Part shown: in pieces, positions 1-64,000 of the stretch
How positions within the stretch are numbered: position 1 is the stretch's first letter
How the letters are laid out: the number at the start of each line of letters is the position of its first letter
NCBI GenBank assembly: GCA_963750915.1
Contig: CAVVSF010000007.1
Span: 1,110,654-1,174,653 of the forward strand
Direction of reading: 5' to 3'
From: an uncultured Acidobacteriota bacterium
Lineage (GTDB): Bacteria; Acidobacteriota; Vicinamibacteria; Vicinamibacterales; 2-12-FULL-66-21
DNA length: 64,000 nucleotides
Position numbers and translations under genes: made by a program
Notes under the pieces: generated by a model
Database searches by the model: none
What the model was told of the DNA's origin: nothing
What the model saw: only the letters and a program-made list of their open reading frames with translations

Positions 1-96
1 GCCAGAGTGCGACCGCTACGAGCGGCGCCAGGCGCGCCAGGCGTGCAGCCGCGGGGCGATGGTTGACGCGCGCGCGTGATGTCATCCCGACCTCCA

Positions 97-1371
97 TCAG
101 TGGCCGCCGCTGAAGCTGTGCTTGATGATGATGTAGTCGAGATACGACGCGACGCGCAGCAGCACCTTCCGGATGATGTGCACCATCGCGAAGTGCTCGG
201 TATAGATGGCCGCCGAGCCGCGCGCGCCCGCGGCCATGAACAGCGACTTCTCCTGATCGTTGACGACGAGCTTGGCCGGGAACCGGCCGGGCGGCGCCAC
301 GAAGACCGTGCGCGGGAGGTCACCTGAGGCGTCGAGCTGCCCCTGCCCCTGCGCCCAGATCACGGAATCCACGTGCGCCTTGATGATGCGGCCAGGATAG
401 GTGTCCAGCGTGATCTCGGCATGATTGCCCGGCTCCACCTGGTGCAGTTCGTTCTGGCCGAACATGGCAAAGATCTGAAACTCGTCGTCGACGAAGGTCA
501 TGACCTCGTTGAACGGCATCCCGGCGACGAAGAAGCCGGGGCGCAGCATCACGTTGACCATCGTGCCGTTGCCGGGCGCCAGCACCGTCGTCTGCGTCAG
601 GTCCCAGCGGGCGTTGTCGAGCTGCGCCCTTGTCGTTTCCACCTGCGCCTCGGACACGCGCAGCTGTCCCTGCGCCGTGGCGATCTGCGCCCTGACCTGG
701 GCGACCACGGCAAGGTCGCCCTTGACGCGGCCCGAGAGCTTCTCCTTGACCTCCTGTTCGGCCGCCCGTGCTGCCGCGAGCTTCGCCGACAGCTCGTTGA
801 CGCTGGTCTGCGCCTGCTCGAGATCGAAGCGATTACCGGCGCCGGCGGCGACGAGCTCGGTGTTCTGCTCGACGCGCTTGCGGGCGAGATCCAGCGACGC
901 CGTCAGCGACGTCACCTGACCCGTCGCCTGCTTCTGCTGCTCGCGGAGCTGCGGCTCGCTCGACTGGGCGTCGGCCATGCGGGCCTGGGTCTCGGCCACG
1001 CGCGCCCGCTCGGCAACAACCTTGGCCTCCTCGGCGATCAACTGCGCCTCGAGCGAATGGACCTCGTTCTGGTACGGCGTCGGGTCGATGCGGAACAGCA
1101 CGTCGCCCTTCTTCACGGGTCGATTGTTCTCGACCGGGACCTCAATCACCCGTCCCCGGACCTGCGACACGATCGGAACGACGTATTTGACGACCCTGAC
1201 GTCGGTCGTCGTCGGCGCGAAGATGTTCAGCAGGAGCATCATGATCGCGAGGGCGACCACGGGGAAGATCGCCACCGCCACCTTCCAGGGTGTCGTCCAT
1301 GGCAGCAGCTTCAGCTTGATGAAGATCAGCCAGACGAAGAACGAGTAAATTCCGAGCAGCAGGAGCTCCAT
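97..1371 (-). CDS. HlyD-family membrane-fusion/secretion protein (YiaV/YibH-like)
   Basis: Lower part of ORF 97..1950. Internal ATG at 1369-1371 is preceded by GGAGG (1379-1383) and overlaps a TAA of another frame (TAATG). Has an N-terminal TM segment (LLLGIYSFFVWLIFIKL), a lipoyl-like hairpin (VKKGDVLFRIDP), a long coiled coil and a C-terminal barrel. Confidence 0.85.
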   Translation of the reverse strand: MELLLLGIYSFFVWLIFIKLKLLPWTTPWKVAVAIFPVVALAIMMLLLNIFAPTTTDVRVVKYVVPIVSQVRGRVIEVPVENNRPVKKGDVLFRIDPTPYQNEVHSLEAQLIAEEAKVVAERARVAETQARMADAQSSEPQLREQQKQATGQVTSLTASLDLARKRVEQNTELVAAGAGNRFDLEQAQTSVNELSAKLAAARAAEQEVKEKLSGRVKGDLAVVAQVRAQIATAQGQLRVSEAQVETTRAQLDNARWDLTQTTVLAPGNGTMVNVMLRPGFFVAGMPFNEVMTFVDDEFQIFAMFGQNELHQVEPGNHAEITLDTYPGRIIKAHVDSVIWAQGQGQLDASGDLPRTVFVAPPGRFPAKLVVNDQEKSLFMAAGARGSAAIYTEHFAMVHIIRKVLLRVASYLDYIIIKHSFSGGH

Positions 1372-1899
1372 TACCGAACCTCCTGCCCCTCGAACTTCGC
1401 TTCGAGCGCCTCGAGATCGGCGCGGAGGGTCGTCAGCTCGGACGCCGGCACCCGTCCCTCCAGCCTCGCCACCCGATCCCTGAGGCTGGCCGTCGTCGGG
1501 CGCCTCGACGACGGGGACGACGACGGCCTCACCGTCGGTGTCCGACGCAGGCGCCTTGTCCGTGCCGTAAGCCATCTTGTACATGACCGGTTTGGAGTAG
1601 GCCCACAGCCAGGCCAGCGGCCAGAGCAGTCCGCCGAACACCAGCGAGAGCAGGCATAGCGTGCGGATGGCTTCGAACTGCGGGTGATGACGCTTGTGCG
1701 CGATCTTCTCCGGAAGGATGTGCACCATCCAGAACAGGACGATGAGCACCACCGGCACGATGAACAGGACGAAGATGGCGATGAAGGTGGCGATCTTGTC
1801 TTCGACCTCTTCGGAGAAGAGCGATGCCTGGGCATCCGCCGGCGCCAGCAGGAGCGCGGCACACATGAAGAGCAGGACCGCCGGCAGGGAGGGGGCCAT
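1371..1899 (-). pseudogene. DUF3302 (YiaW-like) small membrane protein; reading frame broken (one extra nt) or fused to the HlyD gene
   Basis: N-terminal part is in the frame of ORF 97..1950 (MAPSLPAVLLF...HILPEKIAHKRHHPQFEAIR...WLWAYSKPV). A protein-like coiled-coil C-terminus (ASLRDRVARLEGRVPASELTTLRADLEALEAKFEGQEVR) lies in the frame of ORF 1371..1913 and ends in TAA at 1371-1373. Length 529 = 3n+1. Junction at about 1485-1530. Confidence 0.55.
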
Positions 1900-2000
1900 T
1901 CTTCGACGTCCAATCACGACCGAATCACGTGGGACTGATGCCATATCCAACGTCCGCGAGAGCTGTGTTGACGACTGAAAGCGGGGACGGGCATCGCCAG

Positions 2001-2016
2001 AGCACTGGCCGTGCCA
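2001..2016 (-). promoter_or_regulatory. candidate sigma-54 (-24/-12) promoter for the DUF3302/HlyD operon
   Basis: Minus strand reads TGGCAC-GGCCA-GTGCT. The -24 hexamer is perfect and GC is at the correct -12 spacing. It lies about 50-100 nt upstream of the DUF3302 start and is divergent from the sigma-54 activator gene. Confidence 0.45.
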
Positions 2017-2258
2017 CCCGCCGGGAGAGCCGCAGGCACTGGAAAGCCTTGAGCCACGTCACCCGCCGGCCGGATCTTGCCCCCGGCGACGCGTGCGAAC
2101 CTCCGAGATAACGGGCTGTCTCCGGTATGCCGGAGTCCGGCGCGCCGAATAGCCACCAGATCGGACGATGATTGCTGCCGCGGCAGGCGACGCCCCGGGC
2201 ACACCGATTGCTCCGCTTTTCTGGCAATCTCAAAAAGGCGAGCGGTAGAGGAGCGGGT

Positions 2259-3317
2259 ATGTCGATGCTCTATTCGGGTGACACATGTCTGTCCGGCCCC
2301 ACCACCAAGGCCGGGAAGTCTGAGGGTGAGTTCAGCAATCGCGTCGTCCGAACGCCCCTCCGGCGGGACGACATCGACCCCGTCGGCACGTCGGCCATCG
2401 TCGGCCGGAGCGCGGCGCTGCGGCGGGTGCTGGAGCAGATCGAACACGTGGCGGCGACCGATGCCACGGTGCTGCTGCTCGGCGACACCGGGACGGGCAA
2501 AGAGCTCTTTGCGACGCGCCTCCACGAGTTGAGCGCGCGGCGGAGCCGCGACATGCTGCGGGTGAACTGCGCCGCGATTCCCTCGACGCTCATGGAGAGT
2601 GAGCTGTTCGGCTGCGAGCGCGGCGCCTATACCGACGCCGTGGCGCGGCGAATCGGCCGGTTCGAGCTCGCGAATCATTCGACGATCTTCCTCGACGAGA
2701 TCGGCGATCTGCCGGCGGACGTGCAGGTGAAACTGCTGCGCGTCCTCGAAGAGCGTCAGATCGAGCGGCTCGGCAGCCCGAACAGCATCCCGGTAGACGT
2801 GCGGATCGTGGCCGCGACGCATCGCGACCTCGAGCAGCGCATCGCCAACGGGTCGTTCCGGGAGGATCTCTTCTACCGGTTGAACGTGTTCCCGATCCGC
2901 GTCCCGGCGCTCCGGGAGCGGGCCGATGACATTCCCCTTCTCGTGTGGCACTTCATCGAGCAGTACTCGAAGTCGCTCGGCAAGCGGATCGATGGCATCC
3001 CCCGCGAAAATATGAGCAGGCTCCAGGAGTATTCCTGGCCGGGCAACATTCGTGAACTGCGAAATGTCGTGGAACGCGCGATGATCGTGGTGGCCGGTTC
3101 GCAGGTCACGATCCCCGTCCCGTCGGAAACGCGAGCGGCCCGCCAGTGCAGCGCCAAGCTGATTGATGTTCAGAAAGAGCACATCCGCAGCGTGCTCGAG
3201 GCGTCGCGGTGGCGTATCAGGGGTGCCGGCGGTGCCGCGGACCAGCTCGGGCTGCGCCCGACGACGCTGGAAACGCGGATGGCGAAGCTCGGACTCACCC
3301 GACCAAAGGCATCCTGA
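2259..3317 (+). CDS. sigma-54-dependent transcriptional activator, AAA+ plus C-terminal Fis-type HTH, no N-terminal sensor domain (PspF-like architecture)
   Basis: ORF 2172..3317. ATG at 2259 has GAGGAG 5 nt upstream. Walker A is GDTGTGKE. ESELFG is followed by GAYTDA where GAFTGA is expected. Also has RVIAAT-like VRIVAAT, WPGNIRELRNVVERA, and a C-terminal HTH (AADQLGLRPTTLETRMAKLGL). Confidence 0.9.
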   Translation: MSMLYSGDTCLSGPTTKAGKSEGEFSNRVVRTPLRRDDIDPVGTSAIVGRSAALRRVLEQIEHVAATDATVLLLGDTGTGKELFATRLHELSARRSRDMLRVNCAAIPSTLMESELFGCERGAYTDAVARRIGRFELANHSTIFLDEIGDLPADVQVKLLRVLEERQIERLGSPNSIPVDVRIVAATHRDLEQRIANGSFREDLFYRLNVFPIRVPALRERADDIPLLVWHFIEQYSKSLGKRIDGIPRENMSRLQEYSWPGNIRELRNVVERAMIVVAGSQVTIPVPSETRAARQCSAKLIDVQKEHIRSVLEASRWRIRGAGGAADQLGLRPTTLETRMAKLGLTRPKAS

Positions 3318-3322
3318 GAGCG

Positions 3323-4139
3323 TTACGGCCGGACGTTTACGGCCGATGAGAGCTGGAACTGCAGGCGTGTTTCGGCGGGGAGCTGCAGATGCTCCTCGCC
3401 CTGACTCGATACCGCGGCGCCCGTGACGCCGCCGATGGCCGCGCCGATGGCCGCGCCCTCGCCGCCGCCCGCAATGCCTCCGACAATGGCCCCGAGGCCG
3501 GCGCCGCCGCCCACCTTGCGCGCCGTGCGCTTGCCTTCGCCCTTCCCCTTGGCCTCGACGTAGCCGGTCGCGACCTCGTAGACGAAACCGCCGAAGGCGA
3601 TGGCGTTCATTTTCAGCGAGATCTTGTCGCTGCCCTTGAACTTGCCCGACTGCTCCACCTTCGCGGCCTGAATCGTCGCCGAGGCGCCGCGCGGAATCAC
3701 CACCGAGCCGCCGATCATCACCGGGTCGTCGATGATGGCCTTGAACGTCTGCCCCGCGTGTGACACGTCGACGTCGATCGCCTGGGTCAGCCGGACGTTG
3801 AGCGCCGTACCCGCCGGAACGGTTACCGGCTTCGGCGCCGCGGGTTTCGGCGCCGCGGGCTTGGCCGCGCTCGGCGCGGGCTTGGCCGCGGCTCGGCGCC
3901 GGCGCCGGCGGCGGCGGTTTCCGCGGCGAGAACTCCACGGCGACGGTGTCTTCCAGCCGGATCTCGGACACGCTGCCGTTGTCGAGGAGCAGCCGGACGG
4001 TCTTGCTGTCACCGCCGATGAACATGCCCTCGACCACCTTGCCGGAACGCAGCCGGATCCGGTCCGCCGAGAGCGAGGCGCCGGCGGCGACCATGATCAT
4101 CGCCGTCGCGATCGGCACGATAACCTGTCGGATTCTCAT
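3323..4139 (-). pseudogene. secreted glycine-zipper protein (hypothetical), frame broken in the Pro/Ala linker
   Basis: Signal peptide and N-domain are in the frame of ORF 1914..4139 (MRIRQVIVPIATAMIMVAAGASLSADRIRLRSGKVVEG...VEFSPRKPPPPAPAP). The remainder is in ORF 3323..4012 (AAKPAPSAAKPAAPKPVTVPAGTALNVRL...GLGAIVGGIAGGGEGAAIGAAIGGVTGAAV). Length 817 = 3n+1. Junction at about 3885-3900. Confidence 0.65.
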
Positions 4140-4173
4140 CTCCTGCTCACTCCGTTTTTGTGCGTCTCGCGGG

Positions 4174-4687
4174 TCACTTGGCGATGGGCAGGGAGGCCGA
4201 GATCTGCAGGTCGATCAGCAGCAACAACTGGTGCTCGACCTGGAGGAAGCGCAGGGCCGTCCGCGGCGTGAGCGCGGTCTTGAACTGTTCGAAGAACTTT
4301 GCCTTGACGGCCTGTCGCCGCGCTTCGAGATCGAGCGCCTTGCTGGCGAGCTTCTCGGCGACGGCATCCGTCAGCGCCGAGTAGTTGCCGGCGTACTCGG
4401 CGATCAGCGCCAGGCGCTCGTCGCCGAGCTTCGCCATCTCGACGTCGTAGTCGCGGTAGATCGGCCAGAACACCTTGTCCTCGGCCTCGGTGAACCCGAC
4501 GACTTCCGTGATGATCGCGACCTTCTGCGCCCGGAGATCGCTGCGCAGGAGCTCGGCGTACGCGCTCAGATTGAGCGTTATTCGTCTCGCCTTCGCTCGG
4601 AGGCGGCGCTTTTGCCTGGGCCCGGGCCTGGGCCGGGAAGAGCGCGGCCGCCACGAGGACGGCCGCGAGGATCGTGCGTTGAGACAC
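4174..4687 (-). pseudogene. periplasmic helical protein (hypothetical), frame broken after the signal peptide
   Basis: GTG at 4685-4687 is preceded by GGAGG. The signal peptide MSQRTILAAVLVAAALFPAQARA is in the frame of ORF 4136..4687. The mature part (YAELLRSDLRAQKVAIITEVVGFTEAEDKVFWPIYRDYDVEMAKLG...) is in the frame of ORF 4174..4473, which is open upstream but has no start codon. Length 514 = 3n+1. Junction at about 4560-4585. Confidence 0.65.
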
Positions 4688-4725
4688 GTGGATGCCTCCG
4701 AGCGAGGTGTGTTCCGAGGGTTTCG

Positions 4726-5283
4726 CTACGTCTTTACCTTCGGCGGGTAGTTCTTGAAGATCTTCTTCACGGCGTTATTGATGCTCTTGTCGCGCTTCTC
4801 GGGTTTGGCATCGGTGTCGATTTCCTTCACGCCCATCCCGCGCCACGCCAGCTGCCCCTTCTTCGCGTCGGCGATGTCGATCACGAGCGTACCGTTCAGG
4901 ATGTCCCGCACCGTCGTGTGCGTCGACCCGCCGGCCCAGCCCGCGCCGCCCCAGCCCCATCCGTAGGCGCCGTAGCCGCCGCCGTACCCGGAGCTGTAGG
5001 TGGAGATGTCCTTCTGCTTGTCGAAGGCGACATGATAGACCACGAACACGTCAGGGTTCGCTTCGGACTTGGTCAGGCCCTTCTCGGCAAGCTGCGCATC
5101 GATGGCCGCGACGATGCGGGCGTCGATGAGTTCCTGACCGACCTTGGTGCCGTCCTTCATCGCGTAGGTCTTGAAGCCGGCGAAGTTCGCGCTCTTCTCG
5201 TAGTCGTAGGTGACTTTCTGCGCCACGACCAGCGCGGGAATCGCGAGCACGGCGATCGCGAAGGCAAGAAATCTCTTCTGCAT
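4726..5283 (-). CDS. DUF4136-family lipoprotein-like protein
   Basis: ORF 4726..5346. Start taken at MQKRFLAFAIAVLAIPALVVA (ATG 5281-5283, AAGGA upstream). Gly/Tyr/Trp-rich loop, and a C-terminal GTLVIDI...QLAWRG...AVKKIFKNYPP pattern shared with the second DUF4136 gene at 61866..62444. Confidence 0.8.
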   Translation of the reverse strand: MQKRFLAFAIAVLAIPALVVAQKVTYDYEKSANFAGFKTYAMKDGTKVGQELIDARIVAAIDAQLAEKGLTKSEANPDVFVVYHVAFDKQKDISTYSSGYGGGYGAYGWGWGGAGWAGGSTHTTVRDILNGTLVIDIADAKKGQLAWRGMGVKEIDTDAKPEKRDKSINNAVKKIFKNYPPKVKT

Positions 5284-5334
5284 ACCCTGTCCTTTCGGTC
5301 CTGTAGACGACGGCAATTTCGCAAGCTTCGCTGG

Positions 5335-5350
5335 TGCAATTGTCAAGCCG
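5335..5350 (-). promoter_or_regulatory. candidate sigma-54 promoter for the DUF4136 / periplasmic protein / glycine-zipper operon
   Basis: Minus strand reads cGGCTT-GACAA-TTGCA. GG and GC are at canonical spacing and the -12 TTGCA is perfect. It lies about 50 nt upstream of ATG 5283. The same bases contain TTGACA, so a sigma-70 -35 reading cannot be excluded. Confidence 0.4.
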
Positions 5351-5564
5351 CCGCGATCGCATGGAAGAAGGCCGCAGGGACACCGGACTCCAGTCGCCTG
5401 TCCGTCCTGCCGGAGGAACTCCGGTAAACCGGAGCCGCGATCCGGGGCTGCCGGGCGTCAACCCTCGGCCGCTCACCCAACCTCCTGTCGCCGCGGCACT
5501 TGATCCCGCCCCCGACCCCGGCCGAACCGGCATAGTCCATGCTCGACCGGGCGTAAGATGACTT

Positions 5565-5924
5565 ATGCCAGCGACCCTGCAGCACGATAGGGATAATATC
5601 TTTCGCATCGAGCTCAGCGGAGCCTTGCGGAAGGCGGATCTGGAAGACTGCCAGGACCGGCTGATCGCCGAGATGAACCGGGCGGGCCCGGTGAAACTGC
5701 TGTTCGTGCTCGACGAGTTCGGCGGGTGGGAGCCCGGCGCGAACTGGAACGACCTCTCCTTTTACGTCAAGCACGGCGATCGGATCGAACGAATTGCCAT
5801 TGTCGGGCCCGAGAAGTGGCGCAGCCAGACGTTGATGTTCGCGGGCGCGGACCTGCGGCGGGCGCCGGTGGAATTCTTCGCCGGCGATGCCCTGACCGAG
5901 GCGCGGACGTGGCTGGCTTCGTGA
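5565..5924 (+). CDS. STAS/SpoIIAA-like protein (DUF3478-like)
   Basis: ORF 5565..5924, 119 aa. The pattern IFRIELSGALRKADL...KLLFVLDEFGGWE...GDRIERIAIVGPEKW is typical of SpoIIAA-like STAS proteins. Confidence 0.7.
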   Translation: MPATLQHDRDNIFRIELSGALRKADLEDCQDRLIAEMNRAGPVKLLFVLDEFGGWEPGANWNDLSFYVKHGDRIERIAIVGPEKWRSQTLMFAGADLRRAPVEFFAGDALTEARTWLAS

Positions 5925-5978
5925 CCGGCGGGTGCAGTATCCAGGGGCGTTGTCCCTCGAGGAAGGAAACACGGAGCG

Positions 5979-8420
5979 ATGAACCGCAATAGTCGAGCAC
6001 GCCGCGCCGCAGCCATGATTGCGACGCTGGGCATCCTGGCGGAGCCGTCGGCGCACCTGATCGCCGTCGCCACGGCGCAGGCGCAGCCGGCGCCGCAGAC
6101 GACCACCGCCAAGCCGCAGGCAACGGCACCGGCCGGCAAGACGCCGCCGCCTGCCTCCACCACCGCGAAGCCGCCACTGGCCGCCGTCGCCGCCGCAACG
6201 CCGCCGCCGGTCGACGGCGGGTGGCCGCGACTCTACAACCTTGCGAGCGGCGGCAGCATGCTCGTCTACCAGCCGCAGATCTCCACCTGGGACAAGCAGA
6301 CGCAAATGGTCGCCTTCAGCGCGGTGTCGCTGCGAAACAAGGCCGGCGACAAGCCGGCGCTCGGCACGGTCAAGCTGGAAGCCGACACCAAGGTCGCGGT
6401 CGCCGATCGCCTGGTCAGCTTCCAGAACATGAAGATCACCGAGGTGAATTTTCAGACCTTGCCGAAAGAGCAGGTTCAGGAAATCGTCGCCGCCGTCGAA
6501 ACGGCGATGCCCGTCGACGAACGGGTGATCGCGCTCGATCGCGTCCTCGCCAACATCGACAAGAGCAGCATCGTGCCGAAGACGGTCGAAGGCATCAAGT
6601 CCGACCCGCCGACGATTTTCTTCAGCAAGAGCACGGCCGTGATCGTCAACCTCGACGGCGATCCGATCTGGAGCCCGATCAAGGGAAACGATCTCAAGTA
6701 TGCGGTGAACACGAACTGGGATCTGTTCGAGAACACTCCCACCAACACCTACTACCTTCGCAACAACGACACGTGGCTGAAGGCGGCCGACGTCAAGGGC
6801 CCGTGGTCGCCGGCGGGGACGCTGCCCGACGGCTTCAAGCAGCTGCCGGCCGAGGACAACTGGAAGGACGTCAAGGCCAACCTGCCTGGCAAAGCCGTGA
6901 AGACGGCGCCGCAGGTCTTCGTCAGCACGACGCCGGCTGAATTGATCCTGCTGACGGGCGAACCGAGCTACCTGCTCGTTCAGGGCACGAACCTTCTCTG
7001 GGTGAGCAACACCGAGAGCGACATCTTCCGGATGGGCAAGACCGGGCCGGTCTATTACCTCGTCGCCGGACGCTGGTTCTCGGCTCCGGACTTCACCGGG
7101 CCGTGGACGTTCGCAACCCCATCGCTGCCCGAAGACTTCAAGAAGATCCCGCTCTCGCACGACCGCTCTCGCGTTCTGGCGTCGGTCCCGGGCACCGATC
7201 AGGCCGCGGAAGCGGTGCTGCTGGCGCAGATCCCGCAGACCGCGCGCGTCAACAAGAAGGAAACGAAAGCGCCGGACGTCGCCTTCCAGGGCAATCCCGA
7301 GTTCGCGCCGATCGAGAAGACCACGGTCGAGCGCGCCGTGAACACGGACAAGGACGTCTTCAAGATCGGCGACCTCTACTACATGTGCTACCAGGGCGTC
7401 TGGTTCTCCGGCAAGAGCGCGACGGGACCGTGGGAAGTTACGAGCTCGGTGCCGCAGGAGATTTACCAGATCCCAGCCAGCTCGCCGTCGCATCACGTCA
7501 CCTACGTCACGGTCGAAGACGACGACGATGATGATTGGGTGGTGTATGCCGCCGCGGCCGGTTACACCGGGATGATGGTCGCGTATGGCTGCACGGTCTG
7601 GGGCACGGGTTGGTACTATCCGCCCTACTGGGGATACGGCGGCTACTACCCGTACTACTACGGGCACTTCCCGACCTACGGCTACTCCGCCTGGTACAAC
7701 CCGTGGACCGGCGCCTACGGACGCAGCGCCGGCGTCTACGGCCCCTACGGCGGCGCCGGCGTCGGCGCGCGCTACAACCCGCGGACTGGCACCTATGCCC
7801 GCGGCGCGGCCGCCTACGGTCCGTATGGCGCGCGCGGCGTCGCCCAGGCGTACAACCCGCGAACCGGCACTTACGCGGCGACGCGCCAGGGCTCCAACGT
7901 CTACGGCAGCTGGGGCTCGACCGCGGTGCAGCGCGGCGACGACTGGGCCAAGACCAATCGCTATACCAATCGGCAGACCGGCAACACCACCCGCACGATC
8001 AGGACCGATGAAGGCTCGGCAGTGACGCGGCGCGGCGCCGGCGGCGCGACGGTCGGCGTCGGCGACGGCGGCAACGTCTACGCCGGCAACGACGGCAACG
8101 TCTACCGCCGCCAGGACGGGACGTGGCAGAAGTACGACAACGGCGGCTGGTCGAATACGGACCGGCAGCCTACCGGCGAGAGGCCAACCCCGAGGGACCA
8201 GTCGACGACACGTCAGCAGCCTGCCGATCGAAGCAGCATCGATCGCGCCACCACGGACCAGTTGAACCGCGATTCAGCCGCGCGCCGCGAGGGAACGCAG
8301 CGCACCGGTGACTACGGCAACTATCGTGGCGGCAGCGGCACAGGCGGCACTGGCAGCTATCGCGGCGGCGGCGGATCCCGCGGCGGCGCGTCACGCGGCG
8401 GCGGCGGCAGAAGGCGATAG
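5979..8420 (+). CDS. large secreted hypothetical protein with C-terminal Gly/Tyr-rich YNP(R/W)TG(T/A)Y repeats
   Basis: ORF 5979..8420, 813 aa, GGAG RBS. Signal-like N-terminus, a Pro/Thr/Ala linker, a central domain, then about three ~27-aa repeats (nt ~7690-7900) and a Gly/Arg tail. Confidence 0.8.
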   Translation: MNRNSRARRAAAMIATLGILAEPSAHLIAVATAQAQPAPQTTTAKPQATAPAGKTPPPASTTAKPPLAAVAAATPPPVDGGWPRLYNLASGGSMLVYQPQISTWDKQTQMVAFSAVSLRNKAGDKPALGTVKLEADTKVAVADRLVSFQNMKITEVNFQTLPKEQVQEIVAAVETAMPVDERVIALDRVLANIDKSSIVPKTVEGIKSDPPTIFFSKSTAVIVNLDGDPIWSPIKGNDLKYAVNTNWDLFENTPTNTYYLRNNDTWLKAADVKGPWSPAGTLPDGFKQLPAEDNWKDVKANLPGKAVKTAPQVFVSTTPAELILLTGEPSYLLVQGTNLLWVSNTESDIFRMGKTGPVYYLVAGRWFSAPDFTGPWTFATPSLPEDFKKIPLSHDRSRVLASVPGTDQAAEAVLLAQIPQTARVNKKETKAPDVAFQGNPEFAPIEKTTVERAVNTDKDVFKIGDLYYMCYQGVWFSGKSATGPWEVTSSVPQEIYQIPASSPSHHVTYVTVEDDDDDDWVVYAAAAGYTGMMVAYGCTVWGTGWYYPPYWGYGGYYPYYYGHFPTYGYSAWYNPWTGAYGRSAGVYGPYGGAGVGARYNPRTGTYARGAAAYGPYGARGVAQAYNPRTGTYAATRQGSNVYGSWGSTAVQRGDDWAKTNRYTNRQTGNTTRTIRTDEGSAVTRRGAGGATVGVGDGGNVYAGNDGNVYRRQDGTWQKYDNGGWSNTDRQPTGERPTPRDQSTTRQQPADRSSIDRATTDQLNRDSAARREGTQRTGDYGNYRGGSGTGGTGSYRGGGGSRGGASRGGGGRRR

Positions 8421-8430
8421 CCAAAAAACG

Positions 8431-8466
8431 GAAGCGCCGCCAGCCTGCCAGGACTGGCGGCGCTTC
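8431..8466. terminator. bidirectional intrinsic terminator hairpin
   Basis: 13-bp perfect stem GAAGCGCCGCCAG / CTGGCGGCGCTTC with a 10-nt loop. It is flanked by CCAAAAAAC, which reads as a T-tract on the minus strand, i.e. downstream of pgl. It sits between two convergent genes. Confidence 0.75.
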
Positions 8467-8496
8467 GTAGGTCCCACGCTCGGCTGAACACCCGGT

Positions 8497-9198
8497 TCAG
8501 CGCGCCAGCAAACTAGCCGCCTCGGCATCGAGCAAGAGCACCGGCGTTCGCGCCCCCCTCAACGCCAGCGCCACCGGCAGCCGTGACTCGGGGTCTCGCA
8601 CGGCTTCGGCAATCACCTCGGCTTTCGACGATCCAAACGCGGCGACGACGACCGTCGCGTCGCGCAGCGCCGGCAGCGTCAGCGTCATGCGCCGCCGCGG
8701 CGGCTTCGGTGAATCGGTCACCGCGACGACGCGGCGCTGCTGCTCGTCGAGCGCCGGGTGCCCCGGAAACAACGAACACACATGCCCGTCAGGTCCAACG
8801 CCGACGAGGGCGACGTCGACGCGTGTCGGCCCGGTGGTCGCGCCGTCGAGCTCGGCTTCGTAGGCGGCCGCCGCGCCATCGAGATCCTCGCTCTCTGCCG
8901 GCATCCGGTGCACCCGCGCCGCCGCGACCGCCGGCGCCGTCAGCAGCAGCCGCGACGCGAGCTTGTAGTTCGAGTCGTCGTCTGCAGGCGGCACGGCGCG
9001 CTCGTCGCTCCAGAAAACGTCGATCGCGGCCCAGTTCACCACCGCATCGGCGAGCACGGGGAAGAAGGCCTCAGCGACCGAGCCGCCGGGCAGCGCCAGC
9101 GCCAGGCGCGCGGCACGCGCGCTCATCTCGCGCAGGCGCCGCGCGAAGTTGTCTGCGAGCTCGAGGGTATTGCCGACGACGATTTCGGGAGCAGCCAT
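8497..9198 (-). CDS. pgl: 6-phosphogluconolactonase
   Basis: ORF 8497..9345. Start taken at MAAPEIV (ATG 9196-9198). Motifs LALPGGS, IDVFWSDER, GVGPDGHVCSLFPGHP. Confidence 0.85.
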   Translation of the reverse strand: MAAPEIVVGNTLELADNFARRLREMSARAARLALALPGGSVAEAFFPVLADAVVNWAAIDVFWSDERAVPPADDDSNYKLASRLLLTAPAVAAARVHRMPAESEDLDGAAAAYEAELDGATTGPTRVDVALVGVGPDGHVCSLFPGHPALDEQQRRVVAVTDSPKPPRRRMTLTLPALRDATVVVAAFGSSKAEVIAEAVRDPESRLPVALALRGARTPVLLLDAEAASLLAR

Positions 9199-9275
9199 TC
9201 CACATTGTGTCGCGTTCGGCGCCCGAACGCAGCTGCCACGGGGCGCGGCGCGTTCGACACGAGAGCGCACCGTGT

Positions 9276-9554
9276 TGTCACACCCCGACACGTTCCGGGC
9301 GCGCCACGACGCTTGCCGAGGCGATCCTCGAGCACGCCGCGTCAAACAACGACACGGCGCGCGAGGCCCGGGCGGCTCGCGCCGCGTACCTCTCGCGCTC
9401 GCTCGCCGACAAGCAGGCCCTGATTGCCTTCCTCGAGAACCTGGTGCTGTTCAAGGTCGAGGAGGAAGAAGAAGCGGCAGCCGCGGCAGCAGGTGAAGAT
9501 CGCGCCGAAGGGATTCAGGATCAGGCTCGAGTAGGAGGAAACCTGATAGCGTAA
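9276..9554 (+). pseudogene. possible C-terminal remnant of a di-haem oxidoreductase (DUF1111/DHOR-like) gene
   Basis: The last ~90 codons of ORF 8583..9554 read GRATTLAEAILEH...ARAAYLSRSLADKQALIAFLENL. This resembles the usual C-terminus of DHOR proteins (DGRA.TLEEAI..HGGEA....F..L....R.ALIAFL.SL). There is no upstream body and no start codon. Confidence 0.3.
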
Positions 9555-9562
9555 CTGACGCG

Positions 9563-10486
9563 ATGCGTGTGCCGCCGCCGGGCCAGCTGATCGACGTCGG
9601 AGGATACCGCCTGCACCTCTACAGCACTGGTGCCGGCTCTCCCGCGGTCATCCTCGACGCTGCGCTCGGCGGCTCTTCGGTCAGCTGGGCATGGGTGCAG
9701 CCGGCGCTGTCGCAGCGGACGAGGGTGTGCAGCTACGACCGCGCCGGCTTCGGCTGGAGCGACGCCGGACCGATGCCGCGCACCGCGGCACGCATGGCGG
9801 TCGAACTGCGGACGCTGCTCGAGCGCGCCGCAATAACTCCGCCCTTCATCATCGTCGGCCACTCGTTCGGCGGGCTGGTGGGGCTGATCTTCGCGGCACG
9901 CTATCGCGACGATGTCGCCGGGCTGGTGCTCGTCGATCCGGCCCACGCCGAGGATTGGGTGAACCCGGCGCCAAAGGAGCAGATCAAGATCGACCGCGGC
10001 GTGCGTCTCTGCCGCTACGGCGTCCGGGCGGCGAAGGTGGGGATCGCCCGGCTGGTCGCGGCCTTCGGCGCCGCCGGTGTCCTCGGTGTCGCCCGCGGGA
10101 TCGTCAGGATCGTCAGCCGCGGCGGCATCAAAAGGGAGGACGAAGGCATCCTCGCGCCGGTGTGGAAGCTGCCGCCCGAGGCGCGGCGGCCGCTGCGGCA
10201 GTTCTGGACCGATCAGAAATTCTTCGCCGCGCTCGGCAGCCAGATCGAGTCGATTCGCGTCAGCGCGCGCGAGACCCTCGACGCGACTGCCGGCGGCTAC
10301 GGCGACCTGCCGCTGGTCACGATCTCTTCGACCGATCCCGGCGACTACCGGCTGCGCCAGCAGGAGGCCCTCGCCCGCCTCTCGACCCGCGGCCGCCACA
10401 TCGTCGCGCGCGCGAGCGGCCACTGGGTGCCGCTCGACGAACCGGCAGTCGTCATCGCCGCGGTCGAAGACATGTTGAGATGCTGA
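9563..10486 (+). CDS. alpha/beta-fold hydrolase
   Basis: ORF 9563..10486. Nucleophile elbow GHSFGG, and typical HG-region and C-terminal His (ASGHWVPLDEP). Confidence 0.85.
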   Translation: MRVPPPGQLIDVGGYRLHLYSTGAGSPAVILDAALGGSSVSWAWVQPALSQRTRVCSYDRAGFGWSDAGPMPRTAARMAVELRTLLERAAITPPFIIVGHSFGGLVGLIFAARYRDDVAGLVLVDPAHAEDWVNPAPKEQIKIDRGVRLCRYGVRAAKVGIARLVAAFGAAGVLGVARGIVRIVSRGGIKREDEGILAPVWKLPPEARRPLRQFWTDQKFFAALGSQIESIRVSARETLDATAGGYGDLPLVTISSTDPGDYRLRQQEALARLSTRGRHIVARASGHWVPLDEPAVVIAAVEDMLRC

Positions 10487-10489
10487 CCG

Positions 10490-11218
10490 CTAGCGCCTGA
10501 ACGCGTCGACCACCACGAACGCGTCGACGACGAGCGCGTTGGTCCAGAGCGCGTGGCCCGATGGCGCGTAGGTCTCGGGGCCGCGGAAGTCGCGATTGCT
10601 GAAGGATTGCGGCAGTATGTCGAAGCCCACTTGATAGGTAACCGAGCGCAGCAGTGCGCGCAGCCGCCGTCGATCGGCACGCTGAAGGTAGTCCGAGTTC
10701 GCCCAGAACTCGCTCGGCGTGAACCGCGCGCGCAGCGGGATCGAGATCCGCCACAACGACTCCTCCGTCACCGCCGCGCCGGTGAAGTGGTAGAGACCGA
10801 AGCCGGCGCCCAGATCGAGGCCGTTCGCGAGGCCCGGTATCGACCTGACGCCGGCGATCTTCTGACCCGGCACGTAGGCGACCAGTTGATACGTTCTCAG
10901 AAAGACGTTGCCATCGAACCTGATCGGATTGTCGTCGCGCGGCTTGTCGTTCAACCATCCCAGTTCGAGAAGGGCGTAAAAGCGCACGTCCCTGCGCTCG
11001 GTGGTGCACACCGGCGACGGCGATCCGTCGTCATCACGACAGAACACCTCGAAGCCGTAGATCCCGAGCGGGCCGCCGGCGTGGTGGAACGGGCCCGGCC
11101 CGCTCAACTCGTGGATGTAGGCGATGATGTCCCAGATGTCGCCCGCCGCCGCCGGCAGCGGCGTGGCGAGCAGCATGACGAGAATCCACGGTGCGAGTCC
11201 CTTGCTCCAGACGCTCAT
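10490..11218 (-). CDS. secreted hypothetical protein (possibly outer-membrane)
   Basis: ORF 10490..11263. Start at MSVWSKGLAPWILVMLLATPLPAAA (ATG 11216-11218) with GGAGG 7 nt upstream. High GC3. Confidence 0.7.
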   Translation of the reverse strand: MSVWSKGLAPWILVMLLATPLPAAAGDIWDIIAYIHELSGPGPFHHAGGPLGIYGFEVFCRDDDGSPSPVCTTERRDVRFYALLELGWLNDKPRDDNPIRFDGNVFLRTYQLVAYVPGQKIAGVRSIPGLANGLDLGAGFGLYHFTGAAVTEESLWRISIPLRARFTPSEFWANSDYLQRADRRRLRALLRSVTYQVGFDILPQSFSNRDFRGPETYAPSGHALWTNALVVDAFVVVDAFRR

Positions 11219-11335
11219 GCGGGTTCCTCCAACACGGCAATGGCTGGCTGCTGGAATATACAAGGGCGGGCTGCGCCGAATCCTGACGAATCCTTGCTGG
11301 TTTGCTGAATCGATCGGCGGTGCGCCTGCGCGCGC

Positions 11336-13360
11336 TTACTTCGCGGCGGCGGGTGCGGCCCCGTACGCGTCGAACAGCTTGCCGTAGTTGCCACGGGTCG
11401 CCGGCAGCCGGGGATCGTCGCGGCGCACGACCTGGTTGCGCGACGCCGGGCTGGTCGGGCAATGGAGCAGGAGCTCGTCGCCGGCCTCGCCGATGATGAA
11501 GCATTGGCGGTCGTCGACGCGAACCTCCGGGAAGGAGTCGCTGAAGAGGATGCGCCAGGGCCCGGCCAGCAGGAACAGCAGGATCGCCAGCAGCATCCCG
11601 GACGCGATCATCGGGCCGGCACTCAGGCTGTTGCGCCGACGCGCCGCTGCCTTGGACGCCGTCCACAGCCCGGTCGCGAGCATGAACATCAGGATCACCA
11701 GCACGGCGCAATAGGCGGCGTGCAGGGCGATGCGCTCCGAGCCGAGGATCGCGAGATCCTCCGCCGGCGCCCGCGCCGCGCTGGCGACGCCGGCATAGGC
11801 GAGGATCAGCGGCGCGAAGTACCACAGGTGAGCGACGAGCCCGATCAGCGCCACCACGCACAGCGCCTGCACGAAGGTGTCGGGATCGCCGAGGCCGGCC
11901 AGGTACAGGCGACGCTGGATCGCGCCGCGCCAGTTCGACACGGACCGCGCGATCGCAGGCGCCATGCGTCCGGCGACGCGGGCAATCAAGGCGAAGACGT
12001 TGAACAGCAGGACGGCAAGGCCGACGTAGAGGATGGGCGCCACCAGCGACATCCAGCCATATTTCAAGTATGCGGCGAGAGACTCCTGCCCGAACGCGCC
12101 GCGGCGATCGAGCGTCAGGTTGAGGAATGTCGTCTCGATGAACCCCAGGATCGTGAAGAGAACCGGCGCGGCAGCGGCGGCCAGGGCCAGCTTGACGAGC
12201 CAGTGCATCCCGCCGCTTGGTGCCGGCACCGGACCCGACCGCGACATGCGCGACGTGTCGTCCTCTGGCGACAACCCGGGCATCGCTTCGGCCAGCCGGT
12301 CCCTGAACTCCTGCGGCGAGCGGAAGCGATCGCCCGGCGCGCTCGACAGCGCGCGTTCGACGACGTCGACGAAGCGCGCCGGCAGATCGAGGCGACACTC
12401 GGCGAGCGACAGGCGCTCGCCGCGCAGGTGGGCCTGTCGAACCCCGTCGAAGCCCCGTCCCTGGACCGGATGCCGGGCCGTGACGAGGTAGAACAGGAGG
12501 ACGCCGAGGCTGTAGATGTCCGAGGCCGGCGAGTCGTCGGCGCCAAACAGCAGTTCCGGAGCGACGTAGGCCGGCGTGCCGACGACGTCCGAGCCCGAGG
12601 CGCGGTCCGAACGGTCGCGGCCGGCGCCGAAGTCCATGAGCACGATCCGGCCGCCGTTCTCGCGCATCACGTTGCTCGGCTTCAGATCGCGGTGGACCAG
12701 CCCCTGGCTGTGCACGGCCGCGAGCGCGTCGCACAGGGACAGGCCGACGACGGCGGCCTCCTCGCAACCGAGCGGGCCCTGCTCGCCGACGAGCGCCGCC
12801 AGCGTCCGGCCGTTGATCAACTCCATCGCCAGGCCGACTTCGTCGCCGATCCGAACCGCGCTGAAGACCCTGACGACGTGGTGCTGATTGACTCGCGCCA
12901 GCAGCTGGCCCTCGGTCAGCAGGCGCGCGCTGGCGCCGCCGAGCTGCCTGGTGTTGAACAGTTTGAGCGCGACTTCGCGGCGCAGCCCTGGATCCCACGC
13001 GCGATAGACGACGCCGAACCCGCCGCGGCCCAGCTCCTGCAAGAGCGTGAAGTCGCCCCACGATCGCGCCGACGCACTCGGTGACTCGTCGGTGTGGGTC
13101 GTCATGTCCGACGCGCGCGGCGGCGCGCCGTCGGTGCCGGTCACTTCGGTGGTGTGCTGGTCGAACGGCGGCGTCGGACTCCTGAGGAACGCGTCGAAGT
13201 CGGGCGTCTCGACGTAGCGGCTGAGCAGCGTCTCGAGCTCGGTCTGCAACGCGGGATCGTCGGAGCAGTGATCGGCGATGCAGCGCACGCGTTCGCCGGG
13301 AGGCCGGCTGGCGGCAAGCTCGAGAATCGTCCGGGCGCGTCGCCACTGCTCGGGTCGCAT
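11336..13360 (-). CDS. Ser/Thr protein kinase with C-terminal polytopic membrane domain
   Basis: ORF 11336..13360. Hanks motifs GRGGFGVVY, VALK, HRDLKPSNV, DFG, APE, followed by about 7 hydrophobic segments. Confidence 0.9.
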   Translation of the reverse strand: MRPEQWRRARTILELAASRPPGERVRCIADHCSDDPALQTELETLLSRYVETPDFDAFLRSPTPPFDQHTTEVTGTDGAPPRASDMTTHTDESPSASARSWGDFTLLQELGRGGFGVVYRAWDPGLRREVALKLFNTRQLGGASARLLTEGQLLARVNQHHVVRVFSAVRIGDEVGLAMELINGRTLAALVGEQGPLGCEEAAVVGLSLCDALAAVHSQGLVHRDLKPSNVMRENGGRIVLMDFGAGRDRSDRASGSDVVGTPAYVAPELLFGADDSPASDIYSLGVLLFYLVTARHPVQGRGFDGVRQAHLRGERLSLAECRLDLPARFVDVVERALSSAPGDRFRSPQEFRDRLAEAMPGLSPEDDTSRMSRSGPVPAPSGGMHWLVKLALAAAAAPVLFTILGFIETTFLNLTLDRRGAFGQESLAAYLKYGWMSLVAPILYVGLAVLLFNVFALIARVAGRMAPAIARSVSNWRGAIQRRLYLAGLGDPDTFVQALCVVALIGLVAHLWYFAPLILAYAGVASAARAPAEDLAILGSERIALHAAYCAVLVILMFMLATGLWTASKAAARRRNSLSAGPMIASGMLLAILLFLLAGPWRILFSDSFPEVRVDDRQCFIIGEAGDELLLHCPTSPASRNQVVRRDDPRLPATRGNYGKLFDAYGAAPAAAK

Positions 13361-13363
13361 CGG

Positions 13364-15158
13364 TCAGCGCTTGCGGAGGGTGCGGGAGACGCGGCCGACC
13401 GGCTCGCCGTCGAGGTTCAGGATCGCGCGGACGACGTAATCACCGGCAGCGAGGTTGGCGAGCGGCACGACGCCGGTGGCGCGACGGGTGGCAGCATCGG
13501 CCGTCGCCGCCACGGTGCCGGGGACGCGGACGAGCGCCGGTCCGTCGTCGGTGCGCGCGATCTCCATCGCGACCGACAACGTGCCGGCCGGCGGCGTGCC
13601 GACGATCTCGAAGTGGCCCGCGGCGGTCGGCTCCTTGCCGAACTGCAGCCGCGGCACGAACCCCTGCGGCATGGTCACGCCGAGAACGAGGCCGCTCATC
13701 GCGAGGCTGCCGGCGGCGACACGTTCGGCGGTGACGGAGGTACTCGGCGGCGCCGCGGCGGCCGGCGGTGTCGATGGCCGTGGCGCGCAGGCGATATTGC
13801 CCCGGCGACGCAAGGCCTGCCGAGGCGATCGGCGACGACTTCAGCTCGCCGTCGGTCGCGGTCCACTGCGCCACCAGCCGTCCCCGCTGATCGATGAGCC
13901 CGAATGCCGCGGCGCCGATCGCCACGCCCGTGTCGAGCGGCTCGAGCATCGCCACGACACGCAGCTTGACGTCGTCCGGCTCAGGCGAGGTGACGGCGAC
14001 AACGCGCAGCGGCAGGTCGCGGTACGAACGGCCGTCTCGCAGCATCGCGTGCGGCGTCAGCGCCGGTTTGCCTTCGGCCCTGGCGATGAACATCGTGGGA
14101 TGCGCGCGCACCTGGATTGGGCCGCCAGCCTCGCGCCGGACGTGGACCGCGACCCGGCGGTAGGTGGCGTTGCGTTCGGTGTCCTTGGGCTCGAAGCCGA
14201 GGAGGTAGTAGCCGGAGCTCTCCGCCGCGATCTTCGCGAAGGCGCTGCGATCGGTTGGCGTCAGCCGCATCAACTGTCCACTCGTGACGCCGGCGAGGCT
14301 TTCGATCCCGGCGAGCTCTTCGTTGGAACTACGGAAACGGCTGGCGGTCGGGTCCACGAACGCGTTCTTGCCGGAGTCGATGATGAAGTCGTCCGGCCGG
14401 ACGACGTAGACGTTGGCGCGGGAGCGGACGGCGGCGCGGCCGACCTGCTCGTAGTTCTCCGAGCGAATCTCGCACGGTCCCGGTGCCCGGTTCATCGCTG
14501 CGTCGCGCCGCGGCAGCAGCATGCCGGACGAGACAAACACCGTCGTCTTCGGCCCTTCGATGTGGGCGACGCCGTCGAGGTAGCCGGCCAGCGCCAGGAG
14601 CGTGTCGCGGGTACGGCAGCTCTTGTCGGAGTCGGTAGACTGCTGCGCCGCCTGGCCGGTGATCGTCGACAGCACCTTCAGCGTCCGCGCGTGATCGCGG
14701 GTTGGTTCGACCAGGACACCGCCGTACGGCATCGTCACCACCGAGACCCAGTCGCGCGGCGACAGGCCGCGCACGAACTCGGCCGCCGCCGTCATCGCCT
14801 GTTGCGCGACGTTGGCGCGGATCGAGTCGGTCTCGATCACGAGCAGGACGGTGCGGCCGAGATCGTCGAGCGTGTTGGTGCCGAATGGCGCGACGGGCGG
14901 CGGCGAGTGAGCCGCGGCGCCGGGCGTCGCGGTATCGAGGCGGACGAACTGGAGCGATCGGACCTCGCGCGGCCTGCCGTCGATCTCGAGAACGACGTCG
15001 GATGCCGAGAGATCGGTGACCGGCTGCCCCGAGGGCGACAATGCGAGGAAGTCGAGCCGAACGAGCTCGATCGCGCTCCTGACGGCGGCGTCCTGCGCCG
15101 CCGACGTCCCGCCGGTGAGCGCGAGCAGGGGAACGACGGCCGCCAGTCGACGCCACAT
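13364..15158 (-). pseudogene. VWA domain protein (acidobacterial VWFA-related type), frame broken near the C-terminal domain
   Basis: The body is in ORF 13440..15158, protein-like up to ...QYRLRATAIDTAGRRGAAEY. The C-terminus is in ORF 13364..13813 (SVTAERVAAGSLAMSGLVLG...GDYVVRAILNLDGEPVGRVSRTLRKR). Length 1795 = 3n+1. Junction at about 13725-13740. The stop is 3 nt from the kinase start. Confidence 0.7.
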
Positions 15159-15212
15159 CGCTCAGAGGATACCGCCTCAGCCATGGCCCGACAACAGCCG
15201 ACGGGGACGCCG

Positions 15213-17039
15213 CTACCTGCCTTCGACCGCGGCTTTCTGGGCTGCGGCCCAACTCTCCACCCTCAGGCGATACGCCGCGACGCGGTCGGGGTGGGCAGCC
15301 GCGAGGTCGCGCGTCTCGTCGGGATCGCGGCAGACGTCGTAGAGCGTCGACCGCGCCGGCTCGACTTCCCAGAGGTATTTCCAGCAGCCATCCGCGAGGC
15401 CCAGCCAGCCGCGGGAGTAGTCGGTGTAGAAGAGCGCCATCAGGCGGCGAGGCGCCAGCAGCGACGACCCCTGGTACTCGCCGGGAACGTCCAGGCCGAG
15501 GAGGTCGAGGATCGTTGGAGCCGTGTCGACAGCGCTCACAAGCCGAGAGATCCGCGTCGCGCCGTCGAATAGACCTGGCGCGGCGATGACGTATGGGACG
15601 CGCAGGTTCTCTTCGAACGCGTACAGCGTGTGGGCGATATTCCCCGGATGCTGGTTGAACGCTTCGCCGTGGTCGCCGGCGATCACGAACAGCGTCCGGC
15701 GATCGAGCCCTCGCCGTTCGAGTCCGGCGACGAGTCGGGCCAGCGCCGCGTCGCTCTCGTGCAGGGCGTTGCGATAACGATCGAAATCGCCCTCCCCGTC
15801 GAACGGTCCCGGTATGGTGGCGGCATACGGATGATGGCCTGAGATCGGAAGATAGGTGACGAAGAACGGCTGCGCGCCGCGGGCGTCGATCCACGTCAAC
15901 ATCCGCTCGACCGTCGAGGCGTCGTCGACGCCGAAGCTCGATTGGACGTCACCGCCAATCGCGCCGGCGTCTTCCAGCGTGTCGAAGCCGCGGCCGTCGA
16001 CCGTGGCGTGCATGCCCAGATAGCCGAAGCGGCCGGAGTGAAAGAGCGCGGTCGCGTAGCCGGACGACTGCAGCCGGCCTGCAAGCGACGCGCAGGGTAC
16101 CGAGGCATATATCTCTGGAGACGTGTCGAAGCCCGGATAGCGCGAGCAGAGCGTCGCGAACAGTCCCTTGATGCTCTCGGGATAGACGGCGTACGCGCGA
16201 TCGACGACCAGCGCGTTGGCAGCGAGCCGCGTCAACCCCGGCATCGGATCCGGGCGGGCGCCGTGCAGACCGAGGTAGCGCGCCGCCGTCGACTCGAGCA
16301 TGACGAGCACGACGCTGCGGCCGCGCGCGGCGCCGCGGAGCGTGGTCAGGTCTTCGCCGCTGCCGCGCTCGAACGGGCTTTCGCGCCAGTCGACGCTGGT
16401 AGTGTCGGCGCGCACCGTCCGGCTCGACGGGGAACGCGGCATGCTCGTCGCCGCGAGGGCCCCGACGGCGTTGCGGTGCAGGCCGCGCGTATCGATACGT
16501 CCATCCACGACTGGGCCGACGGCGGCAATCAACGCGAGGACGGCCAGGATCGGTGTGAACCGGCGCTGGTTCCCGGACGCGAATCGAGTCAGCGTCGGTG
16601 GCAGGAGCAGCGCGGCGACGAGCGTCGCGGCCGCGGCGGCGAGATTCGGGACCGTGAGGTAGTAGCCGACCGAGTCGGCGAGCGCGCCGCGGGCGGCACG
16701 CAACATCGCCCGGGTCAGCGGGCTCGAGAGCACCAGCGTCACCGGCACGTTGACGGCAGCGTAGAGCGCGATGATGACGTACGCGCTCCACGCCAGGCGC
16801 GGCCGGCGCAGGGTCGCGTCGGCGGCATAGAACACGAGCGCGACGAGCGCGTCCTGCCAGAAGTACGCGAACGGCCACCAGGCAGACCAGGCGTCCGTCG
16901 CCGCCCCGAGGCCGACGAGCGTCGTCGCCTTGGCGACGGCAAGCACGCCGAACAGGCTGACGGCCCTCAGCGCGTGACGAGGTTCAGCCGTTTGAGCAGC
17001 AGCCACGAGATCGGGACTCCGGCCGGGTGCCGGTTCCAT
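15213..17039 (-). CDS. LTA-synthase/sulfatase-family membrane transferase (MdoB/LtaS-like)
   Basis: ORF 15213..17039. About 5 N-terminal TM segments, then a sulfatase fold (VVLVMLESTAARYLG, FFVTYLPISGHHPY, VIAGDHGEAF). The annotated start overlaps the upstream gene by 73 nt, so the true start may be internal. Confidence 0.8.
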   Translation of the reverse strand: MEPAPGRSPDLVAAAQTAEPRHALRAVSLFGVLAVAKATTLVGLGAATDAWSAWWPFAYFWQDALVALVFYAADATLRRPRLAWSAYVIIALYAAVNVPVTLVLSSPLTRAMLRAARGALADSVGYYLTVPNLAAAAATLVAALLLPPTLTRFASGNQRRFTPILAVLALIAAVGPVVDGRIDTRGLHRNAVGALAATSMPRSPSSRTVRADTTSVDWRESPFERGSGEDLTTLRGAARGRSVVLVMLESTAARYLGLHGARPDPMPGLTRLAANALVVDRAYAVYPESIKGLFATLCSRYPGFDTSPEIYASVPCASLAGRLQSSGYATALFHSGRFGYLGMHATVDGRGFDTLEDAGAIGGDVQSSFGVDDASTVERMLTWIDARGAQPFFVTYLPISGHHPYAATIPGPFDGEGDFDRYRNALHESDAALARLVAGLERRGLDRRTLFVIAGDHGEAFNQHPGNIAHTLYAFEENLRVPYVIAAPGLFDGATRISRLVSAVDTAPTILDLLGLDVPGEYQGSSLLAPRRLMALFYTDYSRGWLGLADGCWKYLWEVEPARSTLYDVCRDPDETRDLAAAHPDRVAAYRLRVESWAAAQKAAVEGR

Positions 17040-18082
17040 ATCCAGTCGTGAATCAGGGTGAAGCGGGCCGGCGGCGCCAGGTACAGGGCCCGGCGATCGC
17101 CATCGTAGGCCAGCGGGATCACGAGCAGTTCGGCCGGCGCCTCGGTTGCGGGATCGAAGGTCCGTTCGGCGAATCGTACGGCCCCGTCATCCGTGGCACT
17201 GCGGCGCTGGAGAAATGCCTGAGCGGCGGCGATGTGCTCCGCGCGCTGTTCGACGATGGTGAGCGACGCCTCTGGCAGCAGCTGGCGCAGGATGAGCAGC
17301 GTCCGCGGGAACAGGCCGCCGCCAACGATCGTGACCTGCGCGACGCGGGGCAGCTCCGCGAGCACACGCCTGAGCGCACGTTCGTGCCGCGCAAGGACGA
17401 AGCGTTGCAGCCACGACGACCTCAGTACCAGACGCTCGAGCCCCTCGAGCGAAAATGCGTCGAGCCAGCGCAGGACCGGCGGCCAGCGGCTGCGACGCTC
17501 GTTTGCCGCGCCGAGCCGCGGCAGCCGGGTCCAGTGCACACCCGGTCGCGAGTGATGTTCGACGTGATAGCCGTCGTTGAAGAAGCACAGGTTGTACGCC
17601 CGGCCGTAGTGACTGGTCGTGCCGCGGGCGTGCTCGTAATGTCCCTGGAGGAAGCACAGCCCGAGGCCGGCGGCATAGCCGGGCAGGTAGATCCCGAAGA
17701 ACACATCGCTGGCGGCAAGCGCCAGCAAAGACCCAGAGCCCTGCCACCACACCGGTCTCCATCGCGAGGAGGCCGCTCCTGTCGCGCCGGCAGGGGCGCC
17801 CGGCGTGGTGATCGAGGTGACGGCGCCGCCAGAGCGTCTGGGGGATGCCGGTCAGCGCGGAGAGGAACAGGGAGTAGGCCGTGTTCAGCCGCGCCGACCG
17901 GAAGAACGGAGTGTGGATGAAGTTGTGCGCGACCGTGTTGGACGTCCACCACAGCCCGATGGCGACCAGCGGAATCGACGGCGCCAAAAGCAGGACGGCG
18001 CCGTACGCGAACGACAACCCGACCAGGCCCCATCCCACCGGGAAAAGCGCAGGAACCCAGTCCGGGCAACGGTGGCGCTCAC
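16967..18082 (-). pseudogene. fatty-acid-desaturase-domain protein fused to a Rossmann-like C-terminal domain; two apparent compensating frame changes
   Basis: AGGAGG, then 6 nt, then GTG at 18080-18082, in the same frame as the C-terminal ORF 16967..17752. His boxes 1 and 2 (HNFIH, HLDHH) lie in the frame of ORF 17187..18038. His box 3 (HVEHH) and VTIVGGGLFPRT lie in the frame of ORF 16967..17752. Total 1116 = 3n. Confidence 0.6.
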
Positions 18083-18100
18083 CTCGTACCTCCTGCGTCG

Positions 18101-18583
18101 CTACTTCGCTGTTAACGCTGCCTTCAGCCTGGCGACAATTGCCGGCTGCTGCCCTCGCGTGCTCATCTTCACCACGCCCATCCGGATCGGGTACGGATCA
18201 GGAGAGGCCGGCGCCTCGCTGGCCTTGCGGATGCGGGTGGCCGGTTCGAAGCGGCCGCCGAATCCAACGCCAGTGCCGGTGCCAGCGACGCTCTTCAGGT
18301 CCTTCCACTCGTTGCGGCAGGTCTGCTCCTTGCCCGCGGGGCAGCTGTAATAGAGATACCCGGCGGTCGCGGTCGAATAGTCATCGTTGTTCATCGTGCT
18401 GTCCGACAGCGCGAACGCGCCCCACACCTGGACGCGCAGCGGCTCGGCCTCGTTCGGTTCGAGGACGACCTTCTCGACGATGGCATAGATCCCGACGGGA
18501 TCGCTGGCGTGAAGTGCGGGGGTAGCAGCGAGCGCGCCGGCCAGGGCGCCTGCCGCCGCAACGCAGAGAATCGTGCCCTTCAT
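18101..18583 (-). CDS. secreted hypothetical protein
   Basis: ORF 18101..18583. Signal peptide MKGTILCVAAAGALAGALAATPALHA. High GC3. The stop is 18 nt upstream of the SD-led desaturase start. Confidence 0.7.
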   Translation of the reverse strand: MKGTILCVAAAGALAGALAATPALHASDPVGIYAIVEKVVLEPNEAEPLRVQVWGAFALSDSTMNNDDYSTATAGYLYYSCPAGKEQTCRNEWKDLKSVAGTGTGVGFGGRFEPATRIRKASEAPASPDPYPIRMGVVKMSTRGQQPAIVARLKAALTAK

Positions 18584-18777
18584 GAGTGCCTTCCTCCGTT
18601 CGAGGTTGACGACGACGTTTTCTTTCTGTCGACATTAGACTCGCGCGCGGCGCCGCCGGGCGGTTACTAACGGTGACACCCAACCCCACCAACGGTTTAC
18701 GAGGGATCTCTGGCCGCCGACTACCTGGCCTGTTCGGTCATCCCCAGCTGAGCGTTATTCCGCAGTGGGGGGACTCC

Positions 18778-19134
18778 ATGCGGGTAGAACTGCAGACGAC
18801 GGGAAGGCGGCGCTTTTTCGCCCAGCCTGAGGCGCCGATTGCCGTCGACGTGTGCGGGCTTGGGGAAGAGGAGCGGGCTGCCTTCAAGCAGCTCGTCAAG
18901 GAGGCGCGGGTCTTTGAACCTCATGGCGGACTGACGCCGGCCGTCGCCTACTTTTTCTTGGTACTGCGCCTGGCGCGCCGCTTCAGCGTCGATTCGACCA
19001 GCGGCCACGCCTTGCGGAGCACGTCGCCCGCTTCTTTGTACGACAGCTTGCGGAGTGCCTGCTTGAAGCGGCACCACCTCATCCGTCGCCCCTCGCGCTC
19101 CTTCCCGGAATCGCCGGTAACGACGATGAAGTAG
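18778..19134 (+). CDS. doubtful small ORF; only the first ~50 codons look protein-like
   Basis: ATG at 18778 within ORF 18673..19134. MRVELQTTGRRRFFAQPEAPIAVDVCGLGEEERAAFKQLVKEARVFEP is protein-like. The remainder overlaps the convergent Nudix gene and looks like an off-frame translation. The +1 frame stops at 18929-18931. Confidence 0.25.
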   Translation: MRVELQTTGRRRFFAQPEAPIAVDVCGLGEEERAAFKQLVKEARVFEPHGGLTPAVAYFFLVLRLARRFSVDSTSGHALRSTSPASLYDSLRSACLKRHHLIRRPSRSFPESPVTTMK

Positions 19135-19397
19135 TGGACGCGGTAGCGGTTGGTGCCGTAGTCGAAGGTCATCGAACCGGCGGAGGCCGCCACCTTGCCA
19201 TCAACCCCGGCCTCTTCCTGCGCCTCGCGCACCGCCGCTTCCCGCCGCGTCTCGCCCGACTCGATGTGACCCTTCGGAAAGATCCAGGTGCCGGGGTTGC
19301 GCCGCGCGGTGACCAGCAGCACTCTCGGCTCGCTCTTGCCCTGCCGCACGATGATGGCGCCAGCCTGCTGGATTGTCGGAGCCTTCCGCTTCGGCAC
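18948..19397 (-). CDS. NUDIX hydrolase
   Basis: ORF 18948..19397. Nudix box GHIESGETRREAAVREAQEEAGV. Confidence 0.9.
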   Translation of the reverse strand: MPKRKAPTIQQAGAIIVRQGKSEPRVLLVTARRNPGTWIFPKGHIESGETRREAAVREAQEEAGVDGKVAASAGSMTFDYGTNRYRVHYFIVVTGDSGKEREGRRMRWCRFKQALRKLSYKEAGDVLRKAWPLVESTLKRRARRSTKKK

Positions 19398-19563
19398 GAG
19401 AGCATTCTAACGTCCACCGCCCCGAACCCGACAGCATCGCCTTGCGGCATGCGGATTGGATGCATCGGCTGGACGCGCGTTATCCGACCACGAACGTGTC
19501 AGACTCAGCGCACGTCGTGGTCAGTGTGTTACCCGTCAGGTCGGGGCAGGGGCTCAGGGACGA

Positions 19564-20097
19564 ATGAAACTTTCAGTCATGGCGACCATGGCGGCGGTTC
19601 TTGCGCTGACGATGCAGGCAACCAGCACGCCGCTGCGCATCGTGTCGTCGCTCGATCTCAACCGCTACCTCGGCAAATGGCACGAGGTCGCACGGCTGCC
19701 CAACCGCTTCCAGAAGCAGTGCGTCAGCGACGTCGTCGCGGAGTACGGGCTGCGCACCGACGGCAGGATCGACGTGCGGAATACGTGTCGTACTGGCGAC
19801 GGTACGACCGACGAGGCGCGGGGCATTGCGCGCAAGGCGGGCGACGGCAGCAACAACGCCGTGCTCCAGGTGCGCTTCGCGCCGGCGATCCTGTCGTTCC
19901 TGCCGATGGTGTGGGGCGACTACTGGGTCATCGGGCTGGGGCCCGACTACTCATGGGCGGTCGTCGGCACGCCCAACCGTCAATTCCTGTGGATCCTGTC
20001 GCGCACGCCGACGCTGAGCGACGCCGCCTACGAGCAGGCGATCGAAGTCGCGAGGGGCAACGGCTTCGATGTGATCAGGGTGATTCGATCCCGGTAG
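19564..20097 (+). CDS. blc: bacterial lipocalin (Blc-like outer-membrane lipoprotein)
   Basis: ORF 19456..20097. Start taken at MKLSVMATMAAVLALT. Motifs YLGKWHEVARLPNRFQ and DYWVIGLGPDYSWAVVGTPNRQFLWILSR. Confidence 0.85.
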   Translation: MKLSVMATMAAVLALTMQATSTPLRIVSSLDLNRYLGKWHEVARLPNRFQKQCVSDVVAEYGLRTDGRIDVRNTCRTGDGTTDEARGIARKAGDGSNNAVLQVRFAPAILSFLPMVWGDYWVIGLGPDYSWAVVGTPNRQFLWILSRTPTLSDAAYEQAIEVARGNGFDVIRVIRSR

Positions 20098-20141
20098 TCC
20101 GGTTGCGCGGTTGCCCGGACGATCGGACGACCGGACTACCG
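20092..20141. terminator. bidirectional hairpin spanning both stop codons of convergent blc and msrA
   Basis: Arms CGGTAGTCCGGTTG (20092-20105) and CGACCGGACTACCG (20128-20141) match at 13 of 14 positions. The interior holds CGGAC-type short repeats of the same unit family as 28395-28433. Confidence 0.6.
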
Positions 20142-20792
20142 AACGACCGAAGTATCAGCAGCGACTCCGACCGGGCAGGAAACGCCGGTGCCGCCGAGCC
20201 CGCAATAGCCGTCGGGATTCTTCGACAAATACTGCTGGTGATAGTCCTCGGCGTAATAGAACTCCGGCGCCGGGACTACTTCCGTCGTGATCGCGCCGTA
20301 GCCGCGCTTCGAGAGCTGCTCCTGGAAGATCGCCAGCGATCGCTCGGCCGCTTCCTGCTGCGCCTCGTCGAAGACATAGATGCCGGAACGGTACTGCGTC
20401 CCGACGTCGTTGCCCTGCCGCATGCCCTGCGTCGGGTCGTGACTCTCCCAGAACGCCTTCAACAGCGCGTCGTAGGAAACCTTCTTCGGGTCGAACACGA
20501 CGAGCACGACTTCGTTGTGGCCGGTCATGCCGCTGCAGACCTCGCGGTAGGTCGGATTCGGCGTGTAGCCGCCGGCGTAGCCAACTGCGGTCGTGTAGAC
20601 GCCCGGCAACTGCCAGAACTTCTTCTCGGCGCCCCAGAAGCACCCCATCCCGAACATGGCTCGCTCGAGACCGTCGGGAAACGGCGGCGACAGCCTGGCG
20701 CCGTTGACATGGTGCGCGGCCGGCACGTCCATCCGCTCCTCGCGTCCCGGTAACACCTGTTCACGCGTCGGCATTCTCGTCTTGCTGAACAA
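20136..20792 (-). CDS. msrA: peptide-methionine (S)-S-oxide reductase
   Basis: ORF 20136..20792. GCFWGAE active-site motif; [26 protein letters not shown]. Confidence 0.92.
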
Positions 20793-20830
20793 GGGGTCTC
20801 CTGTTCTGTTCTTACGATGTCACGGCGTCT

Positions 20831-20937
20831 GGCTCAGGGCTCAGGGCTCACGGCTCAGGAGAGCTTCCCGATCACGGTCGCTGGACTGTGATCGCGAGGC
20901 TCCTCGAGCCTGAGCCTTAAGCCCTGAGCCCTGAGCC
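20831..20937. repeat. inverted arrays of GGGCTCA heptamers (29-nt arms, ~49-nt spacer)
   Basis: Left arm GGCTCAGGGCTCAGGGCTCACGGCTCAGG (20831-20859). The reverse complement of the right arm (20909-20937) is GGCTCAGGGCTCAGGGCTTAAGGCTCAGG. The element abuts the stop codon of the GT-C gene. Confidence 0.85.
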
Positions 20938-22539
20938 CTACTCTACCTTCGTTGGTAAGACGCCGAGCAGGCGGACGAGGTTTCGATCGAGATCGTCCGG
21001 CGATTCGAGCGTCAGCAGGGCGCGGATAAGGGGCGCGAGCTGAGGTGAAGCCGCCGGCTGGGCACGTGAAGGCGCACCTGTTTCCGGGTCCCAGGTCATT
21101 GCCACGGCCGAGTCGGGCTGCGGCCCCTCGGACCAGCGCCGGAGCGCGGCCCGGGTGTCCTCGAACCAGCGGCCGCGGCAGCAGGTCAGCGACCGGGGTG
21201 AGATGAAGACGAAGCGCGTCGTCAGGTCGGCATCGACGAACGGTGGCTGCACCGCAAACGGCATCGCCCATTCCCAGCTGCGAGTCGGCGCCCCGACGAC
21301 GATCAGCGATCCTTCCGGCAGGACGCCGGCTATGGCTCGGACGTCCTGGACTGCGCGCTGCGACACCGCCGCCATCGTGTTCCAGTCGCGCACGGCGCGA
21401 TGCAGCGGCAGGAGGTACGCGGTGAGCACGACGAGAGCTGCAGAGATGACGAGCCGCTGCAGCGACGCGACCCGGGCGCGCGTCATCAGCACGTCGAACG
21501 CAATCGCCACTACCAGCGCCCAGCCAACCGCGGCGAGGTAGACGTGCCGCGGCGACGAGTAGCCGGCGACCAGGATCGGCGCTACGCCGATGAACCACCA
21601 GACGGGACCGAAGTACAGGATCAGCCGGCGCTCGTCGCTCCGCGCCAGTCGGAGCACCCAGATCAGCCCGAGCAGCGCCAGAACGACCACCGCGCGCCAG
21701 CCGTCGGCGTCACCGGTGATCACGTGCGCGAGGTGGCGCTCCACTAACGTCGCGAACTGCACGAGGCCCTCAGCCGTCAGCGCGCCCTCGCGCGCGACCT
21801 CGCCGAACAGCTGCAGTCGCAGCCAGAGATAGCCGGCCGTCAGCGCCGCGAACGGGACGTAGGGCGCGACGAACCGTGCGATCGGCGTCCACGGCTGGCG
21901 CAGGACGATGACGTCGTAGGCGGCGAGCGTCGCGACCATCGTGATCGTGTTCTGCTTCGTGAAGAGCGCAACGAAGAAGAGCCCGAGCGACCATCCGAAT
22001 AACGCAGGGGATGTCGAGCCGCCCCGCCGCCAGCGGGCATAGGCGAGGAACGACGCGAGGTAGAACAACGCCGGCATCGAATCGACGCGGCCGGTAATCC
22101 AGGCGACGCTTTCGGCGTGAACCGGCAGCAGGACGAACAACAGCCCCGCCAGTCCTGCAGCCGGGACGCTCATCGTCAGCGTCCGGGCAATCGCCAGCAC
22201 TAGCAGGCCGTTGGCGATGTGCAGGATGACGTTGAAGACGTGGTGCAGCCATGGCGAGCCCGCGCCCGCGAGGGCCGACAGCTGGTACGACAGGGCCGGG
22301 AACGGCCGGACTTCGTCGGGCGTGAACCCCCAGATCTGATCCATCCACGACGTGTAGAACCACCGCGGGAAGTAGGCCGCCGGCTTGGACGCCAGCAACT
22401 GCACTACGCCGAAGTCGTCGCGGACGAAGTAGTTCCCCAGGGTCGAGAAGTAGGCGAGAACTGCCGCGACCGCAATGATCAGCGCGGCAGCGCGCTCGTG
22501 CGTCCGGCTGGAGATCGCCGGCTCGGCGGACGGCGTCAC
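20938..22539 (-). CDS. polytopic GT-C-type glycosyltransferase (PMT/ArnT-like)
   Basis: ORF 20938..22881. Start taken at GTG 22537-22539, which overlaps the GT2 stop (GTGA). About 12 hydrophobic segments, an early FVRDDF acidic motif, and a soluble C-terminal domain. Confidence 0.75.
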   Translation of the reverse strand: MTPSAEPAISSRTHERAAALIIAVAAVLAYFSTLGNYFVRDDFGVVQLLASKPAAYFPRWFYTSWMDQIWGFTPDEVRPFPALSYQLSALAGAGSPWLHHVFNVILHIANGLLVLAIARTLTMSVPAAGLAGLLFVLLPVHAESVAWITGRVDSMPALFYLASFLAYARWRRGGSTSPALFGWSLGLFFVALFTKQNTITMVATLAAYDVIVLRQPWTPIARFVAPYVPFAALTAGYLWLRLQLFGEVAREGALTAEGLVQFATLVERHLAHVITGDADGWRAVVVLALLGLIWVLRLARSDERRLILYFGPVWWFIGVAPILVAGYSSPRHVYLAAVGWALVVAIAFDVLMTRARVASLQRLVISAALVVLTAYLLPLHRAVRDWNTMAAVSQRAVQDVRAIAGVLPEGSLIVVGAPTRSWEWAMPFAVQPPFVDADLTTRFVFISPRSLTCCRGRWFEDTRAALRRWSEGPQPDSAVAMTWDPETGAPSRAQPAASPQLAPLIRALLTLESPDDLDRNLVRLLGVLPTKVE

Positions 22540-23237
22540 GTGAAGCGGTACCTCAGGATCAGGCCGATCATGTTGAAGCCGGTCCTCAGCGTTCCCTTGA
22601 GGTTGCCGGTGATCTTCGATTCGCCGACGCGGCCGCGATAGTTGACCGGCACCTCGATCACCTTGAGGCCGCGCTGCAGCGCCAGGATCACCATCTCCGG
22701 GAGGAAGTGCGATGCGCCGACGGTCAGGTCGCCGCGAATCTTCTCGAGCGCGGCGCGGTGCGTCAGCCGCAGCGTGCAGCCGCAGTCGCTCAGCGACGGC
22801 CCGCCGAAGAGCACCTGCAGCAGCTTGGCGACGGTCCAGTTCCCCATTCGCAGGAACCACCCCATGTTCGCCTGGTCCCACACCAGCTCGCGCGTCGTCC
22901 TGGTGCCGCAGACCATGTCGAAGTCGTCGGCATAGGCCAGCAGCTTGAGCACGTCGCGGCCGATGAACGTGCCGTCGGGCTCGGCCATGATGACGATGTC
23001 GCCCGTCGCCTCCTGCAGCCCGCGCCGCAGCGCGAAGCCGTAGCCCTGCCGCGTCTCCTGCACCAGCCGCGCCCGCGTCTGCCGCGCTTCGTCGGCCGTC
23101 CGGTCGCGCGAGTTGTTGTCGACGACGACGACCTCGTCGACGACGTCAACCGAGAAGAAGTCCTCGACGGCGGCGCGGATGTAGCCCTCTTCGTTGTAGG
23201 CGGGCAGGACGACAGAAACGGTCTTGGTGCCGTGCAC
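22536..23237 (-). CDS. family-2 glycosyltransferase (polyprenol-phosphate sugar synthase-like)
   Basis: ORF 22536..23237. Motifs VVLPAYNEE, VVVDNNSRD and AEPDGT (DxD-like). Translationally coupled to the GT-C gene. Confidence 0.88.
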   Translation of the reverse strand: MHGTKTVSVVLPAYNEEGYIRAAVEDFFSVDVVDEVVVVDNNSRDRTADEARQTRARLVQETRQGYGFALRRGLQEATGDIVIMAEPDGTFIGRDVLKLLAYADDFDMVCGTRTTRELVWDQANMGWFLRMGNWTVAKLLQVLFGGPSLSDCGCTLRLTHRAALEKIRGDLTVGASHFLPEMVILALQRGLKVIEVPVNYRGRVGESKITGNLKGTLRTGFNMIGLILRYRFT

Positions 23238-23250
23238 TGGTGAATCTTAC

Positions 23251-23350
23251 CGGGGCTCGGGGTTCGGGGTTCGGGGACAGTCACTGGTGACTGGCACTGG
23301 TGACTGTCCCCGGGGACAGTCACTCGGGACAGTCACCAGTGACTGTCCCC
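23251..23350. repeat. GGGG(C/T)TC heptamer run followed by five copies, in both orientations, of the 11-12-mer GGGGACAGTCAC forming two nested hairpins
   Basis: CGGGGCTCGGGGTTCGGGGTTCGGGG at 23251-23276. GGGGACAGTCAC at 23273-84 and 23312-23, GGGACAGTCAC at 23326-36, and the inverted copy GTGACTGTCCCC at 23300-11 and 23339-50. Confidence 0.85.
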
Positions 23351-23397
23351 GAATGTGAAGTGATCAGTTTCTGCACACTGGGGCTTCGCGAACGTTG

Positions 23398-24393
23398 TCA
23401 CCGGCGCCAGGACGCGGGCAGGTTCCGCTCGATCTCGATCGCCTCGAACGCCGGCGTCGACCGGGCGCCGTGGATTCGCACCCAGGCCGCCATCGCCGCG
23501 AGGCCGTCGTCGAGCGACGTCGTCGAACGGTGACCGAGCACGCGCGCGATCTTGTCATGACTCGAATGCGCGTGCAGCACCTCGTGCCTGGCCGGCAGGT
23601 AGGCGATCGCCGGCTCGACGCCCATCGCCGCCGCGACGCGGGCCGCGAGATCGTTCAACGTCCAGGGATCGTCGGCGCCGACGTTGAAGATCTGGTTCCA
23701 CGCCGCCGGTTCGTCGATCGCCCGGACCATCAGCGGCGCGACGTCGTCGATGTAGCTGAAGGCGCGCGTCTGGGTGCCGTCGCCGAAGATCGTCATCGGC
23801 TGGCCCTGCAGGATCTGGTTCATGAAGATGCCGACGACGTTGCGGTAGCGATCGCCGATGTTCTGGCGCGGCCCGTAGACGTTGTGCGGCCGGAAGATCA
23901 TGTAGTCGAGGCCGAACATCGCGCGGCTGGCGGCGAGCTCGCGCTCGACGGCGTACTTCGCGATGCCGTACGGATCCTCGGGCGACGGGATGGTGTCCTC
24001 CGTCATCGGCAGGACCGGACTGCTGCCGTAGACGGCGATCGACGACGTGAAGACGAAACCCTTGACGCCGTTGTTGACGGCGGCGTTGATCAGGTTGGCG
24101 CTGCCGATGACGTTGTTCGTGTAGTTGAACCGCTTGATGAAATGGCTGAGGCCTTCGGCGGCGTAGGCGGCCAGATGAAAGACGCAATCGAAGCGCGACT
24201 CCGCGAAGAGTCGATCGACGAGCGCGTGATCGGTGACGCTGCCCTGGACAAACTGTGCGCCGGCCGGGAGGTTGTCCGGAAATCCGCCGCTGAGATCGTC
24301 GAGCACCGTTACCGTCCGACCCGACCGCACCAGCCCATCGGCCACGTGCGAGCCGATGAATCCGGCCCCGCCGGTCACGAGCACACGCTCCAT
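23398..24393 (-). CDS. NAD-dependent sugar-nucleotide epimerase/dehydratase (SDR family)
   Basis: ORF 23398..24393. GGAGFIGSH Rossmann motif; YGIAK (YxxxK) catalytic motif. Confidence 0.9.
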   Translation of the reverse strand: MERVLVTGGAGFIGSHVADGLVRSGRTVTVLDDLSGGFPDNLPAGAQFVQGSVTDHALVDRLFAESRFDCVFHLAAYAAEGLSHFIKRFNYTNNVIGSANLINAAVNNGVKGFVFTSSIAVYGSSPVLPMTEDTIPSPEDPYGIAKYAVERELAASRAMFGLDYMIFRPHNVYGPRQNIGDRYRNVVGIFMNQILQGQPMTIFGDGTQTRAFSYIDDVAPLMVRAIDEPAAWNQIFNVGADDPWTLNDLAARVAAAMGVEPAIAYLPARHEVLHAHSSHDKIARVLGHRSTTSLDDGLAAMAAWVRIHGARSTPAFEAIEIERNLPASWRR

Positions 24394-24517
24394 TCGGGCC
24401 GAATCCTACCATGCGGCCGATCCAAGCCCTTGGAGCCTCAATCCTCCACGACCGCTGTCATTCGTCACATTCTTTCGGCAACGGCCACAAACAGGCGTAG
24501 ATTCATCCCGGCTCAGG

Positions 24518-24533
24518 TGGCACTCGCGTTGCT
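24518..24533 (+). promoter_or_regulatory. sigma-54 (-24/-12) promoter upstream of the TonB-dependent receptor
   Basis: TGGCAC-TCGCG-TTGCT matches the TGGCAC-N5-TTGCW consensus exactly. It lies 70 nt upstream of ATG 24603. Confidence 0.6.
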
Positions 24534-24554
24534 CGCCTGCAGTTCGTCCCGCGC

Positions 24555-24580
24555 AGGTCCCGGCGGGACCTTTGTTTTCC
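24555..24580 (+). promoter_or_regulatory. leader hairpin followed by a T-rich run (possible attenuator/terminator-like element in the 5' UTR)
   Basis: AGGTCCC-GGC-GGGACCT (7-bp stem, 24555-24571) followed by TTGTTTTCC. It lies between the sigma-54 promoter and the GGAGG RBS. Confidence 0.35.
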
Positions 24581-24602
24581 TGGCAATACCTTTGGAGGTT
24601 GC

Positions 24603-27600
24603 ATGACGAGCCTAAGCAAGTGGGGTTCATCCTGGGTGCGCGCCAGCCTGGTGCTGGCGCTGGTCACGGTAACCGTGACTGCCGCGGCGGCCCAGACGAC
24701 CCTCGGCCGGGTGGCCGGCTCGGTGCTGGATTCATCCGGCGCCGCGCTCCCCGGCGCAACGGTCACGCTGACGAACGAGAAAACCAACCAGGTCCAGACG
24801 ACGGTGACGGGCGAGAACGGCGGCTACGTCTTCCCGCAGGTGTCGCCCGGCAGCTACAAAGTCGAATTCGCGCTCCAGGGCTTCAAGACCGCCGCCTTCA
24901 ACGAGGTGATCGTGGTCGTCGGCCAGGAACGATCGCTGACCGCCAACCTCGAACTCGGCGCGATCACCGAGCAGGTCGAAGTCACGGCCGGCGCGTCGCT
25001 GGTTTCGTCGACGAGCCCCGAAGTCAGCGCCACGGTTCTCCAGCGTCAGATCCTCGATATCCCGCTCGCGAACCGCGACGTCACCAACCTGATCAAAGCG
25101 CAGCCTGGTGTGCAGCCGTTCATCAACCGGACGAACACCAGCATCAACGGCGGCCGTCCGACCTGGACGACGGTCACGCTCGACGGCATCAACATCCAGG
25201 ACAACTTCATCCGCACCAACTCGCTCGACTTCCTGCCGAACCGTCCGACGTCGGACACGATCGCCGAGTTCTCGATCACGAGCTCGGTCGCCGGCGCGGA
25301 AGCGGCGGGCGGCGCCAGCTCGGTGCGCATGATCACGCCGTCGGGCTCCAATCGCTTCAGCGGCAGCGTCTTCGAGTTCAATCGCGACTCGAAGTACGCG
25401 GCGAACTCGTTCTTCAACAACGCGGCAAGGCCCTCGGTCCCCAAGTCGGACCTCAGCCGCCACCAGTTCGGCGGCCGCTTCGGCGGTCCGGTCCAGAAGG
25501 ACAAGTTGTTCTTCTTCGGCTACTACGAAGGCTTCCGGCAGACGACGCAGGCGTCGCAGAACCTCACCATCCCGGCCAACGCCGACTTCGTCAACGGCGT
25601 CTTCCGCTATGCCGGCAGCGATGGCGTCGTTCGTTCGGTGAACGTCATGGAACTGTCGGGACAGGCGGTCGACCCGACGCTGCGGCAGAATTTCCTGGGC
25701 CTGATTCCGGCGGCTTCGAACGTCAACAACTTCGAGACCGGCGACTCGACCACGAGCCGCAACCTGAACACTGCCGGCTACCGGTTCAACCAGACCGATC
25801 AGAACGATCGCAATCAGTGGGGCTTCAAACTCGACTACGCGATGTCGGACGCACATCGCTTCGAAGGCGGCTACCACTACTTCAAGGAGATCGACGATCG
25901 CACCGATCTCGATTCCATCAGCCCGGATCGTCCCCTGGTCTACACCAGCTCTGATCCAAAGCGCTTCTCGCTGGCGTGGCGGTATCTCGCCACCTCGAAC
26001 TTCCAGAACGAGCTGCGCGGCGGCGCCAACCTCGCGCCGGTGCAGTTCGAGAGCGACTGGGCATATAGCGGTAACCAGTACACGACGGCGCTCGGCATCA
26101 TCAACCCGATCGGCGGCAATGGCACGGCCATCGGCTTCCAGCCGCAGGGCCGCTACACCAACACCTACCAGATCGGCAACAACGCGTCGCTCCTGAAGGG
26201 CAGCCACCAAATCACGATGGGCGGCAGCTGGCAGCGGAATCACGTCAATCCGTACAACTTCGCCGGCGCGTTCCCCCAGGTCAACTTCGGCTACAGCGCC
26301 GCCGCGCCCGGCAGCCTGACGCTGACGACGTCGCAGTTCCCCGGCGGCATCGCAGCCGCGGATCTGACGCGCGCCAACGCGATGGCATCGTGGCTTGCCG
26401 GGACGATCACGTCGGTTCAGCGCACGTTCCAGGTCGAGGACACGAGCTCCGGCTTCGTCGGCGGCATCGCGTCGAACGAGAACTACACGCTCGACAACAT
26501 CGCCGCCTACGTCCAGGACAACTGGCGCTGGAAGCCGAACTTCACGGTGCGGGCGGGGTTGAAGTGGGAGTACTACAGCCCGCTGAAAGAGGACGACAAC
26601 CTCGGTTTCCTGCCGATCCTGAACGGCCGCTCGCTCGAGCAGACGATGCTCGACCCGGCGACGGAGCTCACCTTCGTCGAAGGCGACATGTACAACAAGG
26701 ATCTCAACAACTTCGGCCCGACGCTCGGCTTCGCCTGGGACGTCACGAAGGATGGTAAGACGGCAGTGCGCGGCGGCTACTCGCTGACGTTCGTCAACGA
26801 GGAGACGGTGACTGTCGGGCGCTCCGCGTCGCGTGGCAACACCGGCCTCAGCAGCGTCAGCATGCTCAGCAACCAGTTCGCTCGCGTCAACTCCGGCGTA
26901 CCCGAGGTCCCGACGCCAGCGTTCCTCTCAACCCGAACGCTTGCGAATCAGATGGCGCTCAGCTCCACCGGCGTGTTGTGGGGCCTGGACCCAGAGCTCC
27001 AGGCGCCGCACGTGCACCAGCTCAGCTTCGGCATCCAGCGCGAGCTGGGGGCGTCGACCGCGGTCGAAGCCCGCTACGTCGGCACGTTCGGCCGCGGCAT
27101 CTGGCGCGGCACCGACTACAACCAGGTGCAGATCAGCCCGGAGTTCCTCGCCGACTTCAATCGCGCCCGCTCGAACGGTTATCTCGCGCAGCAGGCAGGG
27201 CTGGCGTTCAACGGCGTCTTCAATCCCGCCGTTCCCGGCAGCCAGCCGCTGACGCTGCTGCCAAGCTTCGGGACCGCGCTCACCAACGCGACGATCGTCA
27301 CCAACCTGCAGACCAACCAGGTGGCGGCGCTGGCCGACTTCTACATGGTGCAACGCCTCACGACGCCGGCCACCTTCATGCAGAACCCCGGCATCTACGC
27401 CTCCCAGGCGCTGTCGAACGGCGGCTTCAGCGACTACAACTCAGCGCAGTTCGAGCTGCGGCGCCAGTTCCGGAACGGATTCTTCGGCCAGTTGAACTAC
27501 ACGTGGTCCGACACCAGCACCGACTCGTCGGGCACGGGCCAGAACCGCTTCGAGGCGTTCATGGACAACAACCGGCCCGGCCTCAACACCGGCCGATCCG

Positions 27601-28263
27601 TGTTCCACGTCACGCACGCCATCCAGGCCAACTCGATCTACGAGCTGCCCTTCGGCACCGGCAAGAGGTGGTTGAACTCGAACGGGCTCGTCGACGCCAT
27701 CGTCGGCGACTGGCAGGTCAGCGGCATCTTCGCGTGGTCGAGCGGTTCGCCGATCAGCATCACCTCGACGCGCGGCACGTTCAACCGCGCTGGCCGCTCG
27801 AACTGCGCGACCGATCCGATCTCGTGCAACACCGCGTTCACGAACCTGTCGCCTGAGGAGGTCAAGGGGCTGCTCGGCATCCACAAGGTCGAGGACCGGA
27901 TCTACTGGATCGATCCGAAGGTCATCGGCGCGGACGGCCGCGCCGTCGGCGCCGACAACCTGAACAACGCCGCTGGCTTCGACGGCCAGGTCTTCTTCAA
28001 CCCGGTCGCGGGCGAAGTCGGCAACCTGCCGATCCTGGAGTTCGACGGTCCGGCGCAGTTCCGCATCGACATGGCGCTGTCGAAGCGCTTCGGGTTCGGC
28101 GACACGCACCGCTTCGAGCTCAAGGGCGAGGCGTTCAACCTGACGAACACGCCGAGCTTCTTCCGCGGCGACATGGACATCAACAGCGAGACAGTTCGGC
28201 CGCCTCACCAGCGTCAACATCGGCTCGCGCGTCATCCAGTTGTCGATTCGGTACGAGTTCTAA
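24603..28263 (+). pseudogene. TonB-dependent receptor with N-terminal carboxypeptidase-regulatory-like domain; frame broken ~70 nt before the true stop
   Basis: ORF 24603..28382 is protein-like up to ...FFRGDMDINSE (28190). The +1 frame from 28192 reads QFGRLTSVNIGSRVIQLSIRYEF and ends in TAA at 28261-28263. This is the canonical terminal beta-strand ending in Phe, and it is followed immediately by a terminator hairpin. Length 3661 = 3n+1. Confidence 0.8.
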
Positions 28264-28284
28264 CCGAGGGGCTTCGCCCCTCGG
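28264..28284 (+). terminator. intrinsic terminator hairpin
   Basis: CCGAGGGGC-TTC-GCCCCTCGG, a perfect 9-bp GC-rich stem starting 1 nt after the TAA. A second hairpin follows: CGCGCGCCG (28304-12) / CGGCGCGCG (28319-27). Confidence 0.7.
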
Positions 28285-28394
28285 ACTCCCCTACACGCGC
28301 CCTCGCGCGCCGCTTCGTCGGCGCGCGCCGGGCGCGTGGCTCGCTCGCTACGCTCGCTCGCTGCAACCCAGACGAGTTCTAGAGTACCGGTTGT

Positions 28395-28433
28395 CGACCG
28401 GACCACCGGACGACCGGACTACCGGACCACCGG
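28395..28433. repeat. tandem 8-mer array (CNACCGGA, ~4.9 copies)
   Basis: CGACCGGA CCACCGGA CGACCGGA CTACCGGA CCACCGG, ending 3 nt before the stop of the minus-strand Zn-ribbon gene. Confidence 0.8.
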
Positions 28434-28436
28434 CTC

Positions 28437-29543
28437 TCAGTCCTCCCCCAACACCATCAGAATCAGGACCGCCGCAATCACCGCGACGATCACCAGGAAC
28501 AGGATCTTCCAGAAGCTCTTCGGATAGTCCCCTGCCATCCGCCCGGTCGCGCCGTTGACGACGACCTGGTAGGCCTTGGCGCTGAAGTTGTACGTCAGCA
28601 GCCAGATCGGCACGAGCAGATGCTTGAACGTCTGGCCCGAATAGGTCGGCTGGATGGTCAGGTTGCGGTAGGTGTCGCCGGGAATCTGCGCCGCGCACAG
28701 CTGCCTCACCTGCTCGGTCATCGACTCTTCGGAACGCTTCGCAGCGTCGACGAGCACGATCTGGTAGTGCTCGACGACGAAGCCGGAGACAAACGCCTTG
28801 TCGTACGGCTTGAGGTCGGTGAAGGGAAACGGCTCGATCTGCTTCAGCAGCTCGTGCGAGACGCCGTGCGTGCCTGGAATCGGCTCGTCGTCGAAGAAGT
28901 GCCGGATCTCGCCTGACGCCGGCACCCAGCGGACCTTGCGGACCTGGCGCGTCTGCATCCGTCCGTTCTGGCGGAAGGTCTCGGTCTCGTAGTAGTAGTG
29001 CCCGGCATCGGCCTGCCAGGGGCTGACGACGTGGGCGTCGAACGTCCAGTAGGGAATGTAGAGGCCGTGGACGCGGTCGACGAGGGCGCGCGTCTTGAGG
29101 CGATTCGGCGCCAGCCACTTGCTGGCGTACCAACTACGGATCTGCTCGCGCACCGCCGTCTCGGGCACCGTGAACGGCAGCAGGCTCCTCGGCCGGATCG
29201 GCGCCTTGATCTCCTCGTAGTCGACCAGCTTGGGCGAGCCGCAGAAGTCGCAGTTCTGGCCGACGCGCTCCGGATCGAAGACCGAGATCGCCTGGCAGTT
29301 CTGGCACTGCACCGTGCGTTTCTCGGTCAGCCATCCGCGCTCGGCGTCCGGCACCTCGCGCAGCGCTTTCGCGAGCTCCAGCTCCTCGATCGCGCCGGTC
29401 GCGGCGTCGACGTCGAAAGGCGCCGCCGTGCCGCAGAACGGACACACCAGCAGCTTGCGCGCCGGATTCCACTGCGCCTGGGCACCGCAGGCGGCGCAGG
29501 GGTACTTGTCGAGGGCGGAGAGGTTGGTGGGCTCAGGGCTCAA
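28437..29543 (-). CDS. zinc-ribbon membrane-anchored protein (YdjG-like partner of SPFH proteins)
   Basis: ORF 28437..29543. Two CxxC pairs at the N-terminus (CAACG...CPFCG) and a second ribbon (CQNCQ...CDFCG). C-terminal TM segment (FWKILFLVIVAVIAAVLILMVL). The only upstream in-frame start is TTG at 29541-29543, inside the heptamer array. Confidence 0.75.
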   Translation of the reverse strand: MSPEPTNLSALDKYPCAACGAQAQWNPARKLLVCPFCGTAAPFDVDAATGAIEELELAKALREVPDAERGWLTEKRTVQCQNCQAISVFDPERVGQNCDFCGSPKLVDYEEIKAPIRPRSLLPFTVPETAVREQIRSWYASKWLAPNRLKTRALVDRVHGLYIPYWTFDAHVVSPWQADAGHYYYETETFRQNGRMQTRQVRKVRWVPASGEIRHFFDDEPIPGTHGVSHELLKQIEPFPFTDLKPYDKAFVSGFVVEHYQIVLVDAAKRSEESMTEQVRQLCAAQIPGDTYRNLTIQPTYSGQTFKHLLVPIWLLTYNFSAKAYQVVVNGATGRMAGDYPKSFWKILFLVIVAVIAAVLILMVLGED

Positions 29544-29671
29544 GGCTCAGGGCTCAGGGCTCGTTCAGGCTCAGGGCTTAGGGCTCAGGGCTTAGGGGGC
29601 TCAAGGCTCGGGTTCGGGGCTCGGTTCGGGCTCGCGGCACGGCCTGAGCCCTGAGCCCTGAGCCCTGAGCC
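29529..29671. repeat. long GGGCTCA/GGG(G)TTC heptamer array (about 14 units) followed by four inverted units (CCTGAGC x4)
   Basis: The direct array runs 29529 to about 29632. The inverted arm CCTGAGCCCTGAGCCCTGAGCCCTGAGCC is at 29643-29671. The element fills the whole spacer between the SPFH stop (29674) and the Zn-ribbon start (29543). Confidence 0.9.
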
Positions 29672-29673
29672 GA

Positions 29674-30720
29674 TCACTTAGCGAGATACTCGTCCAGCGA
29701 GCTCTTCTTGATCCGGTACGCCGTGCCAATCTTCTTGGCGGCGAGCTCGCCGGACTCGATGATCGCCATGACGTCGGCTTCGGCGACGCCGAGCGCCTTG
29801 GCGGCGTCGGCCGGCGACAGCAGGTCGGGCAGCGCCACGGCGGCAGTGGCGGCGGTGGCGGCGCTCGCGCCGGGCATGCCCTGCTGCTGCATGATCTGCT
29901 GCGCGATCGAGAGGCCGACGGCGAGCTCGGTCGCGGCGCCCGCCGAGCCGCCGCCCTTCTCCATTCCCTGCGCCATCTGGAACTTGACGTAGTCGTTGAG
30001 GTTGCCGACGGCCGCCATGCTCGAGCGCTTGTCGATCGCCTGCTCGACCTCCGGCGGCACCGACACGTTCTCGACGATGAAGCTGGCGATCTCGATGCCG
30101 TACTTCGCGGCGATCACGGGATTGATCAGCGGCAGCAGCGCTTCGCCGAGCTCGGTGTAGCGGCTGGCGACGTCGAAGACCGGAATCTTTGCCGAGGCCT
30201 GGGCGTCGGCGAAGACGCTGACGATGCGCGAGCGCATGGTGTCGGCGAACTCGTCGAGGCGGAAGTTCTGATCCGAGCCGGCGACTTCCTTGAGGAACAT
30301 CTTCGCGTCGACGATCCGGAAGTCGTAGGTCCCGAAGGCGCGGACGCGCACGATCCCGAGATCGTTGTCGCGCATCATGATCGGGTTGGCCGTGCCCCAC
30401 TTGTTGCCGGTGAAGAGCCGCGTGTTGAGGTAGTAGACGTCGGCCTTGAACGGCGAGTTGAAGCCGTACTTCCACGACTTCAGCTTCGTCAGCACCGGGA
30501 TGTTGTCGGTCGTCAGCGTGTGCTTGCCCGGCCCGAAGGTGTCGCCGAACTCGCCGACGTAGATGAACTGCGCCTGCTGCGATTCGCGGACGATGAGCTG
30601 CGCCCCGTTCTTGATCGCCTTGTCATCGTCGGGAAACCGGAAAGAGAGCGTGTCGCGCGAGTCGTCGGTCCACTCGATGACGTCGATCAGCTCGCCCTTG
30701 ATGAAGTCCATCAGTCCCAT
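29674..30720 (-). CDS. SPFH/band-7 domain protein (COG4260 / YdjI-like) with C-terminal excisionase-type HTH
   Basis: ORF 29674..30729. ATG at 30718-30720 gives MGLMDFIKGELIDVIEW, the typical N-terminus. The C-terminal 50 aa (LLSPADAAKALGVAEADVMAIIESGELAAKKIGTAYRIKKSSLDEYL) match the HTH_17/excisionase pattern. Confidence 0.85.
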   Translation of the reverse strand: MGLMDFIKGELIDVIEWTDDSRDTLSFRFPDDDKAIKNGAQLIVRESQQAQFIYVGEFGDTFGPGKHTLTTDNIPVLTKLKSWKYGFNSPFKADVYYLNTRLFTGNKWGTANPIMMRDNDLGIVRVRAFGTYDFRIVDAKMFLKEVAGSDQNFRLDEFADTMRSRIVSVFADAQASAKIPVFDVASRYTELGEALLPLINPVIAAKYGIEIASFIVENVSVPPEVEQAIDKRSSMAAVGNLNDYVKFQMAQGMEKGGGSAGAATELAVGLSIAQQIMQQQGMPGASAATAATAAVALPDLLSPADAAKALGVAEADVMAIIESGELAAKKIGTAYRIKKSSLDEYLAK

Positions 30721-30796
30721 GTTGGACACTCTTTCACGAAAGCTCGAACATCGAAGGTCGAGGTTCGAAGGTTAGGCGCGTCGGCAGTTTCACTCG

Positions 30797-30916
30797 TCGG
30801 GGCTCGGGGTTCGGGGTTCGGGGTTCGAAAAGCTTCAGATCTCAGCCGAGCGACTCAGAGCCGCCCGATTAGTTCTGAAGGTTTTCGAGCCCCGAACCCC
30901 GAGCCCCGAACCCCGA
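30797..30916. repeat. inverted arrays of GGGG(C/T)TC heptamers (35-nt arms, 50-nt spacer)
   Basis: Left arm TCGGGGCTCGGGGTTCGGGGTTCGGGGTTCGAAAA (30797-30831). The reverse complement of the right arm (30882-30916) is TCGGGGTTCGGGGCTCGGGGTTCGGGGCTCGAAAA. It lies downstream of msrB and upstream of the SPFH gene. Confidence 0.9.
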
Positions 30917-30964
30917 GGTTGGCTATTCTAAAGCATTCGCCTTCTCCGCAGGCTCCTGCAGGAC

Positions 30965-31393
30965 CTACTCCGACGGCTCGAAGTTCAGCGCGACGCCGTT
31001 GATGCAGTAGCGCAGCCCGGTCGGCGGCGGCCCGTCGGGGAAGACGTGGCCGAGGTGGCCACCGCAGCGGTTGCAGTGCACTTCGGTCCGGCGCATGAAG
31101 TGGCTGTCGTCGTCGGTCGTGCCGATTGAGCCCTCGAGCGGCGCGAAGAAGCTCGGCCAGCCGGTGCCGCTCTCGAACTTGCGGTCGGCGACGAACAGCT
31201 TGTTGCCGCAGCCGGCGCAGGTGAACGTGCCGGCACGCTTCTCACGCAGCAGCGCGCACGACCCCGGCCGCTCCGTGCCATGGCCGCGCAGCACCTGAAA
31301 CTGCTCCGGCGTCAGGATCTTCCGCCACTCCGCATCCGTCTTCGTGACTTCGAACGTCTTGGTCGTCGCCATGGCCACCATCACTTTCCGCAT
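30965..31393 (-). CDS. msrB: peptide-methionine (R)-S-oxide reductase
   Basis: ORF 30965..31393. Two CxxC zinc motifs (CAGCG, CNRCGGHLGHVF), GWPSF, and RYCINGVAL. Confidence 0.92.
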   Translation of the reverse strand: MRKVMVAMATTKTFEVTKTDAEWRKILTPEQFQVLRGHGTERPGSCALLREKRAGTFTCAGCGNKLFVADRKFESGTGWPSFFAPLEGSIGTTDDDSHFMRRTEVHCNRCGGHLGHVFPDGPPPTGLRYCINGVALNFEPSE

Positions 31394-31424
31394 GCTGTCG
31401 CCCAGTCGCGGCCGCCGCGACCGG

Positions 31425-33056
31425 TCATTTCTTCTTGAAGATACCGCCGACGTCGAGCCCGAACTCGGGCTTGTCGCGGTTGCCGCCGACCTTGATGGGA
31501 ATCACGGCGCCGGCCCCCTGCTTGCGGAAGATCGGATCGACCATCTTCAGCAACATTCCCTTGAAGCCGCCCTTGCCCGCCGCTTCGGACACGCTCGCAT
31601 CCATCCGCACGGTGCCTGCGAAGTCGATGGCCTCGCTGCGCAGGCCGTAGGATCCGTTCAGCCGCACGAGCGCGCCCGGCATCGAGAAGGACAGGTTGCT
31701 GAGCGCCAGGTTCGCGTTCCGCAGCCGGAACGATCCACCCAGGTCCGAGACCACGTTCTGGTCCCTGACGTCCGGACCCTTCCCCTGCGCCCGCTGGCTC
31801 ATGCCCGACAGTTTCCTCTGAATCTCGTCGTCGGTGAACTTCGCGGCATCGACGTCGAACCGGCCATCGAGCTGCAGCCGCTCGACGACGTCCGGCTCGC
31901 CCGGGGGCAGCAGGAAATCAGTCTTGAGGCCGACCCGGCCGACCATCAACGGCTCGTCGCCTTTGACGGCCAGCCAGAGCAAGTCCTCGATCCGGCCGTC
32001 CTTGATCTCGACGTCGAGCTTGATGGTCCTGCCCTTGACCCCCTTTGTTCCGACGACGGCGCCCTTCGCGAGGATCCCGGTATTGCGCAATTTCGCGTCG
32101 ACGGCGTTCAGGTACGTGTCGCCGTCGGTGCCGTCGACAATCGCGTCGAACGTCGTCGTCAGCTGCATCGGGTGGCCGGCGGTGTCGATGTGGAAGTCGG
32201 CGGTGTCGGTCTTGCCCCTGACCGCGATGCGGTTCAACTCGCCGCCGAACGAACCGGTCGAGTTCAGGATGCCGCCGATCCCCTTGATGGTGCCAAGGTC
32301 GGCGTTCTGGAAGCTGTAGTCGCCGGCGACCGGCGTCGACCCTGGCTCGCGCTTGCGCCATGGTCCGAAGGTGCCGCTGGTCTCGATCTCGCCGCGCGGG
32401 ATCGGGTTGGTGAGCGACGCCGTGAACGGCATCTGCTGCCCGAGACCGAGCGACTGCATGCGCAGCGATCGGATCGCGAACTCCTTCGGCCGCTTGTCGG
32501 CCCGCCGCGGGATGATGCGCAGCATCGCGTCGTTGGCCAGGAGTTCGTCGACGATGATCGGCGACTCGCCGTCGTTTTCTTCCCTGGCGGCGGCGGCCTG
32601 GTCGGCGGCCGACGGCGCCGGTGGCGGGGTCAACTCCGTCGCCGGCCTGCCGGCGGCCGGGCCGTCAAAGCCTCCACGGCGTATCTTGAACCCGCCGGGA
32701 GGAATATTGACGACCAGCCCCTCGAGCGTCACGGTCCGGAATCGCCGCGGCCGCCGCAGCATGTCCATGATGTTGCAGTGCACCGTGAAGCTCGCGATCG
32801 AGATGAGCGGCGGCTGGCTCGCTTCCTGGGTACGGTGGCGGATGACGAGTCCCTGTCCGGAAACGACGACGGTCGGGAACGTATCGACGCTGAATGCTTC
32901 GAGCGAGACATCGCTGTCGAGCCGCTCGGTGAGGGTTTCGACGACCAGGCGCCGCAACGGCTCGGTTCGCGACCCCGCGGCGGCGACGATGGTGAGGACG
33001 ACGAGCGCCGCCAGGACGCCGAGCGCGACCCACCTGACGACTTTGACGATGGACAT
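31425..33056 (-). CDS. AsmA-family / DUF748-like envelope protein
   Basis: ORF 31425..33056. N-terminal TM anchor (VRWVALGVLAALVVLTIVAAA), then a long beta-rich repetitive body typical of AsmA-like proteins. Confidence 0.7.
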   Translation of the reverse strand: MSIVKVVRWVALGVLAALVVLTIVAAAGSRTEPLRRLVVETLTERLDSDVSLEAFSVDTFPTVVVSGQGLVIRHRTQEASQPPLISIASFTVHCNIMDMLRRPRRFRTVTLEGLVVNIPPGGFKIRRGGFDGPAAGRPATELTPPPAPSAADQAAAAREENDGESPIIVDELLANDAMLRIIPRRADKRPKEFAIRSLRMQSLGLGQQMPFTASLTNPIPRGEIETSGTFGPWRKREPGSTPVAGDYSFQNADLGTIKGIGGILNSTGSFGGELNRIAVRGKTDTADFHIDTAGHPMQLTTTFDAIVDGTDGDTYLNAVDAKLRNTGILAKGAVVGTKGVKGRTIKLDVEIKDGRIEDLLWLAVKGDEPLMVGRVGLKTDFLLPPGEPDVVERLQLDGRFDVDAAKFTDDEIQRKLSGMSQRAQGKGPDVRDQNVVSDLGGSFRLRNANLALSNLSFSMPGALVRLNGSYGLRSEAIDFAGTVRMDASVSEAAGKGGFKGMLLKMVDPIFRKQGAGAVIPIKVGGNRDKPEFGLDVGGIFKKK

Positions 33057-33095
33057 GAGTACCTCGGCGCTCCGGAAGGATCCGGATCGCCGGAC

Positions 33096-33917
33096 CTACT
33101 TCGCGGGCGCCTGCTTGGCGATCTCCAGGACATCCTCGGCGGGCAGAATCACGCCGAGCATGCCGAACGCGTCGCTGCTGCCGAATATCGCCGACATGTT
33201 GGCGCGGCCGGCATCGACCTGCCGCAGCGTCAGCAGGCCGATGATCTTGCCGCTGGTGCTGAACGCCGGCGTCCCGACCCCGGACTCGCCGCCGGCGAGC
33301 ACGTAGAACGTCCGCGGCCTCTCGATGATGGCGCTGACGTCGTGAAGCGAGGCGCCGGGTGCCCATCCGCCAACCCGACCGAGCCGGGTCAGAACCAGCA
33401 CCTGCTCCAGCAGGACCGGCTTCGCCGAGGCGCTGAGATCGACGGCAACCAGCGGTTTGTCCAGCGGCTTGGTCGGCCGCAGGAACACGAGGTCGAGATC
33501 CTCGTCCCGGAGGACGATCCGCGCCGGGACTTCGCGCCCGTCCGCCAGCCGGATCTTGACGTCCGTCGGTTCGGTGGTGATGTCGACGTTGGGCTCGCCG
33601 TTGCCGCCGCCGGCCGAGCCCATGAGCCTGGTCATCATCCCGCCCGGGTTGAGCGCCCCGAGCGACAGCACCGTCAGGCCCGATGGATCAATCACCGTGC
33701 CGACCGTGTCGACGGGGTCGTCGGAGGCCTGCATTTCCCGCCCCCCCATGGACATGCGCATTTTCAGCACGACGCGGACGTTGACGACGGCGTTCTGCCA
33801 CTTGGCGGCGACCTCGCGGGCGGCGGCGCGCCCGTCCTGTGCCTGAGCTGTGGAGACGGCTACCGCCAACCCGGCCGCGAAGAGCACTGCGATTCTCACT
33901 CCGGTCCCCCGCGTCAT
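33096..33917 (-). CDS. secreted trypsin-fold protein lacking the catalytic His (probable inactive S1C paralogue)
   Basis: ORF 33096..34121. Start at MTRGTGVRIAVLFAAGLAVAVSTAQA (ATG 33915-33917). Has D-like (DLDLVFLRP) and GESG segments, but no His where TN.HV is expected. Confidence 0.65.
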   Translation of the reverse strand: MTRGTGVRIAVLFAAGLAVAVSTAQAQDGRAAAREVAAKWQNAVVNVRVVLKMRMSMGGREMQASDDPVDTVGTVIDPSGLTVLSLGALNPGGMMTRLMGSAGGGNGEPNVDITTEPTDVKIRLADGREVPARIVLRDEDLDLVFLRPTKPLDKPLVAVDLSASAKPVLLEQVLVLTRLGRVGGWAPGASLHDVSAIIERPRTFYVLAGGESGVGTPAFSTSGKIIGLLTLRQVDAGRANMSAIFGSSDAFGMLGVILPAEDVLEIAKQAPAK

Positions 33918-33928
33918 TGTCACGCCGG

Positions 33929-35942
33929 TCACTCCGGCCACCCCGTTTCCAGCTCGACGAAGAACGTCCGGATGCCTCGCCGCACCTGGAGCACCACGGT
34001 GCGGGGCTTGGCCTCGGCGATCGCCGTCATCTTCTTCTGCACGGATTCGACGTCGGCAACCGGCGTCCCGTCGATCGCCAGCAGCAGGTCCCCGTCCGCC
34101 AGGTGACCGAGCGCCGCCCACCCGCCCTCGCGCACCGCGTCGACGAGGACGCCGGGCTGGTCCGCTGGCAGCCGCGCCGCCGCACGGTCAGCTGCGGCGA
34201 CGTCACGCACCCGGAACTCGAAGTTCGGGTCCTCGGTACTTCTTCATCTCGCGCGGCAGGCGCGGCGAGGTGTCGAGCGTCACCGGCACGATCAATTCCT
34301 TGCCGTCGCGCAGCAGCGTCAGGCGGACGACGGTGCCGATCTTGTACTGGCGAATCAGCGTCGCGAAGAGCTCGGTGTCGCCCGGCTGCGAGGCTTCGAG
34401 GGCATTGCCGTCGAGCGCGACGACGATGTCGCCGACGCGCAGGCCAGCCGCCTGCGCCGACCCGCCGAAGACGCGGGTGATGCGCACGCCGGTGCGATCG
34501 ACAGCGCCGAGACGTTCGGCCAGTTCGCGCGTCAGCACCTGCACCGACACCGGCACCCAGGCCTTGCGGGCCTCGAGCCCGGGATCCTCGAGCCCGGCGC
34601 GGCCGACGTCGATGACCGTCAACAGGCGCTCGCCGGCGCGCTCGAAGCCGACCAGCGCCGCCACCCGCTCTTCCTTGCCGCTGGTGAGCACCTCGATCGT
34701 CTTTTCCAGCGCCTCGAACGACCCGATCGCCTTCCCGTCGACGCTCACGATCACGTCATCGTCGCGCAGCGAGGGCTTGGCTTCGTCGGACGGACCGCCG
34801 GGACGAATGCCGCGGACGCGGACGCCATCGCGCGAAGGCCGCTTCAATTCGGTTGCCGCCCACGACGTCAGGTTGGAGGCGGTGATGCCGAGCAGCGGGA
34901 TCTCGCGGACCCGGGCGTCGACGCTCTCGCGCTCGGCCGGCGTCACCGAGATCGTCTTCTCGGCGCCGCGGCGCAGGACGACGGCCTCGACCGGCTTCCC
35001 GATCGGCAGGCGCATGACCATCTGGTTGAAGATCGGCACTTCCTCGGCGAAGCGGACGGTCACGTCGCGGCCGGCGAGCTTGAGGATGATGTCGCCCGAG
35101 AGGAACCCGGCGGCGGCCGCCGGCGACCCGTCGATGGTGCCGCCGACCAGCGCCCCGCGCGTCGCCTTCGACGACGACAGGAGCGGCTGGACCTCCAGCC
35201 CGAGCCAGGCGCGGCGGACGCGGCCGTCGCGCATCAGGGCCTCGGCGACTTCCCGCGCCAGGTCGGCGGGAATCGCCCCGGCGAGGCCGAGGCTGATCTC
35301 GTTGACGCCGACGATCTCCCCCTTCATGTTGACGAGCGGACCGCCGGAGTTGCCGCCGAAGATCGCGGCGTCGTGGCCGATCCAGCGGACGATCGAGCCG
35401 ACATCCTCGCCGTCGAGCGTCATCCGGTTGAACGGCCAGAACATGCCCGGCATGATCATCTCGGTGTTGCTGACGATCCCCATCGTCACCGACTGCGACA
35501 GCGCCAGCGGGCTGCCGAGGGCGAGAACGCGATCGCCGACCTGCAGCGAGCCGACGTCGCCGAAGCTGGCGACCGGGAACTTCCGCGGCGCCGCCGGCTT
35601 CAGCTTCAGCACCGCGATGTCGGACAGCGGATCGGTGCCGACGAGCTCCGCCGGTATCTCCTCGCGGCTGGCGAGGGTGCAGACGATGGCGCGGGTGCGG
35701 CCGGCGACATGGTGGTTGGTGACGACGTGGCCGTCGGCCGAGATGATGGTGCCGCTGCCCGACGACTCGCGCTTCAGTTCGCGGCCGTCGACGTACTCAA
35801 TCGAGACCACGTGGACGCGAACCAGGCTGGGCGCGACGCGTGCCAGCGCCGCCTCGACCGCGGCCGGCGAATCGGGCACGGACTGGGCGGACGCGGACGC
35901 GGCGACCCCGCAGAGGACGACCGTCGCGAGCAATCGGCGCAT
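33929..35942 (-). pseudogene. HtrA/DegP-family serine protease with four PDZ domains; frame broken before PDZ4
   Basis: ORF 34203..35942 has TNHHV, DIAVLKL and GNSGGPLV plus three PDZ domains, and ends ...PREMKKY. The +1 frame (ORF 33929..34210 and upstream) reads EDPNFEFRVRDVAAADRAAARLPADQPGVLVDAV...LLLAIDGTPV..., a fourth PDZ. Length 2014 = 3n+1. Junction at about 34230-34240. Confidence 0.75.
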
Positions 35943-36132
35943 GGACAGATGTTATCCCGGATGGCGCGGACGCATTGGTCCGCCGGATTTGTCGTGGTAA
36001 TCTTCTATCGATAGCCACCCGCGTTCCGATGGCGGTGTGCCCACACGGGCAGCCGTAGGGCGCATCCGGGACGGCTCTCGCGACCTCGGGCCGATCCCAC
36101 CAACCGAACACGGTCGCCGAGGTATCGCCGAG

Positions 36133-37122
<990 letters not shown>

Positions 37123-37226
37123 TCGCGGTTATCTTTCTCACGGGACGCGGATCTCACGGATATCACGGATTTCCGGGGCCGCTCGCCGCCGCTCGCTCGC
37201 ATCGGCGTGAGCCGCTCCCGTGCCGA

Positions 37227-38087
37227 TCAGGCCCAGCTGGTGAGGAACTGGCCCAGCACGTTGGCGGCTACGCGCTGGCGGTAGTGCGCGGTGGAGCGCA
37301 GGTCGTCGATCGGCCTCAGGTCCTGGGCGAGCGCCGCGACGGAGTCCGCGATCGTTTCTACCGTCAGCGCCCGTCCGCGCAGCGCCGCTTCCGCCTGCGC
37401 GGCGCGAACCACCGTCGGCGCCACGCTGCCGAACGCGATCCGGGCGTCGGCGACGATGCCGCCGGTAAGATGGACGCCCGCGGCGACGCAGACTTTCGAA
37501 ATCGCCTGCGCCCGGCGCGTCCCGACCTTGCGCCATGCCTGCCGCCAGTCGCCGCGGCCGCGAACCACCCGCACTGAATGAATCAGCTCGTCGGGCGCGA
37601 GATCCATCCGCTTGTAGCCGAGATGAAAGCGATCGTAGGGCACGCGGCGCATGCCGCGCACCGAGACGAGGTCGACGCTGGCGTCGTAGACGAGAAGCGC
37701 CGGCGGCGTATCGGCCGCCGGCGAGGCGTTGGCGATGTTCCCGCCGATGGTGCCGCGATTCTGGGTCGCAACGCCGCCGGTATCGGCGGCGGCCCGGCAC
37801 AACAGCGGACATTCGGCCTGCAGCGCCGCCGACCGCATCACGTCCGAGTACGTCGTCAGCGCGCCGATGACAATCGCCTGGTCGTCGGTCGAGATGCCGC
37901 GGAGCTCGTCGAAGTGCTGCAGGCTCAGGTAGCGGCCGGCCGCGAGCTTGCCCGCCTCGAGCAGCACCATCAGGTCGGTGCCGCCGGCGAACGGCCGCCA
38001 CGCGCCAGGCTCGGCGGCGATCATCTTCAGCGCCTCGCCCAGTGACGAGGCAGCGTGGAGCTCGAAGTCGGGAAGATATGACCGCAT
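37227..38087 (-). CDS. xanthine dehydrogenase family, FAD-binding (medium) subunit
   Basis: ORF 37227..38192. Start taken at MRSYLPDF. Motifs AGGTDLMV and RGTIGGNIANASPAAD. Confidence 0.88.
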   Translation of the reverse strand: MRSYLPDFELHAASSLGEALKMIAAEPGAWRPFAGGTDLMVLLEAGKLAAGRYLSLQHFDELRGISTDDQAIVIGALTTYSDVMRSAALQAECPLLCRAAADTGGVATQNRGTIGGNIANASPAADTPPALLVYDASVDLVSVRGMRRVPYDRFHLGYKRMDLAPDELIHSVRVVRGRGDWRQAWRKVGTRRAQAISKVCVAAGVHLTGGIVADARIAFGSVAPTVVRAAQAEAALRGRALTVETIADSVAALAQDLRPIDDLRSTAHYRQRVAANVLGQFLTSWA

Positions 38088-38100
38088 CTCGTGAACGCGG

Positions 38101-38574
38101 TCAGGAGGCGCGGCACGCCGCGAGGACGGCCTCGAAGATGCGGGTGTAGCCGGTACAGCGGCACAGGTTGCCGGCGAGCGCGACCCGGACATCGTCGACC
38201 GACGGCTCTGGGGTGCGCTCGAGCAGCGTCAGCGCCGCGAGGACCATCCCCGGCGTGCAGATGCCGCACTGCGCGCCGCCGTGACGGACAAAGGCCTCCT
38301 GCACGGCGTGGAGGCGGCCGCCGTCGGCGACGCCTTCGATCGTCGTGATCGTCGCGCCGCGCGCGTGCAGCAGCGGGAACAGGCAGCTGTTCACGAGCGC
38401 GCCGTCGACGACGACCGAACAGGCGCCGCACTCGCCCTCGCCACAGCCTTCCTTGGTGCCGGTGAGCTGCAGCTGACGCCGCAGCGCGTCGAGCAGGCGC
38501 TCGAGCGGATGGCCGGTCAGCGTGACCTCGGTGCCATTGACGCGGCACCCGACGCTGACCTCCTGCTCACGCAC
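38101..38574 (-). CDS. xanthine dehydrogenase family, [2Fe-2S] (small) subunit
   Basis: ORF 38101..38574. Motifs CGEGECGACSV and QCGICTPGMV...CRCTGY. Confidence 0.92.
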   Translation of the reverse strand: MREQEVSVGCRVNGTEVTLTGHPLERLLDALRRQLQLTGTKEGCGEGECGACSVVVDGALVNSCLFPLLHARGATITTIEGVADGGRLHAVQEAFVRHGGAQCGICTPGMVLAALTLLERTPEPSVDDVRVALAGNLCRCTGYTRIFEAVLAACRAS

Positions 38575-40783
38575 CGGCGGGCTCCATCAGCGCCATCAGC
38601 GATTCGGGCGTCATCGGCAGCGTCCGCGGGTCGGCGCCGAGCGCGTGCGCGATGGCGTTGGCGATGGCCGGCGCGGGCCCGTCCATCGGCAGCTCGCCAA
38701 TGCCTTTCGCGCCTCCCGGACCGTGCGCGTACGGCTGCTCTTCGAAGTAGACGCGGATCGGCGGCAGATCCATCGACGTCGGCATGATGTAGTTCGTCAT
38801 CTCGCCATTGGCCATGCGGCCCTCGCGCCACACGACCCGCTCGTAGAGTGCCCAGCCGATTGCCTGGGCGATGCCGCCCTCGATCTGCCCGGTCGCGAGC
38901 ACCGGGTTGATGACGCGCCCGACTTCCTGGACGGCGACGAAGTCGTCGACGCGCGTCTCGAAAGTCGTCGTGTCGACCGAAACCTCCGCGACGTACGCCG
39001 CCCAGGCGTAGGTGCCGTACGCGTCACCCTGATACGTCTCGTCGTCCCACCGCAGGCCGGGCGGCGGCTGGTAGCGGGCGATGGCACGCAGCGGGCCGAA
39101 TCGCGCGGTGAAGTCGGCGCACGCACGGCAGAACGCCTCGGGCGCGAAGCCTTCTGCAGCCAGGCCGGCCCTGGCGAGCTCGGCGCGCAGGTTGGCTGCC
39201 GCCGATTCCACCAGCTTGCCGACGACCATGCACGTGCGCGAGGCGACGGTCGGGCCGCTGTCCGGTACGACGGCCGTGTCCGGCCGGACGACCTCTATGA
39301 GGTCGGGCGGCACGCCGAGCGCGTCCGCGGCGATCTGCGTGAAGATCGTCGTGGTGCCCTGGCCGATCTCGGTGTTCGACGAGAGGATCCGGACGTGGCC
39401 GTTGCGGTCGGCCTCGATCGCGACGACGGAGCGCAGGTGTTCCTCGCCAGAGCCGGTGAAGCCGGCGCCGTGCATGAAGGTGGCGAGGCCGATGCCCTTC
39501 CGCACCGTCAACGCCGGGTTGACCGCGGTGAAGCGGTCGCGCTTCGCGTGGTAGTCGGCGATCGTCATCGCGCGATCGAGCAGCGCGGCCATGTCGATCG
39601 GATCGCGCATCACCTGGCCGACGGCGCTCGTCTGCCCAGGGCGGATGAAATTGCGGCGGCGCAGTTCGTCCGGGGTCAGACCGACGGCGGCCGCGACGCG
39701 ATCCATGTGGCGCTCGAGCGCGAACAGGCTCTGCGGCGCGCCGAAGCCGCGAAACGCGCCGTGCGGCGGCGCGCTGGTCGCGACGGCGCGGCCGCTGAGC
39801 CGCACGTTCGGGCAGAAGTACGGCCCGGCGGCGTGAATCGTGCCGCGCGACAACACTACCGGCGACAGCGTGCAGTAGGCGCCGCCGTCGATGACGAAGT
39901 CGATCTCCATGCCGAGCAGCCGGCCGTCGGTCGACACCGCGGTCCGATGCCGCGTTCGCGACGGATGCCGCTTGGTCGACGCGACCATGTCCTCGGCGCG
40001 ATCGTAGACGAGCTTGACCGGCCGGCCAGACTTCCACGCCAGGAGCGCGGCATGCGCGGCAACGATGGACGGGTATTCCTCTTTCCCGCCGAAACCGCCG
40101 CCGGTCTCCATCTGCACGACGCGAACCTTGGCGGCCGGCAGATCGAAGATCGCCATCAGCGCCTTGTGGATGTAGTACGGGCACTGCATCGACCCCCACA
40201 CCGTGACGCCGGCGTCGGGCGAAGCCACCGCGATCATCCCGTTCGGCTCGATGTAGAGCTGCTCCTGCGCGCCGGTCTCGTATTCGCCTTCGACGATGAC
40301 CGGGGCCGCCGCGAGCGCCGCGTCGACGTCGCCGCGCGAGACGACATAGCGCTTGAAGACGTTGTCCTCTCCCCACACGATCTCGCGCCCGCCGAGGGCA
40401 TCGTCGATGGTGAAGACCGGCGGCTCTTCGTGAATGTCGATGCGGACGTGGCGGCGCGCCTTCTCGAGCAGCTGGCGGTCGGAATGCGCGAGCAGCAGTA
40501 CAGGTTCTTCGGGATGATTGACGCGATCGTCGGCGAGGCAGGGCTGGTCGTCGAGGATGAGCGCGATGCGGTTGCGGCCGGGGATGTCCGCCGCCCTGAC
40601 GACGGTGATGGCGCTCCAGTCGATCTCGGGACCGTATTCGATCCCGCGGATCCAGCCGCGCGGCGACGGGCTCCGGACGGTCATGCCATGCAGCATGCCC
40701 GGCAGTGTCATGTCATCGACGTACTGCGCCCGGCCGGTGACCTTCTCCGGTCCGTCGCGACGGGGCGTTGACGCGCCAAGCAT
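38567..40783 (-). CDS. xanthine dehydrogenase/aldehyde oxidase family, molybdopterin-binding (large) subunit
   Basis: ORF 38567..40783, 738 aa. Motifs GGGFGGKE and GKGIGELP. Overlaps the small-subunit start by 8 nt. Confidence 0.92.
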   Translation of the reverse strand: MLGASTPRRDGPEKVTGRAQYVDDMTLPGMLHGMTVRSPSPRGWIRGIEYGPEIDWSAITVVRAADIPGRNRIALILDDQPCLADDRVNHPEEPVLLLAHSDRQLLEKARRHVRIDIHEEPPVFTIDDALGGREIVWGEDNVFKRYVVSRGDVDAALAAAPVIVEGEYETGAQEQLYIEPNGMIAVASPDAGVTVWGSMQCPYYIHKALMAIFDLPAAKVRVVQMETGGGFGGKEEYPSIVAAHAALLAWKSGRPVKLVYDRAEDMVASTKRHPSRTRHRTAVSTDGRLLGMEIDFVIDGGAYCTLSPVVLSRGTIHAAGPYFCPNVRLSGRAVATSAPPHGAFRGFGAPQSLFALERHMDRVAAAVGLTPDELRRRNFIRPGQTSAVGQVMRDPIDMAALLDRAMTIADYHAKRDRFTAVNPALTVRKGIGLATFMHGAGFTGSGEEHLRSVVAIEADRNGHVRILSSNTEIGQGTTTIFTQIAADALGVPPDLIEVVRPDTAVVPDSGPTVASRTCMVVGKLVESAAANLRAELARAGLAAEGFAPEAFCRACADFTARFGPLRAIARYQPPPGLRWDDETYQGDAYGTYAWAAYVAEVSVDTTTFETRVDDFVAVQEVGRVINPVLATGQIEGGIAQAIGWALYERVVWREGRMANGEMTNYIMPTSMDLPPIRVYFEEQPYAHGPGGAKGIGELPMDGPAPAIANAIAHALGADPRTLPMTPESLMALMEPAGA

Positions 40784-40811
40784 GGGAGGTCGCAGGGTAC
40801 TGACCCGACTT

Positions 40812-40870
40812 AGCTGACAGCAAAAGGCTGTGAGCTGAAAGCTGAGAGCTGACAGCTGACAGCTGACAGC
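40812..40870. repeat. AGCTGAN heptamer array with an adjoining inverted copy (hairpin) directly after the YpfJ-like stop codon
   Basis: AGCTGACAGC-AAAAG-GCTGTGAGCT, then GAGCTGA AAGCTGA GAGCTGA CAGCTGA CAGCTGA CAGC up to 40870. The stop codon is at 40871. Confidence 0.8.
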
Positions 40871-41728
40871 CTATTGAAATGTATCGCAGGTCTTCATGTC
40901 ACCGGATTGCAGGCCGCGGCGGAACCAGGTAACGCGCTGCTCGGAGGAACCGTGGGTGAACCGGTCGGGTGCGACGCGGCCGCCCGACATGCGCTGGATG
41001 CGGTCGTCGCCGATCGCGGCGGCGGCGTTCAGTCCTTCCTCGACGTCGCCGGATTCGAGCTCGACCTTGCCCTCCGCGGCGCGGCCCGACCGGGCCGCCG
41101 TGTTGCCCCAGACTCCGGCAAAGCAGTCCGCCTGCAGCTCGAGGCGGACCGAGAGCGCATTCTGCTGATCGGGGCGCGACTGCTGCAGCTGGCGGACCTG
41201 GCCCTCGATGCCCGTAATGCGCTGCACGTGGTGACCGACCTCGTGCGCGAGTACGTACGCCTGCGCGAAATCGCCCGGCGCGCCGAACCGGGCGCGAAGC
41301 TCGTTGAAGAAACCAAGGTCGAGGTAAACCAGCTGGTCGGCCGGGCAATAGAAGGGACCGGTCGCCGACTGGCCCATGCCGCAGGCCGACGGATACGTAT
41401 CACGGAAGATGACGGCGCGGGTCGGACGATAGCGGCCGCCGAGCTGCGCCTGCCAGATCTCCTGGACGTCCCGCATCACCGCGTCGACAAAGAGGGTGAG
41501 CTCCTCTTCCTCCGGTGTCGTCCTCAACTCCCCGGCACCTGCGTTCGCAGAAGGCGGCGCTGTCGCGTCGGGCCCGACCAGCTGGAGGAAGTCGATCCCC
41601 GTCAGCCAGCTCAGGATGAGGACGACCAGCAAGCCGCCGATCCCGAGCCCGCCCATGCGCATCCCGCCCCCGCCCGAGCTGGCGCGAACATCTTCGATGT
41701 TGTCGCGGTTTCCGGCTGTCCATTTCAT
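40871..41728 (-). CDS. YpfJ-family neutral zinc metallopeptidase
   Basis: ORF 40871..41728. N-terminal TM segment; HEVGHH zinc motif; LELQADCFAGVW. Confidence 0.9.
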   Translation of the reverse strand: MKWTAGNRDNIEDVRASSGGGGMRMGGLGIGGLLVVLILSWLTGIDFLQLVGPDATAPPSANAGAGELRTTPEEEELTLFVDAVMRDVQEIWQAQLGGRYRPTRAVIFRDTYPSACGMGQSATGPFYCPADQLVYLDLGFFNELRARFGAPGDFAQAYVLAHEVGHHVQRITGIEGQVRQLQQSRPDQQNALSVRLELQADCFAGVWGNTAARSGRAAEGKVELESGDVEEGLNAAAAIGDDRIQRMSGGRVAPDRFTHGSSEQRVTWFRRGLQSGDMKTCDTFQ

Positions 41729-41762
41729 TGAGAGGTCCTCACGGGCGAGTGAATACTACATC

Positions 41763-41958
41763 GGGTGCGCACGACGGGTGCGCACGTTAGGTGCCCACGG
41801 CAGGTGCTCAGGGCAAGTGATCGCGCCGCGGAGCTGTGACCTGAAACGGCCACCCTAGCCGGTCGCGGCGGACGAATGCAGATACGGTGCCGACCTGGGA
41901 GAACAGACGGTGCGCACCCGTTGTGGGCACCAGCCGTGCGCACCTGACGTGCGCACCA
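41763..41958. repeat. two inverted arrays of four 13-bp units, each with a palindromic GTGCGCAC core (arms ~50 nt, spacer ~90 nt)
   Basis: Core positions are 41765, 41778, 41791, 41804 and 41910, 41923, 41936, 41949, an exact 13-nt period. The reverse complement of the right arm aligns unit-for-unit with the left arm. Confidence 0.9.
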
Positions 41959-41966
41959 GAAGTGAA

Positions 41967-43454
41967 CTACTCCACCACGATGTGCCGCCACTTGCCCTGC
42001 CTGAATCGCAGGACCGACAGGCAGCAGCGGGTGAAGTGGCCGATGACGATGGCGGACCAGACGCCGGAGGCCTCGAGGCGGCCGAGACTCTGGAGCACGG
42101 CGCAGATCCCGAGCGGCAGGACGACCTGCGACACCAAAGTGATGTAGAGCGGACCGCGCGTGTCTCCCGTGCCCTGCAGGCCGCCGGTGAACGTCAGCGC
42201 CACGGTGATGAAGAAGCCGGACACGGCGAGGTAGCGCAGCAGCTGCGTGCCGAGATCCACGACGATGCCTTCATGGAGACCGAAGATCGCGAGCAGGAGC
42301 TTCGGAATGAACAGGAACATGGCGCCGACGATCGCGGCCACCATGACGCCGATGCGGGCGGCGATGTAGACGCCGCGGACGGCGCGCTCGGGCTGGCCGG
42401 CGCCGAGGTTCTGGCCGGCAACGGCGGCGGCGGCGCCCATCAGGCCGACCGACGTCCACGTGATCAGCGCGAACAGCTCGGCGTAGCCGACGGCGTATGC
42501 CGCCTGCGCCTCGGCGCTGTGCGGCAGCGAACCGATGAAGCGCAGCAGCATGACGCCGGCGACGTTCATCGCCACGCCCTGCAGGCCGGCCGGCAGACCG
42601 AAGCGAAACAGCGAGCGGATGATTCCCCAGTCGGGCCGTTTCGACATCGTCTCGGGGAAGTGGACGACGAGACGGCCGCTGAACAGCAGCCACAACCCGA
42701 TCGTCGAGACGATCAGGCTCGCCGCGACGGTGCCGATCGCGGCGCCGCGCGTGCCGAGCGCCGGCAGCGGGCCGTACCCCGGAATGAGGAAGACGTTGAA
42801 GGCAATCGTCAGCACCGTCATCAGGATGCCGAGGCGCAGCGGCGTACGGGCGTCGCCGGCAGCGCGCAGCGCGCCGCCGAGCATGAAGAACATCAGCATG
42901 CCGATGCTGAAGCCAAACATGATGCGCAGGAACGGCAGCGCCTCGGCCTTGACGGCTGATGTCGCGTTGACGAGATCGAGCAGGATTGGCGACAGGAAGT
43001 AGCCAACTGGCGCGAGCACGCCGAGCGAGAGCGCAATCGCGGTCAGAAACGCCTGGTAGACCGTGCGATTGACCTTGTCCGGCTGGTTGGCGCCGGCGAA
43101 GCGGGCAACGAGCACGCCCATGCCGGTGAACAGCGACGCGATGAAGACGATGACGACGAGGAAGATCTGCCAGCTGACGCCGATGGCGGCGTTGGCGGTG
43201 AAGCCGACGTAGTGGCCCACCATCGCGTGATCGATGATGCCCTGCAGCCCGCCGATCGCGTTCTGCAGCACCGTCGGCCAGGCCATCCTCCAGACCGCCG
43301 GCGCGATCGGTCCTTCGACCAGCGACCGATCGAGCTTGCGTACCCGGGTGCCCGCCACGGCCGGCGCCGCCGGCGCCGGAGGATCGATCGCGACATCCTG
43401 GAGCGCCGCGGGAGCGCCTGCCGATGGTGAGGAATCCGGTGCGGACACGGGCAA
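41967..43454 (-). CDS. MATE-family efflux transporter
   Basis: ORF 41967..43454, 495 aa, 12 hydrophobic segments. The N-terminal motif WPTVLQNAIGGLQGIIDHAMVGH is typical of MATE (NorM/DinF-like) proteins. Confidence 0.88.
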   Translation of the reverse strand: MPVSAPDSSPSAGAPAALQDVAIDPPAPAAPAVAGTRVRKLDRSLVEGPIAPAVWRMAWPTVLQNAIGGLQGIIDHAMVGHYVGFTANAAIGVSWQIFLVVIVFIASLFTGMGVLVARFAGANQPDKVNRTVYQAFLTAIALSLGVLAPVGYFLSPILLDLVNATSAVKAEALPFLRIMFGFSIGMLMFFMLGGALRAAGDARTPLRLGILMTVLTIAFNVFLIPGYGPLPALGTRGAAIGTVAASLIVSTIGLWLLFSGRLVVHFPETMSKRPDWGIIRSLFRFGLPAGLQGVAMNVAGVMLLRFIGSLPHSAEAQAAYAVGYAELFALITWTSVGLMGAAAAVAGQNLGAGQPERAVRGVYIAARIGVMVAAIVGAMFLFIPKLLLAIFGLHEGIVVDLGTQLLRYLAVSGFFITVALTFTGGLQGTGDTRGPLYITLVSQVVLPLGICAVLQSLGRLEASGVWSAIVIGHFTRCCLSVLRFRQGKWRHIVVE

Positions 43455-43481
43455 ATGATGATATCAGCAGGCCGCCCGCGT

Positions 43482-44412
43482 TCACGCCTGCGCGCGCATC
43501 GCCTTCAGCGCCTGGCGAACGTCGGCGTGTGCGAGCACGACTGCCGGTTGGCGCTGCAGCGACTCGAAGTAGCGCTTGGCGAAGCCTTCGCCGTCCTCCG
43601 ATGCGGTCAGCAGCGCGCCGACCTGCTCAGCGATGGTCTTCGACCTCGGCCTCGCCAGGCGGCTTCTCCCCCTCGACGGTCTCATCGATCCGGACGACGA
43701 GCTCGGAAAGGGCGTGCAACCAGGCAAACCACGGGTCCCCGATCACCAGCTGGAGCAGGTTCGCCGCTGACCCGACGCGACCGCGATCCAGTTCATAGGT
43801 CGCCTTGGCGTCGTCGATCAGGACCTTGTGCAGGTTGAGGAGGCGGCCGCGAAGGGTCAGAAGGTGATTGCGCGCGGCGTCGTTCTCCGCCGACGCCGGC
43901 GGCTGGATCGCCGCGGCCCGCAGACGCCGCAGGTCGAGACGCTCGGTGACCATGCGCAGCGATCCGTCGCTGGCGCGCGGCCATTCGTCCCGCGGCCGGT
44001 CCCAGTAGAGCTCGACGCCGTTCTGGTCAGGGTCGCGCAGATAGAGCGCCTCGCTGACGCCGTGATCGCTCGCGCCGTCGAGCGCGATGCCGGCGCGATC
44101 GAGCCGCAGCAGGGCCTCGCCGAGCGAGGTGCGGTCCGGGTAGCGAATCGCGAGGTGATAGAGCCCGGTGGTGCCCGGCGGCGGCGGCGAGCCGCCCTGG
44201 CTTTCCCAGGTGTTCAACCCGATGTGGTGATGGTAGCCGCCGGCGCTGAGAAACGCCGCTTGATCACCCATCCGTTGCGTGACGTCGAAGCCGAGGACGC
44301 CGTGGTAGAACGCGAGGGCGCGATCGAGGTCCGCGACTTTGAGATGAACGTGCCCGATGTCGACCCGACGATCGAGCCGCTTGCCTGCTCCGTCGCCCAT
44401 GCCGTCAATCAT
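43482..44412 (-). pseudogene. VOC/glyoxalase-fold (CatE-like) protein with a C-terminal helical extension; frame broken near the end
   Basis: ORF 43627..44412 has IGHVHLKVADLDRALAFY... and ends ...GEAEVEDHR. The +1 frame (ORF 43482..43727) continues TIAEQVGALLTASEDGEGFAKRYFESLQRQPAVVLAHADVRQALKAMRAQA. Length 931 = 3n+1. Junction at about 43631-43640. Confidence 0.6.
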
Positions 44413-44426
44413 GTCGAGCAGGCCGG

Positions 44427-44774
44427 GTGCAGATCAAGCGAAAGCTCGGCAGTGCTCGTGGTGGAGGTTTTGCATCGGCCTCCTCGGTGGAGGAAAAAGA
44501 AGACGTGATCGACACAGAAACGTTCGTGCAGTTCTCGACGCTGCTGCAGGACGACTCTGGCCGCACCTACATTGCGCACGCCTGCGGCTCGGAAATGCCC
44601 GACGGGCTCTGGCAGGGCTGGCTCGAGTTCCTGCCGACCGACGGCGGGACTGCTCTCGCGACGGGGCGCGAAACGACGCAGCCCAACCGGACGGATACCG
44701 AGTACTGGGCGACCGGCTTGACCGAGGTGTATCTCGAAGGCGCCCTGCAGCGGGCCCTCGATCGCGCGATGTGA
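44427..44774 (+). CDS. small hypothetical protein
   Basis: ORF 44427..44774. The more likely start is GTG 44505 (GGAGG at 44489-44493), giving MIDTETFVQFSTLLQDDSGRTYIAHACGSEMPDGLWQGWLEF... High GC3. Confidence 0.5.
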   Translation: MQIKRKLGSARGGGFASASSVEEKEDVIDTETFVQFSTLLQDDSGRTYIAHACGSEMPDGLWQGWLEFLPTDGGTALATGRETTQPNRTDTEYWATGLTEVYLEGALQRALDRAM

Positions 44775-44783
44775 CGCGGCGTG

Positions 44784-45299
44784 TCAGCTTCGGTCCGCGA
44801 TCGACCGCACGACCTTGGCCGTCGTCACGATCTGCCCCGCGTGCCGCTGAGAATGCTCGGCCGCGTGGAAGATCAGGCCGATGACCGTCGTCGGCAGCGC
44901 CGCGCGCCCGACCGCGCGGGCGTCGAACACGGACGCCGGCGGCGTGTTCTTGATCTGGTCGAGCGCGGCGTCGATCGCCTTGCGCAGCCCGGCGAGGAGC
45001 GCGGCGCGGCCGGTGCGCGGGGGATCCTTCTCCGCCGCGAGCGCCGACTTTTGCGCTGCGTCGAGCGTCGCGCCGCGCGCGTAAGTCAGCAGGCGATCCG
45101 TCGATCCGGCCAGGTGCATCAAGTGAAAGCCGACCGGCGCGGCGCCGTCCGGCGCCAGCCATACCTGATCGTCGGTCAACCCTTCTGTCCAGTGCTCGGC
45201 ATCCTCGAGCGTCTGCAGAAAGGCGTGGGCCGCCGGCATCAGCACCGGCTCGACCCCCTCGATCGGGCCGCGGAGCCAGAATTCGGGTTGGAACGACAT
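44784..45299 (-). CDS. DinB-family (DinB_2) metal-dependent protein
   Basis: ORF 44784..45299. Four-helix pattern with conserved His residues (FHLMHLAGSTDRL, IFHAAEHSQRHAGQI). Confidence 0.8.
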   Translation of the reverse strand: MSFQPEFWLRGPIEGVEPVLMPAAHAFLQTLEDAEHWTEGLTDDQVWLAPDGAAPVGFHLMHLAGSTDRLLTYARGATLDAAQKSALAAEKDPPRTGRAALLAGLRKAIDAALDQIKNTPPASVFDARAVGRAALPTTVIGLIFHAAEHSQRHAGQIVTTAKVVRSIADRS

Positions 45300-45373
45300 C
45301 GCGGCCGATCCTATACCGGGTTCCCCTTGCGCCCCCTCCAGCTCTAGCGCAGAATGCCCGCGGAGGCTCCTGC

Positions 45374-46279
45374 ATGCGTCACTGGCCGTCGGTCGCCGTT
45401 CCCGGTCGCAGATTGCTCGCCGTCGCCGCGCTCGCCGCCCTCGGCGTCATCGGCCATGCCCCGACGCTTCCCGCCCAGGCCGTTCCGGAGCCGCCGAAGC
45501 TCACGCCGCTGCCGAAGCTCACGCCGCTGCCGACGCCGGAGGCAGACGCCGAAATCGAACAGTTCCTGCTGAAGGGCGACATCAAACGGACGCGCGGCGC
45601 CGGCAAGGGCATCACCGGCTCGCTTCGCGCGACGATGACGTTCGGCGACCGCACCCACGACGCGCACATCCAGGTCATCGACGAGAGCAAACGCGAGTTT
45701 CAGTCGACCGGCGGCACCGAGTTCAACTTCCGCGACTCGTGGGAGTTCAACGTCGCCGCCTACAAGATCGATCGGCTGCTCGGACTGAGGCTGGTGCCGG
45801 TCTCGGTCGCACGGCGCTTCCGAGACAAGATGGGGGCCTACACCTGGTGGGTCGACGACTTCCAGATGGATGAAGGGGAGCGGCTGAAGAAAAAGCTCAG
45901 GTCGCCTGACACGCTGACCTGGAATGAGGAAATGCAGCTGGTGCGCCTCTTCGACCAGCTGATTGCGAACACCGACCGCAATCTCGGCAACCTCTTAATC
46001 ACCAGCGACTGGATGATCTGGGCGATCGATCACACCCGCGCGTTCCGGGTCGCACCGACGCTGAAGACGCCGGGCAACGTCGTCCGCTGCGATCGCGCGA
46101 TGTTCGAGCGGCTCAAGGCACTCGACAAGGCGACGATCAAGCGCGCAGTCGGCTCCCACCTCCAGAACTGGGAGGTCGATGGGCTGCTCAGTCGTCGCGA
46201 CGCGATCGTCAAGCTGATCGAGAGCCGCGGCGCGGCCGGGCTGTTCGACCGGCGCCGCGAAAAACAGGCCAGGCCGTGA
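45374..46279 (+). CDS. secreted hypothetical protein with kinase-like catalytic-loop motifs
   Basis: ORF 45374..46279. Signal peptide, then LIANTDRNLGNLLI...WAIDHTRAF, which resembles the DRHxxN / IDF(H) loops of PI3/4-kinase-like or HipA-like folds. The stop overlaps the acylase start (GTGA). Confidence 0.7.
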   Translation: MRHWPSVAVPGRRLLAVAALAALGVIGHAPTLPAQAVPEPPKLTPLPKLTPLPTPEADAEIEQFLLKGDIKRTRGAGKGITGSLRATMTFGDRTHDAHIQVIDESKREFQSTGGTEFNFRDSWEFNVAAYKIDRLLGLRLVPVSVARRFRDKMGAYTWWVDDFQMDEGERLKKKLRSPDTLTWNEEMQLVRLFDQLIANTDRNLGNLLITSDWMIWAIDHTRAFRVAPTLKTPGNVVRCDRAMFERLKALDKATIKRAVGSHLQNWEVDGLLSRRDAIVKLIESRGAAGLFDRRREKQARP

Positions 46280-48543
46280 AGACCGCGCCGGCCGTCGTCG
46301 CCGCGATCGCCCTCGCGGCCGGCGCCTGGGCGATGGTGCCGCGGCAGCCGTCGCTGGCCGATCTCGCGCAGACGGCGCTTGCCAAGATCGACGGGACCGT
46401 CGAGATCCCCGGCCTGCGCGGCGAGGTCCAGGTGCTGCGGGACGAGTCCGGGGTTCCCCACATCTCGGCGACTTCGATCGAGGACGCGTTCTTCGCCCAG
46501 GGCTACGTCGTGGCGCAGGATCGGCTGTGGCAGATGGAGATCTGGCGTCGCACGGCCGAAGGACGTCTGGCGGAGATCGTCGGGCCGCAGGCCGTCGCCC
46601 GCGATCGCCTGGCGCGCCTGCTGAAATATCGCGGCGCCGCCGATGCCGCCGAGCTGGCCGCCTATCATCCCGAGGCGAAACGACTGATGACGGCGTTCGT
46701 CGCCGGCGTCAACACCTTCATCGCGCAGCACCTGAACCGACTGCCGGTCGAGTTCGTGCTCACCGGCATCATGCCGGATCCGTGGACGATCGAAACGCTG
46801 CTGCTGCGCCAGATCACGTTCGGCGACGCAGCCGCCGAGCTGCAGCTCGCACGCGCCGTCGCCGAGCTCGGCGCGGCCGAGGCCAATCGTCGCCGCAACC
46901 CGGATCCCTGGGACGATCTCGCTGTGCCCGAGGGACTCGACCTCGGCGCCATCGGCCGCGAGGTGATCGAGGCGGCGCGGGCTGCCGGACGCGTGCCCCG
47001 GCCCGAGCTGCTCGCACCCTATCGCCAGCTGGCCTCCGTCGATGGCTCGTCGCGCAGCTACGTCGTGGATCCGGGCAGCAACAACTGGGTCGTGAGCGGC
47101 GCGCTGTCAGCGACCGGAAAGCCGGTGGTCGTCAACGATCCGCACCGCGAAGTGACGCTGCCATCGCTGCGCTACATCGTCCACGTGACTGCCCCGGGCT
47201 GGAACGTGATCGGCGCCACCGAGCCGCCGTTCCTGAGCGTCGCCGCCGGGCACAACGATCACGTTGCGTGGGGCTTGACGATCGTCGGCACCGACCAGCA
47301 GGACGTCTACGTCGAGGAGGTCAATCCGGCGAATGCGAATGAGGTTCGCTGGAGAGGTGCCTGGGAGCCGCTGCGCATCGTCCGCGACGAGATCAAGGTC
47401 AAGGGCGGCCCGCCGCAGATCGTCGAGCTGAAGTTCAGCCGTCATGGACCAATCTTTCATGAAGACCTCGCGCGGCGTCGCGCCTTCGCGCTGCGGTCGG
47501 CGCTGCACGAGCCGGGCACGGCGCCGTACCTCGCCGGCCTGCGGCTGAGCGCGGCGAAGAACTGCCGCGAGTTCCTGGACGCCGCCGCGCACTGGAACGC
47601 CCCCTCCGAGAATCTCATCTGCGGCGACGTCGACGGCAACATCGGATGGCGCGCGTCGGCGCTGACGCCGAACCGTCACGGCCGGACCAGCAAGCCCTGG
47701 AACGGGCGCCTGCCGGTCCCCGGCACCGGTACCTATGAGTGGGACGGCTTCCGTCGCGACCTTCCGAGCGAGCTCAACCCGGCGTCGGGTCTGATCGTCA
47801 CGGCGAACCACAACATCCAGCCGAAGGGATTCCGGCCGCCGCTGATGTTCAAGACTGCCGACACGCGGTTCGAGCGGATCACGCGGTTGCGGCAGCTGCT
47901 CGTGCCGGGACGTACTTATTCGCTCGAGGATCATCAACGCTTTCAGCACGATGCCCTCTCACTTCGCGCCGTGGCCGATCGCGGCCGTTTTGGCGGCTGG
48001 ACGGCGAGCGACTCAGAAGTCGAGCGTGCGCGCGCAATGCTGGCGGAATGGAACGGCGTTTACGACCGTAACAGCGCCGCGGCCGCGCTCTACGAAACCT
48101 GGCGCGACCTGGTCGCAGCCGACACGGCGCCACCGGCCGGAACGACGGACAAGGCCGAGCTGACAAAGGGCCTGCGGGCCGCAGTCGACGAGCTTGCGAG
48201 GACGCAGGGCAAGGACTGGAAGACGTGGCGGTGGGGCCGCATGCACGCGCGCGCGTTTCCGCATCCGCTGACCAGGGCCTTCGACCTCCCGCCCGTCGAA
48301 CGCGGCGGCGGCGCCGGCACCGTCGCCGCGGACGGCGCGACCTACCGCGAGATCATGGACGTCTCGAACTGGGATCGGTCGCTCGCCACGAACACCCCGG
48401 GGCAGTCCGGTCAACCGGGGAGCCCGTTCTACGGGAATCTCCTTCCCCTGTGGGCCGAGAACAAGTACTTCCCGCTGCATTTCAGTTCGAAGGCCGTCCA
48501 GGCCCAGGCCAGGCATCGTCTGACGCTGACGCCGGCGAAGTAG
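46276..48543 (+). CDS. penicillin/AHL acylase family (Ntn hydrolase, S45)
   Basis: ORF 46276..48543. GSNNWVVSG, with the nucleophile Ser after the spacer; QDRLWQME; NDPH. Confidence 0.9.
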   Translation: MKTAPAVVAAIALAAGAWAMVPRQPSLADLAQTALAKIDGTVEIPGLRGEVQVLRDESGVPHISATSIEDAFFAQGYVVAQDRLWQMEIWRRTAEGRLAEIVGPQAVARDRLARLLKYRGAADAAELAAYHPEAKRLMTAFVAGVNTFIAQHLNRLPVEFVLTGIMPDPWTIETLLLRQITFGDAAAELQLARAVAELGAAEANRRRNPDPWDDLAVPEGLDLGAIGREVIEAARAAGRVPRPELLAPYRQLASVDGSSRSYVVDPGSNNWVVSGALSATGKPVVVNDPHREVTLPSLRYIVHVTAPGWNVIGATEPPFLSVAAGHNDHVAWGLTIVGTDQQDVYVEEVNPANANEVRWRGAWEPLRIVRDEIKVKGGPPQIVELKFSRHGPIFHEDLARRRAFALRSALHEPGTAPYLAGLRLSAAKNCREFLDAAAHWNAPSENLICGDVDGNIGWRASALTPNRHGRTSKPWNGRLPVPGTGTYEWDGFRRDLPSELNPASGLIVTANHNIQPKGFRPPLMFKTADTRFERITRLRQLLVPGRTYSLEDHQRFQHDALSLRAVADRGRFGGWTASDSEVERARAMLAEWNGVYDRNSAAAALYETWRDLVAADTAPPAGTTDKAELTKGLRAAVDELARTQGKDWKTWRWGRMHARAFPHPLTRAFDLPPVERGGGAGTVAADGATYREIMDVSNWDRSLATNTPGQSGQPGSPFYGNLLPLWAENKYFPLHFSSKAVQAQARHRLTLTPAK

Positions 48544-48684
48544 CGCTTCACCGCCGGAAGTCCTACCGCCTTCTTACCGGGTTTACGGCCCGGTCACTGG
48601 CGCCTCGCGCGCCTGCGCTCGTACAATTCGATCAGGCGGTCGCGCCCTTCCCCGGCGCCTCACTCACCAATCGACAGGAGCACC

Positions 48685-50502
48685 GTGGACGATCAGTACA
48701 AGTGGGACCTCACGCATCTCTATCCGACCGATGAGGCCTGGCGCGCGGCGAAGAACGCGATTGAGACGGACATTGCGCAGCTGCAGCCGTACGCCGGGCG
48801 GCTGGGGACCGAGGCTGCGGTGCTCGCCGGCGCGCTGGAGACGGTGACGCGGCTGTCGAAGGAGTTCTCTCGCGCCTACGTCTACGCCAGCATGATGTCG
48901 GACAACGACACGCGGGTCGCGAAGTATCAGGGACTGCAGCAGGAGATGACCCAGCTCGGTGCGGCGATGGCTGCCGAGGCGGCGTTCATCGAGCCCGAGA
49001 TTCTCCGGCTTGGACGGACGACGATCGACCGCTTCCTCGCCAGCGAGCCGCGGCTGGCGCCGTACCGGATGTACCTTGACGATCTGCAGCGCCGCGCCGA
49101 GCACACGCTCTCGGACGCGGAAGAGCGCCTGCTCGCCAGCGCCGGCGTGATGGCCAGCGCGCCGTCGAACACTTACGGCATCTTCTCCGACGCCGACTTT
49201 CCCTACCCGACGGTGACGCTGAGCGACGGCAAGGCGGTGCGGCTCGACAGCTCCGGCTACAGCCTGTATCGCGCCGTGCCGAATCGCGACGACCGCGCGC
49301 TGGTGATGTCGTCGTTCCTCGACGCCCTCGGCGGCTATCGCGGCACGTTCGGATCGACGCTCAACGGCCAGGTCCAGATCGACATCTTCTACGCCCGCTC
49401 GCGCCGGTATGCGCGCACGCTCGAAGCAGCGCTCGACGGCCCCAACGTCCCGACCTCGGTCTATACGCGCCTGGTCGAGGGCGTCAACCGCCACCTGCCG
49501 ACCTTCCATCGCTACCTGGGGCTGCGACGGCGGATGATGGGGCTCGACGATCTGCACTACTACGATCTGTACGCGCCGCTCGTCGCCTCGGTCGATCTCA
49601 ACTACTCGATCGAAGAGGCGCAGCGAATCGTCCTCGAGTCGCTGGCGCCGCTCGGGGAGGAGTACATCGCCGGCGCGCGGCGGGCGTTCACGGAACGGTG
49701 GACCGACTGGCACCCGGTCGAAGGCAAGCGCGCCGGGGCCTACTCGAACGGCGGCGCCTACGACGTCCACCCCTACATGCTGCTGAACTACAACGGCAAG
49801 TACAACGACATGAGCACGGTGACCCACGAGCTCGGGCACACGATGCACAGCTATTTCTCGAACCGGGACCAGCCCTATCCGACCGCGTCCTATTCGATTT
49901 TCGTCGCCGAGGTGGCGTCCACCTTCAACGAGGCGCTGCTGATCGAGCACATGCTCGAGACGATCACCGATCCGGCGGTGCGCCTGTCGCTGCTCGGCAA
50001 CTACCTGGAAGGGATCAAGTCGACGGTGTTCCGCCAGACGCAGTTCGCCGAGTACGAACTGAGGATGCACGCCGCCGCCGAGCAGGGCGAGCCGCTCACC
50101 GGCGAGTCACTCGATGCGCTCTACGCCGACATCACGCGGAAGTACTACGGCCACGACCAGGGCGTCTGCGTCGTTGATGACTACGTCGCGCACGAGTGGT
50201 CGTTCATCCCGCACTTCTACCGGAACTTCTACGTCTTCCAGTACGCGACGTCGTTCACCGCCGCCGAGGCGCTGGCCGAGAAAGTGCTCGCCGGCGACGC
50301 GGCGGCGACCGGGCGGTTCCTGAAGTTTCTCGGCAGCGGTGGGTCGAAATACCCGATCGATCTGCTGAAGGACGCCGGCGTCGACATGACCACCGACGAA
50401 CCGCTCGAGCTCACCATCGCGAAGATGAATCGGGTGATGGACGAAGTCGAGGCGCTTTCCCTGGAATGCCAGGAGCGGGGCGTTCCCGCGACCGGGCGGT
50501 GA
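48685..50502 (+). CDS. pepF: oligoendopeptidase F family (M3B)
   Basis: ORF 48685..50502. GTG start with AGGAG RBS. HELGHTMH zinc motif. Confidence 0.88.
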   Translation: MDDQYKWDLTHLYPTDEAWRAAKNAIETDIAQLQPYAGRLGTEAAVLAGALETVTRLSKEFSRAYVYASMMSDNDTRVAKYQGLQQEMTQLGAAMAAEAAFIEPEILRLGRTTIDRFLASEPRLAPYRMYLDDLQRRAEHTLSDAEERLLASAGVMASAPSNTYGIFSDADFPYPTVTLSDGKAVRLDSSGYSLYRAVPNRDDRALVMSSFLDALGGYRGTFGSTLNGQVQIDIFYARSRRYARTLEAALDGPNVPTSVYTRLVEGVNRHLPTFHRYLGLRRRMMGLDDLHYYDLYAPLVASVDLNYSIEEAQRIVLESLAPLGEEYIAGARRAFTERWTDWHPVEGKRAGAYSNGGAYDVHPYMLLNYNGKYNDMSTVTHELGHTMHSYFSNRDQPYPTASYSIFVAEVASTFNEALLIEHMLETITDPAVRLSLLGNYLEGIKSTVFRQTQFAEYELRMHAAAEQGEPLTGESLDALYADITRKYYGHDQGVCVVDDYVAHEWSFIPHFYRNFYVFQYATSFTAAEALAEKVLAGDAAATGRFLKFLGSGGSKYPIDLLKDAGVDMTTDEPLELTIAKMNRVMDEVEALSLECQERGVPATGR

Positions 50503-50530
50503 CGGCCGGCGCCACGGCCGGCCCGCGCCC

Positions 50531-50884
50531 TCAGGCGCCGGCCGGCTGCTCGGCCACGTACTTGTCGATGTCCTTCTCGAGGAAATAGTTCAGCACCGTC
50601 CTGATCGCCGCAATCGCCGCCAGCATGCCGACGTCGTCCCAGGTCGGCGAGATCGCGGTGCGCAGGACGTCGGCCGCCAGCTCGAACTCGAGCGCCAGCA
50701 GCAGCCAGATCGCGAACTGCACCCAGATCTCTTTTCGCCGCTTGACGCCCCGCCCGGCACGCGACGTGAACCGACGCACGAGCGACCACAGCGCCTCGGC
50801 GGCGCCGACGGCGATGAACAGCGCCGCGATCCCCTCGACCAGGATCGCGATGGTACTGGCAAACGTCTTGAACAGTTCTTCCAT
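50531..50884 (-). CDS. DUF1622 membrane protein
   Basis: ORF 50531..50884, 117 aa, three TM segments. The LALEFELAADVLRT motif is typical of DUF1622. Confidence 0.75.
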   Translation of the reverse strand: MEELFKTFASTIAILVEGIAALFIAVGAAEALWSLVRRFTSRAGRGVKRRKEIWVQFAIWLLLALEFELAADVLRTAISPTWDDVGMLAAIAAIRTVLNYFLEKDIDKYVAEQPAGA

Positions 50885-50931
50885 GACGAATCACGCTCGC
50901 AGGAACGGGATCGGCGCCGGCGCGATCCAGG

Positions 50932-51921
50932 TCAGGGCTGCGCCGACGGCCGGACGATGCAGCGGAAGCCGAGGTGGCAGGTAGACGTGTCGACCGGTTC
51001 GGGGAACCGCGCCGCCGGCCGGTAGCGGCGGCAGTAGTTCGGGGCGCAGAGGTGAGAGCCGCCCTTGATCACTTTGCGCGGAATGGGGATGTGCGGTTGC
51101 CGGGGATCGAGGCTCGCCGCTTCGTCGCCGCCGCGCGGATTGCGCGGGACGCAGCAGGCCTTCGGCTCCTCCGCCGCGTGCGCCTGGCTGTACCAGTCGG
51201 TGGTCCACTCCCAGACGTTGCCGGTGACGTCGACGAGGCCGTAGCCGTTGGCCGGAAAAGACCCGACGGGCGACGTGCCTTCGAAGCCGTCCTCCTTGTG
51301 GTTCTGCCAGGGGAACTCCCCTTGCCAGAAGTTCGCCATCAGCTTGCCGTCGACGCGCAGGTCGTTGCCCCACGCGAACTCGGCGCCGTCGAGCCCGCCG
51401 CGGGCGGCGAACTCCCATTCGGCCTCGGTCGGCAGCGCCTTGCCGGCCCACTCCGCGTAGGCGACGGCGTCCGAATACGCGATGTGCACGACGGGGTGAT
51501 CCTCGCGCCCCTTGATTGTCGAATTGGGGCCGCGGGGATGCCGCCAGTCGGCGCCGAGCACGAAGCGCCACCAGTTGTGAAAGTCGCTGAGGTCGACCGG
51601 GTTGGGTGGCTTCACGAACACGAGCGAGCCGGGGTGGAGCAGCTCCTTCTTCGCGCCGGGATAATCCTCGGGATTCGGCGGAATCTCTGCGAACGTGACG
51701 TGCTTCGTCTCGGCGACGAAGCGCTGGAAGTCCGCGTTCGTGACCGGCGTGCGATCGATCCAGAACCCGTCGACGCTGACGCGATGCACCGGCCGCTCTT
51801 CCGGGTAGTGCTCTTCAGATCCCATCCGGAAGGTGCCGGCGGGAATCCAGAGCATGCCGGCGTGCGGCGGCGCACCCGGGGCGGCATCGCTGTTCGCTGA
51901 GGACATGACTAACTCTGGCAT
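50932..51921 (-). CDS. formylglycine-generating-enzyme family protein (SUMF1/EgtB-like)
   Basis: ORF 50932..51984. Start taken at MPELVMSS. Motifs MLWIPAGTFRMGS, RPVHRVSVDGFWIDRTPVTN, GNVWEWT, GGSHLC. Confidence 0.88.
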   Translation of the reverse strand: MPELVMSSANSDAAPGAPPHAGMLWIPAGTFRMGSEEHYPEERPVHRVSVDGFWIDRTPVTNADFQRFVAETKHVTFAEIPPNPEDYPGAKKELLHPGSLVFVKPPNPVDLSDFHNWWRFVLGADWRHPRGPNSTIKGREDHPVVHIAYSDAVAYAEWAGKALPTEAEWEFAARGGLDGAEFAWGNDLRVDGKLMANFWQGEFPWQNHKEDGFEGTSPVGSFPANGYGLVDVTGNVWEWTTDWYSQAHAAEEPKACCVPRNPRGGDEAASLDPRQPHIPIPRKVIKGGSHLCAPNYCRRYRPAARFPEPVDTSTCHLGFRCIVRPSAQP

Positions 51922-52119
51922 GGTCTCTCGACCTTCTTCAACTCCCCGGGCCACGGCGGCAGGCCCGACGCGCCGGGACATCACCGCGAACGGCGCCGTC
52001 CGTTGTGCGATCCGTGCTATGGCTGCTGGGCAGTTGTCGAGGTGCAGGTACTCGAACCCGTTCGAGGCCGCCCGAGGACTGGATTGAGGTTTGAATCGCC
52101 CACACCGCTGCGGTCGGGC

Positions 52120-53667
52120 TCACGCCCGCCGCAGCGGCACGAGGCGTTCCGATCGGATCCGCGTCACGCGCTCGGTGATGCGGATCTGGCGCATCATCGG
52201 CGCCCGCTGGGCGATGACGTCGGCGTAGAGCGCATGCCGGAAGCGATACCCGTCCTTGACCGCGCGCGCGCTACCGCGTTCGCGGGTCGGGACGATCAGC
52301 TGGCCCCGCCGCGCCAGCGGCGTCAGGAGCTCGCGGACCATGCCCGGCCTCGTGTCGAGCGCCGCCGCGACCATCCCGGCTGAAAAGTCCTTGCCGACAG
52401 CGGCCGCCGCCTCGAGCACTTCACGTTCGCGTGGCTCGAGCTGATCGAGCTGCTGCACCACGGACTCGCCGAGGGTCTCAGGCAGGGCGCGGACGATTGC
52501 CTCGACCGGCACGGTGCGGTGCCACCCGTCCGGCGCTTCGATGACGAGGCCGCGCGCGACGAAGCCGTCGAACGCGTCGACCACGAGCGAGGGATTGCCG
52601 TAGGTGGAATCGTGGACCGAAGCCGCGAGGTCGGTCAGGCATCCGGGACCGAACCTGGCGTCGACATACCGCTCGACATGTTCGGCCGTCAGCGGCCCGA
52701 GCTCGAACGTGTGCTTTCGCGGGTTGGCGTCGGAGGTCGACATCAACCGGTGCTTCTCGTGTACCCCGGCGATCCACTCACCGGTGCAGCAGGTCGCGAC
52801 AATCAGCAGCTTCGCCGGCGCGGAGCGCGCGGCGAGGTGGTCGAGCCCCCGCAGCGAGTCGACGTCCGCCCATTGCAGGTTCTCGAGCACCAGAACGAGC
52901 GGCGTGTCATGCGACAGCGCCTCGAGCAGGCCGGTCAGCTCCTCGAGCATCCCCTGCGTCTGCACGCCAGGCGTGCGGCTCCCCTGCCACTGCGGGAAGC
53001 GCGCCAGCCAGGTCGGCGCGACGCGAGCGAGCAAGTCCGGTACGAGGCCGCGGTGCCGGCGATCGAGGCGAACCAGCGCGTCGAGGAAGAGGAAGTACGG
53101 CTCCGGATCCGACTCACGGTCGAAACACTGGCCGTAACTCGTCCGGGCGGGCCCGTTGACCTGGGCACCACGGAGGAAGACATCGCAGAGTACGCTCTTG
53201 CCGCTGCCGTGCTCCCCGGACACGATCACGAGCCGTCTCGCCGACGCTCTTGCCGCATCCAGTGCGTCCGCCAGCATGGCAAGCTCGGGACCGCGATTGA
53301 CGACGATCGGCGCCCGCGACCCGGCAGCGGCGTCGGCGCCGCGATGTTCGGCCTGGTCCGAGATGCGGCTGACGAAGGTGTAGCCACGGCCGACCGCGGA
53401 TCGAATGTAGAGCGGCGCCTTCGGCGCATCGCCGAGCGCGAGGCGAATCTCCCGCACGAGCACCTTGATGTTGTCCGGCTGGACATACGTGTCCGGCCAG
53501 ACCGCCGCCATGATCGCGTCCTTGGAAACCCACGTTCCCGCGCGATCGATGAGGCAGCCGAGCAGAGTGGAGGCCTTGCGCGTCAGCGGCAGCTCGTCGG
53601 CGCCGCGGAAGAGCCGGCCTTCGACAGGGTCGAAACTGAACTGACCGAAATACTTCATGGCTGTCAT
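52120..53667 (-). CDS. transcriptional regulator: N-terminal OmpR/PhoB-type winged helix plus P-loop NTPase (AAA_16/STAND-like)
   Basis: ORF 52120..53667. The wHTH reads FSFDPVEGRLFRGADELPLTRKASTLLGCLI...GRGYTF. Walker A is GEHGSGKS, and the Walker B-like segment is LVLVLENLQWAD. Confidence 0.8.
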   Translation of the reverse strand: MTAMKYFGQFSFDPVEGRLFRGADELPLTRKASTLLGCLIDRAGTWVSKDAIMAAVWPDTYVQPDNIKVLVREIRLALGDAPKAPLYIRSAVGRGYTFVSRISDQAEHRGADAAAGSRAPIVVNRGPELAMLADALDAARASARRLVIVSGEHGSGKSVLCDVFLRGAQVNGPARTSYGQCFDRESDPEPYFLFLDALVRLDRRHRGLVPDLLARVAPTWLARFPQWQGSRTPGVQTQGMLEELTGLLEALSHDTPLVLVLENLQWADVDSLRGLDHLAARSAPAKLLIVATCCTGEWIAGVHEKHRLMSTSDANPRKHTFELGPLTAEHVERYVDARFGPGCLTDLAASVHDSTYGNPSLVVDAFDGFVARGLVIEAPDGWHRTVPVEAIVRALPETLGESVVQQLDQLEPREREVLEAAAAVGKDFSAGMVAAALDTRPGMVRELLTPLARRGQLIVPTRERGSARAVKDGYRFRHALYADVIAQRAPMMRQIRITERVTRIRSERLVPLRRA

Positions 53668-53817
53668 CGCCCCCGGCCGCGCGCAGGCGCAGAGAGGTCA
53701 CGATATGCTGCGGGGCGGTCACGGATCCATTGGACCTAGGCCCCGACAAGCTGGGCCTTTGGTCCAATAACCTATAGCAAAATTGTGAGGTAGGGCTTCA
53801 GGCTGGTCGAAATCGCT

Positions 53818-54444
53818 TTATGCCCGGGACGACAGGCCCAGGCGGTCGGTCATACGGACGAGCTCGGCGAGGGATTCGGCCTCCATTTTGTGCATCACCT
53901 GGGCTCGGTGCACCTTGATGGTCTTCTCGGCCGTCCCAAGCTCGGCGGCAATCTGCTTGTTGAGCAGCCCGGAGGCGACGAGGACCATGACCTCGCGTTC
54001 GCGGGCCGTCAGGGTCTCGAAGCGATCCCGCAGCCGGTGCAACTCCTGGCGATCCTGGCTGCGCACGCGCTCCTGCTCGAGCGCGTGGTAGACCGCGTCG
54101 AGCAGCGCCTGGTCGTCGAACGGCTTGGTCAGGACCTCGAGCGCGCCCCCCTTCATCGCCCGGACTGTGAGCGGCACATCGGCGTGCGCGGTCACGAAGA
54201 TCACCGGCAGGTTCATCTCGGTCTGGTTCAGCATGCGCTGCAGGTCGAGGCCGCTCGCTCCAGGCATCCGGACGTCAAGCACCAGGCATCCCGAGACCCC
54301 GGTGGTGCTGCGGTTGAGAAAATCGGCCGCGTTTGCGAACGTCTCGCAGGGCAGCCCGACCGAGGCCAGCAGCCGCTGCACCGCGGTCCGGACCGAGGGG
54401 TCATCATCGACGACGAAGACGGTCGGCACGAACGTTTCAGACAT
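53818..54444 (-). CDS. response regulator, REC plus LuxR/FixJ-type HTH
   Basis: ORF 53818..54489. Start at MSETFVPTVFVVDDD (ATG 54442-54444), overlapping the kinase stop by 8 nt. C-terminal LTAREREVMVLVASGLLNKQIAAELG. Confidence 0.9.
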   Translation of the reverse strand: MSETFVPTVFVVDDDPSVRTAVQRLLASVGLPCETFANAADFLNRSTTGVSGCLVLDVRMPGASGLDLQRMLNQTEMNLPVIFVTAHADVPLTVRAMKGGALEVLTKPFDDQALLDAVYHALEQERVRSQDRQELHRLRDRFETLTAREREVMVLVASGLLNKQIAAELGTAEKTIKVHRAQVMHKMEAESLAELVRMTDRLGLSSRA

Positions 54445-56497
54445 GTTCCTCCGGCCGCGGCAGCACGACGTGGAAGGTTGCCCCGGCATCGCTGTTTGGC
54501 GTCGCCCACAGGCGCCCGCCGTGCATCTCGACGATCATGCGGCTCATCGACAGCCCGATGCCCATGCCGCCGCTCCGGGTCGTCACCAGCGGCTGGAAGA
54601 TCCGCTCCGGGTCCTCGCCGAGACCGGCGCCCGAATCGACGACTTCCGCGTAGACGTTGCCGTCATGCCGGCTCGTCGCGATCCGCAGGACTGGCGGCGC
54701 CGCGGGCGTCCGCGCCATGGACTCGACGGCGTTGAGTATCAGGTTGCAGAACACCTGCTGCAGCTGCAGCGCGTCGCCGCGCACGGTCGGCAGCGCCGGA
54801 TCGAGGGTGATGCGCGTGGCGATGCGGTGAGCATCGCACGAGCCCTGGGTCAAGGCGATGGCGCTGTTGACGATGACGTTGAGATCGAGCGGACGCCGCT
54901 CCACCGCGCCGCGCTCGAACAGGTTGCGCATCCGCTTGATCAACGCGCTGGCGCGATTGCCGTCGCGGACGACGTCTTCGAGTGCGCCGCGCACCTGCTG
55001 CATGTCGGGGTCGTCGCGGCCGAGCCAGCGCAGCGAGGCGCTGGCATTGGCGACGATCGCGCATAGCGGCTGATTGACTTCGTGGGCGATGGTCGCGGTC
55101 AGCCCGCCCATCTCGCTCAATCGGGTCAGCCGCGCGAGCTCGCTGCGCGCCTCCTGCAGCGCCTGCTCGGTCTGCTTCTGCGTCGTGATATCCATGTCGG
55201 TGCCGGTCATCCGCACCGCACGCCCGTCGCGCCGCTCGACGACGACGCCGCGCGCCAGAAACCATCGCAGGCTGCCATCCTTGTGCACCATGCGATGGGC
55301 GATCTCGAACGCCGGCGCCCTGCCCTCGATGTGCGCCTGCGCCGCCATCATCACGCGCTCGCCGTCATCGGCATGAACGCGCTTGCCCCAATCGTCGAGA
55401 TGGTTGGCGATCTCCGCGTCGCTGAAACCCAGGAGATTCTTGAGCGCCGGATCGACGTAGATCTCGTCGGTCTCGAGGTTCCAGTCCCAGACCCCCACCG
55501 CCCCGGCCATCGTCGCCAGGCCGTAGCGGCTGTCACGGGTCCTGAGCTCGCGCTCGCCGCGGCGCCGCTCGGCGAGCAGCGCCGAGAGGAACAGCAGCGG
55601 CAGGCCCATGGCGATCAGCGTCAGCTGGGTGGTGACGACGGCGTCGATCGGCGCCATCTCGACGCTGACCGCGGGATGGACATCGGAGAAATAGCGGAAG
55701 AGCGCCGTGAAGCACAGCGCGATGCCGACGCCGGCGGCGCCGAACCTGGCCGCCGCCCAGAGCAGGAACGGCAGCAGCGAGTAGAGTAGCGGCGCGCCCG
55801 TCATCGGCGTCGCGATCGAGGTGGCGATGCGTTCGCTGAGGCCGAGCAGCAGCAGCAACGCCGCCATCTCCAGCGCCTGGCGGGCGAACGGCCGCGGCAG
55901 TCGCTGCGTCTTCAGGAACACCAGGAGCGGCGGCGCGACGGCGATCGCCGACAGCACGTTGGTGACGAAGCGAACCCGCCAGTACAGCCACGGTTCGTCG
56001 ACCCAGGCCAGCGCCGACAAGGAGAAGAGCGCGAGGAAGGAGGCGACCGCCGGCGCGCCGATCACGGCGACGGCCACGAACGTCGTCACGCCGCGCAGCG
56101 TCTCGAACTGCTCGCGCCAGTCGCCGAGGCGGCGCAGCGCTATTGCGCCGAGCAGCGACTGGGTCAGGTTGCCGACGAACATGCCGAGCGAACGCCCGAG
56201 CGGCACCGGCACCGTGAAGGCGACCGCGACCTGGGCGGCGAACGCGACCAGCACGACCAGCGGCCACAGGCGGACCGGCGTCGTCAGGAAGACGCCAAGG
56301 AGCAGGACGTTGGGCGTCCACAGGATCGCGAGGCTCGGAAGGATCGGCAGCGTCAGGAGGAGATGGCCGGCGACCGCGGTCAGGTAGTAGGCGGCCGCCA
56401 GCGACGCGAGCAGGACAGCCGGCCGCAGGCGCGGCGCGATTGCCTCGCCCGCCAGCCAGTCGCTCGCCCGGCTCGTCTGCGCCAACGCCTGCATCAT
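54437..56497 (-). CDS. sensor histidine kinase: polytopic (MASE1-like) membrane domain, two PAS domains, HisKA, HATPase
   Basis: ORF 54437..56497. About 8 TM segments; H-box IAHEVNQPL; N/G boxes (FCNLILNAVES, DSGAGL, GMGIGLS). Confidence 0.88.
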   Translation of the reverse strand: MMQALAQTSRASDWLAGEAIAPRLRPAVLLASLAAAYYLTAVAGHLLLTLPILPSLAILWTPNVLLLGVFLTTPVRLWPLVVLVAFAAQVAVAFTVPVPLGRSLGMFVGNLTQSLLGAIALRRLGDWREQFETLRGVTTFVAVAVIGAPAVASFLALFSLSALAWVDEPWLYWRVRFVTNVLSAIAVAPPLLVFLKTQRLPRPFARQALEMAALLLLLGLSERIATSIATPMTGAPLLYSLLPFLLWAAARFGAAGVGIALCFTALFRYFSDVHPAVSVEMAPIDAVVTTQLTLIAMGLPLLFLSALLAERRRGERELRTRDSRYGLATMAGAVGVWDWNLETDEIYVDPALKNLLGFSDAEIANHLDDWGKRVHADDGERVMMAAQAHIEGRAPAFEIAHRMVHKDGSLRWFLARGVVVERRDGRAVRMTGTDMDITTQKQTEQALQEARSELARLTRLSEMGGLTATIAHEVNQPLCAIVANASASLRWLGRDDPDMQQVRGALEDVVRDGNRASALIKRMRNLFERGAVERRPLDLNVIVNSAIALTQGSCDAHRIATRITLDPALPTVRGDALQLQQVFCNLILNAVESMARTPAAPPVLRIATSRHDGNVYAEVVDSGAGLGEDPERIFQPLVTTRSGGMGIGLSMSRMIVEMHGGRLWATPNSDAGATFHVVLPRPEEHV

Positions 56498-56522
56498 GAA
56501 CGCTTCGCCCGCCCGGAGGCGG

Positions 56523-57428
56523 CTACTTCTTCTTTTCGGTGATCGCCTTCTCGAGCAGCTTGCGGCCCTCTTCGAGCTCCAGCCGCTTCGCGCCGTCGAC
56601 CTTCGGAAACGCGAGATCGAGCTCCTCGAGCGCGCTGATGATCGCCGCGGCGACGACCAGCCGCGCGAACCATTTCTTGTTGCCGGGGACGACGACCCAC
56701 GGCGCGTATGGCGTCGCCGTCTCGCGAATCGTTTCCTGATAGAGCTCCATGTAGTCGTCCCAGCGCGCCCGCTCTTTCAGGTCGCCGAGGTTGAACTTCC
56801 AGTTCTTCTCCGGCTCGTCGAGCCGCTTGCGCAGGCGCTGCAGCTGCTCCTTCTGCGAGACGTGGAGGAAGAACTTGCGAATGACGTAGCCCTGGCGGCT
56901 GAAGTACCGCTCGAACGCGCGGATGTCTTCGAACCGCTCCTCCCATATCCGCTTTGTGACCAGCGGCTTCGGGATCGGCTGACTCTCGAGGATCTGGGGA
57001 TGGACGCGGACGACGAGCACTTCCTCGTAGTACGAGCGATCGAAGATGCCGATGCGGCCGCGCTGCGGCAGGTGGCGGAAGTTGCGCCACATGAAGTCGT
57101 GGTCTCGTTCCTCCGCCGACGGCGCCTTGAACGACGTCACCTCGACGCCAGCCGGGTTGACCCCGGACATCACGTGCTCGATCGCCCCACCCTTGCCGGC
57201 GGCGTCGAGCGCCTGGAACATGAGGAGGACGCCCCACTGGTCCTGGGCGTAGAGCTTCTCCTGAAGGTCGCGCAGCCGGTCCACGCCTTCGGCGAGCGCT
57301 GCCTTGGCGGCCTCCTTGTCCGGCTTGAGCCCGGCGGAGTCGTCAGGATCGATGTCCTTCAGCCTGAACTTGGAGCCTTTCTTGACGAGATACGGCTTGA
57401 CGAAGTCGCGCACGTTGATTCTGGACAT
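56523..57428 (-). CDS. ppk2: polyphosphate kinase 2 family protein
   Basis: ORF 56523..57428. Walker-A-like FQALDAAGKGG; FMWRNFRHLPQRGRIGIFDRSYYE. Confidence 0.9.
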   Translation of the reverse strand: MSRINVRDFVKPYLVKKGSKFRLKDIDPDDSAGLKPDKEAAKAALAEGVDRLRDLQEKLYAQDQWGVLLMFQALDAAGKGGAIEHVMSGVNPAGVEVTSFKAPSAEERDHDFMWRNFRHLPQRGRIGIFDRSYYEEVLVVRVHPQILESQPIPKPLVTKRIWEERFEDIRAFERYFSRQGYVIRKFFLHVSQKEQLQRLRKRLDEPEKNWKFNLGDLKERARWDDYMELYQETIRETATPYAPWVVVPGNKKWFARLVVAAAIISALEELDLAFPKVDGAKRLELEEGRKLLEKAITEKKK

Positions 57429-57473
57429 GATCGCTCCCGTTTCCTGTCGCCCCGCACTCGTGCCGGACGCGGT

Positions 57474-57668
57474 TCAGACGTGTCGGTCCGACCGGTCCGC
57501 AACTCTCTCGATCTTGCCATTCTGGCCGTTCTTGTCGACCCGGCCTCTCAGCAGGACCTCAATCACGACCTCGGCCTCCAGCATCTGCGGCCAGGTCACG
57601 TTGAGCGAGGTCCGCCGCGTCCGGTTCAGGGCGTCGTCGGGCTGGATGTCCAGATTGGCGACGTTCAC
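57474..57668 (-). CDS. small hypothetical ORF (64 aa)
   Basis: ORF 57474..57668, GTG start. Strong GC3 bias consistent with coding, but no recognisable family and no clear RBS. Confidence 0.3.
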   Translation of the reverse strand: MNVANLDIQPDDALNRTRRTSLNVTWPQMLEAEVVIEVLLRGRVDKNGQNGKIERVADRSDRHV

Positions 57669-57774
57669 GATGCCATAAGTTCATGCCGAAGTGATAGTGG
57701 GCAGGTCATCGCCCAAGCCTAGCCAGGCCGTCGGGCGGGCGCGTGCCGCCACGGCCCGAATACACTACTGGTGC

Positions 57775-59736
57775 ATGCCGGAGCACGGAACACTCCTCCC
57801 CGAACTGGTTTTGACCTACGCGATCGCGCTGGGCCTGATCCTCGTCCTGGCGAGGCTGCGAATCCCGCCGATCGTCTCGTTCATCATCGCCGGCGCGATT
57901 GCCGGCCCGACCGGTATCGGCATCGTCGAAACGCAGGAGGACGTCAACGTCCTCGCCGATCTCGGCATCGTGCTGCTGCTCTTTACCGTCGGCCTCGAGT
58001 TCTCGCTCGGCGAGATTCGCCGCATCTGGAAGGCCGTGCTGTTCGGCGGGACGCTGCAGATCGCCGGCACCGCGGCGGTGCTGATGCCGGTGCTGGTCCT
58101 GGCGATGGGCGAATCGTGGCGCGTCGGGGTGTTCATCGGCCTGTTCGTCGCGCTGTCGAGCACCGCCATCGTGCTGCGCGAACTGGCGGCCCGCAACCAG
58201 CTCGATGCGCCGCACGGCCGGTTGATGGTCGGCCTGCTGTTGTATCAGGACCTGGCGATCGTCGGGCTGCTTCTGCTCGTACCGATACTCTCGGGCAAGA
58301 CCGCATTGAGCGCCGTCCCGATGGTGGTGCTGAAGGCGGCGCTGGCGATTGGCGCCGTTGCCGTCGTCAGCCGGCTCGTGCTGCCGGTGTTGTTCCGGCT
58401 GGTGGCGCAGAGCGGCCGCCGCGAAGCGTTTCCCCTGGCGGTGCTGGTCGCCAGCATCGGCACGGCCTGGGTCAGCTCGCTGCTCGGTATCTCGATGGCG
58501 CTCGGCGCATTTCTCGGCGGGCTGGTGCTCGCCGAGGGGGAGTACAGCCACCAGGCGCATGCCGAGATCCGGCCGCTGCGCGACATCCTCGCCGGCCTGT
58601 TCTTCATCTCACTCGGGATGCTCGCCGACTTCGGCGCGATCATGGCGCAGCTGCCGATGATTCTCGCGGTCACGCTGGTGCTGATCATGGTCAAGGCTGC
58701 CGTCGCCGGCGGCGCGCTGTGGGTCGTCTCGACGCCGCTGCGGGTCGCCGTCACCGCCGGCATCGGCCTGGCCCAGGTCGGTGAGTTCTCGTTCATTCTC
58801 GGCCGCGCCGGCATCGAGGTCGGCCTCATATCGTCAGGAGAATGGCAGGTCCTGCTCGCCGCCAGCATCGCGACGATGCTGGTGACGCCGGTGCTCGTCG
58901 CGATGGCGCCGCGGGCCGGCACCTGGCTGGCGGAACGGACAGGGCAGATCAGCGACGCCACCGAGGACTCCGATCGCGCGCACATGTCCGGGCACGTCGT
59001 CATTCTCGGCTTTGGCGTTGGCGGCCGGCTGCTCGGCGCCGCCCTGCGTCAGCTCAACGTGCCTTACGTGATCCTCGACATGAATGGCGCGACGGTCCGG
59101 CAAATGCGTGCCGACGGCGAGTCGATCTTCTTCGGCGACGCGACAAATGAAGACGCGCTGCGCAGCGCCGGCGTCGCCGACGCCCGCGCCGTCGTCGCGG
59201 TGATGAGCGATCCGTATGCCTCCGCGCGGGCGTTGACGGCGATTCGCGCCATCAATCCGTCCGTGCCGGTGATCGTCCGGACGCGGTACCGGTCGGAGGC
59301 CGATTCGCTGCGGCGGATGGGTGCGACGGTGGCGGTGGCCGAGGAACTCGAGGCATCGCTCGAAGTCGTGGCGCAGGCGATGGCACGGCTCGACGTGCCG
59401 GGCAACGTCATCGAGGTCCTGCTCGAAAGCTACCGTCGCGAATCGACCGGAATGCGTACGGTGCGGGCGCCATCGCAGCCGCTCGAGTCGGTGACGCAGA
59501 CGCCGGTCGCGTCGCACCAGCTCGCTGCCGGCAACTGGGCGGTGGGCAGGAGCCTGGCGGAAGTGAACCTCCGCGCGGAAACGGGGGCGCTAGTGATCGC
59601 GGTGCAGCAGGGTGGGCGGCACATCACCTCGCCGTCGCCCGAGCTCGTCCTTGGGGAGAGCAGCGTGCTCTATCTCGTCGGCGACGACAGCGACGTCATG
59701 CTGGCCCGCCGCCGCCTCGGCGCCGGCCCAGGCTGA
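57775..59736 (+). CDS. CPA2 cation:proton antiporter (Kef-type) with TrkA-N and TrkA-C (RCK) domains
   Basis: ORF 57691..59736. Start taken at MPEHGTLLPEL (ATG 57775). About 12 TM segments; GHVVILGFGVGGR Rossmann motif; C-terminal RCK_C. Confidence 0.88.
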   Translation: MPEHGTLLPELVLTYAIALGLILVLARLRIPPIVSFIIAGAIAGPTGIGIVETQEDVNVLADLGIVLLLFTVGLEFSLGEIRRIWKAVLFGGTLQIAGTAAVLMPVLVLAMGESWRVGVFIGLFVALSSTAIVLRELAARNQLDAPHGRLMVGLLLYQDLAIVGLLLLVPILSGKTALSAVPMVVLKAALAIGAVAVVSRLVLPVLFRLVAQSGRREAFPLAVLVASIGTAWVSSLLGISMALGAFLGGLVLAEGEYSHQAHAEIRPLRDILAGLFFISLGMLADFGAIMAQLPMILAVTLVLIMVKAAVAGGALWVVSTPLRVAVTAGIGLAQVGEFSFILGRAGIEVGLISSGEWQVLLAASIATMLVTPVLVAMAPRAGTWLAERTGQISDATEDSDRAHMSGHVVILGFGVGGRLLGAALRQLNVPYVILDMNGATVRQMRADGESIFFGDATNEDALRSAGVADARAVVAVMSDPYASARALTAIRAINPSVPVIVRTRYRSEADSLRRMGATVAVAEELEASLEVVAQAMARLDVPGNVIEVLLESYRRESTGMRTVRAPSQPLESVTQTPVASHQLAAGNWAVGRSLAEVNLRAETGALVIAVQQGGRHITSPSPELVLGESSVLYLVGDDSDVMLARRRLGAGPG

Positions 59737-59783
59737 GCTCCCCAACTTCTCAAAGATGGCATCGGGATGCGTCGCCCGGCCGC

Positions 59784-60575
59784 ATGCCAACCGTGGATTC
59801 TCAGTTCAGCTCTCAGATCGACATGCTCGTGCGCGTGTACCTCATCCCTGTCGCCTGGCGGATCGCCGGCGCGGTTTGCATCTGGCTCGTCGGCAGCTGG
59901 GCCATTAAACTCTTCCGCTCCGCGCTGCGCCGCTTCATGCGCCTGCGGGCCCTCGACGTGACGCTCGCGGCCTACCTGGAGGCTGGCGCGGGTGCCGTGC
60001 TGCAGCTGCTCGTCCTCATCGCCGTCATGGGAGTGCTCGGCGTCGAGACGACATCGTTCGCCGCGCTGCTCGCCGCCGCCGGCATCGCCATCGGCGCCGC
60101 CTGGTCGGGGCTGCTCTCGAACTTCGCCGCCGGCCTCTTCCTCCTCACGTTCCGGCCGTTCAAGGTCGGCGACACGATCGCCGCCGCCGGCGTGACCGGC
60201 GTCGTGCGCGAGATCGGCCTGTTCGTGACCGCAATCGATACAGCCGATCACGTTCTTACGTACGTCGGGAACAATCGCCTGTTCTCGGAGAACGTCCAGA
60301 ACTTCACCGCCAATCCGTTCAGGCGGGTCGACCTCACGGCGCAGCTGCCCGCGACGGTGAATCCGGAAACCGCCGGTGCGCAGCTGCTCGAACTGGTCCG
60401 CGGGGTCCCGCACGTGCTGATGAACCCGGCGCCGCGCGTCGAGATCCTGACGTTCACCGCCACCGGGCCTGTCCTCGCCGTGCGGCCGTTCTGCCCGAGC
60501 GAGAACTACTGGCAGGTGTACTTCGACACCAACCGCACCATCGGCAAGTTCCTGACGAACGAGATCGCGACCTGA
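59784..60575 (+). CDS. small-conductance mechanosensitive channel (MscS family)
   Basis: ORF 59784..60575. Three TM segments, then the MscS beta-domain motif FRPFKVGDTIAAAGVTGVVREIGLFVT. Confidence 0.85.
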   Translation: MPTVDSQFSSQIDMLVRVYLIPVAWRIAGAVCIWLVGSWAIKLFRSALRRFMRLRALDVTLAAYLEAGAGAVLQLLVLIAVMGVLGVETTSFAALLAAAGIAIGAAWSGLLSNFAAGLFLLTFRPFKVGDTIAAAGVTGVVREIGLFVTAIDTADHVLTYVGNNRLFSENVQNFTANPFRRVDLTAQLPATVNPETAGAQLLELVRGVPHVLMNPAPRVEILTFTATGPVLAVRPFCPSENYWQVYFDTNRTIGKFLTNEIAT

Positions 60576-60620
60576 CGGCCGGGCGTCGGACGCGGTCGGC
60601 GGAGGGCGAGGAGCGATCGG

Positions 60621-61397
60621 CTACGCCATCACGTCCAGCAGCAGCGCCGCCCACGGAACTTCCGAGTAGAACAGGATCACGAGGAAGGTCGCGACGTACA
60701 GACGCCGCAGCCACACGTCGTCGTCTGACGTCTGGGTCAGGCCCATCACGAGCAGCACCCAGCCGAAGCCGGCGACCGGCGCGAACGCATAGGTGACGAG
60801 GCAGAAAACGAGCAGCAGCGCGTGGCGTATCCACGCCGGCGCGCTGGCCAGCATCGCGGCGGCGACCGCCGCCTCGAGCAGCAGGATGCCCCAGGTCGAG
60901 ACCCGGGCCAGCGCGCGCAGGCGCGGCGTCTCGACGATCGGCGGCGGCGTCTGCCAGGCGGCCCCCTCTGGCAGCGGCGACAGCGCGCGGCGATTGGCGA
61001 CCAGCTCCTCCTGCGAGAGCCCGCCGATGAGCATCGCCGCCTCGCCGAAGCGCGGATCGGTCAGGAGCGTGACACGAAAGAACCGGCCGTCGAGGAAATC
61101 GGGGGCCAGCACCGCCTTCCACAGGACGGCGCAGGCGAAGGCGAGACCGATCAGCCAGCGGCTGTTGTGCGCCAGCGCCGCTGGCGGTGCCGCGCCGCGC
61201 AGCGACAGCGCGATCGCCAGCGCCCAGTAGGCCAGCAGGTAGATGTGATTGTCGGCGAGCGGCCAGTCGTCGGCGATGCGGAACGCGATCAGCAGCGCGA
61301 CCGCTCCCCACAACCGCGCCGAGGCCAGCGCGCGGGGATAGATCAGCGCCAGCGCCGCCGCGGCAATCAGCGCCGGCCGCACGAACCAGGGTCCCAT
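60621..61397 (-). CDS. polytopic membrane protein (HTTM-like?); start unresolved
   Basis: ORF 60621..61631. The first ATG (61395-61397) has no RBS and would cut off a hydrophobic segment (VDTALRLTAIALLLRP) that is in frame upstream. The frame is +1 relative to the upstream gene, which stops at 61447. Contains a WPLADNHIYLLAYWALAI motif. Confidence 0.55.
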   Translation of the reverse strand: MGPWFVRPALIAAAALALIYPRALASARLWGAVALLIAFRIADDWPLADNHIYLLAYWALAIALSLRGAAPPAALAHNSRWLIGLAFACAVLWKAVLAPDFLDGRFFRVTLLTDPRFGEAAMLIGGLSQEELVANRRALSPLPEGAAWQTPPPIVETPRLRALARVSTWGILLLEAAVAAAMLASAPAWIRHALLLVFCLVTYAFAPVAGFGWVLLVMGLTQTSDDDVWLRRLYVATFLVILFYSEVPWAALLLDVMA

Positions 61398-61446
61398 CGG
61401 CCGCAGCAGCAGCGCGATCGCGGTCAGCCGCAGAGCAGTGTCGACG

Positions 61447-61869
61447 CTACTGAACGACGTGGACGTAGGCACGCAGGACCCGCTCGTTGGCGTGCAGGGT
61501 GGCGCGGTCGAACTCGGTCCGCCAGACGGTGAGGGTGACGCGGCTGACGGGCCGCTGCCGCCGCCGCTCCCGCGCGACGATACCCTCGGCGAGGCGATGG
61601 AGCAGCCAGTCGGCGGGAAGGCTGGCGGCACGCGCGGCCAGCAGTTCGAGCGAGGGCGGCATCTCGAGCTGCTCGGATCGCTCCGGCGCCTCGACGACCG
61701 CGCTGACCCGCCGGTGCGCGCCGTGGTCGAGGGTCGAGAACATGCCGAACCCGCCCCCCTTCCACGCCGTCAGCCCGCCGGCACGGGCGAGGCCGACCTG
61801 CGCAACCGCCACGGCAATGAGCAGCAGCGCGGCCAGCGGCGGTCGGCGCACGGTCCGCCCGATCGTCAT
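61447..61869 (-). CDS. membrane-anchored hypothetical protein
   Basis: Lower part of ORF 61447..62322. ATG at 61867-61869 overlaps the DUF4136 stop (ATGA). TM segment PPLAALLLIAVAVAQVGLA, then WKGGGFGMFS. Confidence 0.6.
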   Translation of the reverse strand: MTIGRTVRRPPLAALLLIAVAVAQVGLARAGGLTAWKGGGFGMFSTLDHGAHRRVSAVVEAPERSEQLEMPPSLELLAARAASLPADWLLHRLAEGIVARERRRQRPVSRVTLTVWRTEFDRATLHANERVLRAYVHVVQ

Positions 61870-62444
61870 TTCTTCGGCGGAAAGTGCTTCAGGATCTCGC
61901 GCACTGCGTCCTGGATGAGCGGCGTGCGCTGCGCCGGCGTCTGGCCCGGCTTCAGCTCGGCCTGGCCGATGCCCCGCCAGACCACCTCGTTGTTCGCGCT
62001 GATGTCGAGGACGAGCGAGCCCTGCTCGATGACGCGATATGACTGGGTCGCGGCCGTGAACGGCGGCACGCCCCACTCCGTAACCGCCGGCAGGAACTGC
62101 CCGAGCTGCTGCGACTGCGTGCCGACGGTGATGAGAATGTAATAGGTGACCTCGACGTCGGCGGCGGCGCCCGTGGCCGCTGCGGTCACGCCGCGCTTCG
62201 GCAGCTCCGCCTCCACCGCTGCCTTGACGACCGGCTCCGCGCGCTGGCGCACCACTTCGGGGTCGTCGTCGGCGGTGCGCGCCATCTTGACCTCGCCGGG
62301 GCCCTTGTCGTTCCAGGCCCACGTCTTGGCCTTGGCGAAATCGTAGCTCTTCGTGAACTGGGTCTTCACCTTGACCGCCGCGCCGCCCGGCAGGGTCAGG
62401 GCGAGGACGCCGGCAGCGGTGAGGGCGGTCAATACTCTGGTCAT
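61866..62444 (-). CDS. DUF4136-family lipoprotein-like protein (second copy)
   Basis: ORF 61866..62564. Start taken at MTRVLTALTAAGVLALTLP (ATG 62442-62444, GAGG 8 nt upstream). Shares GSLVLDI...VVWRG...AVREILKHFPP with the gene at 4726..5283. Confidence 0.75.
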   Translation of the reverse strand: MTRVLTALTAAGVLALTLPGGAAVKVKTQFTKSYDFAKAKTWAWNDKGPGEVKMARTADDDPEVVRQRAEPVVKAAVEAELPKRGVTAAATGAAADVEVTYYILITVGTQSQQLGQFLPAVTEWGVPPFTAATQSYRVIEQGSLVLDISANNEVVWRGIGQAELKPGQTPAQRTPLIQDAVREILKHFPPKK

Positions 62445-62602
62445 CTCAAACCTCATCTCATGCTTCAGGGTCGCGCCGTTATTGTCCCTCAGTTGGGGTG
62501 GGACGACCACGAGCCTTCGCGGCTGCCGCGAGCGCCCGCGCCGACGGCCGCGAGAATGCGCCAAATTGGCGGGATTGGCGCGCCCTCGCGGCCCGTTACC
62601 GG

Positions 62603-62618
62603 GGGAACGGAGGTTGCA
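62603..62618 (+). promoter_or_regulatory. weak sigma-54-like -24/-12 element upstream of the ABM-domain gene
   Basis: gGGAAC-GGAGG-TTGCA has correct GG/GC spacing and a perfect TTGCA. However, it ends only 15 nt before ATG 62633, so the transcript would be nearly leaderless. Confidence 0.25.
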
Positions 62619-62632
62619 CCCGCTGGCGGCCG

Positions 62633-62944
62633 ATGCTCCTGGCCACCATCAAGTTTCGCGCCCAGCCGCACAAGCGGGCGGAAGCACTGGGCGCCGTCGA
62701 TTCGCTGGCGCAGCGGATGCGCGGCTACTCGGGGTGTGGCTGCAGCCGGGTCCTCACCGATTCGGACGACCAGAACGTGCTGCTCATCTCGTCCGAGTGG
62801 CAGGACGCGGGTGCCGCAGAAGTATTCTTCCACTCGCGCGAGTTTCAGATCTTCAAGGGCGTCCGCATCCTGATGCGCGAAGAGCCGGTCATCATCATCG
62901 ACGAGGTGCGGGCCCGGGTCACGCGGCTGATGCGCGCCGGCTGA
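62633..62944 (+). CDS. antibiotic-biosynthesis-monooxygenase (ABM)-like small protein
   Basis: ORF 62498..62944. Start taken at MLLATIKFRAQP, where the ferredoxin-like beta-alpha-beta pattern begins. LLISSEWQDAGAAEVFFHSREF. Confidence 0.65.
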   Translation: MLLATIKFRAQPHKRAEALGAVDSLAQRMRGYSGCGCSRVLTDSDDQNVLLISSEWQDAGAAEVFFHSREFQIFKGVRILMREEPVIIIDEVRARVTRLMRAG

Positions 62945-62979
62945 CGCCGCTCGAACGAAGGCGACGCCGATGCCACGCC

Positions 62980-63948
62980 TCAGCGCGGCCGCGCGATGCC
63001 AAGCTTGAGCATCCGGCTGCGCAGCGTGCTCGGCTTCAATCCGAGCTGCTGTGCCGCGCCGTTGCCACCCTCGATGCGCCAGCGCGTCGACTCGAGGACG
63101 GCACGGATGTGCTGCCGCTCCAGCTCCACGAGCGTCATGTTCGCCATCGGCATCGGCGGCGGCGCAGACATCAGCCAGGCATCGCCAAGCGTCAGCGTCG
63201 TTCCCGGCGAAAGAATGATGGCGCGCTGCAGCACATTTTCCAGCTCGCGAATGTTTCCCGGCCAGTCGTAGCTCTCGAGCGCGTGCAGCACGTGTTGGGG
63301 AACGGTTTCGATCGTCTTGCGCAGCGACCGCGCCAGCCGGCGCACGAGGTAGTGCACGAGAGGGCCGATGTCTTCGCGGCGATCGCGGAGAGAGGGGATC
63401 GTGATCGGGAAGACGTTCAGGCGATAGTAGAGGTCCTGCCTGAAGCGGCCCTGCCGCACCTCTTCGCCGAGGTCACGATTGGTCGCGGCAATGATGCGGA
63501 CGTCGACTTCGACCGTCCTCGGGCTGCCGAGGCGCTCGATCTGTCCCTCCTGCAGCACGCGCAGCAGCTTCGGCTGCAGTTCGAGCGGCAGCTCGCCAAT
63601 TTCGTCCAGCAGGATCGTGCCGCGGTGTGCCAGCTCGAAGCGGCCCATCTGGCTCGCATGCGCGCCGGTGAACGCCCCCTTTTCACGCCCGAACAACTCG
63701 CTCTCGACGAGATTGGCCGGGAGCGCGGCGCAATTGACCACGACCATCGGCCGCGACCGCCGCGGGCTGCGGCGATGAACCGTCCGCGCCAGCAGCTCCT
63801 TGCCGGTGCCGGTCTCGCCGAGAAGCAGCACAGCGGCATCGGTCGGCGCGACCTGGTCCAGCCGGTACAGAACGTACTTGAGAGCGTCGCTCTCACCGAC
63901 GACCTGGTCGCGGTCCTCGGGGATAGCGGGTATCGACGGTAGCTCCAT
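62980..63948 (-). CDS. sigma-54-dependent transcriptional activator, AAA+ plus Fis-type HTH, no sensor domain (PspF-like architecture)
   Basis: ORF 62980..63948, 322 aa. GETGTGKE; canonical ESELFGREKGAFTGA; VRIIAAT; WPGNIRELENVLQRA; C-terminal HTH AAQQLGLKPSTLRSRMLKLGI. Confidence 0.92.
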   Translation of the reverse strand: MELPSIPAIPEDRDQVVGESDALKYVLYRLDQVAPTDAAVLLLGETGTGKELLARTVHRRSPRRSRPMVVVNCAALPANLVESELFGREKGAFTGAHASQMGRFELAHRGTILLDEIGELPLELQPKLLRVLQEGQIERLGSPRTVEVDVRIIAATNRDLGEEVRQGRFRQDLYYRLNVFPITIPSLRDRREDIGPLVHYLVRRLARSLRKTIETVPQHVLHALESYDWPGNIRELENVLQRAIILSPGTTLTLGDAWLMSAPPPMPMANMTLVELERQHIRAVLESTRWRIEGGNGAAQQLGLKPSTLRSRMLKLGIARPR

Positions 63949-64000
63949 TGTGCGAGGCAGTGGCGGAATGGGGCTGAGATCTCTGAACGGAGGCGTCGCA

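Follow-up and report, generated by a model that had tools for sequence, protein, structure and literature searches.

Nine single-base reading-frame breaks in 64,000 nucleotides of a Vicinamibacterales-like Acidobacterium very probably stem from consensus errors left in a long-read metagenome assembly

The window analyzed here, a stretch of 64,000 nucleotides with a GC content of 68%, derives from a Vicinamibacterales-like Acidobacterium from soil. A first-pass annotation had proposed ten reading-frame breaks in it, nine of them leaving a composite gene of length 3n+1. All six frames of the window were scanned with a codon-usage Viterbi model for same-strand frame switches lacking an intervening stop and start, and orthologue support for each 3n+1 break was assessed by protein-versus-DNA comparison. 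The scan returned switches at the reported places, namely at 1371/1484, 3892, 4577, 13735, 17725, 18042, 28190, 34236, 43640 and 61448. Nine of the ten breaks are real in the sequence, as orthologues continue across the junction, and the tenth, at 60621-61869, consists of two overlapping genes. Likewise, eight of the nine 3n+1 breaks were upheld, since related loci read each of these proteins in a single frame over the junction, again with the exception of 60621-61869. For comparison at the DNA level we used ENA ERZ25039547 contig_7858, which comes from another long-read assembly of this species and is 97.4-99% identical to the window over positions 3438-54428. The comparators represent other strains, differing from the window by 1-3% of their DNA.

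The first broken gene encodes a DUF3302-family membrane protein (1371..1899, minus strand, 175 aa when corrected) and carries one extra base within 1485-1536, the best candidates being 1496 and 1523. In the deposited sequence, its frame continues into the downstream HlyD gene, generating an artificial 600-aa fusion that is found uncorrected as the public protein P0177. Upon correction, the gene ends in a TAA that shares bases with the HlyD ATG (TAATG, preceded by AGGAGG), restoring a canonical stop/start junction, and 20 related loci are single-frame to residue 175. No same-species sequence, contig_7858 included, spans this break. A glycine-zipper lipoprotein-like gene (3323..4139, minus strand, 271 aa corrected) contains an additional coding-strand A at 3893, located in a Pro/Ala linker, with the Gly-zipper domains detected by Pfam lying downstream. 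Contig_7858 is devoid of this base (ccg[A]gcc), and 25 loci are single-frame across the junction. The gene for a secreted protein of unknown function (4174..4687, minus strand, 170 aa corrected) carries one coding-strand G too many at 4583 (gac[G]aat), which is missing from contig_7858; 26 loci are single-frame, and frameshift-aware alignment places the break at 4576-4579.

A VWFA-related protein (13364..15158, minus strand, 597 aa corrected) is interrupted at 13739 by an additional coding-strand C (GAGTAC[C]TCC). The JGI contig Ga0190275_10015948 (L161) is 97.97% identical to the window over 5.7 kb, and the only coding indel between the two is this base, which is missing from contig_7858 as well. 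Intact 597-aa versions of the protein are available as P0001 and P0218. The gene for a fatty-acid-desaturase-like membrane protein (16967..18082, minus strand, 371 aa corrected) starts at GTG 18082, preceded by AGGAGG, and harbors two errors. An extra T at 17727 turns TT into TTT (ctt[T]gct) and is lacking in contig_7858, and at ~18027 one base is missing (GGGGC^CTGG) that contig_7858 retains. The latter is the only break of opposite sign; it had been anticipated at 18040-18075, so that its nature was recognized correctly and its position lies just outside that interval. Five homologues (P0019, P0020, P0021, P0022 and P0025) align to this gene in two frames, and in locus L164 and protein P0035 the N-terminus is unbroken across 18027.

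On the plus strand, a TonB-dependent-receptor-like outer-membrane protein gene (24603..28263, 1219 aa corrected) has an extra A at 28191, GAG[A]CAG, that is missing from contig_7858. The deposited form (P0220) spans 1259 aa and has a false C-terminus. Two close orthologues, L082 (78% identical) and L083, stay in frame as far as the final ...SIRYEF, and the Pfam profile OMP_b-brl_4 is covered over 838 of its 838 positions by the corrected protein versus 821 of 838 by the uncorrected one. Intact same-species versions are P0221 (1219 aa) and P0222 (1218 aa). An HtrA/DegQ-like serine protease with four PDZ domains (33929..35942, minus strand, 670 aa corrected) is disrupted at 34235, where the coding strand has an additional C (AAGTAC[C]GAG). 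Seventy JGI metagenome loci are single-frame, all ten orthologues tested put the break at 34235, and the protease of contig_7858 comprises 670 aa without the additional base; the public protein P0215 is truncated to 579 aa. Finally, a glyoxalase/dioxygenase-family gene (43482..44412, minus strand, 309 aa corrected) shows an additional coding-strand G at 43641 (gtc[G]aag), again missing from contig_7858. Eight loci are single-frame across the junction, and intact same-species 309-aa versions exist as P0209, P0210 and P0211.

The seven extra bases mapped by the same-species assembly fall inside the junction windows of the first-pass annotation or at most 3 nt away. Scoring of every 1-nt deletion against 70-80% identical orthologues identified the correct codon, with the wrong base at several sites; for instance, the positions 4580 and 43643 obtained in this manner were replaced by 4583 and 43641 from same-species DNA. 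An apparent further event at ~38100 in the unbiased scan was traced to a normal gene boundary together with matches to antisense ORFs, and a chimeric query built from junction segments retrieved no further same-species short-read proteins. The one-sidedness noted earlier was confirmed, with eight insertions versus one deletion (two-sided binomial p ~0.04). The absence of a shared slippery heptamer was borne out too, as the seven mapped contexts have no motif in common. The inserted base duplicates its neighbor at three of the seven sites (13739, 17727 and 34235), and none of them lies in a long homopolymer, the longest run being TTT. Both features depart from the textbook Nanopore error pattern and count against consensus error.

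Two places in the window are natural gene boundaries. At 60621..61869 (minus strand), gene A runs from 61869 to 61447, encodes 140 aa and ends on its own TAG, and gene B starts with GTG at 61472, extends to 60621 and encodes 283 aa, with an overlap of 26 nt. The same-species JGI contigs L162 and L163 show the identical layout with both genes called separately, and many JGI, ENA and Logan records contain proteins of precisely 140 and 283 aa. For the gene B family, 1179 matches were obtained, mostly stand-alone proteins of 261-330 aa. A 65% identical relative (L004) has the same split, with eight synonymous and no non-synonymous changes at the gene B start. This split, together with the 0-frame TAG, had suggested +1 recoding at 61447, which was ruled out by GTG 61472 and the separately called JGI genes. 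The second place is the boundary between the desaturase-like gene and the ORF directly downstream (15213..16970, minus strand), which encodes transmembrane segments and a Pfam Sulfatase domain. In distant homologues both parts form a single protein of ~950 aa that matches the window in three pieces, suggesting an eleventh break at ~16970. In the window, however, ACGCGC-TGA-GGG separates the two parts, which overlap by CTGA. An eleventh break was rejected because L164 and contig_7858 agree with the window in this stop codon and its flanks, contig_7858 having the same frame change with the stop.

Across the range covered by contig_7858, none of the seven window insertions (3893, 4583, 13739, 17727, 28191, 34235 and 43641) is present. 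Including the base at 18027 and the evidence from L161 for 13739, the eight breaks covered by same-species DNA are hence absent from independent assemblies of the species. Contig_7858 in turn has at least ten private frame breaks, confirmed by the Viterbi scan, each of them a 1-nt insertion and none common to the window (window-equivalent positions 6952, 10679, 17347, 17987, 32804, 37548, 39352, 41428, 44958 and 52735). The two independent assemblies therefore carry disjoint sets, and no break is common to the window and any relative. Only one in-frame coding indel (3 nt, at 32586) separates the window from contig_7858, against 18 frame-disrupting ones. Codon usage past the breaks is intact in the shifted frame. 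When read in the corrected frame, substitutions relative to contig_7858 downstream of the breaks amount to 3 at first, 3 at second and 21 at third codon positions (21/27 or 78% at third positions); for all coding sequence the respective numbers are 117, 83 and 468.

To place these figures in context, break frequencies were compared between assembly types. In related loci from the Nanopore-only MFD MAGs, 173 kb of aligned coding sequence contained 26 breaks (~1.5 per 10 kb), of which 20 were insertion-type and 6 deletion-type. No break was found in 355 kb of JGI metagenome contigs, assumed to be short-read assemblies, and one was seen in 87 kb of other MAGs, so that 26 of the 27 breaks found among the sampled relatives reside in Nanopore-only MAG loci. 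The window itself has nine breaks in ~57 kb, eight of them insertions. Similar errors thus occur elsewhere, both in the private set of contig_7858 and in the MFD MAG loci as compared to the JGI contigs (assumed short-read).

We conclude, at a probability of roughly 0.93 and judging from sequence comparison, that the breaks are single-base errors remaining in the consensus of a long-read-only metagenome assembly. This agrees with the default reading of the first-pass annotation, which every test run supports. The organism itself would encode intact genes, and the deposited contig would contain one extra or missing base per site, in eight cases an insertion and in one a deletion; gene callers applied to it would therefore yield truncated, extended or artificially fused ORFs. 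If the breaks are consensus errors, they represent a commonplace artefact of data quality, with neither pseudogenes nor recoding involved. The platform was most probably Nanopore with Flye and Medaka.

The first-pass annotation had also raised recent pseudogenization, by which the breaks would be real, very recent, strain-specific frameshifts and ~15% of the genes in the stretch fresh pseudogenes. The comparators are other strains of 97-99% identity, so private mutations are possible in principle, and an intact downstream coding signal is expected from a very recent event as well. Nevertheless, we regard this explanation as very improbable. The second assembly of the species has at least ten private single-base insertions of its own, forming a different set, and such breaks concentrate in long-read MAG loci (26/27) with none in the 355 kb of JGI contigs. 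The 18:1 ratio of frame-disrupting to in-frame coding indels is the reverse of what selection would give, and downstream substitutions remain mostly (78%) at third codon positions, with no sign of relaxed selection. Neither substitution-made premature stops nor larger frame-disrupting deletions or IS elements accompany the breaks, and all lesions are single-base indels.

Recoding, the other option raised, would make the extra bases genuine and have them bypassed by programmed +1 ribosomal frameshifting or transcriptional slippage. The same +1 correction is indeed needed at all eight insertion-type breaks, and a 0-frame TGA follows four codons after 43641 and ~ten codons after 34235. Yet at all nine sites conservation is lacking, since the orthologues (8-70 for each gene) and the same-species contigs are all in frame, and the seven mapped contexts contain neither a shared shift-prone motif nor a homopolymer suited to slippage. 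Slippage is disfavored because no slippery run exceeds TTT, and the only conserved 0-frame stop at a junction (61447) belongs to the ordinary overlapping gene pair, which renders recoding scarcely credible. It is also extremely unlikely that the breaks are unreal, with chance open frames of a high-GC genome simulating them and the halves being separate genes. Long spurious ORFs do occur in most frames at 68% GC, and this explanation is correct for 60621-61869, the one case among the proposed breaks in which orthologues encode the halves as separate genes, and for the 16970 boundary. At the nine other sites, however, orthologues have one continuous protein across the junction, and at each mapped site a single base distinguishes the window from same-species DNA.

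Returning to consensus errors as the preferred explanation, the excess of insertions probably arose from polishing or consensus calling at modest coverage with mixed strains. About half of the ~18 private inserted bases in both assemblies create a CpG, e.g., tca[C]gca, cgt[C]gcc, gac[G]aat and gtc[G]aag. These CpG-creating inserts could reflect cytosine modification, or a bias of the basecaller or polisher in high-GC DNA, instead of random noise; if true, this would be a technical and not a biological finding. We consider it rather unlikely that the insertion bias has a specific, correctable cause and, as a separate matter, that one or two of the nine breaks are genuine strain-specific mutations. 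A literature search on whether R10.4.1 with Medaka is documented to favor insertions in high-GC genomes returned nothing specific.

There is no new biology in these breaks, and their consequences concern databases. The broken ORFs of the window are public database proteins, all from one contig of 1,544,726 nt (the source of P0177, P0208, P0215, P0216 and P0220), and about one gene in six of this stretch is publicly mis-annotated (e.g., P0177, P0220 and P0215). In the 90% clusters of the window proteins, members from other long ENA contigs are differently fragmented, whereas those from JGI are complete. Related long-read MAGs are the source of comparable chimeric or out-of-frame proteins (P0035, P0036, P0158, P0159, P0183, P0187, P0205 and P0207). 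Mining such MAGs of this clade for pseudogenes, fusions or recoding will return false positives at ~1.5 per 10 kb of coding sequence, and a codon-usage frame scan combined with same-species comparison is a cheap way of detecting these errors.

Among known systems, decaying genomes that accumulate pseudogenes, such as Mycobacterium leprae and recent host-restricted pathogens, resemble the window in the high fraction of interrupted genes. They differ in that the lesions here are only single-base indels, nearly all of one sign, with purifying selection unchanged downstream, breaks not common to close relatives and another break set in the second assembly. With programmed +1 frameshifting of the prfB type or as in Euplotes, the window has in common that one extra nucleotide must be skipped for a full protein. 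In contrast, its sites are unconserved and have no shared shift-prone motif, a nearby 0-frame stop is found at only two of them, neither conserved, and the extra base is missing in other same-species assemblies. The MFD MAGs were produced from Nanopore R10.4.1 reads with Flye and one Medaka round, without short-read polishing, and errors are discussed there mainly for low-GC, homopolymer-rich genomes (PMC12313526). The window, which presumably belongs to that set, differs from this description by its 68% GC and by errors outside long homopolymers. It nonetheless shares with the MFD MAG loci a comparable break density (~1.5 per 10 kb of coding sequence), the insertion bias (20/26 there, 8/9 in the window), error contexts outside homopolymers, and very long contigs with broken ORFs deposited in ENA and NCBI.

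The deposited sequence very probably holds nine single-base errors, eight insertions and one deletion, a reading to which we give a probability of about 0.93. GC content is 65-70% all along the window, a composition at which most reading frames hold long ORFs; the breaks were therefore tested with a codon model, trained on 22 clear genes and decoded by a Viterbi path over six frames and a non-coding state. At the frame switches described in the first-pass annotation, the path indeed changes frame on the same strand without a stop and a start.

To compare the two-frame composite proteins with related DNA, 80 genome loci around gene 5979-8417 and 80 metagenome loci around the protease gene were fetched. 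Twenty loci carry the composite of 1371-1899 as one uninterrupted frame spanning the junction; the count is 25 for 3323-4139, 26 for 4174-4687, 70 for 33929-35942, eight for 43482-44412 and two, both close, for 24603-28263. For each of these six genes, frameshift-aware protein-to-DNA alignment gives the window's copy one surplus nucleotide. For 13364-15158 an intact 597-aa protein of 98% identity exists, and five homologues of 16967-18038 align to the window in two frames. Eight of the nine breaks classed earlier as 3n+1 are read in one frame by relatives, while the ninth, 60621-61869, proved to be two genes. After removal of the extra base, the Pfam barrel profile matches 24603-28263 up to the profile's own last position and the protein ends in SIRYEF; the stop of the corrected 1371-1899 again overlaps the start of the HlyD gene as TAATG, with AGGAGG upstream. 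An unbiased scan of stop-to-stop ORFs from all fetched loci, covering 45.6 kb of the window, revealed no multi-locus breaks beyond the known ones; its remaining signals were gene boundaries and, at 62480, a single-nucleotide difference within a 5' untranslated region.

Three JGI metagenome contigs (L161, L162 and L163) belong to the same species as the window. L161 is 97.97% identical to window 9576-15274, and the sole coding indel is the window's extra C at 13739, GAGTAC[C]TCC. L162 and L163 show no coding indels against window 58979-63700. A cluster look-up retrieved further long-read assemblies of this species, and 52 kb of one of them, contig_7858 (ENA ERZ25039547), were taken as loci L165-L167. 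This contig is 97.4-99% identical to window 3438-54428, and six broken window genes are intact in it (170, 271, 597, 1219, 670 and 309 aa). Relative to contig_7858 the window carries, as coding-strand bases, an extra A at 3893 and 28191, an extra G at 4583 and 43641, an extra C at 13739 and 34235 and an extra T at 17727. The break of opposite sign was confirmed in that the window is one base short, but its position is ~18027 and not 18040-18075 as first proposed. Coverage of the 1371-1899 break came from orthologues only.

Contig_7858 has single extra bases of its own, at window-equivalent positions 6952, 10679, 17347, 17987, 32804, 37548, 39352, 41428, 44958 and 52735. The codon Viterbi path switches frame in contig_7858 exactly at those ten sites, and the genes hit are intact in the window. 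The two assemblies have every natural gene boundary in common and not a single frame break. Among the approximately 18 private inserted bases of both, about half create CpG, against a rough expectation from base composition of near a quarter; this excess weakly hints at a modification-related or model-related basecalling bias.

The first-pass annotation had taken residual long-read single-base errors as its default reading, with recoding and recent pseudogenisation as alternatives. The default is upheld: the nine breaks are private to the window's assembly, have the profile of Nanopore-only assemblies and are contradicted by every independent same-species sequence covering them. Recoding is excluded, since none of the sites is conserved and no motif is common to them; genuine pseudogenisation is highly improbable. 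Beyond the breaks on the downstream side, the window and contig_7858 differ, in the corrected frame, by 3 substitutions at first, 3 at second and 21 at third codon positions, compared with 117, 83 and 468 over all coding sequence. From this codon-position pattern, the shifted parts still evolve as coding sequence.

At 61447, within the possible break 60621-61869, a TAG closes the upstream frame and the adjacent frame carries on. The same split occurs in L004, a relative 65% identical, which briefly suggested conserved recoding. This was ruled out by the separate genes and by the stand-alone family of the downstream part: in same-species JGI contigs, genes of 140 and 283 aa are called that overlap by 26 nt, the second starting at GTG 61472, and nearly all of 1179 homology-search matches to the downstream part are stand-alone proteins of 261-330 aa. 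Proteins of exactly 140 and 283 aa recur across many independent records. The conserved pair lies at L004 13202-14474 and L162 1143-2391. Its first gene encodes a secreted or membrane protein, the second a polytopic membrane protein with >1000 homologues in soil metagenomes and no Pfam match. The second gene's start region (DTALRLTAIALLLRPMG) is under strong purifying selection, and the position of the start codon differs between lineages.

An eleventh candidate break, at the boundary between desaturase-like and transmembrane-sulfatase parts (window 15213-18082; L164 3048-5930), was dropped. Distant homologues (P0019, P0022 and P0025) are single proteins of ~950 aa with desaturase-like, transmembrane and sulfatase parts. 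ACGCGC-TGA-GGG is identical in the related locus L164 and contig_7858 has the frame change with a stop, so the split is a natural one in the window's lineage. The split point is a conserved CTGA that combines the TGA stop with an overlapping CTG, a possible start codon. For the downstream ORF the closest canonical start is ATG 17039, from which it would share 73 nt with the upstream gene.

Smaller differences break no frame and may be further consensus errors: a non-coding A at 62480 (AATA[A]CGG) that both JGI contigs lack, a ribosome-binding-site spacer at 44494 with T5 in place of T4 and, near 59770 (59766-59778, non-coding), one extra and one missing G, the latter two against same-species contigs. 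Clusters of 1-nt differences between the window and contig_7858, which may originate in either assembly, comprise three extra bases at 9264-9295 in a small plus-strand gene (9149-9496), two extra bases at 45507-45510 within a perfect 18-nt tandem repeat (45493-45533) and many gaps at 8193-8380, in the low-complexity C-terminus of an 813-aa protein. Intergenic tandem arrays of 7-8-nt units lie at 20831-20859, 28397-28433, 29529-29671, 30797-30827 and 40833-40870 (units GGCTCAG x4, ACCGGACC x4.6, GGGCTCA x14, CCTGAGC x4, TCGGGGT x4.4 and AGCTGAC x5.4), with small indels between the two same-species assemblies at or beside two of them (20800-20940 and 29645-29669).

The window's ORFs, broken ones included, exactly match public proteins P0177, P0208, P0215, P0216 and P0220, all on one NCBI/ENA contig of 1,544,726 nt. 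Public "proteins" on long ENA contigs from related long-read assemblies (P0035, P0036, P0158, P0159, P0183, P0187, P0191, P0205 and P0207; also L164) are chimeras that mix correct with out-of-frame translation, or fusions that join neighbouring genes; wrong frames stay open after an indel because of the high GC content. Such sequences contaminate the results of homology searches and give the false impression of domain fusions, e.g., DUF3302 with HlyD.

In a species-level genome collection, the window's nearest relatives are Vicinamibacterales/Acidobacteriota MAGs, many from the Microflora Danica (MFD) long-read set, for which Nanopore R10.4.1 reads were assembled with Flye and polished by one Medaka round only (PMC12313526). 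In a base-rate census, window coding segments served as queries and abutting matches in different frames were counted. Thirty loci of Nanopore-only MFD MAGs (173 kb aligned coding sequence) contained 26 breaks, 20 with one extra and six with one missing base; 80 loci on JGI metagenome contigs (355 kb) contained none and 16 loci of other MAGs (87 kb) one. If breaks were even over MFD and JGI sequence, all 26 would fall in the MFD third with P ~3e-13. The MFD break contexts are varied and non-homopolymer, as in the window. With nine breaks per ~57 kb of coding sequence, eight of them insertions, the window has the same break rate and insertion bias, and its nine breaks follow the error profile seen in Nanopore-only MAGs from the same clade.

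Follow-up and report, generated by a model that had tools for sequence, protein, structure and literature searches.

The window analysed here, a stretch of DNA of 64,000 nt, originates from a soil bacterium of the order Vicinamibacterales (Acidobacteriota), an abundant and mostly uncultured soil group. In this window, spacers next to genes annotated as lipocalin, msrA, epimerase, glycosyltransferase, zinc-ribbon, SPFH, msrB, Zn-peptidase and MatE carry tandem arrays of short units, several of them paired with an inverted array. Array and arm detection by TRF and an inverted-repeat scan resulted in the following features:

20092–20141, no strand assigned: inverted arrays of 8-nt units (CCGGTTGC / CCGGACGA) with abutting arms (TRF 20090–20118 and 20115–20149; inverted repeat I22)
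20831–20940, minus strand: paired element, (GGCTCAG)x4, 49-nt centre, (CCTGAGC)x4 (TRF; inverted repeat I7, arms 93% complementary)
23251–23276, minus strand: single array (GGGGYTC)x3.7 without inverted partner (TRF)
23270–23353, minus strand: palindromic array of the 13-nt unit GGGGACAGTCACT (TRF periods 13 and 39; inverted repeat I3, 90% complementary)
28397–28433, no strand assigned: single array (ACCGGACC)x4.6 (TRF)
29529–29672, minus strand: paired element, arms unequal; sense-strand order (GGCTCAG)x4, 18-nt centre, about 14 degenerate (TGAGCCC) units (TRF; inverted repeats I6 and I8)
30740–30772, minus strand: weak single array of TCGAAGG-like units, 4.7 copies with 69% matches (TRF)
30797–30917, minus strand: paired element, (GGGGYTC)x4.4, 58-nt structured centre, inverse array (inverted repeat I2, 46-nt arms, 89% complementary)
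40812–40870, minus strand: single array of AGCTGAC-like units (TRF)
41758–41964, minus strand: paired element of 13-nt units (GGTGCGCACGNCN, core GTGCGCAC) (inverted repeat I1, 53-nt arms, 79% complementary)

The original prediction had proposed at least nine loci of one architecture, eight of which were recovered by the TRF and inverted-repeat scans, whereas the run at 37136–37169 was rejected as a member, as it comprises no more than 2.6 copies and lies in a spacer whose folding is not superior to that of shuffled sequences (z −0.19). The array predicted at 23273–23350 is present, but its unit measures 13 nt instead of 12 nt. The weak array at 30740–30772, which was absent from the predicted list, lies close upstream of the SPFH start; strain L081, which is 96% identical to the window, has kept it, and relatives carry GAAGT-rich arrays at this position.

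Sense-strand RNA folds of the window elements ranged between −35 and −125 kcal/mol (z between −3.5 and −10), with the exception of the region 28383–28440, which folds more weakly than the other confirmed loci (z −2.9). The arrays at 20092–20141 fill the 38-nt spacer between the convergent genes for lipocalin (plus strand) and msrA (minus strand), the TAG stops of both genes being located inside the arms (−35.4 kcal/mol, z −4.1). The paired element at 20831–20940 begins at the TAG stop (20938–20940) of the upstream minus-strand gene, with the msrA start 39 nt beyond, and its 49-nt centre is itself a hairpin (−90.6 kcal/mol for the element, z −9.7). The single array at 23251–23276, located 13 nt from the glycosyltransferase start, matches an arm of the 30797 element and adjoins the hairpin at 23270–23353, which consists of two 42-nt arms abutting without a loop and is preceded by the epimerase stop at a distance of 44 nt (−71.6 kcal/mol, z −8.6). 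A distance of 3 nt separates the array at 28397–28433, which pairs with itself via a CCGG core, from the zinc-ribbon gene stop on the minus strand. A frameshift probably accounts for the stop at 28382 as an artefact, with the real gene end probably at 28263. The element at 29529–29672 starts 2 nt past the SPFH stop (−77.6 kcal/mol, z −6.7), and its far arm likely supplies the TTG start (29543) of the next gene. The element at 30797–30917 is positioned 47 nt past the msrB stop (−94.8 kcal/mol, z −10). Directly past the Zn-peptidase stop begins the array at 40812–40870, whose nearly self-complementary unit (CAGCTG core) lets the array fold on itself (−34.8 kcal/mol, z −3.5), and the element at 41758–41964, whose arms of approximately four units each enclose a structured centre of 100 nt, begins 2 nt past the MatE stop (−125 kcal/mol, z −6.9).

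An assembly artefact was rejected, because the same elements were detected in independent short-read and long-read assemblies and also in strain L081. Covariance models of Rfam 15 gave no match at gathering score anywhere in the window, and a search of the Acidobacteria literature found no report of such repeats.

Units, periods and pairing in the wider sample

In many bacteria, no other long simple repeats are as over-represented as heptamer repeats. The elements were catalogued in a wider sample of 1.86 Mb comprising the window and related loci, in which genes were called by means of a crude GC3 heuristic. Sampling of the loci was centred throughout on a single gene, SPFH, with flanks approximately three times richer in arrays, and orthologous copies within the sample are non-independent. 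In total, the catalogue contains 83 paired elements of about 104 nt (range about 65–170 nt) with arms of approximately four units each, the unit measuring 7 or 8 nt and in some cases 13–14 nt. More than 100 different units were found, in agreement with the originally predicted family sharing one architecture but using many units.

Counted on arrays of at least 20 nt, intergenic tandem arrays were mostly of period 7 (185), 8 (73) and 14 (62). Period 7 accounted for 185 intergenic versus 24 coding arrays, and periods 1 to 6 together for 12 intergenic arrays. A conserved period is combined with a free unit sequence: 108 distinct heptamer units were identified in 215 arrays, several units coexist per genome, and the same unit recurs in 18.8% of pairs within a sequence versus 4.9% between sequences. 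Clustering of units at one mismatch was uninformative, since random heptamers percolate as well. Only 35 of the 83 paired elements possess units with a GGG or CCC run, AT-rich or palindromic units such as AATGCTG, ATTGCAG and AGCTGAC being common. The copy number per arm nevertheless showed the same mode of 4.0–4.5 for G3 and non-G3 units alike.

For 109 of 271 (40%) intergenic 7/8-mer arrays, an inverted partner was located at most 300 nt away, whereas the control orientations of the partner each remained below 5% in the same arrays (direct 2, reversed 0, complement-only 11). The G-rich arm was placed 5' in 52 elements versus 17 (33 versus 13 when counted by unit). Between the arms lies a short unique centre, which often pairs with itself. 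A single conserved core (‘type A’/‘type B’) was considered and dropped, because BLAST of the centres against all loci revealed weak sharing only. Arm complementarity had originally been expected to exceed that of shuffled arrays; this expectation failed, as it was no better than with shuffled unit order, and unit variants showed no mirror symmetry between arms. The arms behave as independent arrays of one consensus unit.

Several negative statements of the original prediction were upheld. Regarding target-site duplication, the longest string shared by the flanks averaged 4.1 nt compared to 3.9 nt in shuffled pairings, and shared strings of at least 6 nt occurred in 7.9% versus 5.5%, i.e., no duplication was detected. 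No transposase, RAYT included, is encoded among the genes of the window, and the outermost paired bases revealed neither a common tetranucleotide nor conserved termini. A U-tract (at least five T in 8 nt) was present in only 2 of 66 tails. CRISPR arrays were likewise rejected, since the units of 7–14 nt are arranged head-to-tail with no spacers and a separated direct copy was found in only 2 of the 271 arrays.

Position relative to genes and turnover between strains

Paired elements occupied 6.6% of convergent, 4.1% of co-directional and 2.7% of divergent junctions in the 1.86-Mb sample, values which, like the element densities, are biased because sampling was centred on SPFH. The predicted enrichment at 3' ends was found, but the bias is moderate. 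The median distance was 6.5 nt from the stop to the element and 21.5 nt from the element to the next start. The original claim that a stop codon precedes every copy is valid within the window, but only as a result of gene orientation: most genes between 20 and 43 kb are encoded on the minus strand, and most spacers there consequently follow a gene. Among the paired elements of the wider sample, about 11% lie between divergent genes, and elements are also present in operon-like junctions.

Very stable spacers (z < −4) represented 30% of convergent, 15% of co-directional and 4% of divergent spacers, and 50–63% of them carry SSR arrays; the majority of the very stable 3'-end hairpins in the sample are elements of this kind. 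Between 20 and 40 kb of the window, 7 classical terminators were found compared to 9.3 expected, none of them on the gene strand and none at the elements. Sense and antisense folds were equally stable (20 versus 21), and G·U pairs showed no sense-strand excess (107 on the sense strand, 126 on the antisense strand). Fold energy and G·U counts accordingly gave no sign of selection on the sense RNA.

Comparison with strains and relatives revealed that arrays gain and lose units. The far arm of the 29529 element is 38 nt shorter in L081 than in the window, and the counterpart of the 41758 element in L161 possesses five units in one arm and at most two in the other. Also in L161, the orthologue of the 40812 array contains substituted units. 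Arms also recombine and thereby flip the centre, as is evident from the 30797 element in L081, in which the arms are kept and the centre is inverted relative to the flanks. Furthermore, whole elements are replaced between near-identical strains: at the convergent junction of the window at 28397, L081 carries a GGGGYTC paired element instead of the ACCGGACC array. Finally, copies with common arms and centre occur at unrelated spacers. The GGGGYTC element has a second copy in L081 (2939–3058), the 20831 element shares 78% identity over 110 nt with a non-orthologous element of L068 (12435–12543), and the L068 element at 5940 is 89% identical to a non-orthologous one in L005 (19684–19777), compared to 74% for its own orthologue. 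This demonstrates mobility in a few sub-families but not in the class as a whole, because most centres are unique and few non-orthologous pairs are significantly alike.

The convergent TBDR/zinc-ribbon junction features a hairpin in each of the nine genomes under comparison; a clear inverted pair is present in eight, and a single self-pairing array in the ninth, the window. All close relatives possess a paired element of their own at this site. For the orthologous SPFH junction, a length below 30 nt was recorded in 39 of 123 relatives and a strongly folding spacer in 26, 24 of which contain SSR arrays with approximately 20 different units in all. At the junction orthologous to 23270–23353, the spacer measures 0–7 nt in L004, L006 and L068, and L003 carries a different element. 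In general, many elements occupy junctions where the genes of relatives overlap or nearly abut. Since the elements vary between near-identical strains and can overwrite gene starts, they bear on operon prediction, annotation, assembly and strain typing.

Origin and possible role

Dispersed foldback repeats evolving by slippage are the most likely explanation for these observations, and an additional role as 3'-end hairpins is plausible. The complete proposal, to which we assign about even chances, is that the elements represent a lineage-wide Vicinamibacterales population of non-coding foldback repeats, i.e., imperfect palindromes. Slipped-strand mispairing would homogenise each arm, and variants would spread via arm-to-arm recombination and by copying or conversion between spacers. 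Selection would purge coding DNA and, in part, spacers with promoters of these elements, for which reason the elements would pile up past stops and between convergent genes. In RNA, the arms are predicted to fold into stems of 40–55 bp, looping the insert out and thus leaving the upstream stop and the next start about 28 nt apart, similar to element-free relatives, so that elements would be tolerable within operons. A further probable role would be that of 3'-end barriers, of processing sites or of terminators lacking a U-tract. The independent gain of hairpins at the SPFH junction could equally reflect selection for a functional hairpin. Among the three functions or origins suggested originally, the REP/MITE-like selfish family agrees best with dispersal, element replacement and loop inversion.

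Dedicated 3'-end RNA hairpins, either U-tract-less I-/X-shaped terminators or 3' exonuclease barriers, might alternatively have arisen in situ and been kept by selection, the units being the mode of stem growth. The strong 3'-end bias of very stable spacers, the short distance to stops, the lack of classical terminators on the gene strand between 20 and 40 kb, the hairpin common to the nine compared genomes at the TBDR/zinc-ribbon junction and the unrelated hairpins gained at the SPFH junction in many lineages are in favour of this explanation. However, it appears unlikely, since stems of 40–55 bp and −60 to −125 kcal/mol far exceed typical terminators (7–14 bp, −15 to −25 kcal/mol), and a strong terminator would cut the operon at those sites where relatives' genes overlap or nearly abut. 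Moreover, elements occur in divergent spacers, lack a sense-strand G·U excess and position-specific compensation between arms, and are swapped and resized between 96%-identical strains. The expandable terminators or mRNA stabilisers of the original prediction are weakly supported, with mixed evidence: the 3'-end bias of very stable spacers and the short distance to stops speak for them, whereas the operon-like and divergent sites, a stability far above that of typical terminators, the missing sense-strand G·U bias and an arm complementarity no better than with shuffled unit order speak against them. Pure mutational by-products without mobility or function, for which slippage would favour 7–8-nt units and fold-back template switching would copy an array inverted locally, are quite unlikely. 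A local origin would fit the more than 100 units, the mostly unique centres and the independent behaviour of the arms, and the polymerase footprint has been invoked to explain the heptamer excess of many bacteria (cited in PMC4692102, PMC4679880). This is opposed by arms and centres common to non-orthologous sites with identities above those of orthologues, by the replacement of the element of one junction between close strains, and by the four-unit mode and the 52:17 polarity, which are unexpected from unconstrained slippage.

It is very unlikely that the arrays derive from an unrecognised process set by period and not by sequence, for instance repeat addition or fold-back synthesis acting on the two 3' ends that a break or an inserted hairpin presents, with the hairpins subsequently co-opted as register-slipping 3'-end structures. 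Such a process would place the same unit inverted on each side and, if true, would explain why, on both strands, the G-rich sequence points with its 3' end to the centre, as in fused telomeres, why a fixed 7–8-nt period goes together with free sequence, and why a transposase signature is missing. Regulatory repeats forming G-quadruplexes or i-motifs, as proposed for Xanthomonas and Nostoc, are highly improbable as a general explanation. Four copies of GGGCTCA or GGGGYTC do fit the G3+N1-7 motif, and the modal four units and the G-rich 5' arm agree with Rehm et al., but less than half of the paired elements have G3 or C3 units, units without them prefer four copies equally, many are AT-rich or palindromic, and the stem of a paired element would compete with a quadruplex. 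It is extremely improbable that the arrays serve as binding sites for a protein that recognises specific DNA or RNA sequences through repeated domains, each contacting one unit. The regular period and the preference for about four units would suit such a protein, and a similar proposal exists for TAACTGA repeats (PMC4679880); however, no single protein could read all of the heptamer units observed, several of them in one genome, and an inverted arrangement is not needed for such binding.

Comparison with known repeats

Within the favoured interpretation as dispersed foldback repeats, several described systems share individual features with the Vicinamibacterales elements. I- and X-shaped terminators (WebGeSTer DB, PMC3013805) are hairpins at most 50 nt from the stop without a U-trail, as observed here; they are shared by convergent genes and common in high-GC genomes. 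In contrast to their stems of 7–14 bp and approximately −18 kcal/mol, the stems of this study are long, built from tandem units, and located also away from 3' ends. The canonical L-shaped terminator, a GC-rich hairpin followed by a U-tract, does not correspond to the elements. Cyanobacterial STRR and the TAACTGA repeats of Beggiatoaceae (PMC4679880) are likewise intergenic, lineage-abundant tandem heptamers, but they use one or few fixed units, are almost always direct and mostly located just upstream of starts, inverted pairs being exceptional.

The FB and Galileo Foldback transposons of Drosophila (PMC3573991, PMC4079207) resemble the elements in their long inverted arms of tandem sub-repeats, unequal in repeat number, in a variable or missing centre, and in arm lengths shifting by repeat expansion and contraction. 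This resemblance is architectural only, as they are eukaryotic, kilobase-sized, and possess autonomous transposase-coding copies and target-site duplications. REP, BIME and REPIN sequences of proteobacteria (PMC3116915, PMC3733652) are short extragenic repeats forming hairpins as inverted doublets, often past genes and inside operons; present in hundreds per genome and lacking target-site duplications, they are regarded as selfish, mRNA stability and termination being secondary roles. REP arms, however, are single palindromic units of 20–40 nt with a GTAG/CGTC head, mobilised by the RAYT transposase, whereas Vicinamibacterales arms are tandem arrays of variable sequence in which no conserved head was found. 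MITEs differ by target-site duplications and conserved IS-derived terminal inverted repeats.

Although no described class was originally considered to fit, the inverted GGGAATC heptamer repeats of Xanthomonas are the closest precedent, and the Vicinamibacterales set is a many-unit version of these. Rehm et al. (2015, PLoS One; PMC4692102) described intergenic GGGAATC repeats in Xanthomonas and GGGGAYT repeats in Nostoc. The Xanthomonas arrays consist of tandem 7-nt units with a modal number of four copies, are intergenic to about 90% and mostly form inverted pairs, with the G-rich array on the coding strand at most 50 nt from the stop or overlapping it (PMC4692102). They are rare between divergent genes, vary in length between related species and have no link to insertion sequences (PMC4692102). 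The same unit length, modal copy number, overwhelmingly intergenic location, inverted pairing with G-rich 5' polarity, proximity to stops and, with a moderate bias, rarity between divergent genes were observed here. Unlike Xanthomonas, where one conserved G-rich unit per genus was read as a G-quadruplex former (PMC4692102), the Vicinamibacterales employ many units, several per genome and most of them non-quadruplex. Further additions are units of 8, 13 and 14 nt, centres with a structure of their own, inversion of the loop and the replacement of elements between strains. Thus, both groups match in architecture, four-unit preference, polarity and post-stop position, yet most Vicinamibacterales units cannot form the quadruplexes by which the Xanthomonas repeats were explained. 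Period and hairpin seem to matter more than sequence, and explanations should therefore target DNA or RNA structure or the mechanism of origin.

Repeat elements of the window and their predicted folding

The window has a GC content of 66–71%. According to gene calls based on a crude GC3 heuristic, with names taken from Pfam, the minus strand carries most genes between 20.1 and 45 kb, the main exceptions being a TonB-dependent receptor (24603-28382) and a deoxyhypusine synthase (36037-37122). None of the window's genes codes for a transposase, a reverse transcriptase, or a RAYT. Tandem repeats with periods of 78, 36, and 15 nt (multiples of three) were found at 7694-7876 and 8316-8408, within and at the end of an 831-residue ORF (5925-8420) that is rich in Gly, Tyr, and Asn and has no Pfam match; these repeats are unrelated to the intergenic arrays.

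Scanning the window with TRF and for inverted repeats recovered, at the positions given, eight of the nine loci for which tandem arrays had been proposed, with arms of 25–53 nt and complementarity of 76–93%. The run at 37136-37169 included in the original prediction was not significant (RNA fold z -0.19) and should be dropped from the set. As sense-strand RNA, the paired elements (array, centre, and inverted array) were predicted to form single long hairpins.

Predicted RNA folds of paired elements in the window (coordinates, strand, folding energy, z)
20825-20945, sense strand, -90.6 kcal/mol, z -9.7
23245-23360, sense strand, -71.6 kcal/mol, z -8.6
29525-29674, sense strand, -77.6 kcal/mol, z -6.7
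30790-30925, sense strand, -94.8 kcal/mol, z -10
41729-41970, sense strand, -125 kcal/mol, z -6.9

Smaller elements gave weaker folds that were significant nonetheless, 28383-28440 being marginal (z -2.9). At 28397 and 40812, the single arrays consist of units with palindromic cores (CCGG and CAGCTG, respectively) and are self-folding, and an additional weak array was located at 30740-30772, upstream of the SPFH gene start. All strongly folding repeat elements of the window reside within one 22-kb stretch (20092-41964); in the remaining 42 kb, approximately 27 spacers reach a length of 25 nt, and none of them contains such an element.

Architecture and gene context across the related loci

Searches with the SPFH/HTH protein (29674-30729(-)) yielded 80 genome and 80 metagenome loci. 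Genome loci titled below phylum level were nearly all Vicinamibacterales/Vicinamibacteria MAGs, with protein identities of up to 96%. One strain, L081, is 96% identical to the window at the DNA level, and other close relatives share approximately 80% DNA identity and the gene order. In the pooled sample (window and 160 related loci, 1.86 Mb in total), which was centred on the SPFH gene throughout, whose immediate flanks are about threefold richer in arrays, and in which orthologous copies are non-independent, intergenic tandem arrays of at least 20 nt had periods of 7 (185), 8 (73), 14 (62), 9 (50), and 16 (19). Intergenic periods of 1–6 were almost absent, and coding arrays had periods that were multiples of three.

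For 109 of the 271 intergenic 7/8-mer arrays with non-palindromic units, a reverse-complement array was found within 300 nt; the control orientations of the same arrays gave 2 (separated direct), 0 (reversed), and 11 (complement-only). The 83 paired elements catalogued (54 heptamer, 21 octamer, and 8 with longer units) had a median length of 104 nt and a median centre of 46 nt. Units were diverse, with 108 distinct heptamers among 215 arrays, and recurred in 18.8% of pairs within one sequence compared to 4.9% between sequences. The copy-number mode was approximately four units, with or without a G3 run in the unit. The 5' arm was the G-rich one in 52 elements versus 17 (33 versus 13 with each unit counted once, p = 0.005). 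Neither a conserved terminal tetranucleotide nor a target-site duplication was found at the elements.

Arm complementarity had been expected to exceed that of shuffled arrays; however, shuffling the unit order in one arm left it unchanged (+0.31 matches, p = 0.67), and unit variants showed no mirror symmetry between arms. The match between the arms is thus explained by both being built from a single consensus unit, and nothing indicates that individual base pairs between them are maintained.

Paired elements fill their spacers, as deduced from median distances of 6.5 nt to the upstream stop and 21.5 nt to the next start. A paired element was present at 6.6% of the convergent junctions, compared to 4.1% for co-directional and 2.7% for divergent ones; arrays of any kind were present at 17.8%, 12.0%, and 11.4%, respectively. 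This amounts to a real, though moderate, 3'-end bias, and roughly one in ten paired elements is placed between divergent genes. Strongly folding spacers of any kind are far more skewed towards 3' ends: fold z is below -4 in 30% of the convergent spacers, compared to 15% for co-directional and 4% for divergent ones, and between half and two thirds of these strongly folding spacers bear SSR arrays.

The reported absence of a U-tract was borne out, only 2 of 66 tails having one, and no classical terminator was found on the gene strand between 20 and 40 kb of the window. Sense and antisense folds of paired elements did not differ in stability (20 versus 21), nor was there a sense-strand G.U excess (107 sense versus 126 antisense). 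In two related loci (L006 and L007), the spacer after SPFH (~11050-11160) has a GGCTTTA 5' arm and a TAGAGCC 3' arm, all 5'-arm units differing from the 3'-arm complement by the same transition, so that the sense strand has U.G pairs where the opposite strand has C.A mismatches. This is a local hint of RNA-level pairing, which is absent from the global G.U test.

Compared to L081, the TonB-dependent receptor ORF is frameshifted (28180-28382): the conserved C-terminus ...SIRYEF*, which lies in a different frame, terminates at 28263, whereas the called ORF continues across a 119-nt GC-rich spacer to ...DEF* at 28382. A 10-mer, ACGAGTTCTA, is found at each end of this stretch (28254-28263 and 28373-28382). 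Possible explanations are a sequencing error, a pseudogene, and an insertion that duplicated the gene end. Directly 3' of the probable true stop, a small perfect GC-rich hairpin (28264-28285; CCGAGGGGC-TTCG-GCCCCTCGG) may exemplify the ordinary terminator-like hairpin of this genome. The zinc-ribbon gene downstream of SPFH starts with ATGCCCGACAT in relatives, and heptamer-array sequence takes its place in the window (29520-29546) and L081. The sole in-frame start before the CxxC motif is TTG 29543, inside the far arm of the hairpin; the gene start has been overwritten by the array.

Evolutionary behavior of the elements

Three spacers could be compared between the window and L081. In the spacer after SPFH, the window's far arm exceeds that of L081 by 38 nt, and the near arm has four units in both. 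In the GGGGYTC element, the arms are conserved and the centre matches best in the orientation opposite to the flanks (92.5% over 40 nt), indicating inversion by arm–arm recombination. The convergent receptor/zinc-ribbon junction holds an 8-mer array in the window and a second GGGGYTC element in L081. Across species at approximately 80% identity, this junction bears a hairpin in all nine genomes including the window (a clear inverted pair in eight, a single self-pairing array in the window), with a different unit in each genome. Among 123 distinct relatives, 39 have an SPFH-to-zinc-ribbon junction shorter than 30 nt, with overlapping genes in some; the junction is strongly folded in 26, of which 24 carry SSR arrays, with approximately 20 different units overall.

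Element centres were mostly unique among the sampled loci. One element (L068, 5940) matches a non-orthologous element in L005 at 89% over 94 nt, but its orthologue at only 74%. In another relative (L162, 3954-4400), a 440-nt spacer after a Zn-peptidase gene is built of ATTGCAG/ACTGAAG heptamer arrays and their inverses, and the last 21 nt of the gene (CAATAATCGTGTCCTACTGCA) occur three times, indicating tandem duplication of the whole element plus gene end. At a junction shared by L022 (11094-11340) and L028, GGAGGACG-type arrays flank a palindrome of approximately 190 nt of unrelated sequence, an arrangement resembling one hairpin element nested within another.

Interpretation and comparison with known repeat classes

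The findings are best accounted for by a population of foldback-type repeats, whose arms would evolve by slippage and recombine with each other, and which would pass between spacers by copying or conversion, leaving no transposase signature, and survive where harm is least. Self-folding would bring the stop and next start back to roughly the spacing of element-free relatives, which may explain their tolerance inside operons. Stable spacers are strongly biased to 3' ends and gains recurred at one junction, which makes it plausible that the elements serve secondarily as 3'-end barriers, processing sites, or terminators lacking a U-tract. Their stems, at three to five times the length of those in typical terminators (PMC3013805), do not fit such a role easily.

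The elements differ from CRISPR and canonical terminators, from REP/REPIN sequences, which have a palindromic unit and a GTAG or CGTC head, and from MITEs, which have target-site duplications; eukaryotic Foldback transposons (PMC3573991) are analogues in architecture only. Literature searches turned up no description of such repeats in Acidobacteria. The view that no described class fits does not hold, because Rehm et al. 2015 (PMC4692102) had reported GGGAATC arrays in Xanthomonas. Each genome carries approximately 185 arrays, including 70–75 inverted pairs; about 90% are intergenic, and the modal copy number is four. The G-rich array is found on the coding strand, at most 50 nt from the stop; occurrence between divergent genes is rare, length varies between species, and no function is known. 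All these properties are common to the present elements; the sole listed difference is that Xanthomonas uses a single G-quadruplex-capable unit, a restriction absent here. Many-unit elements argue against a quadruplex explanation and point to period and hairpin structure instead. The elements are a new version, with many units, of a type of bacterial repeat that is known but still unexplained.

Follow-up and report, generated by a model that had tools for sequence, protein, structure and literature searches.

An opposed-array intergenic repeat with a palindromic 13-nt unit between a MatE-family transporter gene and a putative zinc metallopeptidase gene in acidobacterial DNA

The spacer between a MatE-family transporter gene and a putative neutral zinc metallopeptidase gene, located within a 64-kb stretch of acidobacterial DNA (64,000 nt, hereafter called the window), holds two opposed arrays of a 13-nt unit with a self-complementary 8-nt core, and its description as a hypervariable intergenic repeat is well supported. 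Elements of this kind are already known from other bacteria, and this one is an unremarkable, rapidly changing representative of a class of repeats common in its lineage. As the best overall explanation, to which we assign a probability of about 0.6, we propose a slippage-driven opposed-array repeat whose arms pair automatically and which would provide a generic 3'-end or intercistronic stem-loop in the mRNA of the upstream gene. The original prediction took a single C/G pair matched between the two arms for a compensatory change that reveals selection on their pairing; the match is either inherited or coincidental, and not a selected compensation.

Setting, repeat units and predicted folding

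Both flanking genes lie on the minus strand, with the MatE stop codon at 41967 and the peptidase start at 41728, which confirms the placement of the element between the stop of the former and the start of the latter. The features of the locus, in the order in which they are read on the minus strand, are the following:

41967 to 43454, minus strand: MatE-family transporter gene, upstream neighbour (Pfam PF01554, E 2e-42)
41909 to 41957, minus strand: 5' arm on the transcribed strand, four 13-nt units GGTGCGCAC, GGTGCGCAC, GGTGCCCAC and GGTGCGCAC (sequence, tandem-repeat and repeat finders, unit parsing)
41813 to 41908, minus strand: unique centre between the arms (alignment of the window, L204, L205 and L001)
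41877 to 41891, minus strand: 15-mer GGCACCGTATCTGCA, the best-conserved block of the centre (pattern search, alignment)
41836 to 41853, minus strand: small apical hairpin capping the long one, GUGGCC-GUUUCA-GGUCAC (folds, alignment)
41764 to 41812, minus strand: 3' arm on the transcribed strand, units (CT)GAGCACC, GTGGGCACC, GTGCGCACC and GTGCGCACC, the innermost being degenerate and unmirrored (sequence, repeat finders, unit parsing)
41751 to 41763, minus strand: conserved CGATGTAGTATTC directly past the last unit, with TAGTAT in the window and TACCAT in L001 (comparison of relatives)
40871 to 41728, minus strand: putative neutral zinc metallopeptidase gene (YpfJ-like), downstream neighbour (Pfam PF04228 Zn_peptidase, E 1e-97)

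The 5' arm starts 9 nt past the MatE stop codon, and the 3' arm ends 35 nt ahead of the peptidase ATG. GC content is about 67%, the nearest named homologue of the peptidase comes from a Vicinamibacterales (Acidobacteriota) genome, and the gene order glyoxalase, MatE, peptidase, xanthine dehydrogenase-like is kept in relatives. Because some relatives have MatE-peptidase spacers of 30-78 nt, this arrangement suggests that the two genes may be co-transcribed as an operon. The single promoter-like match returned by a sigma-70 promoter scan lies on the plus strand, opposite to both flanking genes. A terminator scan of 41400-42300 found no site, and the sequence past the 3' arm is without a T-run or U-tract; an intrinsic (Rho-independent) terminator was rejected on these two grounds. 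Comparison with Rfam 15 gave no gathering-score match in the whole window, and a lookup up to E 1 was likewise empty of real matches, the sub-threshold ones being meaningless and directed to a plant microRNA precursor model. The small ORFs that span the spacer (88 aa, 41725-41991, minus strand) were regarded as spurious.

Exact copies of the core GTGCGCAC occur at 41765, 41778, 41910, 41936 and 41949, and these are all five copies in the window; shuffles predict 3.2 scattered copies, and the confinement of 5/5 real octamers to 195 nt is far beyond chance. The eight cores originally listed read as described in seven cases, the exception being that at 41804, where the sequence is GTGCTCAG, with two differences from the core, neither of them mirrored by the partner at 41910. 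The variant unit GTGCCCAC at 41791 is the exact reverse complement of GTGGGCAC, the variant at 41923. What is actually repeated is a 10-mer with 3-nt spacers and a 13-nt period, which on the minus strand reads as GGTGCGCACG within the 5' arm and as CGTGCGCACC within the 3' arm and owes its direction to the flanking G and C. Two repeat finders recovered the 13-nt arrays together with a 53-nt inverted repeat, and complementarity between the arms (41758-41810 and 41911-41963) is 79% in register and still 71% after a shift by one unit. Most of this arm-to-arm complementarity is automatic, because the core is self-complementary; the two arms are genuine inverted copies.

Folding of the minus-strand RNA of 41729-41966 recovered the whole-arm hairpin that had been claimed, with -125.2 kcal/mol and a z of -6.55, and 0 of 200 shuffles folded as well. 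The stem is built of four helices with small internal loops, as anticipated, their lengths being 10, 10, 9 and 7 bp instead of a uniform 10 bp. The DNA fold of the spacer gave a z of -5.0. Since neighbouring palindromic cores can pair with one another, either arm is also able to fold by itself (-25 to -31 kcal/mol), and local hairpins would therefore precede the whole-arm stem during transcription. The whole-arm hairpin is the minimum-energy fold not only in the window but also in the orthologous spacers of the relatives L204, L205 and L001, with z values of -6.6 for the window and L204, -9.1 for L205 and -5.6 for L001; the fold of L201 is weaker (z -2.5), and folds of the L003 and L002 spacers contained no long hairpin. 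The small apical hairpin is kept in L001 through one-sided, wobble-compatible changes. Cruciform extrusion is unlikely with about 96-100 bp between the arms, and a DNA cruciform as the main form was rejected on this argument from general knowledge, the arms lying about 96 bp apart.

Post-stop arrays in the window and in other bacteria

By means of a tandem-repeat scan of the window together with direct reading, the following other arrays were found:

20793-20937: paired, GGCTCAG x4 / CTGAGCC x4
23245-23355: paired, 13-nt GGGGACAGTCACT units
29530-29673: paired, GGCTCAG-type, about 14 units against 4
30785-30925: paired, GGGGTTC x4 / GAACCCC x4
About 20090-20149: one-way array
28383-28436: one-way array
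40784-40870: one-way array

The four further paired elements fold as long hairpins (z -8 to -11.5), with units unrelated to those of the GTGCGCAC element, and five long repeat-built hairpins are found within 22 kb, each near a stop codon. According to a crude gene map built from GC3-rich ORFs, all array-bearing spacers of this one window are co-directional or convergent, with the arrays starting 0-45 nt past the stop codon; arrays are present in about 8-9 of the 28 spacers of these two orientations and in 0 of the 8 divergent ones, a difference that is by estimate not significant. The other paired arrays also carry unmirrored variants, as exemplified by GGGGCUC facing GAACCCC in 30785-30925, and the neighbouring spacers of relatives hold unrelated arrays. 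That repeat-filled spacers after stop codons, often in the form of inverted pairs, constitute a lineage-wide habit of Vicinamibacterales-like Acidobacteriota is well supported; literature searches for such repeats in Acidobacteria or Vicinamibacter retrieved no relevant description.

Among known systems, the paired GGGAATC arrays of Xanthomonas are the same kind of element, yet they do not belong to the same family, because the present unit is 13 nt long, palindromic and without G-runs. In X. campestris and X. axonopodis there are 70-75 convergent pairs per genome, four units being the commonest number, and the arrays lie on average 28 nt past the upstream ORF, with only 7-8% between divergent ORFs; array length varies between species and the single or paired type tends to persist, and the arrays are mostly transcribed, with transcript starts and ends commoner there than at control sites (Rehm et al., 2015, PMC4692102). 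The two systems share the tandem short units, commonly about four per array (here four per arm, with a 13-nt period), the pair of close convergent arrays capable of forming a stem-loop, the intergenic position near the upstream stop with rarity between divergent ORFs (here from a small sample), and the variation in length and sequence between close relatives. They differ in that the Xanthomonas unit is a G-rich, G-quadruplex-capable heptamer following one genome-wide consensus, whereas here, in another phylum, the unit has 13 nt and a palindromic GTGCGCAC core with no G-runs and no capacity for a G-quadruplex, and each locus in the window has its own unit. The neighbouring loci with GGGGTTC at 30797-30827 and 23251-23276 are nearer to the Xanthomonas type.

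Other repeat classes resemble the element in part. The cyanobacterial STRR heptamers and the TAACTGA repeats of Beggiatoaceae (PMC4679880) are likewise abundant, lineage-specific intergenic short tandem repeats, but they form mostly one-way arrays of a few genome-wide heptamers, and opposed arrays are rare, with one indirect set among 169 in Maribeggiatoa. REP/BIME sequences of enterobacteria and pseudomonads similarly consist of GC-rich palindromic units in transcribed post-gene spacers and are excluded from divergent promoter regions, and the stem of the present unit is identical to a Stenotrophomonas repeat, in the REP-like GTGCGCACC-GTT-GGTGCGCAC hairpins of Stenotrophomonas and Xanthomonas. 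However, REPs occur as hundreds of near-identical copies spread via a dedicated transposase, whereas one locus per unit type is found here in 64 kb, and a strict 13-nt tandem period and change in place set the present element apart. Our working model is the role proposed for REPs, that of a stem-loop that stabilises mRNA at its 3' end; a comparable stem-loop role has been considered for the Xanthomonas repeats. With VNTRs such as the mycobacterial MIRU the element shares an intergenic position in operons and a copy number that differs between near-identical strains (5 in L208 against 8 in L209), while MIRU units measure 40-100 bp and are not arranged in opposed arrays.

When a genome collection was scanned for GGTGCGCAC-N4-GGTGCGCAC, over 116 loci in many GC-rich phyla matched; most were chance matches in coding sequences or REP-like hairpins, and together they define no family; the 13-nt period of the Streptomyces and Sorangium arrays among them carries no weight, because the query fixed the spacing. 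Membership in an iteron or operator array was rejected on the 13-nt period and on the arrays being lost or one-armed in relatives. A 13-bp period, in contrast to helical phasing at about 10.5 or 21 bp, sets successive sites on different helix faces, unlike known iterons or response-regulator repeats.

Orthologous spacers and the matched variant pair

Close relatives, defined by a peptidase at least 90% identical, were drawn from a 90%-identity protein cluster; a metagenome scan for peptidase relatives was also performed, and the matches listed were all at most 63% identical over the full length, and useless for covariation. Units were read on the gene strand and compared by parsing and by eye, unit-by-unit parsing being used because MAFFT whole-spacer alignments misplace units of differing copy number. 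The contents of the orthologous spacers, with the number of units in the 5' and 3' arms where these were counted, are as follows:

Window, 4/4: 5' arm GGTGCGCAC, GGTGCGCAC, GGTGCCCAC, GGTGCGCAC; 3' arm GAGCACC, GTGGGCACC, GTGCGCACC, GTGCGCACC
L204, 5/5: 5' arm GGTGCGCAC x3, GGTGCCGCAC, GGGCCCAC; 3' arm GAGCACC, GTGAGCACC, GTGGGCACC, GTGCGCACC x2
L205, L206 and L207 (identical to one another), 5/7: 5' arm GGTGCGCAC, GGTGCCCAC, GGTGCGCAC, GGTGCCGCAC, GGTGCGCAC; 3' arm GCGCACC, GTGCGCACC, GGCACC, GTGAGCACC, GTGTGCACC, GTGGGCACC, GTGCGCACC
L001 (92% identity), 5/2: five units in the 5' arm, two in the 3' arm
L208 and L209 (identical peptidase), 0/5 and 0/8: no 5' arm and no centre, one-way 3' arrays of 5 and 8 units
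L201 and L202 (80-81% identity): arrays of GGTGC-N3-4 and GCACC units with an 8-9-nt period
L003 (82% identity): GTGCCAA-type units
L002, L200 and L203 (81-85% identity): spacers of only 30-78 nt, with no array

The centre is near-identical in the window and L204, with one 1-nt indel, and the arms of the two differ by unit insertions and substitutions. In both L204 and L205 the inter-unit spacers are mirrored too, reaching 86% complementarity over 50 nt, and in L204 two registers of the arms are nearly tied (86% vs 84% complementary). The comparison of orthologous spacers indicates that the element is old at the MatE-peptidase spacer, dispensable and quickly changing, and it supports a history in which units have been gained, lost and altered independently in each arm.

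Two features of the same comparison point the other way. Strong hairpins last in four lineages (z -5.6 to -9.1) despite the turnover of units, which could reflect selection on pairing and not common descent, and the equal unit numbers in the window (4/4) and L204 (5/5) could hint at coordination between the arms.

Under the explanation that we prefer, the arms would descend from an inverted duplication, replication slippage would be the probable source of the unit changes, and occasional arm-to-arm copying by template switching may renew the likeness of the two arms; with a palindromic core, pairing between any two such arrays is automatic. The repeat would be transcribed as part of the MatE transcript or of a MatE-peptidase co-transcript, with local 8-bp hairpins forming first and a stem of about 36-45 bp afterwards. 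Such a stem could be a barrier to exonucleases, cause transcription to pause or end though no U-tract is present, or provide a site for a double-strand RNase, and the number of units would tune, not switch, the expression of the flanking genes. The role itself, that of a generic 3'-end or intercistronic stem-loop, is put forward tentatively, as somewhat short of an even bet.

The arrays might instead be functionless, a mutational by-product of slippage-prone, hairpin-forming sequence that is tolerated where it does no harm downstream of genes. Several observations are consistent with this: some relatives whose gene order is otherwise unchanged have the element and others lack it, its copy number differs between contigs encoding an identical protein, different relatives carry different units at the same spacer, and the absence from divergent, promoter-bearing spacers is what tolerance predicts. 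Nevertheless, arrays consistently adjoin stop codons, long stable hairpins recur, and Xanthomonas transcripts start or stop at such repeats above controls (PMC4692102); although none of this proves function here, we consider the by-product explanation unlikely.

The matched variant pair bears on a further explanation, in which selection acts on the whole-arm hairpin itself, in the form of RNA or of a DNA cruciform, and the C/G pair is a compensatory double change that maintains arm pairing and fixes the register. The mirrored variant GTGCCCAC/GTGGGCAC is real, the hairpin is the minimum-energy fold in the four spacers named above, reverting the 3'-arm variant alone moves the predicted fold to another register, and L205 has the same variant pair in register, second from the outside in both arms and with mirrored spacers. 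However, the relatives do not bear out the compensatory interpretation. Other copies were checked for unmirrored variants, which had been set beforehand as the refuting observation, and such variants are present in relatives, also out of register: in L204 the variant unit is fourth from the outside in the 5' arm and third in the 3' arm. The variable core position GTG[N]GCACC takes C, G, A and T among relatives, and because all four bases occur there, a complementary partner is expected about 1 time in 4. When the arms of the window, L204 and L205 are registered from the outside in, nine non-consensus 3'-arm units can be scored, of which two are Watson-Crick matched (the unit in the window and the outer one in L205), one forms a wobble and six are mismatched; 2/9 is close to that chance rate.

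The origin of the matched pair can be followed in part. Together with its spacers, the 5'-arm variant of the window (ggct-GGTGCCCAC-aacg) exactly mirrors a segment of the L205 3' arm, cgtt-GTGGGCACC-agcc; this 26-nt piece is missing from the window's own 3' arm, and the GTGGGCACC-taac of the window corresponds to 'ctGGCACC taac' in L205. The in-register match therefore follows independent losses and gains of units, not a paired substitution. The energy at stake is small, since reverting the variant in one arm alone costs 4.4-6.1 of 125 kcal/mol (a single mismatch being worth 4-6) and reverting it in both arms costs 0.8. Further evidence against selection for the whole-arm hairpin comes from the unequal arms of L205 and L001, the one-armed arrays of L208 and L209 and the three array-free relatives, as well as from the unmirrored variants of the window's other paired arrays and of L014, an acidobacterial locus obtained by pattern search and placed between a stop codon and the next start, where a mixed GGTGCGGAC and GGTGCGCAC array stands opposite a uniform GTCCGCACC array; the cruciform version is moreover made improbable, on general knowledge, by the 96-bp spacer. 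A single mirrored change is thus no evidence of covariation, because self-complementary units give pairing and occasional matched variants without selection, and we regard a selected hairpin as improbable. As for the contention that the pattern argues for arm pairing over eight independent protein-binding palindromes, the preference over the palindromes holds, insofar as the mirrored spacers of L205 and L204 fit inverted duplication or arm conversion better, and the part that invoked selection on pairing is unsupported. The GGTGCC/GGCACC motif is common to more distant array-bearing relatives, and the so-called variant may be the older unit type, with the palindromic GCGCAC being the derived, expanded one.

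Centre motif, remaining alternatives and wider context

The 15-mer GGCACCGTATCTGCA is conserved in L204 and L001, with GGCATC in L205. Its GG-N10-GC spacing and orientation fit a sigma-54 promoter, but measured against the consensus TGGCAC-N5-TTGCW it lacks the usual T ahead of GG and has CTGCA as its -12 box, with CTGC for TTGC. Sigma-54-like patterns were matched three times in the window against 0.56 expected, and the other two matches lie upstream of genes, one for a TonB-receptor-like outer-membrane protein and one for a sigma-54 activator, which points to a sigma-54 system in use. These observations are the grounds for an explanation as protein-binding DNA, in which GGCACCGTATCTGCA would be a sigma-54 promoter for the peptidase gene with the GGTGCGCAC array upstream as activator sites, or the dyads GTGCGCAC and GCAC-N5-GTGC would form the operator of a dimeric repressor. 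Besides the departures from the promoter consensus, the same motif stands 13 nt before the ATG in L201 and L202, downstream of the ribosome-binding site and thus unfit for a promoter, and it could just as well be a decayed unit junction (GCAC-N5-GTGC). The 13-bp period, as general knowledge has it, is unphased with the helix, unrelated units build the same architecture at other loci, and the arrays are absent or one-armed in relatives, all of which renders protein binding very improbable.

A mobile element, either a MITE with iterated transposase sites at its ends or a REP/BIME-type sequence spread by a REP-associated transposase, is highly improbable: the inverted ends around a non-coding centre and the GTGCGCACC/GGTGCGCAC stem shared with the REP-like hairpins of Stenotrophomonas and Xanthomonas are what speaks for it, but all five exact core copies in 64 kb are inside the single element, no flanking direct duplication is visible, the spacers of relatives display stepwise change in place and not insertion or empty-site states, and the centre sequence was seen only in orthologues. 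A Pfam scan of 14 of the approximately 49 crudely mapped ORFs of the window identified no transposase.

Directly past the last unit, CGATGTAGTATTC is shared by the window, L204-L207, L210 and L211, is kept in part in L001 and is absent in L208 and L209; more speculatively, it may represent a -10-like box for the peptidase gene.

Taken by itself the locus matters little, being one instance of a repeat habit apparently common in a soil lineage. The wider pattern of five hairpins in 22 kb is of more interest. Acidobacteriota are abundant soil bacteria, and little is known of the signals that end their transcripts. One could go further and suppose that Vicinamibacterales-like Acidobacteriota use post-stop opposed-repeat hairpins, the GTGCGCAC element included, as a lineage-specific class of transcript-end or processing signals lacking a U-tract, with arms that would be re-matched by copying and a unit number that would vary within populations and tune the neighbouring genes; we rate this extended proposal as doubtful. 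Should such hairpins prove to mark the ends of transcripts or sites of processing, the prediction of operons and terminators in these genomes would improve. The arrays also break metagenome assemblies, as seen in L210 and L211, whose contigs begin inside the array, and their variation between otherwise identical strains could make them serve as strain markers.

Arrays and hairpins elsewhere in the window

Besides the target element, the window contains further tandem arrays, both opposed and one-way:

20793-20937, 29530-29673, 30785-30925 and 23245-23355: opposed tandem arrays of non-target units forming a long hairpin (sequence and RNA fold)
40784-40870, 28383-28436, about 20090-20149 and 37123-37226: one-way short tandem arrays (sequence)

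The four further paired-array hairpins are built from GGCTCAG, GGGGTTC or 13-nt GGGGACAGTCACT units; each starts 0-45 nt past a stop codon, and their RNA fold z-scores range from -8 to -11.5. In two of the arrays (23251-23276 and 30797-30827), GGGGTTC is repeated four times, providing four G4 runs that could form a G-quadruplex, a potential shared with the G-rich heptamers of Xanthomonas and Nostoc. The one-way arrays, composed of GTCAGCT x5, ACCGGACC x4.6, 8-nt units and CGGATATCA x2.6, fill spacers that are co-directional or convergent. Four long gaps in our crude map of GC3-rich open reading frames (17040-18100, 22882-23200, 38193-38566 and 62565-62979) resemble coding sequence, probably of genes that the map missed or gave a wrong start; they were left out of the intergenic space counted in the window.

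Turnover of the arrays in relatives

Among relatives sharing the orthologous spacer between the MatE and peptidase genes, two metagenome contigs encoding an identical peptidase carry 5 repeat units (L208, 140-230) versus 8 (L209, 456-581), which is variable-number tandem-repeat behaviour. Two other contigs (L210 and L211) start within the array, which points to it as a site of assembly breaks. In the relative L202, the centre of the orthologous element contains an insertion of approximately 310 bp (2082-2389), bounded by inverted repeats of approximately 30 bp, whose sole coding content is a 79-aa fragment of an IS1595-type transposase zinc ribbon (PF12760, E 3e-16). It represents an insertion sequence, either decayed or miniature, that has inserted into the loop of the hairpin. 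The neighbouring spacers of the relatives (L002, 1261-1366 and 3893-4209; L202, 402-497; L001, 1298-1322) hold unrelated arrays, with units (15-nt x7, ACTGAAG x17, AGACTGA x8, AGGTTCAAG/CCCCTGAAC and GCTCTCA) unlike those of the window at the same positions.

Recurrence of the core in other bacteria

One-way 13-nt arrays with the GTGCGCAC core of the target were found in Streptomyces mutomycini (L046), in Sorangium (L045) and at loci L114 and L033. The 13-nt period was preset in the query, so the informative point is solely that the core recurs; in the three loci where position was examined (L046, L114 and L033), the arrays lie just 3' of gene ends. REP-like hairpins of the form GTGCGCACC-GTT-GGTGCGCAC, often preceded on the 5' side by GTAG, occur at L047, L064, L088, L101, L112 and other Stenotrophomonas/Xanthomonas loci. 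Their stem sequence is identical to that of the target's unit, a match that probably reflects convergence on a stable GC-rich palindrome.

Sigma-54-type motifs

Two good matches to sigma-54-type promoters were also recognized in the window:

24517-24533 (+): TGGCAC-N5-TTGCT
2196-2212 (+): GGCAC-N5-TTGCT

One lies upstream of a gene for a 1259-aa TonB-receptor-like outer-membrane protein and the other upstream of a gene for a 352-aa sigma-54 activator; at both sites, the promoter motif is followed by a common TTTTC(C)TGGCAAT motif.
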